Part shown: in pieces, positions 1 to 64,000 of the stretch
Layout of the letters: each line of letters begins with the position of its first letter
Numbering within the stretch: position 1 is the stretch's first letter
Assembly: GCF_004010195.1 (NCBI RefSeq)
Contig: NC_057749.1
Location: forward strand, 18,268,488-18,332,487
DNA: 64,000 nucleotides
Reading direction: 5' to 3'
Source: Chiloscyllium plagiosum
Lineage: Eukaryota
The notes under the pieces: generated by a model
Told to the model about the DNA's origin: nothing
Database searches by the model: none
What the model saw: only the letters and a program-made list of their open reading frames with translations
Made by a program: the position numbers and the translations under genes

Positions 1-566
1 CTCTCCCTGTCTCTCTCCCTGTCTCTCTCCCTGTCTCTCTCCCTGTCTCTCTCCCTGTCTCTCTCCCTGTCTCTCTCCCTGTCTCTCTCCCTGTCTCTCT
101 CCCTGTCTCTCTCCCTGTCTCTCTCCCTGTCTCTCTCCCTGTCTCTCTCCCTGTCTCTCTCCCTGTCTCTCTCCCTGTCTCTCTCCCTGTCTCTCTCCCT
201 GTCTCTCTCCCTGTCTCTCTCCCTGTCTCTCTCCCTGTCTCTCTCCCTGTCTCTCTCCCTGTCTCTCTCCCTGTCTCTCTCCCTGTCTCTCTCCCTGTCT
301 CTCTCCCTGTCTCTCTCCCTGTCTCTCTCCCTGTCTCTCTCCCTGTCTCTCTCCCTGTCTCTCTCCCTGTCTCTCTCCCTGTCTCTCTCCCTGTCTCTCT
401 CCCTGTCTCTCTCCCTGTCTCTCTCCCTGTCTCTCTCCCTGTCTCTCTCCCTGTCTCTCTCCCTGTCTCTCTCCCTGTCTCTCTCCCTGTCTCTCTCCCT
501 GTCTCTCTCCCTGTCTCTCTCCCTGTCTCTCTCCCTGTCTCTCTCCCTGTCTCTCTCCCTGTCTCT
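1..566. repeat. 12-bp tandem repeat (CTCTCCCTGTCT)n, about 47 copies, runs off the window start
   Basis: Near-perfect repetition visible directly. Confidence 0.97.
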
Positions 567-1340
567 CCCCATCCCCCCACTCCTCTCCCTCCCACTCTTT
601 CCTTTTCTGTCGCTCTTTTACTTTCTTTTCTCTCTTACCCGTGCACTCCCCGCCGAGGTCCCAGTGGTTTGCCTCCGCATTTCAGATTTGGATTGTGTCG
701 ATCTGCATTTATGAATCAATTTACTCAATTCCTCATTGATTAGTATTTACACGTTATCATTAACATCTGAAAGGCCAAGGAGAAAAGCACAAGAGGTGCT
801 ATCATCTCCCCTGTAAGCTTGAAGAAACTCCCATCCCATCTCCAAAAGGGTGGTGACAATCGTGCGATTTGATTATTTTGTGGTTTCTGGTGTCCTGATC
901 CTTTCCTTTCCAGGATCATACTTTGGTTGTGGAATTTTTGGAGTGTTCATCCCTGAAGAACGAAGATATACATTTATAGGATGTTTTCTGAAAGGTTATG
1001 AATTTCTCAGTCAAAGATCGTGGTTTGGCATTCACAAAAATCTAGTTTTAGACAAGTGCACGTGGTAAACATCTGGAAAATTATTTTCCTTTCAGATCCC
1101 TAATGGCCTTGTCCCCTCTATCTGTGTAATCTCCAACCCTACAAAATCCCAAGATGATGACTCTGCACTCCTCTCAGCCGAGCCTCTTGTACATCCTAAT
1201 TTTAATCATTAATAGCATTGGTTGCACCCCCCATAGTTGCATTGGCCCCACATTCTAGGATTCTCTCCCTGAACCTCCCAACCCTTTACCTCGCTTGCCT
1301 TATTTAAGACATTATCTCTATGACAGAGTTTTCATCTATT

Positions 1341-2070
1341 TGAGTTACAGGGAGAGACTGGATAGGCTAGGACCACTTTCACTGGAGTGGAGGAGGTTGA
1401 GAGGGTGACCTTTATAGAGGTCTATAAAATGATGAGGGACATGGATAAGTTAAATACCTTTTCCCTCGGGTTGAGGAGCTCAAAACTAGAGGGCATTTTT
1501 TTTAAGGTGAGAGGGAAATGATTTAGAAAAGGGACCCGAGGGGCAACTTTTTCAGGTAGAAAGTGATTCATACGTGGAATGAACTGCTAGAGGAAGTGAT
1601 AGATGCAGGTACAGTTACAGCACTTAAAAGACATTTGGACAGGTGCATGAATAGGAAAGATTTAGGGGGATATGTGCCAAACACAGGCAAATGGGACTAG
1701 ATTAGCTTGGGAAACCGGGTCAGTATGGACGAGTTGGACTAAAGGGTCAGTTTTTGTGCTGTAGACTCAGTGACTTTGACTCCATGAGTAGGACCTGGGT
1801 ATTATAGCCTTAAAATAAGAGGGGAACAGATTTAGGAGGGAATTGAGGAGGAACATCTTCACCCAAAGGGTTGTAAATCTGTGGAATTCCCTGCCCAGTT
1901 GAGGGTGCCTTGTTGAATGTTTTCAAGGCAAAGATAGATTTTTGAGCAGGATAGGAATTACAGGTTATGGTGTGCGGGCTGAGTCCACAAGATGATCAGC
2001 CGTGATCTTATTGAATGATGGAGCAGGCTTGAGGGGCCGGATGGCCTACTCCTGCTCCTAGTTCTTATCT
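1341..2070 (+). mobile_element. Two adjacent CR1/HER1 LINE 3' fragments
   Basis: Degenerate match to the CR1 ORF2 C-terminus (RLGLFSLERRRLRGDLIEVYKIM...WNELPEEVV) and 3' UTR seen in better copies at 4053 and 32574. Confidence 0.8.
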
Positions 2071-2851
2071 CATGCTTTGTTTCATGGTGCTCCTGTGTAG
2101 TCCTTTGGGACATTTCTTTTATATTAAAGGCACTATGGGAATGTAGGTTGTTGTGCAGCTGTTCACCTACTGCCAGTAAAGTCAAATGGTTACTTGCCTC
2201 CCTGCCCTGGCTCTAACTCATGTGGATGTTTTGACTGATGTTTATCCCGTTGGTACAATGCGGTCTGAGCCTTGCAAAGCCTTTTGTTTACCGCGCTGAG
2301 CTGTGAAAGCATCAACAGATGGCACACTCTGAGGTGGCAGCCATGTTTATTTGGCTTTCAGGCCTAAAAAAGAGGGGGGGGGGGGAGGATTTGGATGTTT
2401 GTTCAAAGGCCGTTGCCTAGCGATTGTGCTGTCGCTAATCTCTCCAGGGAATTCAGTAGCACAACATCTGCTCGGGGTTGCCAAGGGAATGGTATGGGAT
2501 GTGCAGGCAGGAAGGGAGTATGCAGCTATCACTGTTTCCCAGATTATATTTAAAGAGCCTGACTCCAGGCCTTGCTGTTTCAGGCTTGTCTTTTTTAAGT
2601 AGTTCTGTTGTTGAAGCTTGAAGCAGATTTTAAACACCGTGCTTGTCTGAATACAAATATCTGTGATCCTCAGTGTAGAATTTGTCCTTTTTTTTTACAG
2701 CAGGCTTGTGTGAGAAAAGCTTTCTTTAGGAAATGTTATGTAGGTTTATTTTAGCAATAACATTCAATTGATCTCCTGGTAACCATTGACGGAAATAAAA
2801 CTGCTCCTTTAATGGCTTTTTATTCTTTTCCCTCATCACGCCCCCTAATCT

Positions 2852-3202
2852 GCGGCATGGTGACTCAGTGGTTAGCACTGCTGCCTCACTGTGCCAGGGA
2901 CCTGGGTTCGATTCCAGCCTCCGGCGACTGTCTGTGTGGAGTTTGCACATTCTCCCCGTGTCTGCGTGGGTTTTGTCTGGGTGCTCCAGTCTCCTCCCAA
3001 AATCCAAAAATGTGCAGGTTAGGTAACTTGGCCCTGCTAAATTGTCCACAGTGTTCAGCGATGTGTTGGCTCGGTGGGTTAGCCTTGGGGAATGCAGGGG
3101 TACAGGGATAGGGTAGTGGGGTGGGTCTGGGTGGGACGTTCTGCAGAGGGTTGGTGTCAACTTGGTGGGTTGAATGGCCAACTTCCACACTGTAGGGCTT
3201 CT
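2852..3202 (+). mobile_element. HE1-like tRNA-derived SINE
   Basis: A-box-like GTGACTCAGTGG and B-box GGTTCGATTCC, then the conserved body GTGTGGAGTTTGCACATTCTCCCCGTGTCTGCGTGGG; several copies in the window. Confidence 0.9.
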
Positions 3203-3418
3203 ATGAAATCTCTCTTAATATGAAAACAAGCCCTTTGTTTATCGAAAGACAGATCCAGTTCCTATGGATTGCAGGGTAGCTAATGTAACCCCACAGTGTA
3301 AGATGTGAGGCAAAGAGAAAACAGTGAATTATAGACTGGCTTGTTTGACGTTGGTAGTGGGGACAAGTGGTGGAACTCATTATAAAAGATTTAATAGTAG
3401 AACACTTGGGATGTTCTC

Positions 3419-3975
3419 TTGAATTTGAACAGGACATTGGTGAGGCCGCTTCTGTGTCCAGTTCTGGTCGCCCTGTTATAAGAAGGAAATTATTAAGCTG
3501 GAGAGGGTTCAGAAGGGATTTACCAGGGTGTTGCTGGGAATGGAGGGTTTGAATTAAAAGGAGAGGCTGGTTAGGCCGGGCCTTTTCTCACTGGAGTGTA
3601 GGAGGTTGAGGGGTGACCTTATAGAGGTTTATATAAGGGTATAGATAAGGTGAATGGCAGGTGTCTTTTTCCTCTGGTGGGGGGGGGGGGATTTAAAAAA
3701 TGGAGGAATAATTTTAAGATGAGAGGAGAAAGATTTTAAAAAAGACACAATGGACAATGTTCTTACAGACAGTGGTTTGTGTATGGAATAAACTTCCTGA
3801 GGAAGTAGTGGATAGGGGTGTACAGTTACAGCATTTAAAAGGCATTTGGATAAATACTTGAATAAGAAATATTTGGAGGGATATGGGCCAGGAGCAGGCA
3901 GGTGGGACTAGTTTAGTTTGGGATTATGGTTGGCATGGACTGGTTGGACCAAAGGGTCTGTTTCCATGCTGTATG
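3419..3975 (+). mobile_element. CR1/HER1 LINE 3' fragment
   Basis: Degenerate CR1 ORF2 C-terminal sequence and 3' tail. Confidence 0.8.
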
Positions 3976-4052
3976 ATAGAATTGGATAGAGTTACCGTGG
4001 ATTTACAGAAGGGAAGGTATACTTGCTGGAATATTTTGAGGATGTGTCTAAT

Positions 4053-4879
4053 CATAGAGTTGTACAGCATGGAAACAAACCCTTCGGTCCAACCTGTCCA
4101 TGCCGACCAGGTTTCCCAACCCAATCTAGTCCCACCTGCCAGCACCCGGTCCATATCCCTCCAAACCCTTCCTATTCATATGCCCATCCAAATGCCTCTT
4201 AAATGTTGGATTTGTACCAGCCTCCACCACTTCCTCTGGCAGCTCATTCCATACACGTACCACCCTCTGTGTGAAAAGGTTGCCCCTTAGGTCTCTTTTA
4301 TATCTTTCCCCTCTCACCCTAAACTTATGCCGTCTAGTTCTGGGCTCCCCAACCCCAGGGAAAAGACTTTGCCTATTTACCCTATCCATGCCCCTCATAA
4401 TTTTGTAAACCTCTATAAGATCACCCCTCAGCCTCCGACGCTCCAGGGAAAACAGCCCCAGCCTGTCCAGCTTCTCTCGATAGCTCAAAACCTCCAACCC
4501 TGGCAACATCCTTGTACATCTTTTCTGAACCCTTACAAGTTTCACTACATCTTTCCGATAGGAAGGAGGCCAGAATTGCATGCAATATTCCAACAGTGGC
4601 CTAACCAATGCCCTGTACAGCCGCAACATGACCTCCCAACTCCTATATTCAATACTCTGACCAATAAGGGAAAGCATACCAAACACCTTCTTCACTATCC
4701 TATCTACCTGTGACTCCACTTTTAAGGAGCTATGACCCTGCACTCCAAGGTCTCCTTGTTCAGCAACACTCCTTAGGACCTTACCATTAAGTGTATAAGT
4801 CCTGCTAAAATTTGCTTTCCCAAAATGCAGCACCTCGCATTTATCTGAATTAAACTGCATCTGCCACTTCTCAGCCCAG
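4053..4879 (-). mobile_element. CR1/HER1 LINE, 5'-truncated, ORF2 C-terminal part still open
   Basis: ORF 4126..5025: WAEKWQMQFNSDKCEVLHFG...RPLLEYCMQFW...RRLRGDLIEVYKIM...WNELPEEVV. Confidence 0.93.
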
Positions 4880-4931
4880 TTGATTGTGTGGAGGAGGGGG
4901 AGAGCAGGGGCGAGCCAGTGGATATGGTTTA

Positions 4932-5127
4932 CATTTGGTTCTGCTGTAACGTGCGTTTCTTCAACGTGAATTGGCTTTAATGCGTTTGAAGCAAACTTTA
5001 CTTGCCTGTATTGGCTCTGACGCAATTCTGGACCCCATTAGTTTAAACGGCGCGGCTGTTGCGCGATTTTCTAATAACGCGAGATCGCACGAAAACGGAG
5101 CTATCACATTATTATCAGAACCGACTG
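4932..5127. mobile_element. Tc1/mariner (Tigger/pogo-like) MITE inserted in an older CR1 RT fragment
   Basis: Ends TA|CATTTGGTTCTG and CAGAACCGACTG|TA (imperfect TIR, TA duplication). Removing it restores CR1 VDMVYLDFQKAF. Confidence 0.7.
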
Positions 5128-5909
5128 TACTTGGATTTTCAGAAGGCTTTCGGTGACGTTCCATGTAAGCGTGCAACATTTAAACCACATGGGATTACCC
5201 CTTTCCTCTAATCTCTCTCCCGGCTCCGAGGTCCAAATGGGGATCAATGTCCTGAGCTGGAAGTCAGTGCTGCAATCGGTGTGCCAGTACTGGTCAGCAT
5301 GTGTGCAATGTCCAGGATCCTGCAGATGTACACAGCCTCGAGGGAATGTTCCATGGAACTGGGGGACTTGGCAGACTGGAAAGTGAGATTAGGGATAAAC
5401 GGGCCTTTTTTTTTTACCCTGAGTGGCTGGCAATGATGAGTGAGGTACTGCAGAGATCAGTGCTTGCACCTCAGCTAATCACAACATGTACTCGTGAGTT
5501 GGAAGAGGGAACGAAATGTAATATCTCTTAAGTGTGTGAACTGTGGGGCGGGTGAGCTGTGAGGAGGATGTGAGAGGAATCAGACATGCTTCAGTGTGAT
5601 TTAGACAAGTTGAGTGAGTGGGTGAATGTGTGGCAGATGCACTATAATGTGAGATTATCTTTGGTAGCAGAAATAGGAATTATTATCTGGGAATAAATTG
5701 GGAAAGGGAGAGGGTGCAACATGTTTTGGATGTCTTTGCACACCAGTCGCTGATGCAAGCATTGCAGGAGCAGTAGGTAGTGAAGAAGGCACATGGTTTG
5801 TTGGCTTTCGTAGTGAGAGGATTGGAGTGCAGAGCCCTAGTGAGAGCACAGTTGGAGTATTGTGTGCAGCTTTGGTCTCCTTATCTGAGGAAGGATTATC
5901 GTAGAATAA

Positions 5910-6235
5910 TCACAGTGTGGAAGCAGGCCATTCAGCCCATTGAGTCCACACCATCCCTCCAAAGAGCATCCCATCCAGACCCCTACCCTATAACCCTGTA
6001 TTTCCCCATGGCTAGCCCCACCCCTAGCCTACAGATCCCTGGACACTATGGGGTAATGTCCCACAGCCCATTCACCCCAACCTACATGTCTTTGGATTGT
6101 GGGGGGACATCAGAGCGCCCGGAGGAAGCACATGCAGATACAGGGAGAACGTGCAAACTCCACACGGTCAGTCACCCGAGGCTGGAATCGAACCCGGGAC
6201 ACTGGCGCTGTGAGGCAGCAGAGCCACCGTGCCAC
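5910..6235 (-). mobile_element. HE1-like SINE inside an old CR1 fragment
   Basis: Reverse complement of the SINE head and body (GTGCAAACTCCACAC...GGAATCGAACCC). Confidence 0.85.
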
Positions 6236-6361
6236 CTGGATGTTCTGGCAATGAAGTGAGTGCAATGAAGGCTTGGCAGAGTGAATCCTGGAATCGCAGG
6301 ACTAATGTATGAAGAGAGACTGGATCAGTTGGAGTTTAGAAGAATGGGAGGGTGGGGGAGT

Positions 6362-6560
6362 GATAGTTGATCGTGCCTTTTGGTGAGTAGTTGGTGCCCA
6401 TGTATCCTGGTGGCTAGTTTCCTGCCTGTTTGTCCAGTCTTCTCCAAAATCGCAATGATATTGTTTATTTGCATCATTTGAGGGGCCCCTGACCCAGGGT
6501 CCGCGATTATTGCTCACTTACACAGTGAAGAGTGTGGTATTTGTCTTGTCTGTGATGGGG
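6362..6560 (-). mobile_element. Degenerate Penelope GIY-YIG fragment
   Basis: ATCCTGGTGGCTAGTTTCCTGCCTGTTTGTCCA matches the element at 61134-61643 (GQTGRKLATRI). Confidence 0.65.
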
Positions 6561-6850
6561 ATAAGAGAGCGAGAGAGAGTTTATTTCACACTCACTAAGA
6601 ATTTGTGCTGCTTTCATGAGTAAATAACCTGAAATATTTAGACATTAGAAGTTTGCTCCCTCTCACTCCCCCTCTCTGTCTGAGGATCCCTCACTGTAGT
6701 TGAGCTGAACCAAACCCTGCTTTTGATTAGCTCACTTGTTTGGTGCGGTGTTAGCCTCTAGACAGAAGCGTGGGCCATCTGTTGTCCACGTGCGCTCCAT
6801 TCAGCTTCAGCAGAGTTTGCTCAAGGCATCTGACAGATGAGAATTCTTTT

Positions 6851-7350
6851 NNNNNNNNNNNNNNNNNNNNNNNNNNNNNNNNNNNNNNNNNNNNNNNNNN
6901 NNNNNNNNNNNNNNNNNNNNNNNNNNNNNNNNNNNNNNNNNNNNNNNNNNNNNNNNNNNNNNNNNNNNNNNNNNNNNNNNNNNNNNNNNNNNNNNNNNNN
7001 NNNNNNNNNNNNNNNNNNNNNNNNNNNNNNNNNNNNNNNNNNNNNNNNNNNNNNNNNNNNNNNNNNNNNNNNNNNNNNNNNNNNNNNNNNNNNNNNNNNN
7101 NNNNNNNNNNNNNNNNNNNNNNNNNNNNNNNNNNNNNNNNNNNNNNNNNNNNNNNNNNNNNNNNNNNNNNNNNNNNNNNNNNNNNNNNNNNNNNNNNNNN
7201 NNNNNNNNNNNNNNNNNNNNNNNNNNNNNNNNNNNNNNNNNNNNNNNNNNNNNNNNNNNNNNNNNNNNNNNNNNNNNNNNNNNNNNNNNNNNNNNNNNNN
7301 NNNNNNNNNNNNNNNNNNNNNNNNNNNNNNNNNNNNNNNNNNNNNNNNNN
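6851..7350. other. Assembly gap (500 N); other gaps at about 17129-17148, 35826-35925, 44304-44803, 52702-52924
   Basis: Runs of n. Confidence 0.99.
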
Positions 7351-8211
7351 GCCACTTCACATAGAAGCGTCTCAAGGAAAAGTTCATTTCCACACAAAAA
7401 GCTCTTTAAGTAAGATATCCAGTTGTATTTATCAATTGTTAACAAATGTGGCTCTGACACGGATGAAAGAATCCAGCTCGACTACATGTTCGCATTTAGG
7501 AAATTCTTCATTACACCTGCTTTATTTGCATTTTCCCACATGATTAAAAGAATGTTAAAACCTGAGTTCATATTAAGATCAAAACTTGATCCACTTTTGT
7601 TCCATAATAATAATACAATTTGACTGTACTCCAAGAGACAAACTTACTTTTCCAATTTCTACTACTTTATATAAAAAAGCATACATCTGATTAATTCGTC
7701 AGCGAATGATAATTTAGAGTCTATCTGAATCAATTTGCTTAAAGATCTTGAGCTCTTCAACAACTTACATTTGTATAGCACCTCTAATGTAATGAAGTAG
7801 TGTAATCCTAAAGTGCTTCACAGGAGGGTTACAGAATAAAGTGTGATTGATGCTGAGCCACATAAAGGGATGTTCAGTCAAATAAACGGATGCTTGGTCA
7901 AATTGGTTGGGTTTATGGTGACAGTTAAAGGAAGAGAGTGAGGTTTGGAAGGAGAAAGGCTGTCGGGAGGGAATTTCAGTGACTGGGGTGTAAGAAACTG
8001 AAAGCATGGCCAACAACAGTGGAGCAGTTAATATTGACAATGCACCAGTTGCCAGAATTGATAAATGTTGCAGTAGGGGTTGGGAGGCAGTTGTGAGGTC
8101 ATCAATCCTCCTTGATTATTTACAAAATCAACTTAAACTAAATTAGCATAGGCAACCCTTAAGGAGCATGATAACAACAATCAAAGTTTCAAAGAAAAAG
8201 TCATTAAATTT

Positions 8212-9892
8212 ATTAAAATATCCAACAGTGCACACTGGTCACAGAGGCCCGGAGCTCATAGCTGGGATACCACATGCTCCCTGTCTCTCTATCTCTCTCT
8301 CTCTCTCTAGGGACATTAACACAGGCTGTAACCAAGAAAGAGAGACATTATCCTACTTTTCACTACTTCATAATAACCTGATTAAACACAATTAATGTAG
8401 ACAGTCCATAGGGACACTAACAAAATTTTAAAAATTCACAGGACATGTAAATTAAATATAATTTTAAGTGGGAGATGATTCCCCTCAGCTCCCGAAATCC
8501 TGCAGTGAACTGGCAGGCACCATCTCCCTTTCCAAGAACACACTGGCACAGTACAGAAGCAGAATTCCCTTTTCTAAAGTTAAACGTTAAATCTGTCAGA
8601 CAGCCCCTTGTGGGGCATTGGAACAAATAAAAATCAAAAGGTCAGTGGAAACTTATCAAAATTAAATTAAAACACCATTTGTGTGCAGCGCCCACTTATC
8701 ACACAGGTTTGAAGTATACTGAGAGACACTGCTCCCTCCCTCTCCAGGGACACCCTGGCTCAGACATAATCATGAAATGCTCCTTTCCACTCCGAAACTA
8801 AACATTAAACGGGTTTAACAGCCCCTAGTGGGGCACTGTAACAAAAATAATCAAAGATCAATGAAACCTTAACAAACTTAAAATGTCATTACTGAAGATG
8901 ATGATGCTCCCCCAGCCCTGTGGTGCCCAGCAGCTACCAAAGGCCTCTATGGTACAAGCTGGAATCTGAACCTTGGGGTCCTGGCTCAAAGGCAGTGGGC
9001 ACAGTTCGGGCAGTGGGCACAGGTCGGGCAGTGGGTTATGGAGAGCTCATAGCGCCCAACTGCATTGGTTACACCCACACCTGGGTCTGCATGGAGAGGG
9101 GCCATGTAGAGACCACCTTGTACCATAGAGGCCTTTGGTAGCTGCTGGGCACCACAGGGCTGGGGGAGCATCATCATCTTCAGTAATGACATTTTAAGTT
9201 TGTTAAGGTTTCATTGATCTTTGATTATTTTTGTTACAGTGCCCCACTAGGGGCTGTTAAACCCGTTTAATGTTTAGTTTCGGAGTGGAAAGGAGCATTC
9301 CATTTCTCTTTCATGATTATGTCTGAGCCAGAGTGTCCCTGGAGAGGGAGGGAGCAGTGTCTCTCAGTATACTTCAAACCTGTGTGACAAGCGGGCGCTG
9401 CACACAAATGGTGTTTTAATTTAATTTTGATAAGTTTCCACTGACCTTTTGATTTTTATTTGTTCCAATGCCCCACAAGGGGCTGTCTGACAGGTTTAAC
9501 GTTTAACTTTAGAAAAGGGAATTCTGCTTCTGTTCAGTGCCAGTGTGTTCTTGGAAAGGACAGGGAGATGGTGCCTGCCAGTTCACTGCAGGATTTCGGG
9601 AGCTGAGGGGAATCATCTCCCACTTAAAAATTATATTTAATTTACATGTACTTTATGTTACATTTCCTGTGAATTTTTAAATTTTGTTAGAGTGTCCCTT
9701 TGGACTGTCTACATTAATTGTGTTTAATCAGGTTATTATGAAGTAGTGAAAAGGAGGATAATGTCTCTCTTTCCTGGGTACAGCTGTGTTAATGTCCCTA
9801 GAGAGAGAGAGAGAGAGAGACAGGGAGCATGTGGTATCCCAGCTATGAGCTCCGGGCCTCTGTGGCCAGTGTGCACTGTTGGATATTTTAAT
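8212..9892. repeat. Long inverted repeat: arms about 8212-8958 and 9117-9892, spacer about 158 bp; probably Tx1-like LINE 3' ends
   Basis: Arms are reverse complements with scattered substitutions and indels. The + strand reads ...TIEAFGSCWAPQGWGSII, resembling the Tx1-clade ORF2 C-terminus as I recall it. Confidence 0.9.
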
Positions 9893-9985
9893 CAAATTTT
9901 TAAAAAAACAAACATATAATTGTGCAAAGACAGATGGCAGGTCAAAAAATGAGCAGAGTATCAAAAACAGTGAAGAATAACCAAA

Positions 9986-10079
9986 GTTGAAACTTTATTG
10001 CTGGAACAGCACAGCAGGTCAGGCAGCATCCAGGGAACAGGAGATTCGACGTTTCGGGCACAGGCCCTTCTTCAGGAAA
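9986..10079 (-). mobile_element. 94-bp Penelope-derived mini-insertion (family A) with hammerhead motif
   Basis: 14-bp TSD GAAGAATAACCAAA (9972-9985 and 10080-10093). Minus strand reads TTC-CTGAAGA-A-GGGC-CTGT-GCCC-GAAA-CG-TC-GAA. Confidence 0.8.
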
Positions 10080-10696
10080 GAAGAATAACCAAATACTTGT
10101 TAAGGACAGGATAAGTAGAATACCAGAGAAGACCAGCCAGAAATATACGACCAGCTTGTAGGAGTTCCATAAAGATTTTAAAAAGAAAATAATCAAACTG
10201 AACATTGGTCCATTAGAAAGAGGATCCAAAGGTAAGCAGTTTGGATGGATTGGCCATGCTAAATTGCCCAGTGTTCAGGGAATGTGTAGGCTAGGTGGAT
10301 TGACCAAGGTAAATGCAGGGTTACAGGGATCAGGTGCAAGCCTGGATCTGAGTGGGATGCTCTTCAGAGAGTCGGTGTGGACTCAATGGGCTGAATGGCC
10401 TCTTTCTGCACTGTAGGGATTCTGTGGTTCCATCTGTCCTTTGAACATCAAGATTTCATAGCCTTTATGTAAACTAACAAGTAATCTAAAAACCAACAGT
10501 AAACACTTCTAAAGTGGCTGAGGTAAATGTCTCTTTAGTGAATGAAACTGATGAATTAATAATGGAAACAGGAATACAGTTGAGAATTTAAACAAGTGTT
10601 TTGTATCAGCCTTCTTAGCAGGGAACACAAAAAACATCTCAAGAACAGTAGGAAATCAAGGAGCAATAGAAGGAAGGAAATTAAGACAATTAGAGC

Positions 10697-11042
10697 GACA
10701 TGGCGGCTCAGTGGTTAGCACCTCTGCCTCACAGCGCTGGAGACCCCGGTTCAATTCCCGCCTCAGGCAACTGTCTGTGTGGAGTTTGCACATTCTCCCC
10801 GTGTCTGCGTGGGTTTCCTCCGGGTGCTCCGGTTTCCTCCCACAGTCACAAAGATGTGCAGGTCAGGTGGATTGGCCATGCTAAATTGCACAAAGTGTTC
10901 AGTGTTGTGCAGGACAGTTGGGTTAGCCATGGAAAATGCAAGGTTACAGAGATGTGGTGGGTCTGGGTGGGATGCTGTTTGGAACGTCGGTGTGGACTTG
11001 TTGGGTCAAATGGCCTCTTTCCACACTGTAGGGATTCTATGG
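10697..11042 (+). mobile_element. HE1-like SINE
   Basis: A/B boxes and conserved body. Confidence 0.9.
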
Positions 11043-11774
11043 AATCACTTTCACTGAGGAAAAGCCACCACATAAAGTAATGGGCTGAAATTTGATATAT
11101 CCCTCACACAGCATGAACACCTTTTAACCTGAGCTCATAAAAGAAGTGGCTGCTGAGAATGTGGATACATTTATTGTAATCTTCCAAAGCTCCCTAGATT
11201 CTGGAAAGATCCCAGCAGATTGGAAAAACTGCAAATCAAATACCAATATTCAAGAAAAGGGGCAGTCAGGAAGACAATTAGCCGAAAGTCTGACAGTGGA
11301 AAATGCTGAAATTCGTTATTAAATGGATAAAAGCAGCACATTTTAAAAACCATAATACAATCAGGCAAGGTTAACATTGTTTTGTGAATGGGGAAAATCA
11401 TACTTCACTAATTTAATGGAATTATTTGAGAAGGTAGCAAGTCAAGTAGATAAAGAGGAATTTGTAGATGTGGTATATTGGGATTTTAAAAAGATATTCG
11501 ATAAAGACCTGCTCTGAATTATCTCCAAAACGTGTATACCCCTCAAGTAAGGCGATCAAATCTGTACATGTCATTCCAGTGCAGTCACACCAATGTGCTG
11601 TAAAGTTATAACAAGGCTCCCCTAGTTTTGAACTCCATTCCCCTTCTATTAAAAATGTCAACATTCCATTTGCCGCCTTCATTTTGATTCGTGAGGCACT
11701 GGCACATTCTTCACTTGAACTGTGCTGAGATTGGAGCAGAATGGACCATTCCTGCTCCAATTAGTTGTTTTTAT

Positions 11775-12150
11775 TTTATTCATTCAGTGGGCATTGTTGG
11801 CTGGGCCAGCCTTTATTACTCGTCCCTAATTGTCTTGAAGCAGTTGGTAGTGAGCAGTTTGCAGTCCTTGAATCTCAGGATATCCACAGTGCTTTTCAAA
11901 ATGGAGATCCGTGGTTTTGATGCTACAACAGCAGCATTATCCTTCTAAGTCAGGACTGTGTCAGGTTCAGACAGGGGCTTGCAGGTGGTGGTGTTCCCAT
12001 ACATCTCTTGCCCTTGTCCTCGAGATGGTAGTGGTTAAAGGTCTGGAAGGTGCAATGTCAAGACCCTTGGTGAGTTATTGCCATGAATTTTGTAGATGGT
12101 ACACATTGCTGATCCTGTGGACTGGTGGTGGAGGGAGTCAATGATGGAGG
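11775..12150 (-). mobile_element. 3' end of an old LINE family (related copies at about 46390-46710, 50885-51050, 53115-53335)
   Basis: Recurring motif ATTCATTCATGGGATGTGG...CTGGGCCAGC...CCCTTGAGAAGGTGGTGGTGAGC...GATTTTGACCCAG. Confidence 0.6.
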
Positions 12151-12981
12151 TGTCCTTCATATTTATTCCCTCACTTAATTTTGATTTTGTGCACGATTTT
12201 ATTTTGAATAGAAGTGATTCATTATATATTTCCCATGTTAGATCCTGCATGTCTCAGTCTGGTTTCTTCAATCAGATTGTTTAAGATATGTTATTACTTG
12301 GGGAAAGGACATCACTGAAAGGATTTAAAATCACTAAATATTCTCCAAACTTCAAGACCATTCCAAAACTCTGGGTCTCAGATTGGACACATTACTCTAG
12401 CTGAGTCCCAGCCAGTGATTTGACAGAGCTTAGACCTGTTTTTGTTTCACTCTGTGCTTCTAGTTAGAAAGTTAATGACTTTATTTCTTAATCTTAATCA
12501 CAGTCTTTCATTTCTCCTTTCAGTATGTCCAGTAATACTGGGAATGATGGAGAAAGTGCTAAATAATGCAGCAATAATAAAAAGTACATAACAGTCCTGG
12601 AAAAAGTAAAATCTTTTGTGTAGGTCATTAGACCTTGAGTTAGTTGTACAGGTTTATTTGTCTTTGTTTGTTTTTCACAGAGTGTGAGAATCACTGGTAA
12701 GGCTCAATTGGTATTGAGCTGCTCACTTGGCCATTTCAGAGTCAATCAGGGATGTGACCTGGAGTCACCAGACTTTGCTTGGTTTCCCTCCCCAAAGGGC
12801 ATTAGTGAATTGGGTGGGATTTTATGACAAAGAAGTTGTAATTTTACAGTTGCTGTCACTAGTTTTTAATTCCAGAATTTTGTTAAATTAATTTAGGTTT
12901 CCCCAGCTACCAGGATGAGATTTGAACCCGTCACCAGACCATTAGTCTGGGATTTGGAGTAACTAGACCAGTGACATAACA

Positions 12982-13212
12982 AGAGTTGAGAGTGGGGTGC
13001 TGGAAAAGCAAGCAGGTCAGGCAGCATCTGAGGAGCAGGAGAATCGACGTTTCAGGCCGAAGCCATTCATCAGGAATGAGCTCATTCCTGACGAAGGGCT
13101 CCGGCCCGAAACATTGATTCTCCTGCTCCTCGGATGCTGCCTGACCTGCTGTGCTTTTCCAGCACCCCACTCTCAACTCTGATCTCCAGCATCTGCAGAC
13201 CTCACTGTCTCC
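12982..13212. mobile_element. Family A mini-PLE hairpin: arms about 99 bp, no spacer (centre GAG|CTC at 13080/13081), plus tail
   Basis: Arms are reverse complements; hammerhead core on both strands; imperfect flanking duplication CCAGTGAC..ATAAC. Confidence 0.85.
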
Positions 13213-14212
13213 CAGTGACGGAATAACTACACCACTGTCTCTTCCTGGGAGTTTGGTTTAACTAATTCATATATATGTGTTGATGCTCCACAAAAGCTTC
13301 CCCTTGCTTATTCTCAACCTATTGACATATCTTTCCTTTTCTTTCTCCCTCATGTCAGGTTCCCTGAGGAAATCTCAACAACTGCTTGAAAACCCACCCA
13401 CTCTGGGCAAGTAAATGTCTCTGGAATTCTCTACGCCTCCTAGCACCGGTCTTCCACATAGGTTTAAATATTTTCTCTAAGTCTATCCTATCAAAACTTT
13501 TCATAATCTTAAAGATCTCCATGAGGTCACCTCTCACTTCTCCGTTTTCTTGAGAAAAGAATGCCCATTTGTTCTTGATGTAACCTCTCATTTCTAGAAT
13601 CGTTTTCGGAAATCTTGGAGGGAATATTGTAACCAATTATAGTAATTGGAGGAACAGAATAACATTCTCCTGTCAGACCAGTTGTAATTTGAGACAAACC
13701 AGTGTGCTCAGGTGGTGCAGAAACTTGTGAATCATCTGCGAATATCAATTAATTTAGATGCTTAGAATTGTCCCTGCTGCCAAGAAGTCACTCTACAGAA
13801 GAAAACATAGTGATCCAGGCAGGGGATTTCAATTAGTCAGGATTCAATACTCTGAGTTACCTCCAGTGATCCTGCCCAATGTTGTTTTGCAAATCTCTTT
13901 GATTTCACTGGAGTTGGAGGGGATGCTCCCCTGTCATCCTGATTTGATTATAATCTGCAGTGTCAGAACTTCAAAAAGGTTCATTTAGGGATACCAGGAA
14001 CTGGATGAAATTCCAGTGGTTTGGCCTGCCCATGAGATACTCCAATGTAATTGTATTTCACTTTTACCTCCAGTGATTGGTTTTTGCTTTGTAGACCGGC
14101 AAGATTCCTTTCCAGCATTGTCTAAGATATATTGTAGACGCAATGAAAAATGCAAATGAAACCATTAATAATACCGAGGTAGTAAACAAGACTTACCTTG
14201 GATTCTGGGTAA

Positions 14213-15290
14213 TCCAAGATGGAGGACGGGAAGTAATTGTGGCTGTAAGAGCTGCTTTTTGAGGTATTTTAGGTGCTGGAGGTGATTTCCTTGAATTCCA
14301 GGAGCAGTAATTACTGTTTTATAAGCTGTTGCATCGTTTTGGAACTTTGGGGGAAAAAGATCAAAACAATGGCACTTTAAAAAGGAAGAAAAGAGATAAA
14401 GGTAGAGACCACATGGCCAGAGACAGAAACCTGCGCTGCTGTCTGACAGAGCAGTGAATTTGCACAGCTACTGCTTTTGCCGTGTGAGTTCAAGTATCTC
14501 TGGCTATTGGGGTGTGTCTGAGAAAAGTTAACAAATAGCAAAATTCACAGCTGACCTTGGAGGAACCCGTGTGAGAGCTCACAGCACAGGAGAAGCTAAG
14601 TGCATAATTTTTAAGATAATTGCGGTAAATCTACAATAGTGAGTAGAGTGGGTTATTTTTTGATTATATGTTTTATTGCGATCTGTCTCTTCATTAAATT
14701 TTTAAAATATAAAACATAGGTATTAAGTTAGCCAGGAGCAGTGTTTTTTTTAGAACAGTAAGACTGTGCTATTTTCTCTAGAGTCATAGAGATGTACAAC
14801 ACGGAAACAAACCTTTCGGTCCAACCCGTCCATGCCGACCAGATATCCCAACCCAATCTGCCAGCACCCGGCCCATATCCCTCCAAACTCTTTCTATTCA
14901 TATATCCATCCAAATGCCTCTTAAATATTGCAATTGTATTGTTCAGGTTCAAAGATGGCCTTTAGTAGAGCGGTGTGCTCTTCCTGTCAGATGTGGGAGA
15001 TTAGGGAGAATTTCCATGTTACAGATGATTATGTCTGCAGTAAGTGTGGTTGTGAATGCCATCAGATCGCATGGATCAGTTGGAGCGGTGGTTAGAGGCA
15101 ATGAGGAATGTACGGGAGCTGGGGGCTGTAATGGATGGCAGATACAGTCAGGTAGATGGATTACTGCCAGGAAAGGGAGGAGCGGGAGGCAGGTAGTGCA
15201 AGAGTTTCATGTGGCTATCCCTATCTCAAACAAGTATGCTGTTTTGGAAAATGTAGTGGGTGATGGACTCTCAGGGGAATGTAGCTATAC
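14213..15290 (+). mobile_element. CR1 5' region and ORF1 fragment, interrupted by a minus-strand CR1 tail (about 14780-14936)
   Basis: MAFSRAVCSSCQMWEI...DDYVCSKC zinc finger and VAIPISNKYAVLE are typical of CR1 ORF1. Confidence 0.7.
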
Positions 15291-15845
15291 AGGACATTGG
15301 ATCGACCTCTTTTGCAGTTCTGGTCTCCCTCTAATCGGAAAGACGTTGTAAAACTTGAAAGGGATCAGAAAACGTTACAAGGATGTTGCCAAGGTTGTAG
15401 GATTTAAGCTGTAGGAAGAGACTGAAGAGGCTGGGGCTGTTTTCCCTGGCGTGTCGGACGCTGAGGGGTGACCTTCTAGAGGTTTATAAAATCATGAGGG
15501 GCATGGATAGGGCAAATAGACAAGATCTTTTCCCTGGGTGGAAGAATCCAGGACCAGAGGGCATAGATTTAGGGTGGGAGGGAAAAAGTTTAAAAAGGAC
15601 CTAAAGGGCAACATTTTTTGCACAGAGGGTGGTGCGTGTCTGGACTGAGCTGCCAGAAGAAGTGGTGGAGGCTGATACTATTACAGCATTTAAAAGGCAT
15701 CTGGATGGGTACATGAATAGGAAGGGTTTCGAGGGATATGGGCCACGTACTGACAAATGGGACTCGATTAATTTAAGATATCTGGTCGGCGTGGACGAGT
15801 TGGACCAAAGGGTCTGTTTCTGTGCTGTACATCTCTGTGGCTCTG
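15288..15845 (+). mobile_element. CR1/HER1 LINE 3' fragment
   Basis: VRVWTELPEEVVEADTITAFKRHLDGYMNRKG and 3' tail. Confidence 0.88.
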
Positions 15846-17074
15846 CATCGCACTTTACATGGTCACTGCCTTTCAAAGCCTTTTACGATCATGTAAGCAT
15901 TTTAAAAATACAGTTACTGTCGTAATGGAGAATATTCAGTAGCCAAATGTACTCAGAAAGCTCCCACAAATTTTAGCTGAAAGTAAACTGATACGGAATT
16001 CTTGTGGTACGGTGGGTAATGTCCCTGCCTCTGAGGCAGAAGCTCCAGGTTCAATTCTCACTCCAAGACCTGTTGGCCAAGGAAAGTGGGTCCATTATGT
16101 GGGCACTATTACGTTGAGTATCAACTTGTCAATCCTTCAGGTACATACCAAAGGCAAGCACTAAGAACTGATGAGATTCCTGATCAGCCACATGAAGGAA
16201 ATACATTGGAGCCTTGGCCATCACTGCCTGTAGCTGTAGGCCACAATATGTATGTAAACGTGTCAGTTGTCATAGCGACTCGGACTGGGGCAGCTGGTGC
16301 GGTCTGGTGACAAAAGGGAGGTGCAATCCTCATTCTGGCCGGGGTTGTATTTGGGGTAAGCCACATTGCTCAGCCCTGCTCACTCCCTCACTGCTGTGGG
16401 AGAGCCTTGCCCTTGAGCAGAGAGCTAAGGCAGAAAAATCTATTTTAGATATGCTGACTGATGGATAATATTAGCCAGGGCACCGGGAATTGTCCAGTCC
16501 ATTTACTCTCAACTGCTGCTAGACTTTCCACTGTTTCTACCAAGTGTAATCCAATTAGACATAAACACAGAAGCAGAAATAGCTCATCGAGTCTAGTCAC
16601 CTTTTCCCAATTACCCATGATTCCCTTACCAACGAAATATGTCCGTTTCTGTTTTCAATATTCTGTCTTGAATCTTCTTAACAATCCAGCCTCTGTGGTA
16701 AAGAATTCCACACATTCACCATCCTCTGAAAGAAGCAATTCCTCCTTATTTTTAACTTAAATGTGTGACCCCTTATTCTGAGGTGATACCCTCTGATCTG
16801 AGACTCTCCCACAATCTTTCCACATCTACCCTGTCAAGTCCCCGAAGAACCTCGTGTGTTTTAATAAATTTGCCTCTCATTTTTCTAAGTTCTAATGAGG
16901 ACAGGTCCAATCTACTCAACCTCTCCTCATAAAGACAGTCCCTCCATACCTCGTATCAGTCTGGTGAACCTTCACTGGACTGACTCCAACACAGGTGTGT
17001 CTTTCTGTAAACTGTTCACAGGATTCCAGCTAAGGTCTGACAGGTGCCTTATGTAGTTTCAGGAAACTTCCCTC

Positions 17075-20000
17075 TTTTTTTATATAATATATTTTTATTA
17101 AGAAAAAATAGATTTTTAAATATTACAANNNNNNNNNNNNNNNNNNNNTTTTTAAAAACCTAAACTAGCTATTTAACTAAATAAATACCTAACAACAAAC
17201 AAATAAATAGTAATAACTCAGCCCAGCCAAACAACACACTCATACATTCACAGTTCCTCCTCCCTGGATATTGGACTCATGAAACACAATCGTTACGGCT
17301 ATATAAACATCCTTGTTAGTTTGGCAGATAAATCTGTGTCCAGGTATTTCAAAAAGGGTTGCCATGTCTTGTAAAAATTCTCAGTTTTGTGGTGTACCAT
17401 ATTTGTGAGAAAATCCAGGGGAATATGCTCCATAACAATCTTCCGCCAACCCGACAGGCCTGGAGGGTTTTTCTGCTATCCAACCTAGCAAGATATTCTT
17501 CTTTGCACAGAATGTAAGAATATTGAAAAGTTTTGCCTTATGTGAGTCTGTAGGGTAGGCCCAAAAGGAGCGAAATAGGGTCCTTCTCCACCCCTACACC
17601 TAAAATCCTCTCCATTGCACCCACCACAGCGCTCCAATATGTTTGAAGCCTGTCACAAGACCAAAGACAATGGGTAAGAGTACCCGTACAGACCTTGCAC
17701 TTGGGGCATGCTGAAGACACCACTGGTTTAAATTTTGACAAACGGTCTGGGGCTAAGTGGACCCTGTGGAGAATCTTCAACTGTGAAGCATGGGTCCTAT
17801 TGCAAATTGATATCTTCCTTGCATTCTCCCAAATATCCTCCCATGCCTCTGAAGAAACTTCAACACCCAGCTCTCTTTCCCACATCTTGCAGAGTCGATC
17901 AGACTCATCTGAGGTGGCACACCCCAACTGGTGATATAGAGTACTGACAGAGAGTGTACTCTTAGCCCTTAGTACCCCTCTCTCTATGTCAGATTTGTAG
18001 GGATCAGTCAAAAATGTGGTCTTTTTTTGAATAAAATCCCTAACTTGAAAAAAATGAAAGAGGTCTCTACTAGGTAACTCGTACTTCCGTACTAACTGAT
18101 CGAAGGACATCATTACATCTCCCTCAAATAAATCACCCATGCAAGATATACCCCTAGCTGCCCAACGTTTAAATCCTGAATCTATCATACCTGGTTGAAA
18201 ACCTAGCATACCCACTAAAGGTGTAAACAAAGATGTTTTGCCAATATTACCTTCCCTCTGCCAAATTGTCCTCCATGCTTTAACAGTATTGGTGACTATT
18301 GGGTTATGGCAATATTCCCTAACTGTCCTCACCTTGTCCAAAATCAGCAAACTGGTAAGGGGGCACCTTGCCTGGGAGACTTCGATATCTAGCCATATTG
18401 AAAGAGGGTCCCCACAAACCCAATCACTTACATAGGTCAAAAGCGAGCTTAATTGGTAATTTTTAATGTCCGGAAGGTCTACTCCCCCCAATCTGTGAGG
18501 CAACCGCAGTTTGGCTAATTTAATGAGGGGCCGTTTACGGTGCCAGATAAAGGAGCTGAACCAACTGTTCAGTCTCCTGAGTGTTTATTGAAAATCAGGG
18601 GGAGCATCCGTGTAGGGTATAGCAAACTAGGGAGAATATTCATCTTAATAAGCGCTATCCGACCCAACCATGAGACTGGAAGTGCCTCCCATCTTTGGAG
18701 ATCTTGTTTAATTTTTTCAAATAATTGAGTAAAATGGACTTTGAGCAGCCAATACAGAACTGGAGTAATGAATATTCCCAAACACGCAAACCCCCCCTGT
18801 GACCACCTAAATGGGAATCTATAGTCACTCTCAAGAGCCAACTCTTTCGTAAGACCACCCATAGGCATAGCCTCTGATTTAGCAAAATTAATCTTACACC
18901 CTGAAAAAGTGCCAAACGCGTGAATGCATTGTATCAGGCAAGGCACTGAGACTGCTGGATTTGTCAAGAAAATTAGAACATCATCTGCATACAGCGAGAT
19001 CTTATGTAACTTTGACCCCACTTCTGGAGCTGATATATTGAGATCCCCACGAATGGCCTCCGCCAATGGTTCAATAACCAACGTAAAAAGTAATGGTGAA
19101 AGGGGACAGCCCTGCCGGCTGCCCCTAGAAATATTAAAATTGCTTGATCGTACCCCGTTGATAATGACCGCCGCGAGAGGTACACTGTAGAGAACCTTTA
19201 CCCATCTTATGAAAACTTCGCCCAGACCAAACCGGTCTAGAGTATAGAAAAGGTACAGCCACTCAACTCGGTCAAATGCCTTCTCTGCATCTAAAGAAAT
19301 CACCAATCCCCGTATTGACTGCTGTTGAGGGAGACAAACATGACTATGAATCATTTAACATATTCCTTGTAGAATTCACTGGGAAGTCCATCAGGACCGG
19401 GCGCCTTTCCACTCTGAAGCTGCCTCACAGCTTCCTGCACTTCTTGCTCTGATAATGGGGCATTGAGAAAGGACTGTTGTTCGGGAGTCACAGCCAGGAG
19501 CTTCAGATCTCTAAAAAATGATTCCGTTTTGGCCTGCCCCTCCTCGCGATTCTCAGACTGATGTAATTTAGAGTAGAATCTCTGGAACGCCACATTAATC
19601 TTTTTAGAATCACATGTTAGGTTCCCAGACCCTTCCCTAATCGCTGTAATGGTTTGTGGGGCACTTCTCTTTCTGACAAGGTATGCTAAGTATTTGCCTG
19701 GCTTGTCACCATGCTCATATAACCTTTGCTTTGCAAAAGCCAGCTCCTTCTTTGCCATCTGCGTGAGCACGGAATTTAGTGCAGACCACAGTGCCATAAT
19801 CCTCTGTCAAAATAGGCCTTCTCGGCTGCCTTCAACCATCTCAACCACCTTCACTTCTCCCAGCTAGAGCCGCATCGCAAGCACAAGCTAAAAAGAATAA
19901 ACACCCCATAGAATATCAATATGAATTTAAAAAAAATTCTTTTATAAAAAAAAAAGGAATAAATACCCCACCCATCCTTTGGTATGTCCTAACTTAGAAA

Positions 20001-22305
20001 TTTAAAATGTACATCTTAACCACCGCCAGACATAGTTGCTGCTCACCCTTCTGCCGCTTCCTACTTGTGGAATATGAAATAACTAACCCTCTGGCATAAG
20101 CTTTGGCAGTTTCCCAGAGAACAGATGAGCTATCAACCAAGCCTATGTTGATGTCTAGGAATGCCCGAAATTCCCTAGAGAAATACTCCACAAACTTGCT
20201 GTCCATGAAAATAAAGGGGTCCATTCGCCAGTACCTTGAATCCACTGTAACATCCTTAATTTTAACTATGAGGTACACTGGAGCATGATCAGAGACGGCA
20301 ATATTACCAATCGTACAGGATGCCACCAGATCCAGGGTTACCACAGGGGTCAGAAATAAATCAATCCTCGTGTGAAATCTGTGCGGATTGGAGAAAAACG
20401 TGAAATCCCTACCTGTAGGGTGGAGACACCTCCAGACGTCCACCAACCCTAATTCCCCACACAAACCCAATAACTGTTTAGTTTGTGCCGAGGGTATCGA
20501 GGGACCTTTAGGCAACCTGTCTACTGTGGGGTCCATGAGGCAGTTAAAATCTCCACCTATAATGATGTGCCAAGACTTGAGACTTATCTGTTTAGAAAAA
20601 GCATCTACCAAGAATTTAAGAGGATGAGCTGGGGGACAATAAACATTTAAAGTGCCATATTCTTCCCCATTTATCAAGGCTTTAAGAATTACAAACCTCC
20701 CGTATGTGTCTTTAACACATTCCAACAATTTAAATGAGAGATTTTTCCTAATTAATATGGCCACTTCCCTACTTCTGCTATTAAATGATGAAAAATAAAC
20801 TCGGTCAAAGCCATTCTGCTGTAATTTCAGATGCTCCTTGTCATCCAAATGTGTCTCCTGTAACAAAGCAATATCCACCTTCTCCTTTCTAAGACTCAAG
20901 AGTGCCTTCTTCCTCTTAATTGGTGAGTGACTTCCCTTGATATTCCAGGTACACCATTTAATCAAATCATTAGTCATAATCTTCTGCAATTACATTTAAA
21001 TTCCAGAGAGGAGGAACCCGAACCACAAATTGCTAAGCCTTAGTGTCACATGATCCACCAAATATAAAAACTACATAAACTAAAACCACTACATTTAACA
21101 AATGTACAAAACTATTAAAAAATAAAAAACAACAAAAACCAGAAAACAAACCAACATATAAAGCGCCAATAGTGCTGAGTAGGGGAACTACAAGTCCCAG
21201 AGGAGGCACTACCTGTCCCGAACTGCCCATAAATAGGCATGTAACCATCTCAACCACCTTCACTTCTCCCAGCTAGAGCCGCATCGCAAGCACAAGCTAA
21301 AAAGAATAAACACCCGATAGAATATCAATATGAATTTAAAAAAAAATTCTTTTATAAAAAAAAAGGAATAAATACCCCACCCATCCTTTGGTATGTCCTA
21401 ACTTAGAAATTTAAAATGTACATCTTAACCACCGCCAGACATAGTTTGAACCAAATTATTATCAATAGAGGAAAAAAAGGGGAAAAACAAAGCTCCAACC
21501 GGATTTCCTCCATTTCTTTTACAGAATGATAAACGCATACCCAAGCAACAATATTTATACATATTACAATTGTTTAAATTAGGTTAGTTTGTCCACAAAG
21601 TCTCTTGCCTTCTCCGATGTGTTAAAGAGATGCATGGATCCATCTAAGGTGATCCGAAGCACTGCCGGATATCTCAGGGAGTACTGAATCCCAAGCTCCT
21701 TCAATCTTCTCCTGACACCATCATATGATTTTCATTTCTGGCTTCCTTACCCTCAGGCAGACCGATGATCCGAATGTTTTTCCTCCTGCCCCTGTTTTCA
21801 AGATCATCCACTTGGTCACGCAAATTACGAACCTGCGTCTTCAGGGCTTGGATCTCTTCCTTGAATGAACTGGCATCAGCTTCCACCACTGTGACCCTGT
21901 GCTCCACCTCATCCGTCCTCTTCTCCAGGTCTCCCAGCTGCTGCTCATGCTTCTGCAGCATGAGAGAGACTGGAGCCAGCTTCTCTTCAATCTGTTTCCC
22001 CAACATCTTGCGAGATTTCGAGAGCAGGTTCACCAGGTCGTGGAGAGTAATCGGCTCCGAGGGTGCTGCAGGCTGAGCTGCCGGCCCGGCCTCAGATGCT
22101 CCTCCTCCCATTTTAGGCATTTCTGGACAGCTGAAAATACAGGTAAGTCAATTTCTAAATGATTCTTGGGGCTCCACAATCTTTCCAACACCCCAAGAAA
22201 TCCTGATGACCTGGGTTGGGTGGGTTAAAGGATTGTCCTGCTCCTGCTGCGATGCAAAGCTCTGCAGTGTGATCTTCTCAGATCGCCGCCATCTTAGATC
22301 CCCCC
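17075..22305 (-). mobile_element. Near full-length decayed L1 (ORF1 about 22120-21550; ORF2 EN 20989-20040, RT about 19800-18500, C-terminal Cys motif to about 17300)
   Basis: ORF1 LENRGRRKNIRIIGLPEG; EN WNIKG..LQETHL..GGDFN..RIDLF..SDHAP; RT SLDAEKAFDRV, RQGCPLSPLLF, LYADD; CPKC..LTHCLWSC; poly-A end at about 17075; 5' GGGGGGATCTAAGATGGCGG; flanking AC(T/C)TCCCTC duplication. Confidence 0.95.
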
Positions 22306-24214
22306 ACCTCCCTCATTTTATACTCTATTTGTTTAAGCCATGCTGACTCTGCTTGACCATACTGTACATTTCTAAATAGTTTGCTATTACATCCTTTATA
22401 ACAGATTTTAATCCATTTCATTGTAGTCTCTATATAAATAGATCTAAAACAAAAATAGATTTTACAACTATTGTATATCCCTCCTCTGAGAAACTGAACA
22501 CTACATTGAAATCTTGAATCGAACTTTACACCTTGAGTTTTGGGCTGTGGGAACTGCAAGGGAGACTAGGAGGTTGTATATTCTCCATCTGTACAGGCTA
22601 ACAGTGTCTGTCCAGCCTCATCTGCAAGCAACAACCTTGTAGTGTACAGTTGACACATGCTAAAGAGGAGTCCTCCAGCTGTTTGACAACACAGCTGTCT
22701 CTGGTCCCCAGAAAGAAGTTGGTGATGCGGAAAATGAGTCGTTAACTGGGTTCTACTCATTGATTGGAACCTCTCCCGGTCCCTGGAGAAAGGCAGCAGA
22801 TGCAGCACACGCTGCCTGCCTAATCTGACGTAGCCCCGTGATTGATAGCAATGAGCTCATGAGGACTTTAACAAATGGCTATCACTTGGCCCAGGGCAGA
22901 TCAGCTTTGTTCACACCACATGACAATATTGTGCAGGGTTTGGCTGAGCGAATAGCTGCTGTGAAGGAAATGATCTGGGAATGCACTGTATTCTTTGGTG
23001 AATGTTGTTTTTGTGAGGGCCTTTGTGCTGCAGGTAGATCTTGTTAAATGTTATGAACTATTACATAGAAGACAAGAGCAATGGAAACCAGGAAACAGCT
23101 GCAAGTCCAGTGGGAAAGAGGCTAAATAAATGAAATGGCTGGTGACCACTTGGGATATGTGGATCCAAACAAAGTTGGTAGGTAGAGCTAGTGAGGTATT
23201 TGCATCACTATCAGGGAAGGTATCTGGGGTGTATGAGGAGATGAAGAAAGCCATCTTAAATGCATACGAGCTTGGACCAGAAGCCTACAGACAACATTTT
23301 AGGAATCAAAGGCGGGAACCTGGTCAAATGTACATAGAGTTTGAAAGGATCAAACAAAGTAATTTTGATAGATGGATGAATCAAACATACAACGCTCTTA
23401 GAGAGAGAATTATTTTGGAGGAGTTCAAAAATTCACTTTCTGAAATAGTGCGAACTCATGTGGAAGAGCAGAGAGTTAAAACAGCAAGATCAGCAACTGA
23501 AATGGCAGCTGATTACAAGTTGGTTCATAAATTAAAGTTTGGTTTCTGACATCAATTTCAATCTGTGAGGGATAGGAATTGGGGAAGGAGAAATCCTCTG
23601 GAGGTAAGGGATAAGGAGATCTCACTGACGATAATAAAGATTGTTTACCACATGAGGGGGAAAAGGGAAGTACAAAATGTTCAGGTGTTTCCACGGTAAT
23701 AAAGTAGGTTACATAACGTCACAGCGTTGGTTTAGAAAAAGCACTGGGAAGATGGAGATGGGAAAACAGGATAAGCCACTTCCTTTACCACTTGATGAAG
23801 GCGGAAAACACAGTGGAAGCTAAAAAGCCGCAAAAGAATGTATAACCTGGTCAAATGTTGGTTGAGAAGAAAGTGCCAGATCACTTTAAATAATTTACTT
23901 GTAAAGGTAAGGTCTACTCATGTATACCAGGAGGAGTAGGGAAAGAAATTAAGATTTTAAAAGATGATTCAACTTTTGATGGTGAGCTATGAGGAGATAT
24001 GTAATTCAGAAGGCGTATTGCCGGAAAATAATGGGAATGTGTAGAATTCATGGTGAGAAGAGCAGTGTTCCATTATATAAATTGAGGTTGGTGAGTCCGG
24101 TAAAAAGTGGAGAAGTGGTGCTGGGCGTAATAAAGAAATTCTCAGTTGCAGGAATACAGTTAATCTTTGGTAATGCTACAGGTTATCATTCATGCCTACT
24201 GTGGTTGAAAGGCC

Positions 24215-24342
24215 TTCCTGAAGAAGGGCTTATGCCCGAAACATCGATTCTCCTGCTCCTTTGATGCTGCCTGACCTGCTGCGCTTTTCCAGCAACACAT
24301 TTTCAGCTCTGATCTCCAGCATCTGCAGTCCTCACTTTCTCC
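24215..24342 (+). mobile_element. 128-bp family A mini-PLE with hammerhead motif, inserted in the Gypsy
   Basis: 10-bp TSD TTGAAAGGCC (24205-24214 and 24343-24352); TTC-CTGAAGA-A-GGGC-TTAT-GCCC-GAAA. Confidence 0.85.
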
Positions 24343-25990
24343 TTGAAAGGCCAGTGGAAAATCAGGCAACCGAGGGATTACAGGAAGTGTATCCTGGGAT
24401 TTTTCCAGATTATTGGTGGCAAATCCATAGAGGAGAAATCAAAGAATAAAGAATATGGTTGAGAAAAAAACAAGAACAGGTGGAGGACAAAGTTTTTAGT
24501 TTGGAGAAATTACTGAAGTACAACAGGAAGGGGAAAAACTAAAGCAGTTGAATCATAAAGCATACACAGCAGGAGAATCTGAGTGTATTCCAGAGTGTTA
24601 CTGTCTTAAAAATGAAGTCTTGATGAGGAAATGGAGACCATCACATATTCAAGCAGATGAAAAGTGGGCAGAAGTTCATCGAGTTGTATTGCCATTGGGT
24701 TATAGAAAGGGTAGCCAGTTGGAGGCCATTTGTGAATAAGGAAAACTCAAGCCAAAATAGAAAAAATATTCTTATTAGCCTGGACTGCATAAGGATGTGG
24801 TTGACTTTTGCCAGACATGTCATTTGGAAAATCTCAGGCAGTGATAAAACTAGCACCTTTAATATTCATTCCTGCATTTGAGGAAACTTTTACAGGATCT
24901 TCATTGATTGTGTAGGAACCCTACCTAAAACAAAGAGTGGGTATCAGTATTTGCTGACCATAATGGATGCGTCTACTAGATTTCCAGAGGCCATTCCATT
25001 ATGTAGTACCATGGTGAAAGGATTGGAAAAGATTTACTCAAATCTTTCACTAGATACGGACTACCTGCAGAGATACAATTAGATCAAAGATCAAATTTTA
25101 CATCAAAACTATTCAAGGAAGTTTTGGATAGGCCTACTAAACCTGACCTTTAAAGGTTCACCTACCACTGGAAGTAACACTGACACTTTATCTCTACTGA
25201 CAAAATTATCAATTTTTGATCTCTAGCCTGTTTCCTGTTTCATCACATGCTATGCTACTTTCAAATGCTGTCTAGACGACTCACCCGCTCTATTTAATCT
25301 TTTCCTAAGATTTGACACATAGTCCAAATGTATAAAACAATATGAATCCACTGTTTACCACCCAGAATCACAGGGAGCATTAGAACAGTGGTATCAAACT
25401 TCAAAGACCATGTTGAAGGCCAATAGTCAAGACTATCCGGGGATTGGGATAAAGGAATTCCATTTGTACTTTTTGCAGTTAGGGATGCACCTAATGAATC
25501 AACTAAATTCGGTCCATTTGTATTAGTTTTTGGGCATGAGGTAAGAGGACCGCCAAAGTTAAAGAGAAATTGGTTAGTCAGAGTTCAGAGACCATACATT
25601 TGGACTATGTGTCAAGAAGTTCTGAAAAGTTGGGATCAACTATTGAGATCATTCCAAACCTGAAGGAGTTATTATGATCACATGTGAGATATGTGGGAAT
25701 AAGATGGGAAATAGTGATCTAATTAAGCATGAAATAGAATGGGGAATGCTGTTCCAATTAAGCAACATCCGTATAGGCTTAATCCTCAAGTTGGCAGAGG
25801 TTCAAAAGAGATTGAACGCGTGCGCAAAGACAATATAATTGAAGGGAATTGCAGTGACTGGAGCTCACCCATTGTAATGGTACCAAATGTGGACTATCAC
25901 AAAGTCAACGAAGTTACCAACTCTGATTCATATCCTAATCCATGTTTGGAAGACTGTATTGAGAAGGTGAGACAAGCAATTTATATTTCT

Positions 25991-26615
25991 TATTTTTTAT
26001 AGATATTTTTATTAGAAATTTAACATTTTTACAAGTTTACAAAAATAAACAAAACTCTCAAATATAAACATTGTTATACAATTAAATCAATATACAATAG
26101 CCAAAATTTAACAAAAGAAAAAAAATACCGAAAAAGCAAAAAAAAAACTCAACTATCTACTAATCTAACCTACAACTAACCAGAGTGTATATTTAAGTCT
26201 CTTACATGCTCGGAATGTGTTAACATCAGATGTAATAAAACCCATATTCGTGCGGGATTCCTCTCCTAAGGGGCCCCGGACCAGCCAGGTTTGTAATCTC
26301 AATTAAATAAAAGCCCTTATTAGGATAGCCGAAATATCTGTATTTATGTAATTCAAGAAGGGCTGCCATATTTTATAAAATAATTCGGTCTTTCGGTGCA
26401 CCATATTTGTAAGGAAGTCAAGGGGAATACATTCCATAATTAATCTGTGCCAATTTGAAAGTCCAGGGGGGGCCCTCAGCCACCCAGTTCACCAAAATGT
26501 TTTTCCTTGCACAGAAAGAAAGAATAGAAAATAGTCTCTTCCCATGCATGTCCAGGGAGGGAAAGCGGTCCACTTTAATTTCCGTTCCTAAAATTTCTGT
26601 CAGGGTACTTGCTAC
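25991..26615 (-). mobile_element. 5'-truncated L1 inserted in Gypsy RT
   Basis: Similar to the 3' end of the L1 at 17075-17600; 15-bp TSD GCAA(T/C)TTATATTTCT. Confidence 0.85.
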
Positions 26616-27792
26616 GCAACTTATATTTCTAAGTTGGACTCACTCAGAGGATACTGGCAGGTATCTTTATCTGAAAGAATGAAGGAAATTTTGGTTTTGT
26701 GAAGCCGAATGGACTGTATCAATTTAAAGTCTTTTGGTATGAAGAATGTGCCAGCCACATTTCAAAGACTAACCAATAAAGTCATTTTGGATTACCCAAT
26801 TGTGTGATGTACATTGACGATCTGGTGATTTTTAGTTACACATGGAAAGAACATTTGGAGCACCTATTGGAATTGTTTGATCAACTTCGGGAGGTGGGCT
26901 TAGTGATAAACCTGGCTAAAAGTGAGTTCGCAAAAGCCCAAGTCACGTTTCTGAGGCGTGTCATTGGACATGGACAAATGATCCCATAGCATGTGAAAAC
27001 AAAGGTTAGTGGGAAATTCCCAAGCTATCGATGAAAAGGGAAGTACTATGATTCCTGGGATTGAGTGGTTTCTATTGGAAGTTTCTATCGAATTTTAGCA
27101 GTGTGGTTGCTCCACTGACTGACTTATTGAAGAAGTGCAGTAGGTTTCAGTGGATGGCAGACTGTCAGAAGGCTTTTGATAGCCTGAGAGCTGTGTTAAC
27201 CACTGCCCCAGTGTAAGCCACACCTAATTACGCAAAGCCATTCAAGGTGGCTATCGATGAGTGATGTGGGAGTCAGTGCCGTGCTCTTGCAAGAAGTCGA
27301 TGAACAGATAGAAAGACAGGGTATTTTTCCAGAAAATTGAATAATCATCAACTGAAATATTCCACAATTGAGAAGGAGACTTGAGTTTGGGGTTGGCGTT
27401 GAAATATTTCAACATTCATATTATCAGTAATGTGTCTGAAATGATTGCATATACTGATCATAACATTATATTTTTTGGATAAATTTAAGGATAAAAAAAC
27501 CAGACTGCTTGAATGGAGCTTATTATTGGAGCCATTTAATTTGAAAATTATACACGTGACAGGATGAGAGAATGTAATTGCTGCTATGTTGTTATGAGTT
27601 GATGAAGGAAGATGACGGTGTTCGGGAGCAGGAGAAAACAGACTGGAATGGACTGGAGTAGTGAATGTTTGCATGCTTAGAGTCAATGTATATGTATTGT
27701 AGCGGACTAATGGAGTAAGACTAAAGGTTTTAACAATGAATCTATCTTTGTATATTGATGGTTCATTTCTTTTTGAGTCGGCGGGGGGGGAT

Positions 27793-28720
27793 TGTAACGA
27801 TACTGCAGCTTTAAGAGATGTATTTCTCCTTTTTCTGTGAAGCAAAGTTGAGGCAGAGGAAAGGAGTGGTCTGCTTAAAGCCAATAAAATAAACAGCTTG
27901 TGAGACCTTGGGGTTTTTTAAAAAATTGGAACAACAGATGCAGCCTGATTGGGTTGGGTCAAGGCCCTACAGATCGAGGATTTTTAGTTTTAGCTTTCAG
28001 CAGTTGCTGGGGTTTTGAAAGCTGGATGTGGAAGCTCTTATTGCTCTCTCTCTTACAGCTAATAGCTGGGGTTCCCTTCCTGTTGCTAGAATCACATGTG
28101 AGACAATCTATTTTACTAAATTTGCCTTTGCCAAGGGTGTGTTTCTAGGATTGGAACAATTAATTAGGAGGAGTTTACATACGTTATTTCGTTAAACATT
28201 TTGACAGTTACAGTTAAGTCAAATATTTTCTTTTCTTTTTATTTTGTCTGTACAGGTGGAAGATCCTTTATCCAAAATGCTCGGGACCAGCTGTTTTTTG
28301 GAATGTGGAATTTTTCGGTTTTCAGAATAGTGACAGTTTAATGGTGAAATTTTTAAAAATCTTACCGGAGATGTAGACTTCTAATTAAGAACGTGCTTGG
28401 CCACCTCACACACACACGTCGCATCTGAGTGACACACGTCAAGAGGGTGTCGACTTGGGGCATTCACAGTGAAACCCCAGGCCTGTTGGTGCTTAGCCAC
28501 GCCCCCAATGTCACATCTGAGTGACACGCATTGAGTGGCTGTCGACTTGGGTTAACTATTTGCTTGCCAAACAACCTTGTTAATGAGAAAAAAGCTTCAC
28601 AGAATAACCTTTGGATTTTGGAACTTTTCGGTTTTTGGATGTTCGAATAAAGGACCTTCTACCTGTATTTTAATTATGGAGTAAAATTACAGTATATTTT
28701 GTTTGAAGTTGAGTAGTTTT
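27793..28720 (+). mobile_element. Probable 3' LTR of the Gypsy (right end uncertain), interrupted by a MITE
   Basis: TGTAAC start immediately after the polypurine tract. Confidence 0.55.
28253..28665. mobile_element. Tigger/pogo-like MITE, 413 bp
   Basis: TA|CAGGTGGAAGATCCTTTATCCAAA ... TTCGAATAAAGGACCTTCTACCTG|TA; also an internal direct repeat of about 65 bp. Confidence 0.85.
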
Positions 28721-30604
28721 TATTTTCCCCGTCTGTATTCTTCAGCTCCAGAGATTTTTGATACTCCAGATCTATCAGTTCTTTTAGCTCAGCTCCAAAC
28801 ATTTCTAGATCTGTCTCAGCTTCTGTGCAGTGGCCTTTGTTACCCCCGTCTTGCCAATCATTCTACTATTCTCCTGGCCAGCTTCACAAACACTTTCCAT
28901 TCCTGTGTTAACTTACGTTGTTCTATAATTCTGCTACCAGTGTCCTAACTTGCACCAGTTCACGTTCACTCACCAGCTCTACACTTGCTGGACCTTCATT
29001 GACTCCCAATCTGGCAACACCTCAGTGTTAAAATATTCGTCATTAATCTCTAATCCTTCGAGGTCTTGTCCCTCCCTCTCTGTGTTTTTAAAAAATGTAT
29101 TCATTCACAGGATGAGGACATCACCGCTAGGCCAGTATATATTGCCCATCCCTATTTGTCCAGAGGGCAGTTAAGAATCAAACACATTGCTGTGGGTCTG
29201 GAGTCACTTGTAGGTCAGACCAAGTGAGGATAGTCTGAAGTACAGTAATGAATCAGATGGGATTATTTTCCCCTTGGCCATGGTCAATGGTTTCGAGTTT
29301 TCTCCCATGTGCTTTGGGGTTTCCCCAGATACTGCTCCTGGTTTTCCTCTGCTCCAGCTATTTCTCCTGCTCCATCTCCAGGTTTTCACTGCACCACTCT
29401 GGATTTTCCTTGCTCCACTGACAGGATTTTTCTGTTCTGCTGCAACTGTTCTGGGCTCTGCTCCATGTTTTCCTTATGTTCAGGGTTTCTGACTTGGATT
29501 TGCACAGGGTTTTCCACAGTGTACAGGAGGTTGAAGGTAGTGAGGTCATATATAAGGTCTCAAGTCACAAGAGTGTAACGGCAAGCAGGAAGGTGGTTTG
29601 AAGTGGGTCTACTTCAACGCCAGGAGCATCTGGAATAAGGTGGGGAACTTGCAGCGTGGGTTGGTACCTGGGACTTCGATGTTGTGGCCATTTCGGAGAC
29701 ATGGTTAGAGCAGGGACAGGAATGGTTGTTGCAAGTTCCAGGTTTTAGATGCTTCAGTAAGAACAGAGAAGATGGTAAAAGAGGGGGAGGTGTGGCATTG
29801 TTGGTCAAGGACAGTATTACGGTAACAGAAAGGAGGTTTGATGAGGACTCATCAACTGAGGTCGTATGGGCTGAGGTTAGAATTAAGAAAGAAGAGGTCA
29901 CCCTATTGGGAGTTTTCTATAGGTGTCCGAAAAGTTCCAGAGATGCAAAGGAAAGGATTGCAAAGATGCTTCTTGGTAGTTGATATGCGGGACTTTAACT
30001 TTCCAAATATTGACTGGAAATGCTATAATTCGGGTGCTTTACATGGGTCAGTTTTTGTCCAATGTGTGCAGGAGGGTTTCCTAACACAGTATGTAGACAG
30101 GCCAACAAGAGGCGAGGCCACGTTGGATTGGTACTGGGTAATGAACCAGGCCAGGTGTTAGATTTGGAGGTAGGTGAGCACTTTGGTGATGGTGACCGCA
30201 ATTCGGTTATGTTTACTTTAGCGATGAAAAAGGTATATATCACGGAGCAAGAGTTACAGCTGGGGGAAAGGCAATTATGATGCGATTAAGCAAGATTTAG
30301 GATGCATAGGATGGAGCAGGAAACTACAGGGGGTGGGCACAATTGAAATGTGGAGCTTGTTTAAGGAACAGCTACTCTGTATCCTTGATAAGGTGTACCT
30401 GTCTGGCAGGGAGGAAGTGGTCGAGTGAGGTTTACTAAAGAAGTTGAAAATCTCTTCAAGAGCAAGAAGAAGGCTTATGTTAGGATGAGGTGTGAAGGCT
30501 CAGTCAAGGCATTTGAGAGTTACAAGTTAGCCAGGAAGGACCTAAAGAGAGAGCTAAGAAGAGCCAGGAGGGGACACGAGAAGTCTTTGGCAGATAGGAT
30601 CAAG

Positions 30605-30912
30605 GCGGCACGGTGGCACAGTGGTTAGCACTGCTGCCTCACAGCGCCAGAGACCCGGGTTCAATTCCCGCCTCTGGCGACTCTCTGTGTGGAGTTTGCA
30701 CATTCTCCCCGTGTCTGCGTGGGTTTCCTCCGGGTGCCCCGGTTTCCCCCCCACAGTCCAAAAATGTGCAGGTTAGGTGAATTGGCCGTGCTAAATTGCC
30801 CGTAGTGTTAGGTGTAGGGGAAAGGGTCTGGGTGGGTTGTGCTTCGGTGGTCAGTGTGGACTGGTTGGGCTGAAGGGCCTGTTTCCATACTGTAAATAAT
30901 CTAATCTAAACT
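30605..30912 (+). mobile_element. HE1-like SINE, well preserved
   Basis: GGCACGGTGGCACAGTGGTTAGC...GGTTCAATTCC; TAATC-repeat tail. Confidence 0.92.
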
Positions 30913-30959
30913 AAAACCTCTAAGGCTATAAGTATGTCAGGAATAAACAAATGACTACT

Positions 30960-33172
30960 AGGGTGGTTATGGTGGGGAATTTTAACTTTCCAAACATAAA
31001 CTGGGACTGCCATAGTGTTAAGGATTTAGATGGAGTTGAATTTGTTAAGTATGTACAAGACAATTTTCTGATTCGGTATGTGGATTTACCAACTAGAGAA
31101 GATGCAAAACTTGACCTACTCTTGGGAAATAAGGCAGGGCAGGTGACTGAGGTGACAGTGGGGAAGCACTTTGGGGCCAGCGACCATAATTCTAAAATAG
31201 TGATGGAAAAGGATCGACCAAATCTAAAAGTTGAAGTTCTAAATTGGAGGAAGGCCAATTTTGATGGTATTAGGCAAGAACTTTCAAAAGCTGACTGGGG
31301 ACAGATGTTCGCAGGTAAAGGGACGGTTGGAAAATGGGAAGCCTTCAGAAATGAGATGATGAGAGCCAAAGACAGTATATTCCTGTTAGGGTGAAAGGAA
31401 AGTTTGGTAGGTGTTGGGAATGCTGGATGATGAGAGAAATTGAGAGGTTGGCTAAGAAAAAAGAAGGAAGCATATGTCAAGTATAGACAGGATAGATCGA
31501 GTGAATCCTTAGAGTATAAAGGCATTAGGAGTATACTTAAGAGAGAAATCAGGAGGGCAAAAAGGGGACATGAAATAGCTTTGGCAAATAGGGTAATGGA
31601 GAATTCAAAGGGTTTTTACAAATACATTAAGGACAAAAGGGTAACTAGGGAAAGAATAGGGCACCTCAAAGATCGGCAAGGCATTGAGTATTTTGCATCA
31701 GTGTCCACTGTGGAGAAGGACATGGAAGATATAGAATGTAGGGAAATAGATGGTGAAAAATGTCCATATTACAGAGGAAGAAGTGCTGGATGTCTTGAAA
31801 CGCATAAACGTGAATATTCCCCAGGACCTGATCAGGTGTACCCGAGAACAATGTGGGAAGGTAGGGAAGTGATTGCTGGACCCCTTGCTGAGATATTTGT
31901 ATCATCAATAGTCACAGGTGAGGTACCAGAAAACTGGAAGTTGGCAAACGTGGTGCCACTGTTTAAGGACAAGCCAGGGAACTATAGACCGGTGAGCCTG
32001 ATGTTGGTGGTCGGCAAGTTGTTGGAGGGAATCCTGAGGGACAGGATGTACATGTATTTGGAAAGGCAAGGACTGATGAGGGATAGTCAACATGGCTTTG
32101 TGAATGGGAAATCATGTCTCACAAACTTGATTGAGTTTTTTGAAAAAGTAACAAAAAGGATTGATGAGGCCAGAGTGGTGGATGTGATCAATATGGACTT
32201 TGGTAAGGTATTCGACAAGGTTCCCCATGGGAGACTGATTAGCAAGGTTAGATCTCGTGGAATACAGGGAGAACTAGCCATTTGGATACAGAACTGGCTC
32301 AAAGGTAGAAGACAGAGGGTGGTGGTGGAGGGTTGCTTTTCAGACCCAAGGCCTGTGACCAGTGGTGTGCCACAAGGATCGGTGCTGGGTCCACTACTTT
32401 TCGTCATTTATGTAAATAATTTGGATGTGAACAGAGGAGGTATAGTTGGTAAATTTGCAGATGACACCAGAATTGAAGGTGTAGTGGACAGCGAGTTACC
32501 TCAGATTACAACGGGATCTTGATCAGATGGGCCAATGGGCTAAGGAGTGGCAGATGGAGTTTAATTTAGATAAATGCAACGTGTTGCATTGTTGCGGCTG
32601 TACAGGACATTGGTTAGGCCACTGTTGGAATATTGCATGCAATTCTGGTCTCCTTCCTATTGGAAGGATTTTGTGAAACTTGAAAGGGTGCAGAGAAGAT
32701 ATACAAGGATGTTGCTAGGGTTGGAGAATTTGAGCTACAGGGAGATGCTGAACAGGCTGGGGTTGTTTTCCCTGGAGCATTGGAGGCTGAGGGGTCATCT
32801 TAGAGAGGTTTATAAAATCATGAAGGGCATGGATAGAGTAAATAGACAAGGTATTTTCCCTGGGGTGTGGGAGTCCAGAACTAGAGGGCATAAGTTTAGG
32901 ATGAGAGGGGAAATTATATAAAAGAGACCTAAAGGGCAACTTTTTTACACAGAGGGTGGTACGCGTATGGAATGAGCTGCCAGAGGAAGTTGTGGAGACT
33001 GGTACAATTGCAACATTTAAAAGGCATCTGGATGGGTATATGAATAGGAAGGGTTTGGAGGGATATGGGCCAGATGCAGGCAGGTGGGACTAGATTGGGT
33101 TGGGATATCTGGTCAGCATGGACGAGTTGGACCCCGAAGGGTCTGTTTCTGTGCTGTACATCTCTATTACTC
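30960..33172 (+). mobile_element. Second CR1/HER1 copy nested in the first
   Basis: ORFs 30951, 31440 and 32574: [37 protein letters not shown], and complete 3' tail. Confidence 0.92.
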
Positions 33173-35294
33173 TAAGATTAGGGCCAGTAAAGGACAGTAG
33201 TGGGAAGTTGTGTGTGGAGTCCCAGGAGATAGGAGAGGCGCTAAATGAATATTTTTCATCAGTATTCAGACAGGAAAAAATAAACGTTGTGGAGGAGAAT
33301 ACTGAGATACAGGCTACGAGACTAGACGGATTGAGGTTCATAAGGAGGAGGTGTTAGCAATTTTGGAAAGTGTGAAAATAATAAGCCCCCTGGGCCGGAT
33401 GGGATTTCTTCTAAGGGAGGAGATTGCAGAGTCTTTGGCTTTGATCTTTATTTCGTCATGGTCTACAGGAATAGTACCAGAAGACTGGAGGATAGCAAAT
33501 GTTGTTCCCGTGTTCAAGAGGGGGAGTAAAGACAACCCTGGGAATTACAGACCAGTGAGCATTACTTTGGTTGTAGGTAAAGTGTTGGAACGGATTATAA
33601 GAGATAGGATTTATAATCATCTAGAAAGGAATAATTTAATTAGGGATAGTCAACACGGTTTTGTGAAGAGTAGGTTGTGCCTTACAAACCTATTGAGTTC
33701 TTTGAGAAGGTAACCAAACAGGTGGATGAGGTTAAAGTGGTTGATGTGGTGTGGTAGGCTATTGCACAAAATATGAAGGCATGGGATTGAGGGTGATTTA
33801 GCAGTTTGGATCAGAAGTTGGCTAGTTGTAAGAATACAGAGGATGGTGGTTGATGGGAAATGTTCATCCTGGAGTTCAGTTACTAGCGGTGTACCACAAG
33901 GATCTGCTTTGATGTCACTGCTGTTTGTCATTTTTATAAATGACCTGGATGAGGACGGAGAAGGATGGGTTAGTATATTTGCGTATGACACTGAGTTCGG
34001 TGGAGTTGTGGACAGTGCGGAAGGATGTTGCAGGTTATAGATGGACATAGATAAGCTGCAGAGTTGGGCTGAGAGGTGGCAAATGGAGTGTAATGCAGAA
34101 AAGTGTGAGGTGATTCACTTTGGAAGGAGTAACAGGAATACGGAGTACTGGGCTAATGGTAAGATTCTTGGTAATGTAGTTGAGCAGAGAGATCTCAGTG
34201 TTAATGTGCATACATCCCTGAAAGTTGCCACCCAGGTTGATAGGGTTGTTAAGGAGGCATACGGTGTGTTAGTTTTTATTGGTAGAGAGATTGAATTTCG
34301 GAACCATGGGATCATGCTGCAGCTGTACAAAACTCTGGTTTTGCACATGGAGTATTGTGTAGAGTTCTGGTCACGGCATGGCTGGAAGGATATGGAAGCA
34401 TTGGAAAGGGTGCAGAGGAGATTTACCAGGATGTTGCCTGGTATGAAGGGAAGGTCTTATGAGGAAAGGCTGAGGGACTTGAGGCTGTTTTCGTTAGAGA
34501 GAAGGTTGAGAGATGACTTAGTTGAGACATACATGATGATCAGAGGGTTAGATAGGGTGGACTTTTTCCTCGGATAGTGATGGCTAGCATGAGGGGACAT
34601 AGCTTTAAATTGAGGGATGATAGATATAGGACAGATGTCAGAGGTAGTTTCTTTACTCAGAGTAGTAGGGGTGTGGAACACACTGCCTGCAACAGTTGTA
34701 GACTCGCCAACTTTAAGGGCATTTAAATGGTCATTGGATAGACATATGGACGAAAATGGAATAGTATAGGTTAGGCGGGCTTCAGATTGGTTTTACAGGT
34801 CGCACAACATCGAGGGCCAAGGGCCTGTATTGCGCTGGAATGTTCTATGTACTCTGCTTTGGTTGTTCTCACTTTACTCCAGATGTTCCTTGCTGCACTC
34901 CAGGTTTTTCCCACACCACTCAGTGTATTCAATGCTCTGATCTGAGTTTCCGTTGCTCAGCTCTGAGTTTTCTCTGCTCTGATACAGGGAATTCTTTTCC
35001 CCAGCTTTGTTCTCAGATTTTGCCTTTCCACTCCAACATTTCCAAAACCAAACACAGAAAAAGCTGGAGAAACTCAGCAGGACTGGCAGCATCTATGGAG
35101 AGAGAGAGTCATGAAGGTAGACAACTCAGAAATAGGCCCTCTGGCCCAACTCATCCATGTTGACCAGGTGTCCTAAACTGAACTAGTCCTATTTACCTGT
35201 GTTTAGCCCATATCCCAATCAACCTTTCCTATCCATGTCCCTGTCCAAATGTCTTTGAAATGTTATAATTGTACCCACCTCTGCCACTTTGCTC

Positions 35295-36232
35295 ACATTA
35301 GTGAGCAATATTAGGGCACATGGTATTGGGGGCAAAGTACTAACTTGGATTGAAAGTTGGTTGGCTGATAGGAAACAAAGAGTAGTGATAAACGGCTCCA
35401 TTTCGGAATGGCAGGCAGTGACCAGTGGAGTACCGCAGGGATCAGTACTGGGACCACAGCTTTTTACAGTATATGTTAATGATATAGAAGATGGTATTAG
35501 TAATAACATTAGCAAATTTGCTGATGATACAAAGCTGGGTGGCAGGGTGAAATGTGAGGAGGATATTAGGAGATTACAGGGTAACCTGGACAGGTTAGGT
35601 GAGTGGTCAGATGCATGGCAGATGCAGTTTAATGTGGATAAGTGTATGGTTATCCACGTTAGTGGCAAGAATAGGAAGGCAGATTACTACCTAAATGAAA
35701 TCAATTTAGGTAAAGGGGCAGTACAGAGAGATCTGGGTGTTCTTGTACACCAGTCAATGAAGGCAAGCATACAGGTATAGCAGGTAGTGAAGAAGGCTAA
35801 TAGCATACTGGCCTTCATAACAAGANNNNNNNNNNNNNNNNNNNNNNNNNNNNNNNNNNNNNNNNNNNNNNNNNNNNNNNNNNNNNNNNNNNNNNNNNNN
35901 NNNNNNNNNNNNNNNNNNNNNNNNNTGCCGAACCAGAGGACACAGTTTAAAAATAAGGGATAGGCCATTTAGGACAGAGATGAGGAGAAACTTCTTCACC
36001 CAGAGAGTGGTGGCTGTGTGGAATGCTCTGCCCCAGAGGGCAGTGGAGGCCCACTCTCTGGATTCATTTAAGAAAGAGTTGGATAGAGCTCTCAAGGATA
36101 GTGGAATCAAAGGTTATGGAGATAAGGCAGGAACAGGATACTGATTGAGGATGATCAGCCATGATCATATTGAATGGCGGTGCAGGCTCGAAGGGCTGAA
36201 TGGCCTACTCCTGCACCTATTGTCTATTGTTC
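35295..36232 (+). mobile_element. CR1 RT fragment nested in a minus-strand CR1 tail
   Basis: [18 protein letters not shown]...KFADDTKLGG; (CTATTGT)n tail. Confidence 0.92.
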
Positions 36233-36834
36233 TATTGTACTTCCTCTAGCAGCTCGTTCCATACACGCAACACCCTCTGTGTGAAAATGTTGGACCTCTG
36301 GTTCCTTTTAAATCTTGCCCCTCTCACCCTAAACCTATTCCCTCTTGTTTTGGAAAAGACCTTATCCATTCATCTTATCTATGTTCCTCGTGATTTTATA
36401 AACCTCTAGAAGTTAATGTTTCGAGTCTGATATCACTTCTTTTGAACTTCAGATTCCGGTTTTAGATTTCTAGCATCAACAATATTTTGTTTTTTATCCA
36501 AGATTTCCTGGCAGTGCTGTAGGTTTTCCAACTGAACTCCAAGTCTCCTGTTCAGTTCCAGCTTTCCATGGCTCTGCTATGGGTTTTCCCCGCTTCACAA
36601 TACGTTTGAACATCCTGCTTCTCATTTCCACAGCTGCAGTCTGCATTTTCCTCACCCTGCTCTGGATGTTCCTGAGAACTCCTCTGCATTTTCCTCACCC
36701 TGCTCTAGGTTTTTCCCACCGCAATTCAATATTTTTTCAGCTGTATTCCGGAATTGCATGGCTCCACGCCAGGTTCTACTTGCTCCGGTTCAGATATTCA
36801 CTTGATCACTCCGAGTTTTCTCTGGTGCCGCTTT

Positions 36835-37145
36835 AGATTAGATTACTCACAGTGTGGAAACAGGCCCTTCGGCCCAACAAGTCCACACCGACCCTCCAAA
36901 GAGCAACCCACCCAGACCCATTCCCCTACATTTATCCCTTCACCTAACACCACGGGCAAATTTAATATGGCCAATTTACCTGACCCGCACATCTTTTGAC
37001 TGTGGGAGGAAACCAGAGCACCCAGAGGAAACCCACGCAGACACGGGGAGAATGTGCAAACTCCACACAGTCACCTGAGGTGGGAATTGAACTCGGGTCT
37101 CTGGCGCTGTGAGGCAGTAGTGCTAACCACTGTGCCACCGTGCCA
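36835..37145 (-). mobile_element. HE1-like SINE
   Basis: Reverse complement of the SINE consensus in this window. Confidence 0.9.
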
Positions 37146-37299
37146 CCTGTGCAGCTCTGGACTTCCCCTCTCTGGGGTTTCCTTATTCCTATCTGGGTAT
37201 TCCTTGTTCGGCTGTATGGCTTTTCTCTGGATTTTCTCACTCTGATCTGTGTAAAAACACAGCAGCTACGAGCATGAGTAGGCTATTCAGCCCCTCGGT

Positions 37300-37595
37300 C
37301 AGGGGTTGCACCTTCTGTGGTTACATGGGACGGTGCCGGGGGATGGGGGAGTGGTCATTGAGAAATGGACGAAGGTGTCCCTGAGGGAACAGTCCTTGCA
37401 AAATGCATATAGTGAGGTGAGGGGAACATATAATGTGAAGGTGAGGACTGTAGATGCTAGAGAGGTTGAAGTCGAAAAGAGTGGCGCAGCATCCGAGGAG
37501 CAGGAGAGGACATAAACCCAAAAGGTTGACTCTCCTGCTCCTCGGATGCTGCCTGACTTGTTGTGCTTTTCCAGCACCACTCTTTTCGACTCAAA
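37300..37595 (-). mobile_element. PLE fragment (pre-GIY-YIG linker) plus a degenerate mini-PLE hairpin (about 37436-37592)
   Basis: SLRDTFVHFS..PGTVPCNHRRC; inverted CAGCATCCGAGGAGCAGGAGA / TCTCCTGCTCCTCGGATGCTG. Confidence 0.65.
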
Positions 37596-37744
37596 TATGT
37601 AATGTGATAAGGAGCTTAGGAATATGTGGGAATGGGTGACTGTGGTAAAACAGCCCATGTCATAACAAGGTTGGGAGTGGGGTGGATAAAAAAACATGGA
37701 AGGAATCAGGCTCTAAAGTTATTGAACTCAGTGTTGAGTCCGAG

Positions 37745-40200
37745 ACTCATAGAGTCCTACAGCACAGAGTCAGGCCTTTTGGTCCAAACTGGTCCATGCC
37801 GACCAAAATGTCCATCCACACTAACCCCATTTCCCTGCACTTGGCCCATATCCTTCTAAATCTTTCCTATCCATGTATTTTTTCAAATGCGTTTTACATG
37901 TTGTTAATGTAGCTGCCTCAACCCATTCCACTGGCAGCTTATCCCATATGCGTACTAGCCTCTGTGTAAAATGGTTGCTCCTCAGGTTCCCTTTTATTCT
38001 TTCCCCTCTAACCTTTAACTGAAGCCCTGTTGTCCTTGATTCCCTAACCTGGGAAAACTATTGAGTGCATTCATCCTATCCATGCCTCTCATGATCGTAT
38101 ACACCTCTATAAGATCTCCCCCCTCAGTCTCCTATGCTCTAAAGAAAAAATCCCAGCTTGTCCAACCTTTCCCTATAACTCAGACCGTTGAGTTCAAGCA
38201 ACATTCTTATAAATTTCGTCTGTACTCTTTCTAGTTTAATAACATACTTCCTATAGCAAGGTGATCAAAATGAACATAATACTCCAAATGTAGCCTCACC
38301 ATCGTCTTGTATAACTGCAATGTAACTTCCCAACTTCTATACACAATGAAGGACTTATGAAGGCCAGTGTGCCAAAAGCCTTCTTCACTGCCCTGTCTGC
38401 CCGTGACTACACTTTCAGAGAACCATGCACCTGAACACCAAGATCCCTCTGTACTGCTACACTCCTTAAGGCTCTACCATTCATCAAGAAACTCCTGCCT
38501 TGATTTGACTTTCCAAAATGCAAGACCTCACACTTATCTATGTTAAACTCCATTGGCCATTTCACGGCCCACTTCCCCAGCTGATCAAGGTCCTGCTGCA
38601 ATTTCTAATAACCTTCCTCACTGTCCACAATACCGTCTTAAAGGCTGCAGGGTCCCCAAGTGGAAAATGGGATGTTGTTCTTCAAGCTTGCACTGAGGCT
38701 CTCTGGAACACTGCAGCAGGCCTGAGATAGAAGTGTTGGCATGGAAACACGGTGATGTGCTGAAGGGGCAGGAAACTGGAAGCTCAGGAACATTGTTGCT
38801 GATGGAGCGTAGGTGTTCTCCAAATGTTCACCCAGCCTGCATTTCATCTCCACAATGTAGAGGAGACCACGTTGTCAACAGCATCCAGCACTATCTGTGA
38901 TAGTCGATTTCACAGGCTCACCACTCTCTGGGTGAAGACATTTCTCCTGATCTCTGTCCTAAATGGCCTAGCCTGTGTGTTAAACTGTGACCCTGATCTG
39001 GACACCCCCCCACCATCGGGAACATCTTTCCTGCCTGGATCTGTTGGAATTTTATAGATTTCTATGAGATACGCCTGCATTCTTATGAACTCCAGTGAAT
39101 ACAATTCTAACCAACTCAATCTCTCCTCACACATCAAGCCTGCCATCCCAGGAATCAACTTGTTAAACCTTCACTGCACTCGGGTCTATTCGCAAAAACA
39201 TCCTTCCTCAGATAAGGAGACCAAAATTGTACACAATATTCTAGATGCGGCCTCACTAATGCTAATAATTGCAGCAAGACATTCTTGTTCCTATATTTGA
39301 ATCCTCTTATTATGAAGGGCTTTCTTGACTGTTGCACCTTTGAGCTTACTTTCAGAAAATGGTGCACAAGGGCAGCCAAGTCTCATTGAATATTCCCCTT
39401 TCTCAGTTTATAGCCATTCTAATAATAATCTGCCTTCCTATTTTTGCTAACAAATTAGATAACCTCACATTTGGGCGCCCACTTTAGGGTGGCACGGTGC
39501 CTCACAGCGCCAGAGACCCGGGTTCAATTCCAGCCTCGGGCGACTGTCTGTGTGGAGTTTGCCCTTCATCCCCGTGTCTGCGTGGGTTTCCTCCGGGTGC
39601 TCCAGTTTCCTCCCACAATCTAGAGATGTGCAGGTGAGGTGGATTGGCCCATGCTAAATTGCCCGTTGTGTTCAGGGATGTGCAGGTTAGGTGCATTAGT
39701 CCAGGTTAAATGTTGAGTAATAGGGGAATGGGTCTGGGTGGGTTACTCTATGGAAGGTCAGGGTGGACCTGTTGGGCTGAAGGGCCTGTTTCCACACTGT
39801 AGGGATTCTAATTCTAAAATAGAAAATTCTACTTCTAATTTATCCACATTCTATAGTATCTGCATTTTTCCAGTCAGTCATTGAAATCAAAACGCAACAT
39901 CTCCTTACAGCTCAGCTTTCAGACAGTTTTGTGTCTTCCACAAACTTTGAGATATTACATTTAGGTTCCTCATCTAAATAATTAACATACAATGTGAGTA
40001 GCTGAGGTCCTACAATCGATCCTCGTGGTACCCCACTGGCCATTCAGAAAAATAGCATTTATTCTTTGTTTCCTGCCTGCTAAATAATTTTCTCTCAATA
40101 CACTATCCCCAATCCCAAGTGCTTTGTCTAAACACATCAATCCCTTCCATGGGACCATGTTCAAAGCATTCTGACAGTCCAAGTATTAATTTCATCTTTC
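37745..40200 (-). mobile_element. Cluster of minus-strand CR1 fragments with a PLE GIY-YIG fragment (about 38635-38870) and a + strand HE1 SINE (about 39488-39815)
   Basis: [52 protein letters not shown] body. Confidence 0.8.
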
Positions 40201-41280
40201 TGGATTTTCCCTGCCCTGTGTTGAATGTCTGCAATTTTGCACTCTCATTCAACATTCCCCTAATTTCCGACTGTGTTCTGGGACTCCCTGGTCCGGCCTG
40301 GCAGTTTGGACTCAGTCCCACAGCCTCACAGATCCTGAAAGGGGGAGAGTTGTCATTGCCGTCTTGATGAAAAGATCAAGAGCCTCTGTTTCACCTCCAG
40401 ACCCCATCCATCCATCTTCCCAGTGGCTGCATTTTGTTTCTCATTTGGATTTGCAGCTTTAGGATTAAATCCATATTTTCAGAATACCCCTCTGGGTTTT
40501 TTTTTTGAGCTCCACTTTGGGTTTCTGTACTCTGCTCCCTGCTATCCTCACTCTGCTCTGTTTCCTTCAATCTCCTCCCTGTTTTGTGATTCAGCTTTTG
40601 GTTTCTGCAGCCCTGCTCTGGGTTTCCAATCTCCACTCTTGATTTTCTGATTCTACTTTGTGTTTCATGCTGCTTTGGCCAAGATTTCCTGTCACTGCCT
40701 CGGATTTCTGACTCTAATCTGTATTTTGGTTACTCTGCTCGAGGTGACTGAGAGCCAGATCCTTGCCCTCTGCTGCTCAGGCACAGTTTCCAGTTTCCCA
40801 TCTGCACCTCGCTGGGTTTTCTGACTCCACTCCGAATTGCTTGATTCTGCTCTGGATTTTACCCACTTTGGTCTGAATTTCCTGGATTCCCCCCTGGGTT
40901 TACTGACTTTCTTTTGCCCTCTCTGACTCTGCACTGGAATCCATTTCCAGATTTTGTGCTTTCATTCTGGGTTTTCATTACTCTGCTCCAGGTTTTCCAG
41001 ACTCCATAGTGTATTTTCAAACTCTGGTTCGGGGTTTTGTAACATCTCTGTGAGTTTTGTGACAGTGCTGCACCTTTTCAGATTCTGTTTCTGATTTTCA
41101 GACTCTGCTCCAGGTTTCTGTACTCCACTCCCGATTTTCAGATAGCACACCAGGCTTTTGATTCCCTTTAGGTTTACCGAGTCCAATCCAGGTTTACATA
41201 TTCCAATCCGGAATTGTAGATTCCATTCCAGGTTTCCAGGCTCTGCTCTGGTTTACCTGACCTGGCTCCTGTTTTAAATA

Positions 41281-41408
41281 GGAGGAGAAAGTGAGGTCTG
41301 CAGATGCTGGAGATCAGAGCTGAAAATGTGTTGCTGGAAAAGCGCAGCAGGTCAGGCAGCATCCAAGGAACAGGAGAATCGACGTTTTGGGCATAAGGCC
41401 TTCTTCAT
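41281..41408 (-). mobile_element. 128-bp family A mini-PLE
   Basis: 14-bp TSD TCCTGTTTTAAATA (41267-41280 and 41409-41422); hammerhead partly mutated. Confidence 0.85.
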
Positions 41409-41979
41409 TCCTGTTTTAAATACTCCGCTCCATGGCTTTATGGTGCAGCTCTGTGGTTTCAATAACCACATTCTGATTATGAAACCCAACTCCAGGTTTT
41501 GTGACTTCAATTGTCGTTTTTCTTCTCTGTTCCATGTTTTCATAGTTTGCCGTAGGTTTTCAGATTCAATCCGCATTTCCAGATTCCACGTTATTTGTAA
41601 AGACTTAGTTCTGGGTTTAAGACTCTGCTTCAGGTTTCAGATTCACATGGATTTTTAAACTCTCTTCCTCTCTGGATTTCCAGAGTTTGAACACTGATCT
41701 GTTTTTCATTTCGTAATTCCGCATCAGGATTTCAGACTTGCCCTAGATTTCCAGATACACCTTTCCAAATATCCACACTCCAATCTGGGTTTAAGACTCG
41801 GCTCTGGGATTCGCCAACCCACTCCAGATTTTTTAGTCTCCACTCCAGGTTTCCGGGCTCAGTTCTGGAATTTTAGGTTTGGATGCAGTTTTCCAGAATC
41901 CAATCACAGTTTCCTGGTTCTCATGTGGGTTTTCAGTCTCCATCCTGGTTTTGTCACATTCCAGTTTGTGTTTCTAGAC

Positions 41980-42202
41980 ACAAAAACAGAAATTAATGGA
42001 AAAACTCAGCAGGTCTGGCAGCATCTATGGAGAGAAAGCAGAGTTAATATTTTGGGTCCAGTCTGAAGAAGGGTGACTGGAACTGAAACTTTAACTGCTT
42101 TCTCTCCATGGATGCTGCCAGACCGGCTGAGTTTTTCCAGCAATTTCTGGTTTTGTTTCTGATTTCTAGAGTCTGCAATTCTTTTGTATTTTTTTTGTTC
42201 AC
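41980..42202. mobile_element. Family B mini-PLE hairpin
   Basis: 11-bp TSD TGTTTCTAGAC; inverted CTCAGCAGGTCTGGCAGCATC / GATGCTGCCAGACCGGCTGAG; degenerate CTGAAGA...GAAAC. Confidence 0.75.
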
Positions 42203-43184
42203 TGTTTCTAGACTCTCCTTCATGTTTAAAACTCAACTCTGCCCGTAAAATTCCACCCTGGGGTTTTGGTTTTGCTCTAAATTTCCAGATTCTGTCTGGG
42301 TTTCCTGATTCTGTTCCAAGTTTCCTGGCGCCAATTGGAATTTCCTGACTCCAAACTGCGTTTTCAGACCCCACCCCATGTTTTCTGATCTCGTCCTTTT
42401 TTTCTACACTCAACCAGTTTTTCAGGTTCACCATGGATTTTCAGACCACTCTGGATTCTCTGATTCCATTCCAGGTTTTTCTGACTTCACTCTGGATTCC
42501 AAACTGGGTTTTCAAACTGTGATTTGGATGATCGGATTCCGATCTAGGTTTTCAGACTCCGCTCTGTGGCTTAAGACTTTATTCTGTGTTTTTGGACTCT
42601 GCTCTGTGTTTTGTGACTCCGCTTTGTGTTTTCAGACTCTACTCCGGGTTTTGTTACCTCCGTCTGTGTTTCCAATCTTCAATTCAGGTTCACTGCCTCA
42701 GCCTCTGGGTTTTCAGATTCTACTCTGAGTTCTATGACCCTACTCTGTACCTCAATACTCTGCTCTGTGTTTCCACATTCCCCTCCAGGATTTGTCACTC
42801 TGCTTCACGTTTCGGTAGATCGCCTTGGGCTTTGTCAGTCAACTCTGTATTTCTGAAGTTCAGGGTTTTGTGATTCCCCTCTCAGTCTCCAGAACCTACC
42901 TTACATTTTTTGATTCCACTCTGGGATTTGTCACTCAGATTTATCATTCACCGTGCCTCCAATTCTGAGGAAGGGTCGCTTGATCTGAAACACTAACTCT
43001 GATTCCTCGCCACAGATGCTGCCAGACCTGTACAGCTTTTCCAGCAATTTCTATTTTTGTTAATCATTTGGCTTCGTGTTTGCATAGACCACTCTGGCTC
43101 CAGGATGATGGAATTGAGAAACATTACAGCCATGCTCAAATAGACTCGATGGGCCGAAAGGCCTATTTCTACTTCTATGTCTTA

Positions 43185-43576
43185 AGCAGATGATACATCT
43201 TGCAGATCAATGGTGTCATGGATGGTGTCGAAGGTTGTCAAAGTACGCAGTGGGATATTGATCAGTTGCACATATGGGCGGAGAAATGGCAGCTGGAGTT
43301 TAATCTGAGTAAGTGTGAGGTGCTGCACTTTGGGAGATCAAATGTTAAGGAAAAGTTTACGGCTAATGGCAGGACCCTGAACAGCATCGATGTACAGGGA
43401 GATCTTGGGGTTCATGTCCATAACTCTCTGAAAGTGGCCGCTGAAGTAGATAGGGAGGTAAAGAAAGGATATGGCATGTTTGCCTTTATTCGGAGAATTG
43501 AGTACAAGGGTCAGGATGTCGTATTGCAGCTTTATAAGATTTTGTTCAGGGCATACTGAGAGTATTGTGTTCAATT
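43185..43576 (+). mobile_element. CR1 RT fragment
   Basis: DIDQLHIWAEKWQLEFNLSKCEVLHFGRSN. Confidence 0.88.
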
Positions 43577-44303
43577 CGTGTCCTCACGCTCCGGTCCGGA
43601 TTCTCGCAGTCCGGTCCGTGTCCTCACACTCCGGTCCGGAATCTCGCAGTCCGGTCCGTGTCCTCACACTCCGGTCCGGGACCTGTCAGTCCGATCCGTG
43701 TCCTCACGCTCCGGTCCGGAATCTCTCAGTCCGCTCCGTGTCCTCACACTCCGGTCCGGGACCTGTCAGTCCGCACCGTGTCCTCACACTCCGGTCCGGG
43801 ACCTGTCAGTCCAATCCGTGTCCTCACGCTCCGGTCCGGGATCTGTCAGTCCGCTCCGTGTCCTCACACTCCGGTCCGGGATCTGTCAGTCCGATCCGTG
43901 TCCTCACGCTCCGGTCCGGGACCTGTCAGTCCGATCCGTGTCCTCACGCTCCGGGCCGGGATCTCTCAGTCCGCTCCGTGTCCTCACACTCCGGTCCGGA
44001 ATCTCTCAGTCCGCTACGTGTCCTCACACTCTGATCCGGGATCTGTCAGTCCGCTCCGTGTCCTCACACTCCGGTCCGGGATCTGTCAGTCCGCTCCGTG
44101 TCCTCACGCACCGGTCCGGGACCTGTCAGTCCACTCCGTGTCCTCATACTCCGGTCCGGGACCTGTCAGTCCGCTCCATGTCCTCATACTCCGGTCCGGG
44201 ACCTGTCAGTCCGCTCCGTGTCCTCATACTCCGGTCCGGGATCTCTCAGTCCGCACCGTGTCCTCACACTCCGGTCCGGGACCTGTCTGTCCGCTCCGTG
44301 TCC
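43577..44303. repeat. GC-rich 40-bp minisatellite (TCCTCACACTCCGGTCCGGGACCTGTCAGTCCGCTCCGTG)n, about 18 copies, runs into a gap
   Basis: Direct tandem repetition with variant units. Confidence 0.97.
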
Positions 44304-45039
44304 NNNNNNNNNNNNNNNNNNNNNNNNNNNNNNNNNNNNNNNNNNNNNNNNNNNNNNNNNNNNNNNNNNNNNNNNNNNNNNNNNNNNNNNNNNNNNNNNN
44401 NNNNNNNNNNNNNNNNNNNNNNNNNNNNNNNNNNNNNNNNNNNNNNNNNNNNNNNNNNNNNNNNNNNNNNNNNNNNNNNNNNNNNNNNNNNNNNNNNNNN
44501 NNNNNNNNNNNNNNNNNNNNNNNNNNNNNNNNNNNNNNNNNNNNNNNNNNNNNNNNNNNNNNNNNNNNNNNNNNNNNNNNNNNNNNNNNNNNNNNNNNNN
44601 NNNNNNNNNNNNNNNNNNNNNNNNNNNNNNNNNNNNNNNNNNNNNNNNNNNNNNNNNNNNNNNNNNNNNNNNNNNNNNNNNNNNNNNNNNNNNNNNNNNN
44701 NNNNNNNNNNNNNNNNNNNNNNNNNNNNNNNNNNNNNNNNNNNNNNNNNNNNNNNNNNNNNNNNNNNNNNNNNNNNNNNNNNNNNNNNNNNNNNNNNNNN
44801 NNNGCGATGTCCTCGTATGTCAGATGTGTGAACTGTCTTGGCTGATTGCCATGATATCTGCAGTGGGCAAACTGTCGAGCAGGTTTGCCGGTGAGTGTTG
44901 TTCATTGTGAGATGATTTTAAAGACAGCAATGCAATCATGTCCAGATGACACAGGGACTAATCAGCAAGTGTCCAGTAATCTCAGACACATATTCAACCC
45001 CCCCGCCCCCAGCTTCCGTTGTCTGACTTCAGCAGGACT

Positions 45040-45872
45040 CAGGGTACTCTGTTCCATTCATCCTTCACTCCCAATACCCATCCACAGCCCCGTGGCACAT
45101 TCCCTTGCCACTGCTGAAGGTGTGACACCTGCTCCTTTATCTCCTCCCTCCTCAATATCCAAGGGCCCAAACATACCTTCCAGGTGAAGCAGCACTTTAA
45201 CTGCACTTCACACAATCTAGTCTACTGCAGTGGGTGCTCGCAATGTGGTCTTTTCTACATTGGTGAAATGTAGCGTAGACTGGGTAACAGCTTTGCAGAA
45301 CATCTACGTTCTGTCCGCAAAAAATACCCCGAGCTTCCAGTAGCCTACGCTTGAACACACCACCCTGTTCCCTGGCCAACATCTGTCTCTCTCTTGCTGC
45401 AGTGTTCCAGTGAAGCTCAGCTCAAGCTGGAAGAATGCCACCTAATTTTCCAATTGGGGACCCTGCAGCCCTCAGGACTCAATATTGAGTTCAATAATTT
45501 TAGGGTCTGAACTCCCCCATGTCCGAGCTCCCTAACCTATACACCAGGCCTTGTTATCACACAGTCTGCTATTATAGTCTCCCATTGTTAGCCGCTAACA
45601 GTCTCCATTAGCAGCGATTCACCCTCCCAGCCAGATCGTTATCAACTCCTTTGTCCGTCCAACAGTTCTCTCTCTCCCTTTGGGGTCTATCCATACCTAT
45701 CGATTACTCCTTACCCACTCCCCCCATGTATCTTCTGCATATAAACCGACATTTTCTTAGCTACCATCAGTTCTGAGAAAGGATGACTGGATCTGAAATA
45801 TTAACTCTGATTTCTCTTCACAGATGCTGCCAGACTGGCTGAGCTTTTCTGGCAGCTTCTGTTTTTGTTTCC
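45040..45872 (+). mobile_element. PLE 3' part: GIY-YIG endonuclease relic plus family B terminus
   Basis: GTFPCHC*RCDTC...HNLVYC..CSQCGLFYIGEM*RRLGNSFAEH; ends with AGTTCTGAGAAAGG..CTGAAATATTAACT..CACAGATGCTGCCAGAC. Confidence 0.88.
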
Positions 45873-48169
45873 AGTAGTCTGACTGGATGTATACATGTAC
45901 AGATACTCGATAAGGGCAGGTGTATTCATTGCAGACTTTGTATGCAAACTCTTGTCAATATGTTCAAGCAGTGGTGGTCCTCCTTCGGAACACTTAAGAG
46001 TCAGAGTCTTGCAGTGGTCACTCAGTGTACAGTGTAAGATATTCTGTCAAACTTAGATTCAGCTTTAACTTCAGATTCTCTGAGTCTTGTTTCCTCAGTG
46101 TGTGAATAGCTGGAGTGAGATCAGCTTGTCCGATAGGTTGTTTCAAATTCAGAAAGAATAGACTGTTACCGTGTTTAGTGAAAATAAAAGTGAATGAAGA
46201 TGGTCTCTTAAATGGCAAGTATTGTACTGTAACCTGCCTTGGTGTAGGATGCCTATTAGAAAATCTTTGATTAGAGAAATATACTAGATTAGATGTCAGC
46301 TTCCTGAAGCTTGGGGGGGGGGGAACTGTTTGGCACAACAGATGCATTTGCATGTTTGGAGGCTTTAACATTGGAAGAAGATTCTTTTTACTCATTCATG
46401 GGATGTGGATATCACTGGCTGGGCCAGCTTTTATTGTCTATCCCTGGTTGCCCTTGAGAAGGTGGTGGTGGTGAGCTGCCTTTGTGAGCCGCTGAAGTCC
46501 ATATGGTGTGGGGCGACCCACAATGCCGTTAGGGAGAGGATTCCAGGATTTTGACCCAGCAACTATGAAGGAATAGCAATATCTTTGCAAGTCAGGAAGG
46601 TGAGTAACTTGGAGGGGAACTTGCAGTGATGGTACTTCCTCATATCTGCTGCCATTGTCCTTCTAAATGGAAGCAGTTGTAGGTTTGAAACACAATGTCT
46701 AAGGTGAATTTCTTATTAATGAATATTGAGGAATAGAATACAAACAAACCAAGAGCAGAGTTATCAAAGGTTGCTTGGATTTAAGCTATGTGTAGAAGTT
46801 GTCTTTATAGGATTGGAAGTATTTTTAATACCTTATGGAAGGGATTGCAACAGATTGGTATTTACTGATTTACGCCATTGTACCTTAAGTTTAAGGCACT
46901 TAGGATTCTGTGGTTTTATGTTGTCTAATGTATTGCAGAATCATTGGGAAATGAATGGGTGTGTTTAGACAGTGAACGCAGGAGATTGTAAATACGGAGA
47001 ACTGAGAGACTGAGTGATTTGACATAGATGAAACCCATCAACTATGGGCTAGAACAATTTGGGAAGAAAATAGGTTGCCTTGAGCACAGATTTGATGACA
47101 GACCATCTTACAATTATTATCAAGTAAAGGGTTTGAAAATGTCCGGCCACGTAAAGGAAATCACAGATGTATCTTATGCCAGCTCCAGAGTAACACTGCA
47201 AGTTAACCACACAACCCTCATGCTCAAAACAATACAACTGATCATTTTGCATGCTCTCACTTGTGAAACTGCACATGTAATGCCAAACGGGGGATATTTG
47301 AGGGTAAAATGGGGCCCCCTTCAAGACAATCCGAGGAGAAAGCTTGGTCTTGCTGCAGGAGAGACAGAAGGAGCAAGTTCAGAGTCATGCTTCTTGCCTG
47401 TGATGGATCAGCCAACATGGAGCTCAACTGGAAGCAGAAAACCTAAAAGATAGATCAGGAACAAAATGTGGTGTTGATAACATTGGGTAATTGAAGAAGG
47501 TTTGAAATTAGTGGAAAAAAGGATTGAAAATATCATTGTTTTGTTTGGAAGAACTAGTAACTGAACTGGACGAGAGAAAAGTGAAAAAAGGGATTGACAG
47601 GAGTTTCAAGAAATATTGGTAAGGAGCCAGAAGAATGAGAAGAATTCTGAATATGCTGTGGAATTGCAACAGCTCAAATTAACATAAAAGGGTGTCCCGA
47701 TAAGGTGTGAAATAAAGAACTGTCTTTCAAAGTGGCTACAAGATTGAAGGAGGAAACAGTGGCCACATCTGAAGGTTGATGGATGAGAGAGTACCTGGGA
47801 TGGAGACTGGCAAAAGTTTAAGATACAGCACAAAGCATATTAATGAGAATCGAGTTGGATGAATGTTTACAGGTTCTTCGCTGTTAGCAGATTTTGAACT
47901 GAATTTCACTTAATTGGTTTTGTGCACTTTATTGCTCTGATCCAAAGTGCTGACTTGTTAAGTTGGCAACAGCTTGTGATTTTAGGTAAATCATATTGAA
48001 CTGTGACATATTTTGTTTCTATTTAATATCAAAGTGCCACTCTCCCTAGCCTTCATAGCCATCAATAAGTGAATAATTTAAATGACTTGCCCTCTTTCCT
48101 ACCTGAAAATAGATTTGTCTGTTGCCATGTTAAGTTTCCTGAATGGGGGAAATAAGCCAGTGTCACCTA

Positions 48170-48592
48170 GACGTATCACTCCCTGGTATGCCAACTGTAC
48201 CATTCAAGATCGGAGACAGTTACAGAGAGTGGTGAACTTGGCCTGGACAATCTCAAAGGCCAACCTCCCATCTATAGAATCCATCTAGCAGACCCATTGT
48301 CAAGGAAAGGCTGCCAACATTCTTAAAGATCCATCCCACCCTGGCAATGCTTTTCTACAACCTGTAACATCGGGGAGAAGGTACAGAAGCCTGAACACAC
48401 ACCAGGGGGGTTTTGAAACAGTTTCTACCCTACTGTTGTTAGAATACTGAATGGACTCTCAAACGCTTACCATTCGCCTGCACGTGTGTTTTTTTGGCCA
48501 CTGTTTACCTATTATTTACTATCTGTGCTGTTTAACTCTGCTCATAAGACGAAGCTTTTCACTGTGACAATAAATTCAATTCAATTCAATCT
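48170..48592 (+). mobile_element. Rex1/Babar-like LINE 3' end
   Basis: ITPWYANCTIQDRRQLQRVV...ILKDPSHPG..SGRRYRS; (TTCAA)n tail. Confidence 0.8.
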
Positions 48593-51524
48593 CCTGTCTG
48601 CGATCTCTCCTGTATGTTTGGGGCAGTGGGAGGGAGGAGTGAGAATTGTTTTGAATACACACTCAAGTACCGGTTGAAAATTCAGAATTTTGTTGTTTTG
48701 GTCAGTTCGGTAGGAGTTCAATCCATGCAACAGTTGTGTGTGTCAGGAGTTCCATTTAGGGCATTCATTCTGGGGCATTGCCTGAATGTGAGATCTGTGA
48801 CTGTCCTCGGTAGAAGCAAGCAGAAGTGTCTCCTCATTGGGCAGTGATAATTTCAACAATGTTATCTTAACACTTTGTGCTGGTTTTGGAGTAGTACTTC
48901 AAGTAAATGATTCACTAATGGTGTTTCCCTTATTAAATATATTGCTTAGACCAAGCCTTTAGACCTCTGACCTCATGTCGTTGCAAATTTGAACTTTATT
49001 TGCTAAAGCCTGTTATGGTGCTTCATAGGAGTGTTATCATATTAAAGGCACTATACAAATGGAAGTTGATTATTTATATTTTTCTATGGTCTATTTTCCA
49101 ACTGTTTGATCGCTTTGGGATGTATGGGCCTGGGGGAATGTGAGGGCCATGTACCTGCCTCTAGGAAAATCCCAGGTGACTGGGCTGTTATTGGGAACTG
49201 CACATGGAATATGTGATACTGAGGAGGTGTGTGGTTTGTTTAAATACTCATTCTGTTGAGCATCAGCTGATCTATGTATTTTGTCTAGGTTCTGTCTGGG
49301 GGCTTGAACTTTGGATGGTGGTGCAGATACAGCTGAATGCAGCACCAGTATCCTCTGAACCATTCAGAAATACATTATGCAAAAATAAAGCATTTTTCTA
49401 ACTAGGATGTCTCAATGTGTTTACTTTGTAGGAAATATGACAAAATTTGCGTACAGTATATCAAACAGCAATTATGTAAATCTCTGGAAAGCCTTTGTGT
49501 AAAGTGTTGAAGGACAGATGTGGGCCAGTACACATGGGATTGCTCCTGTGACAGATTGATGACATTACCTGCATGATCTAATTGTATGATGTTTTAGTAA
49601 CATGTCGACGTTGGGAGGATTGCATTCTATGGTGACTATGTCAGAGTGCTAGAAATGGGCAGTGCTGGAAGCTTCTGTGACCATCCATCTGCTGTCCCTT
49701 TGGCTGGCCAGTAACTGCAGCTCTCCATATGCAATGGGAGCAATGGTTGAGAAACAAACAGCAAGTCGTCTTCTTCCATCCCCATGCAACCCACATTACA
49801 TCCCTACAAAGTCCAAGAAAAAGCGCGTTGCAGTGTTGTTGACAGCACTCCCTAATGTCTAGAGATGCTGTCTATAGCAGATTTATTATTCATGTCAATG
49901 TAAACTCTGACCCAGATCTAAATGGTTCCCCTTTTCCAGGCTCTGCCCTTAATTTACTTGAATAATGTTCAGGTTTTTGTCTTGCCAGTAGATGTAAACA
50001 GAGGAATAGTGCAGCTGGTTATTGAGTGCAGCTGTTCAAGGATTAATGTGTAAAACAAAAGATCCACCTCAGGTAGCAACTCTCCATAAGCAAGGAGAGC
50101 TCTTTAACCTGTCGACCTTCAGGCTGTGCTGTGCTTTTTCTTCGCAGACTGACTAGGAAAAGAAATTTGTTGTTTCCAAATAGTGCATGGATGACTGTGC
50201 TGAATCTCTGTCGAGGGGATTTCTTTGTGTTTGCCAAACACTGCCTTCACTCAGGCAGAAGGTGCTGTCAGCTCCTGTGTGATTTGATCCATCTGTTGCT
50301 CGGTGTTTTGAAGCTGCCTGTAGAAAGGGGAGAGGATTTTGAGTGCTTTCTGAACGCCATCAGGTCAGCATATTAGAGATGCAGAGATTCCATGGAAATG
50401 GAGCACTTTCTGTTCTGAGTATATTGATTGTAAATGCTTAACCTGCTGACTGGTAAGAGGTGGTGCAACTATGGAGGAAAAACAATAGTCTGTTATTTAG
50501 GTTTCCAACTGACAGTCTGCAGTGCATTATTGGGAATTCCAGGGATTGGATTTCTGTTAGTAATTTGATTCTGAAGTTTGAGTCTCGTTTGACTCCACAT
50601 TCTATCACTTTCTTGGTTACATCCTGAACAATATGGTTTCTATACTGATTTTCCTTTGGATGTGTGATGGAGGCAGATTGCATTGTGGTATTTAAGGCAT
50701 TACATGGTTCTTATTTAACCAATGTGCAGGATTAGAGAGGAAATGCAGGAAATTGGCACTGAATCAAAATGGTCAGGTGAGTACTGACAAGGTGGGCTTG
50801 AGGAGTTTTCAGCGCTTTCTAACGATCCTGTGGAATTTCTTGTTGGACTTTCTCCTGGGCTCTGCTTGCTTTAATTTTTGATTTGCTTGTGGGATGTGAG
50901 TGCCACTGGTGGGCCAGTAGATGGTGAGTGGTCATCTTGAATCACTGCAGTCCTTTTGGTTCAGGCATACCCACAATGATGTTGGGGAAGGAGTCCCAGA
51001 ATCTTGACCTAGTGACGCTGATGGACTGGTAATACAGTTGCTGGGAGGGAATTGTTTGGGGATGGGGGTGACAGCGTCAATACTTATGACATTTCCTATT
51101 TTTGACACATAGAATGCTTTGAGATTCAGGGTGTCCAACCTTACCAAACAGTCCATGTTGAGCAGGCATTTGCTGTTCACAAACCCTATTTTCGTGTCAT
51201 CGTATGCCAATGTATATTCTAATATTAAATACAACTACATTTCAACTGGGTATAAAAGATCCTTTGGTGCATTAACAATGGCATTAGAACTGAGCGGTCG
51301 TGCTGAACAGGCTGGAGGGAAAAGGTGGGAAGAGGAGTGACCTGAGAGTTTTTCACACTGTCAAACACTTAGAGGCTGCGTCCATTTGTGACAGAGGCTA
51401 AAACTGAACATAAAGGCTTTCCATCTTATCCACTGATTAATCCAATTGGGAATTCAGGAGAAGCCACTTTTCCCAAAGCTTGGGAATAGTTGAATCGTGT
51501 TGATAAATTCAGCAGAAAGCTAAC

Positions 51525-51998
51525 TATTCCCATTGTTAGTCACCAACAATCCCCATTAATAGCTACTCACCCTCCAAGCCAGATCGTTATCCAGTCATAG
51601 AGTCATAGAGATGTACAGCATGAAAACAGACCCTTCAGTCCAACCCGTCCATGCCGACCAGATATCCCAACCCAATCTAGTCTCACCTGCCAGCACCCCA
51701 GCCCATATCCCTCCAAACCCTTCCTATTCATATACCCATCCAAATGCCTCTTAAATTGTCTGTCCAACTGTTCTCTCTCTTTTGGACTCTATCCCCACAT
51801 AGTGTTTACTCTTTCTCTCATCCCCCATCTTCTGCGATACAATATTTTCCTACCTACCATCAGTTCTGAGGAAGGTCACCAAACCTTAAATGTTAACTCT
51901 GATTTCTCTTCACAGATACTGCCAGACCCCCTGAGTTTTTCTAGCAACTTCTGTTTTTATTTCTGATTTACAGCAACCGCAGTTCTTTCAGTTTTTAA
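51525..51998 (+). mobile_element. Family B PLE terminal fragment interrupted by a minus-strand CR1 tail (about 51596-51756)
   Basis: Homologous to 45580-45872. Confidence 0.75.
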
Positions 51999-52532
51999 TC
52001 GGGTGTCAATTTCATTTTTGCTTATCTCCCCGAAAGGAGTCACGTAGCAGAGAATAGAATGATAGCTTGTGATTGTCAAGAGGATCCTTGTTACGGTCTT
52101 TGCTGTAAAGAGGTATTTTGTTGACTATTTTTAACTGTGGGCAATGTTTTGTTCTGTTATTTAACTAGCAAATCCAGTTTGAACTGAGCCTTGAAGAAAA
52201 GACTGATATTACAACTATTTATCTCAGTTTCTTCTTGGCTTCTCTATTTAAACCATTTATACTCCCCCCTGGTTTCCCCCACCCCTTAGTCCAATACCTC
52301 CGTTTCTTTAAAGAGGGATGATAACTGCTATTCCATGAGCTGGGATGTGTACAGAATATTTTTCTGAATTGACTATTTTCACTTCTCTCTGGGGAAGACC
52401 TGGCTTCTCTGGAAAATTTAAGGGTGAAGTTTTGAACTTGGGCAAAGTCCACCTTATTGTCATTCTGAATTAGAGCAGTTTCTAATTTGCTGTCTTCTAA
52501 AATGCAGTGGCAGGTTATTTATTGGAATTCTG

Positions 52533-53060
52533 GATCAGTGGTGCTGGAAGAGCACAGCAATTCAGGCAGCATCCGAGGACAGGCAAAATCGACGTCTCGG
52601 GCAAAAGCCCTTCATCAGGAATAAAGGCAGAGAGCCTGAAGCGTGGAGAGATAAGCTAGAGGAGGGTGGGGGTGGGGAGAGAGTGGCATAGAGTACAATA
52701 GNNNNNNNNNNNNNNNNNNNNNNNNNNNNNNNNNNNNNNNNNNNNNNNNNNNNNNNNNNNNNNNNNNNNNNNNNNNNNNNNNNNNNNNNNNNNNNNNNNN
52801 NNNNNNNNNNNNNNNNNNNNNNNNNNNNNNNNNNNNNNNNNNNNNNNNNNNNNNNNNNNNNNNNNNNNNNNNNNNNNNNNNNNNNNNNNNNNNNNNNNNN
52901 NNNNNNNNNNNNNNNNNNNNNNNNGCTCCTTTGGGGCCTTGGATAGAGGTAAGGGAGGAGGTGTGGGCACAGGTTTTACAGTTCCTGCAGTGGCAGGGGA
53001 AAGTGCCAGGATGGGAGGGTGGGTCGTAGGGGGGCGTGGACCTGACCAGGTAGTCACGGA
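52533..53060 (-). mobile_element. PLE 3' part (gapped): coding remnant linked to a family A terminus
   Basis: RDYLVRS..HPGTFPCHCRNCKTCAHTSSLTSIQGPKG; minus strand ATTCCTGATGAAGGGCTTTTGCCCGAGACGTCG. Confidence 0.85.
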
Positions 53061-53949
53061 TTTTTGGAATTGCCTGCTGCCTCAACACACAAACCATCTT
53101 GCGTGTGACATTGAGTTTTTAAAACTATTTGTTCATGGTATGAGGGCATCACTGACTACACCAGGATCTGTTGTCCATCCCTCATTGTCTTGGAGAAAGC
53201 GGTGCTGAGCTACCTTCATGAGCCACTGCAGTCCATGTGGTATAGGGACATTCTCAATGCCATCAGGGAGAGAGTTCCAAGATTTTGACCCAGAAATACT
53301 GAAGAAAAAGCATATGTTTCCAGGTCAGGGCTTTGTGGAATCTGGAACTGATTTGCATTTTCAAACCTAATTAAAGGCGAAATGGATTCTGCCAATTTGT
53401 CCTCAATTAGAGTTCCAATTTTGTGTAATTAAGCTGTTTTTTGTTTTACCCAGTTCTTGGTTGCATGCCTACATTTTGCTTAAGTTTTTCACAGTAAGGA
53501 ACGAGATGTTGTATACTGGATTGGGTATGAACCTTTCATCTCTGGTATCCTGCAGGTCAGCAGTACTGGTGAACTTCGACACACATTGACATTAGCGCTG
53601 AGCAAGGGTCAGTTTCACTATGTGGCTGGTGTAGGAAGGGGAAACAAAGACAGCGCAGCAGGTTGAAACCAAGGGAGTTTTGCTTAGCCAGTCAGCAAGC
53701 AGATTTAATAAGTAGTGTTCACAATGTACAACTGATTGTTTTCCAACTGAATAACTCGATCATCGTGTTTTCTTTTAACCAGATTGCATTGATATTACTT
53801 GGTCTTTCTAAAATGTTTTGTCTTAACTATGAATTTAGGTAATATTTGATGGAAATAAATAATGCAGATCATTGTTGTTTCATCACATGCCATAGGAGTT
53901 ATCCAGATCAGTGACTGAGAGATGAAGAATACCATTCAGCCCATCTTGA

Positions 53950-54960
53950 TCTATCCATCCAGATGGTAATGGTTGAGTGGGGAATATGTTGGACCATGAG
54001 GTTGCAGATCGTGTTAGGGTACAATACTGCTGTTGAAGGCCCACAGCATTTCAGTCCTAGATATCCAGTCTTGAGTTCTAGATCTGTTTGAAATCTGTCC
54101 CATTTAGCATGATGGTAATGCCACACAACAGAATGGGGAGGATTCTCGATGTGAAGGTGGGGCTTTGTCTCTGCAGAGGCTGTTTGGTGGTGACTCTTAC
54201 TGATATCGTCATGCACAGATGTATCTGCAGCAAGCAATTGGTGAGAATTAATTGGTCATTTATGTTTTTCCCTGTTGGTTCTTTCACCAGCTGGCGCTGC
54301 TATGTCCTTTAGGGCCTGACCAGCTTGATCAGGAGTAGACCATAAGATACAGAAGTCAAACAAGGCCATTCAGCCTTTTGAGTTGAGTTGGCTCTGCCAT
54401 TCGATCATGGCTGATATACTTCTCCGTGCCATTTTCCTATCTTCTCCCAGTAACCTTTGATCCTCTTACTAATCAAGAACTTATCTGTCTCTGTCCTAGG
54501 TGCACTCAGTGACTTGGCCTCCACAGTCTTCTGTGGCAATGAGTAGTGCTACTGTTGAGAGTGGGCATCGAAGACCCCCACCCAGAGTACATTTTGTGCT
54601 CTTGTCACACTTGGTGCTTCCTCCAAATGTTGAAGGAGAACGGATTCATTAGCTGGGGGAGAACAGTATGCTTAACCTGATGCCATGAAACCTCATTGGG
54701 TCTGGAGTCAATGTTTAGGACTTCCAGAACAATTCCCTCCTGATTTTATACCACTGGGCCGCCACCTCTGCTGGGTCTATCATGCAACTGGGTCAAGACA
54801 CACACGCAGGGATGGTGATGTCTAGTATGACTTGGTGACCATGACTACCTCAGGCTGCTGCTTGACTAGTCTGTGAGACAGCTCTCCTAACTTTGGCATG
54901 AGGCCCACCCCAGACGTTAGTTAGCAGGACTTTGCAAAATTGACAGGGCTGCTTTTGACA
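53950..54960 (-). mobile_element. Degenerate LINE endonuclease region with a nested CR1 tail (about 54340-54545)
   Basis: VVWHYHHAKWDRFQTDL and EN-like N-terminal remnants. Confidence 0.6.
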
Positions 54961-55014
54961 TTGATGCTGGTGGTCTGTCTGGTTTGATTTCTTTGTTAAG
55001 ACTTTGTGGAGATT

Positions 55015-55352
55015 GATACAATTGAGTAGCTTGCTAGGGCATTTGAGAGTCAACCACCTTGCTGTGGCTCGAGTCAACCACCTTGCTGTGGCTCGAGTCA
55101 CATGGTATGGTGTACATGTGAGGATGGCAGATTGCCTTCCTGGAAGGACATTAGTGAACCAGATGGGTTTTTCCAACAATCAACAATGGTTTCATGATCA
55201 TCATAAGATTCTTAATTCCATTTTTAAAAATTGAATTCAAATTCTACCATCTCCTGAGGCAGGAAGGCGGGATTCAAAAGAGAGTCCCCAAAACGTGGGC
55301 TGCGTTTCTGGATTAAAAGAGTAGGGATAACACCACTAGGCCATTGCCTCCT
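55015..55352 (-). mobile_element. tRNA-derived SINE of a second family (DeuSINE/SacSINE1-like, tentative); relatives at about 12680-12980 and 29090-29290
   Basis: Minus-strand head GGAGGCAATGGCCTAGTGG...TTGAATCCC; shared GGACATTAGTGAACCAGATGGG. Confidence 0.55.
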
Positions 55353-55997
55353 TGATAATTAGGTATCAGCAATAAGGGTTGGTCCAGTGACTGGCGTGTG
55401 CATGCCACGAACCATGGAAAGAAAGGTTAGTGATGCAGGAGTATAGACCTAAAGTAATTGAAGGAAGGATTAGGGAAGCATTGAGGAAAATCTTTTAATC
55501 CAGACGATGTTAGATCGTAAGGTAGAGGAGCCATTGGGTCCATTGAGTTTGCTTCACCATTCACTGAGATAATGGCAAATATACGTAATACTTAATGGAA
55601 TATACTTAACAACCCAGCTCCAACAGGCCTTTGTGATAAAGAAATGCACAGGTTTACTACCTTTTAATTGAAATTCCTTGTTGCCTCTGTGCTTAACTGG
55701 GCAATCATTTACTCTGAGACTATGCCGTCTGGTCTTAGATTCACTTTGTGGGAGAATCTATCTCTCTGCGTCTACCCTGTCAAGCTGTCTAAGTGCCTTG
55801 TATGTTTCAATAAGGGCATCTCTCATTCTTCTATACTCCAGTGAGTACAAACCTAACCAACTCAATCTTCCTCATAAGACAATTTCTGACTACCTAGGAT
55901 GATCTCTAATCTGCCTCCAATGCCAGTAGATCTTTCCTTTAATAAGTTGATAGTTTTCCCAAGTATTGTCTAACTAGTGCCTGTGTATATTCAGTAA

Positions 55998-56846
55998 TAT
56001 TATGAAATAAAGATAGCAAGCCAAACTAAATCAGCCTCACTATCACTTAGATTTGCAGCACAGTGAAATTAAAAATTCAATAACCCTTAAAATTGCTTAA
56101 TTGTTCCTAGCTAGACTGTATGAATAAAAGATCTTGGATGTCAAGATTATATCAAAAATTAACAATAATAACATAACTTTATGAACTTGGGCTAAGAAAC
56201 AACAAGGTAATCTCTGATGTAAGGCCTAATCTTTGATTTAGACCCCTCACTCAGGCAGACACAGTTAAGGGATATATTAAAAAGAAAATAATTGTGATTT
56301 TCCATGGTCAATAAGCAGTTTCAAAAGACGGATGCTAGGCCTTCAGAAATCCTTGGACAATTTCTTGTTCATCGGCAAATAGAGTTGTATGTCTTGTTTG
56401 AATTCCAGAGTCACCGGTTAATGCAAACCATTTCAGCAGACTTCTATAAATATTAACTTATTTCTTACAGACTGGGTTTCTTTTCTCAGAATATTCAACA
56501 ATTTGAAAACTAGAGTCTCTTGTCACAAGCAAGTCAGATCCGGTTTGTTCTCATTTTTCTCTTTCCAATCAACGTTTTCTGTGATTGGTTGGCTAGCACT
56601 TATCCTCCCTTGATTGACCAATTCACCATCCAACCAGTTGCCAGCCCTGAGCACAGCAACCACTTGGTGCAGGTTTGTCTACAGTGATCTTCGATTGGTC
56701 ATTACTCTCCAGGTCAGTTCACAGCAGAAACTGTTGTCTTTCTTCTCTTTTTTTAAAACAAGCTGCTGTTTAAAGTTCAATTCTTAACTTCAACTCTCAG
56801 TTCCAAACTCAAAAAGAAGAAAAATAAGGTACTGATGGTCTCAATA
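55998..56846. mobile_element. Probable solo LTR inserted in a minus-strand CR1 relic (about 55510-58020)
   Basis: TATT...AATA termini with GTAA duplication; CR1 host is contiguous on both sides. Confidence 0.45.
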
Positions 56847-59067
56847 GTAAGACTTCCCTATTTTGTACTCTAGTTCCTTTTGAAATATTGGCCAACATTC
56901 CATTTGCTTTCTTTATTTCCCACTGAATGTGGGTGGTAGCTCTTGTGATTCATGCTCAAGGACCCCCACACCCTCTGTTCCATTACTTTCTGCAGTCTTT
57001 CACTGATTAAATATTATCCTGCTCTTCTATTCCTGCCACAATATTTAACCTCATATTCTCCCACATTATATTTCAACTGCCAAATTTTTCTGCCTCACTT
57101 AACCTGCCCATGTCACTCTACAGACACTTTGCCATCATCACCATTTGCCTTCCCACCTAATTTTCTTTGTCATCTGTGAATTTAGCAATAGTACATTCAC
57201 CTTCCTAATCCTTGTCATGAATATATAATAAATAATTGTGGCTCTAGTGTTGATTTCTGTGACACTCCACGAATTACAAGTTGGCATCATGAAAATGTCC
57301 TCTCAGCCCAACTCTGTCTTTTGTTAGTTGTACATTACCATGGGTATGGAATTGGCTTAGTGTCAACACCATGAGCTGCTTATCTTTTTAGGTAGCTTAT
57401 ATGTGTGGTAGCTAATCAGACACTTTTAAAAATCCAAACATATTTCATCCACCGTTTACCTCCTTGTTTACCCTGTTTGCTGCCTCTTCAAATAATTCTA
57501 ATAGATTTGTCAGGTTTGAAGACTTAGGATTAGGGTTAAGTTGACTCTGCTTGATCATATTATATATTTCTAAAAGCTGTGCTTTATCTCCTTTATAATA
57601 GACTGACATCCCAGGAACAGATATTAAGCTAACTGGCCTATGGTTAGCTGTTTTTCTAATCTCCTTTTTTGAATTAAGGTGATAGATTGGCATGTTCTCC
57701 AGTTTTCTGGAAATTTTCCAGAATCTTACAAGGTATCCATTATCTCTGTAGCTACTTTATTTAATATCTTAGGATGCATCCCAAGGGATTTATTGGTCTT
57801 TGGCCCCAGTACATTTTCTCTAGTGATGATCATTGTATTTATTTTGACTTCTCTTTTTACTTTTTGATTATTTCGAAAGCACCAATAGAATTCCAAAAAT
57901 ACTATCTGATGCAAAGTCGTTATTTAATTCCTCTGCCATTTCCTGGCTTTTCATTATTATTTCCCCAGCATCATTCTCTAAGGAGCCTATGTTCACTTTG
58001 GATGTTGTCTTCCTTTTCTTATGTATTTTGGAACTTGGTACCTGAAAGAGCAATTCAGGCAGAAACCCTAGTTACTTTTAAATCCACTTGCACTTCACTT
58101 GAAGCGCCTTAACTTGGTTTACAGACCAAGAACTGAAAAGTAAAAATAGGCTGGTTTGCTTGTTTTCTGATCTAGCACAGACATGATGGGCTGAATAGTT
58201 GCCTCCCGTATACTTGTACTGCTTCATTCTGTAATGTACTGAACAACTGGAGTATGAAGTTAGTTAGTACTCGTTGCTTCAATGAGGAGATGAAGATTAG
58301 ATTAATTTGCATTTTCAACAATTTTTCTACATTAGAAATTCATTCTATCCAGTTGTGATTTTACAGCTATGAATTTATCAGCTAACTGTGGTTGAAATAT
58401 TGATTAAGTTTGTTAGATTGCCTAGAATTGATTCCAGAGAAGCATAAAACAGGGCAAAATGGAGGGAGCCCACCTGTACATTGCTAAGCTGTGTAAGAAG
58501 ACCTTAAATTGGAAAATCCCATGACCCAGTCTGAAAGCTGTCGGTACAAGTCAATCAGGTAGGTAATTGAGGATCATAGTGGAGTGCTGCTGTAGTTGAG
58601 ATATGGCATTAATACTGTCTGCTTGCTCAGGTGAAGGTTAGAGATTATTTGATGCAGTTTAAAAAGAACAGTGTGTTCTCATGTCATGGCCAAATCTCTT
58701 TGCTTACTCATAAACAAGTTAATTTGCTGTGTATGCAAAATGGCTGTTGTATTTACTTAACTAACTGTGACTGCACTTTAATCCATTTGTATAAAGTACT
58801 TTGGGGGCTAATGTACTAATGATACGAAAGGCCCTTTTTCTGACTCATGGTGTTGAGTTCCTTCATTTCCCATGAGTTTGGATGTCCACCCTACCCAGTT
58901 TGGGGTGAAAATGGTAACTATTGCAATGGATGGAAACCTATTGTTTGAATTTGAGAAAGTAGGAATCAGGACTGCCTTCCACCTGTCTCTTCAAAGTTTT
59001 CAGATATGCTTTCTGCCCTCAATCCTCTCCCTTTGGTGTGAGAAATGTTTCTCTTCTCTCACTCCAG

Positions 59068-59765
59068 GATAATTTGAGGAAAGACATTCTGGCTATTGAG
59101 GGAGGACAGCGTAGGTTCATGAGGTCAGTTCTTATGCTGAAAGATTGGAGCGACTGGGCTTGTATACACCTGAGTTTAAAAGGCTGAGAGGGGATCTGAT
59201 TGAGACGTATAAGATTATTAAAGGATTGGACACTCTGGAGGCAGGAAGCATGTTTCTGTGATGGGTGAGTCCTGAACCAGAGGACACAGTTTAAAAATAA
59301 GGGGTAGGCCACTTAGAACAGAGTTGAGGAGAAACGTCTTCACCCAGAGAGTGGTGGGTGTATGGAATGCTCTGCCCCAGAAGGCTGTGGAGGCCAAGCC
59401 TCTGGATACTTTCAAGAAAGGAGAAAGTGAGGTCTGCAGATGCTGGAGATCAGAGCTGAAAATGTGTTGCTGGAAAAGCGCAGCAGGTCAGGCAGCATCC
59501 AGGGAACAGGAGAAGGGCTTATGCCCGAAACGTCGATTCTCCTGTTCCCTGGATGCTGCCTGACCTGCTGCGCTTTTCCAGCAACACATTTTCAGCCACT
59601 TTCAAGAAAGAGTTGGATAGAGCTCTTAAGGATAATGGAATCAAGGGTTATGGTGATAAGGCTGGAACAGGATACTGATTGAGGATGATCAGCCATGATC
59701 ATAATGAATGGTGGTGCTGGCTGGAAGGGCAGAATGGCCTACTCCTGCACCTATTGTCTATTGTC
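59068..59765 (+). mobile_element. CR1 3' fragment
   Basis: Same family as 35295-36232. Confidence 0.88.
59421..59597. mobile_element. Family A mini-PLE hairpin inserted in CR1
   Basis: 13-bp TSD ACTTTCAAGAAAG (59408-59420 and 59598-59610); perfect inverted arms around AGGGCTTATGCCCGAAACGTCG. Confidence 0.88.
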
Positions 59766-60107
59766 TTTAATAGAGACAACCACAGTGGCTGTGGAGAAAA
59801 AAATTGCACAGTGCTACCAAGGCAGAACAGGTTAATCTGCATCTGAAGCAGAAAGTTGGGGTAACGTTTTGGGTGTTAGTCCTTTTGAGAAGTGGAAGAG
59901 TCAGTCGAGATGAAGTCCTTTTGTATGGACTGGTGAAGGCATGTCAGTTCATGTCCAGAGAACAAAATGGGAAGTGTATGCTAACAGGTAAAGAGCAGAA
60001 GTTCAAGTGGACTGTTTCTTTAAATAAAGATGCTGCAAATGGCATTGACTAGCTCATGGATATGGCTTTTGATGCTAGAATAGGGGAGGGTGTGGAAAGG
60101 GAGGCCT

Positions 60108-60428
60108 GATGGCTCTGTGGTTAGCACTGTTTTGGTTTTTTGCAGGGACCTGGATTTGATTCCACTCTTGGATGAGTGTTTGTGTGGGGTTTGCACGTTC
60201 TCTCCGTGTCTATGTGGGTTTCCTCCCACAGTCCAAAGGTGTACAGATTAGGAGGATTGGCCGTGCTAAATTGCTCATAGTAGCCTGAGATGTGGCTAAT
60301 CCATTTAGCCAGCACAGGAAATGCACGGTTATTGGAATGGGTCTGGATGGGATGCTCTTTGGAAGTTTGGTTTGGACCTGATGGGCTGAATAGCCTGGAT
60401 CCAGTTTTGTAGGAGTTCTGTGATTCTA
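60108..60428 (+). mobile_element. Degenerate HE1-like SINE
   Basis: Diverged SINE body. Confidence 0.7.
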
Positions 60429-60979
60429 AGATATGGGATGAGAAGTAAATGGAAAGCATTACGATATTCCGAATAAGGTGTTCTTCATTTGTGGGACAAT
60501 CTATAATATTTCCAAGCATGTGGATGACACTGCCAGGTGGGAATATTTGTTGTTAAGAAGTTGTAAAATGGTTTCAAGATGATTTGGACAGACAAGTGGA
60601 AATAAAGTTTCTTTCTTTTGTAAGAGGAACAGATGTGCAAAGTTACTTCTTAACTGGTAAGATGTTGGCAAGTGTAGATGTGCAAAGGTATTAGATTAAC
60701 AAATAAGTTCCTGAAGGCAAGCATGCAAGTGTAGCAAGCTATTATGAAGGCTCATAAAGTTAGCCTTTATTGTAAGAGGACATGTGTCCAGGAGGTGTGA
60801 AGTCTTGCATTTGTAAAGGAGCTTGGTTAAATTGCACCTGCAGTATCATGTGCAGTTGTGGTCTCCTTATCTCAGGAAGGATAGTATTGCCATGGAGGGA
60901 GTGCAAGGAATGTTCCTTAGACTTGTTCCTGGGATGGCAGGACAGTCCTATGGAGAGAGATTGGGTAACCTGGATCTGT

Positions 60980-62389
60980 TAGCGCGTTTTGAGAAGATTT
61001 GTAGCTCAGGTTGAGGTTCTGGATGTAACTTTGCTCGCTGAGCTGGAAGGTTCATTTTCAGACGTTTTGTCACCATATTAGGTAACATCTTCAGTGAACC
61101 TACGGACGAAGCACTGCTGGTGTTTCCTGCTTTCTAATTAATAGGTTTGGGTTTCTTTGGGTTGGTGGTGTCATTTCCTATTGTGATGTCATTTCCTGTT
61201 CTATTTCTCAGGGGGTGGTAAATGGGGTCCAAGTCAGTGTGTTGTTTGATGGAGTTCCAGTTGGAAAGCCATGCTTCTAGGAATTCTCGTACATGTCTCT
61301 GTTTGGTTTGTCCAAGGATGGATGTGTTGTCCCAGTCGAAGTGGTGTCCTTCCTCATCCAAATGTGAGGATACTAGTGAGAGAGAGTCATGCCGTTTTGT
61401 GGCTAGTTGATGTTCATATATCCTGGTGGCTAGTTTTCTGCCTGTTTGTCCAATGTAGTGTTTGTTACAGTTCTTGCACAGTATTTTGTAAATGACATTA
61501 GTTTTGCTCGTTGTCTGTATAAGGTCTTTCAAGTTCATTAGCTGCTGTTTTAGTGTGTTGGTGGGTCTGTAGGCTACCATGATGCCAAGGGATCTGAATA
61601 GTCTGGCAGTCATTTCAGAGATGCCTTTGATGTAGGGGAGCATGGCTAGGGTTTCTGGACGTGTTTTGTCTGCTTGTTTGAGTTTGTTGCTGAGAAATCA
61701 GTGGACTGTGTTCATTGGGTACCCATTCTTTTTGAATACACTGTATAGGTGTACAAGCAGACAAAACACGTCCAAAACCCTTGCCACTCTCCCCTACATC
61801 AAAGACATCTCGGAAATGACTGCCAGACTACTCAGACCTCTTGGCATCATGGTAGCCCACAGACCCACCAACACACTAAAACAGCAGCTAATGAACTTGA
61901 AAGACCCTATACAGACAACAAGCAAAACTAATGTCATTTACAAAATACCATGCAAGGACTGTAACAAATACTACATTGGACAAACAGGCAGAAAACTAGC
62001 CACCAGGATATGTGAACATCAACTAGCCACAAAACGTCATGACCCCCTCTCACTAATCCCTTACATACAGATAAGGAAGGACACCACTTTGACTGGGACA
62101 ACACATCCATCCTGGGACAAGCAAACAGAGACACGCACGAGAATTCCTAGAAGCATGGCATTCCAACTGGAACTCTATCAACAAAGACATCGAGATGGAC
62201 CCAATCTACCACCCCTTGAGAAAAAGAACAGGAAATGACATCACCAACCCAAAGAAACCCAAACATATATATAGAAAGTAGGAAACGTCAGTAGTGTTTC
62301 GTCCGGAGGCTCACTGAAGATGTTACCTAGTATGGTGACGAAACGTCTGAAAATGAACATTCCAGCTCAGTGAGCAATCCTACATCCTG
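60980..62389. mobile_element. Penelope/Poseidon-type PLE (family C): two inverted GIY-YIG/pLTR copies, inserted in a CR1 relic
   Basis: LPYIKGISEMTARL..NVIYKIPCKDCNKYYIGQTGRKLATRI.EH on both strands; flanking AACCTGG(A/G)TCTGT duplication. Confidence 0.93.
62311..62350 (+). ncRNA. Minimal type-I hammerhead ribozyme motif in the PLE pLTR
   Basis: UCA-CUGAAGA-U-GUUACC-UAGUAU-GGUGAC-GAAA-CG-UC-UGA: core, stem II and stem I pairing are all present. Confidence 0.75.
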
Positions 62390-63159
62390 AACCTGGGTCT
62401 GTATTCTCTAGGGTTTTGAATACAAGAGATGATATCATTGAAACTTACAAAATACTTAAGGGGTTTAGAAGAAGGTAAATTGTACCCCCAGTTGGAAATC
62501 TAGACCTTGGGGCCATCATTTGAAAATAAGGGGGAGCCGTTTGGGACTGAGATGAGGAGATTTTGGTGATGAAGAATTTTTGGATTTCTCTACCATTGAA
62601 AATTGGAAGCTCTGTAGATGATTCGATATGATTATATCGAAAGGTAAAGTTGGCTAAGTGGTCTACTCCTGCTGCAGTGTTCCTCACTGAATATTGAACC
62701 ATGTGTGGTTTACCTGGTTTGGAGCACTGGTTTTCTAATCTGTCTTTGGAAAATCCAAGCCATTCACACGAGTGGTTTTAGCAGTTTTTCTCTCATTTCT
62801 CTCATTACTGCTAAGTGATCAGGTTTAATTCAATTTCTGTGAAACTTGGATCCTTTGTGGAAAAGCAGCTGTAAGGTTTATTCAGGTTAAAATGTATAGC
62901 AACCACCTGCTCCAGAAGCAGCATTAATCCTTCATGCTCCATTCTGCCTTAAGAAGTCTGCAGCCTACCCAACTTCTCGGTTTTGACGTTTCTGTCTCTC
63001 ACCACCCTCTTGCTATTTGCCCATCATTGTCTTGTACTCTCCCACCAGCTGGTACTTTGTGCTTTTCTGTGTTTTGGGATTTGGTAGCTTGACATCCTGA
63101 TGTTTCTGCATGGATCAGTGTTCACTGGCACAGGTAATTTTCTGTTCATTGATATCCGC

Positions 63160-63192
63160 TTATTCTTACACCCAATTTCTTACCTTTTCCAG
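63160..63192 (+). promoter_or_regulatory. Splice acceptor of the ZNF609 first coding exon
   Basis: Pyrimidine tract ATTTCTTACCTTTTCCAG, 125 nt upstream of the ATG. Confidence 0.8.
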
Positions 63193-63195
63193 GCG

Positions 63196-63249
63196 ATGAT
63201 GCACTCACATCGACGGAGAGGTTGTGAGGTTGCTTCGATAAGAATCTAA
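63196..63249 (+). promoter_or_regulatory. 17-codon uORF (MMHSHRRRGCEVASIRI*) in the ZNF609 5' UTR
   Basis: ATGATG...TAA read directly; ends 68 nt before the main ATG. Confidence 0.55.
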
Positions 63250-63317
63250 CACACAGGCACTAGTCCAAGGCCACTGAGAAGAGAAAGAAGTCTTTTCACA
63301 AGGAAGGTGAATCTAAG

Positions 63318-64000
63318 ATGTCCTTAAGCAGCAGCAGTTCAGCTGGGAAAGGTGCGGATTCGAATGCTGTTGATGCCTACGACAGTGGGGATGAGTGGGA
63401 TATCGGAGTTGGGAATTTAATCATTGACTTGGACGCAGATTTAGAAAAAGATCAGCAGAAAATGGAAATGTCGGGATCGAAAGATGGGAGCATCCCAGTT
63501 CCGAGTGCAGTGGCGGCTCTGCCAGAGAACATCAAGTTTGTCACGCCAGTTCAAGCACCTCAGGCCAAGGAGAGCAAATCAAAGGCAAAGAGAAATAAGA
63601 GTGCAAAGGATGGGGGTAAATCTGTGTCTGCTGCTTCCCTCTACACACTGGGAGAATCAGGAAATGGGAAGAAAGAGATGCAGGGTCGTTCTGGAGATTT
63701 GACAAATCCCAGCGGACTGGGGTCTTCCAACAGCACATCCAAAGGGTCCGAAAAGGGCCCAAAAACTGTCCGGAATGGAGCTGGATCGAAAAAGGATAAG
63801 GAGGGTGGATCAAGCAAAAGCAAAAAGGATAAAAGTGAGAGCAGTGGAGTTGTGCAGCCTCCCCCTGGAAATGATGCAAATGCTGCACAACAGCTAGGGT
63901 TGGGGTCAGGGTCAAAGGGCAGCTCGTTTGAATGTGCTCCAGGCACAAGCTGCCCTGATGGGGCTACGGGTCAAGTGCTGGATTTGGGAAATGCACCAGT
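63318..64000 (+). CDS. ZNF609: Zinc finger protein 609, N-terminal coding exon (partial, continues past the window)
   Basis: My translation: MSLSSSSSAGKGADSNAVDAYDSGDEWDIGVGNLIIDLDADLEKDQQKMEMSGSKDGSIPVPSAVAALPENIKFVTPV... This matches the ZNF608/609 N-terminal motif; MSLSS, DEWDIG and DQQK favour ZNF609. It is absent from the ORF track because there is no stop in the window. Confidence 0.93.
   Translation, partial: MSLSSSSSAGKGADSNAVDAYDSGDEWDIGVGNLIIDLDADLEKDQQKMEMSGSKDGSIPVPSAVAALPENIKFVTPVQAPQAKESKSKAKRNKSAKDGGKSVSAASLYTLGESGNGKKEMQGRSGDLTNPSGLGSSNSTSKGSEKGPKTVRNGAGSKKDKEGGSSKSKKDKSESSGVVQPPPGNDANAAQQLGLGSGSKGSSFECAPGTSCPDGATGQVLDLGNAP

Follow-up and report, generated by a model that had tools for sequence, protein, structure and literature searches.

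The window analyzed here, a stretch of 64 kb of Chiloscyllium plagiosum DNA, carries short non-coding inserts that an earlier note had assigned to one hammerhead-bearing family at six loci. When the copy at 24215-24342 was used as blastn query against the window, matches were obtained at every one of these loci, and the inserts can therefore be treated as a single family; the genome-wide evidence comes from pattern and 21-mer counts. In the numbering used here, the C of CUGA is position 0; the blastn boundaries are good to about ±3 nt. The module extends from approximately -4 to +93, its end moving to +128 in copies with a 35-nt tail.

Three of the copies consist of a single arm that starts close to the 5′ edge of the hammerhead, as had been stated. 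The forward-strand copy at 24215-24342 (same blastn limits) extends from -3 to +128, tail included, within a 10-bp TSD, TTGAAAGGCC (24205-14 and 24343-52). The reverse-strand copy at 41281-41408 (blastn 41284-41407) also has the tail, starts at +1 after one extra A and lies within a 14-bp TSD, TCCTGTTTTAAATA (41267-80 and 41409-22). The third, at 9986-10079 on the reverse strand (blastn 9982-10078), belongs to subfamily P3, with a CUGU loop; it is tail-less, runs from about -4 to +93 within a 14-bp TSD, GAAGAATAACCAAA (9972-9985 and 10080-10093), and is 100% identical to locus L015 over the aligned part.

The remaining copies have two arms. At 12976-13211 the arms stand head to head and both reach -7 (blastn 12982-13076 on the reverse and 13085-13212 on the forward strand); the left arm (12982-13080, reverse) ends at +92 without the tail and the right arm (13081-13211, forward) at +128 with it. 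At 59421-59597 (blastn 59420-59514 reverse, 59511-59596 forward) a tailed left arm on the reverse strand, +30 to +125, is joined through a 4-nt microhomology to a tail-less right arm on the forward strand, +4 to +89, and the TSD, ACTTTCAAGAAAG, is 13 bp (59408-20 and 59598-610). In the copy at 37439-37592 (blastn 37437-37463 reverse, 37517-37580 forward) neither arm extends as far as the CUGANGA box; the left arm, on the reverse strand, retains the tail and has an internal deletion, and a 15-nt filler separates it from the forward-strand right arm (+17 to +97). A two-arm copy at 41997-42144 represents an older related subfamily, P4, with AGUU/AACU in helix I, GGGUC/GACCC in stem II and a GUU triplet. 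The four TSDs quoted in the earlier note were exact (14, 10, 14, and 13 bp), but the general length of 10-14 bp did not hold: the copy at 12976-13211 has an 8-bp TSD absent from those four, CCAGTGAC (12968-12975 and 13212-13219), and that of the copy at 37439-37592 is imperfect, 11-13 bp (37428-38 and 37595-607), so that the six loci span 8-14 bp. All inserts in the window are single or inverted, and no tandem array of the family was found there.

The module opens with a minimal type-I hammerhead motif: helix I (AUUC/GAUU), CUGANGA, one unpaired A, a 4-bp stem II and GAAA. The position of stem III is taken by an ACGU palindrome, which could pair only between two molecules, and cleavage is predicted after GUC, at +27/+28. 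In the copy at 24215-24342 the motif reads UUC (24215-17), CUGAAGA (24218-24), A (24225), stem II (24226-37), GAAAC (24238-42), AUC (24243-45) and the 3′ strand of helix I (24246-49), with AUC in place of GUC because of CpG decay. The motif was thus present as previously described, except for this triplet, for the lost CUGANGA box at 37439-37592, and for the left arm at 59421, which starts only at about +30.

Conservation was evaluated in an alignment of 62 sampled copies. Every box was kept in only 29 of them, GAAAC-AU was present in 13 and positions 15.2-16.2 were unpaired in 16. Nevertheless, in-register pairing amounted to 85.7% of the cells versus 12-50% with the partner slid (stem II 97.6%, helix I 72.8%, and ACGU 87.1%), and changes on both sides were seen in 6 of 11 pairs, a value reached by 4 of 500 shuffles. 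The older P4 copies, in which AUUC/GAUU is replaced by AGUU/AACU and GGGC/GCCC by GGGUC/GACCC, covary in helices I and II, the result that had been sought for these stems. Rfam hammerhead models gave no match at gathering score in the window, and no hammerhead family appeared at E ≤ 10 in local scans of 24150-24400 and 12950-13250. Ends at the predicted cleavage site are hinted at only indirectly: DNA reads contain a joint from +128 to +28, and a deletion in one long copy ends exactly at +28. In the unselected 264 kb sampled, a single arm begins at +32 and an inverted-arm junction lies at +30; in the flanks of anchored loci elsewhere, another single arm begins at +32 and two more junctions lie at +30. 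Lunse et al. 2017 reportedly dealt with the min-HHR of metazoan PLEs.

The extra base after CUGANGA (between 9 and 10.1), the G10.1-C11.1 pair, the palindromic 15.2-16.2 and the 4-bp helix I were all present. Together with CUGANGA and GAAA, the missing stem III loop and the short helix I, they match the features listed for the min-HHR of metazoan PLEs in passages of Cervera and De la Pena (2014, PMC4209133), where solitary motifs in their thousands and pairs on opposite strands are also described. Therefore, the sequence supports the assignment to the dimer-type min-HHR of PLE pseudo-LTRs made in the earlier note, with cleavage as a prediction. According to the same passages, stem II has 7-8 bp in Schistosoma families, compared with 4-5 bp in the predicted hammerhead of the shark copies, and the shark copy number is about ten times the 4,000-9,000 quoted for coelacanth and Xenopus.

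The earlier note had also attached this terminus to PLE coding sequence, and this was borne out at 52527-53060 (reverse strand), where the terminal 3′ part of a long P2 copy lies. The stretch 52527-52701 (blastn 52538-52621) contains its hammerhead and 3′ UTR and is followed by an N run (52702-52924) and by a reading frame for the endonuclease linker (52925-53060), with a C-x-C-x2-C-x2-C linker one frame over. An endonuclease-like ORF adjoining long copies (L049:3826-4098, reverse strand) gave 16 protein matches at E ≤ 0.001, the best two being uncharacterised Chiloscyllium punctatum proteins, 82% and 73% identical. Its relative P0005 (894 aa) reaches 23.6 bits for GIY-YIG (cut-off 22.6) and 24.9 bits for RVT_1 (below the cut-off of 29.6); through this relative, the combination of reverse transcriptase and C-terminal GIY-YIG upstream of the terminus, typical of EN+ PLEs, can be recognized. 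Pfam gave no match on the frameshifted L009 frames themselves, and much of the coding sequence reads N. The insertion features of EN+ PLEs, namely a pLTR partial tandem, an inverted truncated copy, a one-sided tail and a variable TSD, were likewise found. The derivation of the inserts from the ends of Penelope-like elements (PLEs) is thus supported: they are the last ~97-132 bp of the element, and the module from about -4 to +93/+128 is exactly its pseudo-LTR (pLTR). Three ORF-less P2 partial tandems have an upstream pLTR piece that starts at +64 (L022), +96 (L026), and +72 (L030), not at -4.

Another ORF-less P2 copy, L051, is a mini-element of 406 bp with two direct hammerheads, whose cores lie 406 nt apart, and a 14-bp TSD. 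It has a complete pLTR-internal-pLTR structure, the upstream pLTR starting at about 0, the same point as the short inserts.

The hammerhead core, CTGANGAAGGGC-N4-GCCCGAAAC, has 112,231 exact matches (56,094 + 56,137) in the 3.56-Gb genome, whereas the reversed control pattern has 0 + 0; its abundance is far beyond chance. In subfamily P1, the genome counts of 21-mers were 18,604 for -12 to +8, 68,426 for -1 to +19, and 84,831 for +65 to +85, so that about 81% of the arms holding +65 to +85 reach the hammerhead, about 22% reach 12 bp further upstream, and about 59% end between -12 and -1. The corresponding P2 counts were 13,426 versus 37,843. Since only exact matches are counted and the upstream 12 nt differ among sublineages, the resulting 22-35% of read-through is a lower bound. 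The unselected sample (264,000 bases, including 30,841 N that hide coding parts) held 44 arms, of which 35 were scored after removal of one at the sample edge and eight unresolved of P4 type: 17 start between -12 and +5, 12 at -30 or further upstream, and six between +6 and +60. At 30 core-anchored loci, seven single arms at the edge, 12 two-arm copies and 11 longer copies were found. The dominant 5′ end is no more than about 12 nt away from the hammerhead edge, the inverted-arm junctions fall at the same place, and read depth in RNA and DNA runs rises stepwise there too, supporting a hot spot of 5′ ends at this edge.

The tail junction was present in 47,494 of the 84,831 P1 arms by 21-mer counts. 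Two-arm structures were found at 12 of 30 and 4 of 8 anchored loci; of 21 such units, 18 have the tail on just one of their arms. TSD lengths are 8-16 bp over the window, the anchored loci and L051. Each of the subfamilies P1, P2, and P3 includes long copies that share diagnostic bases, and loop and flank variants, with the short copies at the 38 core-anchored loci; for P3, long copies occur at 4 of 8 further anchored loci.

In passages from Craig et al. (2021, PMC8557442) and Arkhipova et al. (2013, PMC3846280), PLE insertions are characterized by heavy 5′ truncation, partial-tandem pLTRs, an inverted truncated neighbor copy placed head to head and a 30-40-bp tail at one end. The shark element shares these features with the EN+ PLEs of the Neptune/Poseidon type treated there, along with reverse transcriptase and C-terminal GIY-YIG relatives, TSDs of about 8-15 bp and a hammerhead near the 3′ end. 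It differs from them in its very short pLTR (~97 bp), which opens exactly with the hammerhead, in that more than half of the arms end at the hammerhead, and in exceeding 100,000 copies. No statement that pLTR starts coincide with the hammerhead was found in these passages.

Taken together, we consider it probable (about 0.7) that endonuclease-bearing PLEs, active now or until recently, gave rise to the inserts as retrocopies of their 3′ terminal module, and that the 5′ end of an insert corresponds to the end of the template RNA. The PLE reverse transcriptase would prime on the nicked target at +93 or +128 and copy to the 5′ end of an RNA beginning at about -4. Completion at the RNA end would yield a single arm, and snap-back or template switching over a microhomology would add the inverted second arm. 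The hammerhead would rarely cut before copying, since most copies span the cleavage site, and the short copies would mostly be by-products of autonomous elements rather than a lineage of their own. The start at about -4 may correspond to a transcription start within the pLTR, where an initiator-like YYANWYY is seen by eye at -6 to 0, with its A at -4, in P1, P2, and P3; so short a match is expected about once in 128 by chance, and three of the seven bases are also part of the conserved helix I. Template switching induced by a folded or dimerised hammerhead is an equally possible source of the hot spot. In LINE-1 twin priming (5′ inversion), target-primed reverse transcription gives rise to an inverted segment whose junction shows microhomology. 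The shark inserts likewise have an inverted segment and junction microhomology, but both of their arms carry the 3′ end of the element in head-to-head orientation, and what distinguishes the two arms is a fixed tail of 35 nt.

The inserts had been proposed to be a separate retrozyme-like unit, and in its strongest form this alternative makes the ~100-130-bp unit a self-propagating SINE- or retrozyme-like parasite of PLEs, with an internal promoter at the hammerhead edge and copied in trans through the shared 3′ end. We regard it as unlikely. The discrete 5′ and 3′ ends, the very high copy number, short copies up to 100% identical to each other and the initiator-like sequence at the start agree with it, as do the trans-mobilisation by pLTRs alone and the non-autonomous PLE derivatives mentioned in parts of the literature for rotifer PLEs and elsewhere, respectively. 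Against it, long copies with the same diagnostic bases occur in all three young subfamilies, no short-only lineage with its own diagnostic changes was found among the 38 core-anchored loci, and the two pyrimidines upstream of -4 are lost in new copies. In addition, RNA reads from one poly-A single-cell run map to both strands in similar numbers and track DNA copy number. No joints, sharp ends or RNA 5′ end at -4 were seen in this run, but a library of this type does not reveal RNA ends and is ill suited to small circular RNAs. In a bolder version, which is rather improbable, the solo pLTR would be a self-transcribing "SINE of PLEs" of ~100 nt, amplified to more than 100,000 copies, with transcription beginning at the first base of a dimer-dependent hammerhead. 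If true, the one-tailed head-to-head pairs would be explained by two template RNAs brought together through the hammerhead dimer.

Comparison with known non-autonomous elements did not favor the retrozyme-like proposal either. That retrozymes are non-autonomous PLE derivatives is an idea already published, and the shark inserts resemble the non-LTR retrozymes described in passages of Cervera and de la Pena (2020, PMC7229834) and Li, Clavereau and Pollet (2026, bioRxiv 10.64898/2026.07.22.740005) in being non-coding, hammerhead-bearing and PLE-related. Those retrozymes form tandem arrays with canonical hammerheads, whereas the shark inserts are dispersed, single or inverted, with minimal hammerheads; an insert with one hammerhead, or with two on opposite strands, is therefore not excisable at both ends. 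Head-to-tail hammerhead repeats were found only in the 406-bp P2 unit, which resembles a retrozyme dimer. As far as the passages on PLEs cited above go, TSDs, head-to-head arms and a one-sided 30-40-bp tail are already hallmarks of ordinary PLE insertion. The Schistosoma Sm-alpha/Sj-alpha SINE-like elements, as presented in parts of PMC6765202, are also short dispersed non-coding retroposons with a type-I hammerhead; these constitute families of their own, with a promoter located upstream of the ribozyme, whereas the shark inserts have at most a putative promoter and no separate lineage of them was found.

Ordinary random 5′ truncation of PLE cDNAs, through limited processivity as in LINEs and with no preferred end, is very unlikely, as the earlier note had also suspected. 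Heavy 5′ truncation is known for PLEs, and breakpoints do lie on either side of the hammerhead (12/35 upstream and 6/35 downstream), but nearly half of the unselected arms (17/35) end in a single 18-nt window, the P1 counts drop just upstream of the core, and the inverted-arm junctions share that position. It is hardly credible that the two-arm copies have nothing to do with retrotransposition and represent DNA transposons of foldback or MITE type, or genes for hairpin RNAs (microRNA precursors), as their long near-perfect hairpins and the microRNA families listed by a permissive Rfam scan might suggest. The arms are PLE 3′ ends of unequal, tailed and untailed form, single-arm copies have the same ends, TSD length varies instead of being fixed as in a DNA transposon family, and none of the microRNA matches comes near the gathering score.

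These inserts show structures already described for the PLE class, in very high copy number. One genome contains more than 100,000 copies, among them many that are almost identical and sharply bounded, and three features recur: the 5′ end is fixed at the edge of the ribozyme, inverted pairs meet at that point, and the 35-nt tail is confined to one arm. Models of PLE reverse transcription must reproduce all three. For genome annotation, short hairpin-forming repeats of this kind are to be read as PLE ends rather than as MITEs, microRNA precursors or novel RNA genes.

A blastn search of the window with the copy at 24215-24342 returned family members at every locus that the earlier note had named. 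Three of these are single arms, i.e. short copies of the 3' terminal module of a Penelope-like element (PLE), located at 24215-24342 on the plus strand and at 9986-10079 and 41281-41408 on the minus strand. Head-to-head arm pairs were found at 12976-13211, 37439-37592 and 59421-59597, and a copy at 52527-52701 on the minus strand is joined to longer element sequence. The four target-site duplications (TSDs) quoted previously were exact, and two more were recognized, one of 8 bp at 12968/13212 and an imperfect one of 11-13 bp, placed around 37439-37592 by reading the sequence. Five runs of N, with a total of 1,343 bases, are present in the window (6851-7350, 17129-17148, 35826-35925, 44304-44803 and 52702-52924), and the last one lies inside the long copy. 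The window also contains a perfect 12-nt microsatellite-like array of 47 copies (1-567), a 40-nt minisatellite of 18 copies with 91% matches (43577-44303) that abuts the 500-N run, and, on the minus strand at 17538-20989, successive long frames free of stops (348, 261, 151 and 331 aa) that probably belong to another retroelement. At other loci, LINE-type reverse-transcriptase frames adjoin PLE fragments.

The PLE origin proposed for the inserts was borne out. When long copies are read on the element strand, the stretch 5' of the hammerhead leads into frames of the type usual for PLE endonuclease regions. No Pfam family was found in the three frames of a frameshifted copy (locus L009). At an E-value threshold of 0.001, the 91-aa endonuclease-like ORF of another copy (L049) matched 16 proteins, all longer than itself; the best two, with 82 and 73% identity, come from the shark Chiloscyllium punctatum and are uncharacterised. 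One relative of 894 aa scored 24.9 bits for RVT_1, under the cut-off, and 23.6 bits for GIY-YIG, over the cut-off of 22.6; its layout, as predicted from these domains, is the canonical one of PLEs, a reverse transcriptase with a C-terminal GIY-YIG.

The core pattern CTGANGAAGGGC-N4-GCCCGAAAC gave 56,094 + 56,137 matches in the 3.56-Gb assembly that contains the window, and the reversed control gave 0 + 0. The young subfamilies were told apart by loop and box variants: P1 has CUGAAGA and a UUAU or UCAU loop, P2 has CUGAUGA and a UUUU loop, and P3 combines CUGAAGA with a CUGU loop and has GAAU past the predicted cleavage site. The fourth group, P4, is older and has diverged further.

The order of the motif is AUUC (-4 to -1, counting the C of CUGA as 0), CUGANGA, one unpaired A, GGGC-N4-GCCC, GAAA, C, GUC and then GAUU or GAAU. 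In the passages of Cervera and De la Pena on the "min-HHR" of PLE pseudo-LTRs (pLTRs), this ribozyme has an extra base between 9 and 10.1, G10.1-C11.1, a helix I of 4-5 bp and a palindrome at 15.2-16.2; as it lacks a stem III loop, helix III is possible only in a dimer. Its in vitro activity is low, and solitary copies exist by the thousand ("probably related to truncated PLEs"), as do opposite-strand pairs (PMC4209133). The shark motif agrees feature by feature with those passages, and the dimer-type minimal hammerhead that had been proposed can be maintained on this basis as a motif, its cleavage being a prediction. None of the Rfam hammerhead models gave a match in the window or in local scans at two of the insert loci, so the motif belongs with the published min-HHR description and outside the curated hammerhead families. 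A generic hammerhead spacing pattern, the spacing of which is unsuited to the present motif, had 0 matches, and only stem II was formed in minimum-free-energy folds of the monomer and the homodimer.

In an alignment of 62 sampled copies, in-register pairing was observed in 85.7% of the cells versus 12-50% with the partners slid, and stem II was paired in 97.6%, helix I in 72.8% and the ACGU palindrome in 87.1%. Changes on both sides were detected in 6 of 11 pairs, a value equalled by 4 of 500 shuffles; since they come mostly from the three P4 rows (helix I AGUU/AACU, stem II GGGUC/GACCC, triplet GUU), this covariation represents few independent events. Helix I is perfect in P3 (AUUC/GAAU) and has one U-U mismatch in P1 and P2. 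All boxes were intact in only 29 of the 62 copies, and the commonest loss, GUC to AUC through CpG decay, is present in the exemplar at 24215.

The claim that the 5' ends are non-random also held, and the continuous spread of breakpoints named beforehand as its refutation was not seen. The core-anchored sample, formed by the first 30 core matches on contig C1, broke down into 12 head-to-head pairs, 11 longer copies in which the parental sequence extended upstream for 35 nt or more, and 7 single arms whose start was no more than about 10 nt away from the core. An unselected sample of 264 kb, comprising the window and the adjoining 200 kb, was searched by blastn with seven natural reference copies and yielded 44 arms; it includes 30,841 N (11.7%), often at the expected site of the element coding sequence. 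Nine of the 44 arms were left out: one was truncated at the edge of the sample, and eight were of the older P4 type, which the references align only in part, giving apparent starts at +38 to +46. Of the other 35 arms, 17 had their start at -12 to +5, 6 at +6 to +60 and 12 upstream, at -30 or beyond. Two arms were placed by eye: that scored +20 is a copy from about -4 without exactly the 12-nt stem II hairpin, and that scored +28 is a long copy with 20 unrelated bases in place of the hammerhead. The hairpin-less copy, at L048:4729-4836 (chunk 174729-174836), is of P3 and 100% identical to the L015 copy over the aligned part; the reverse transcriptase may have skipped the hairpin there. In the long copy with the replaced hammerhead, at L038:6002-6055 (chunk 76002-76055), the upstream coding part is N, and after the 20 unrelated bases the element sequence restarts exactly at the first base past the predicted cleavage site.

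Besides these samples, the breakpoint data comprise genome-wide exact 21-mer counts at four positions of P1 and two of P2; the counts are lower bounds and depend on the uniformity of the upstream sequence. In P1, 18,604 matches were counted for -12 to +8, 68,426 for -1 to +19 and 84,831 for +65 to +85, from which about 81% of the arms are estimated to extend to the core and about 22% to continue to -12 in the usual parental sequence, the difference of about 59% ending between these points; the P2 counts were 13,426 versus 37,843. Read depth on a long copy rose at the hammerhead edge in both sequencing runs; over consecutive 21-nt bins around the edge, the values were 1.43, 3.13, 6.13 and 7.66 million for the DNA run X15 and 65/76, 201/224, 310/354 and 347/428 for the RNA run X19. 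The TSD-verified starts lie between -10 and +1, in a narrow cluster and not at one base; they often show microhomology to the target or 1-3 additional bases.

At the 3' side, copies end at about +93, the probable limit of the pLTR (about -4 to +93), or at about +128, after a tail of a further 35 nt. The 21-mer over the +93 junction was counted 47,494 times, 56% of the 84,831 obtained for +65 to +85. In P2, the 35-nt extension continues into fixed sequence at no fewer than 1,096 places in the genome, by the same tail-to-internal junction as in a complete, ORF-less mini-PLE (L051; G000:C1:3868250-3869000, read on the reverse strand, approximately 171-671). This element contains a pLTR from the hammerhead to +93, the tail with about 280 nt of internal sequence and a second pLTR, and is surrounded by a 14-bp TSD. 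As the fixed sequence is there the start of the internal region behind the upstream pLTR, the tail corresponds to the 35 nt that directly follow a pLTR. It matches the "30- to 40-bp extension (tail)" mentioned at one end of PLE insertions in passages of two reports (PMC8557442, PMC3846280). With two direct hammerhead cores 406 nt apart, L051 is the structure that truly resembles a retrozyme dimer. Other P2 copies hold a piece of pLTR plus the tail (L022:1137-1640 from +64, L026:1357-1640 from +96 and L030:1093-1640 from +72), followed by 77-155 nt of the internal 5' region and then by the 3' region and the hammerhead; their join points differ, and they look like independent template jumps skipping the ORF. 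Additionally, X15 contigs hold joints at L009:1592-1629 in which the 3' end is connected to +92 to +95, 35 nt earlier, which indicates tandemly doubled tails in some copies. From L009:1624 onward, 137 X19 reads pass from the element 3' end into one common flank with AATAAA; at least one copy therefore lies a short way 5' of a poly-A site in an expressed transcript, and this accounts for the strand excess that X19 shows over the tail.

The head-to-head pairs were similarly regular. In 18 of 21 two-arm units, one arm extended to at least +119 and the other to +85 to +97; the second arm was broken off earlier in two units, and both arms were tailed in one. Among the 12 anchored pairs, the anchored arm ended at -6 to -1 in 11 and at -19 in one, and the partner arm ends ranged from -4 to +46. 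Three inverted-arm junctions were located at +30, over AGAA-type microhomology. The same inverted pLTR pairs with a single tail appear in the PLE insertions of Arkhipova and colleagues, whose section on these structures also mentions junction palindromes and suggests self-priming (PMC3846280).

The earlier note had further suggested that the inserts could be a non-autonomous, retrozyme-like unit mobilised by PLE proteins, and this part was wrong. P1, P2 and P3 each have long copies bearing the diagnostic bases of the short ones, no tandem array of the family was found in the window, and the inserts are not releasable at both ends like a retrozyme monomer, because each unit has one hammerhead and those of the pairs are on opposite strands. 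P3, with copies up to 100% identical, was once taken to consist of short copies only (0 long in the first 6 units), which was dropped, as 4 of 8 further loci had parental upstream sequence; 4 of these 8 were two-armed. In one raw poly-A single-cell run, with which small or circular RNAs could have been missed, RNA reads came from both strands in similar numbers, tracking DNA copy number, and neither RNA joints nor sites where many molecules begin or end were listed. Retrozymes as non-autonomous PLE derivatives are already in print in the relevant passages of two sources, for tandem forms (PMC7229834; bioRxiv 10.64898/2026.07.22.740005).

From the observed anatomy (ends, tail and pairs) we infer the following mechanism. 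The family pLTR would be -4 to +93, with its 5' edge being the 5' end of the template RNA and perhaps the transcription start; YYANWYY with its A at -4 is present in P1, P2 and P3 and is weak sequence evidence for such a start. If priming takes place at +93 or, at the end of the tail, at +128, reverse transcription would run to the RNA end and leave a tiny single-arm insert. An inverted arm stopping short of the tail would be added when the cDNA snaps back or when synthesis switches, again at this RNA end, to a second template; alternatively, the folded or dimerised hammerhead itself might provoke the template switch. Cleavage before copying seems rare, since most copies span the predicted cleavage site. 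Candidate hints of a cleaved template are a DNA joint leading from +128 to +28 and a deletion whose end coincides exactly with +28. Hints of the same sort are single arms with a start at +32, one in the 264 kb and one more in flanks of the anchored loci, and inverted-arm junctions at +30, of which one is in the 264 kb and two are in those flanks.

Altogether, the original observation stands together with the PLE origin, the dimer-type minimal hammerhead and the non-random ends, and without the new retrozyme-like unit. The inserts are a very large addition to a known kind of PLE end, perhaps worthwhile for specialists because of their clean, quantified regularities and the 406-bp ORF-less mini-element.
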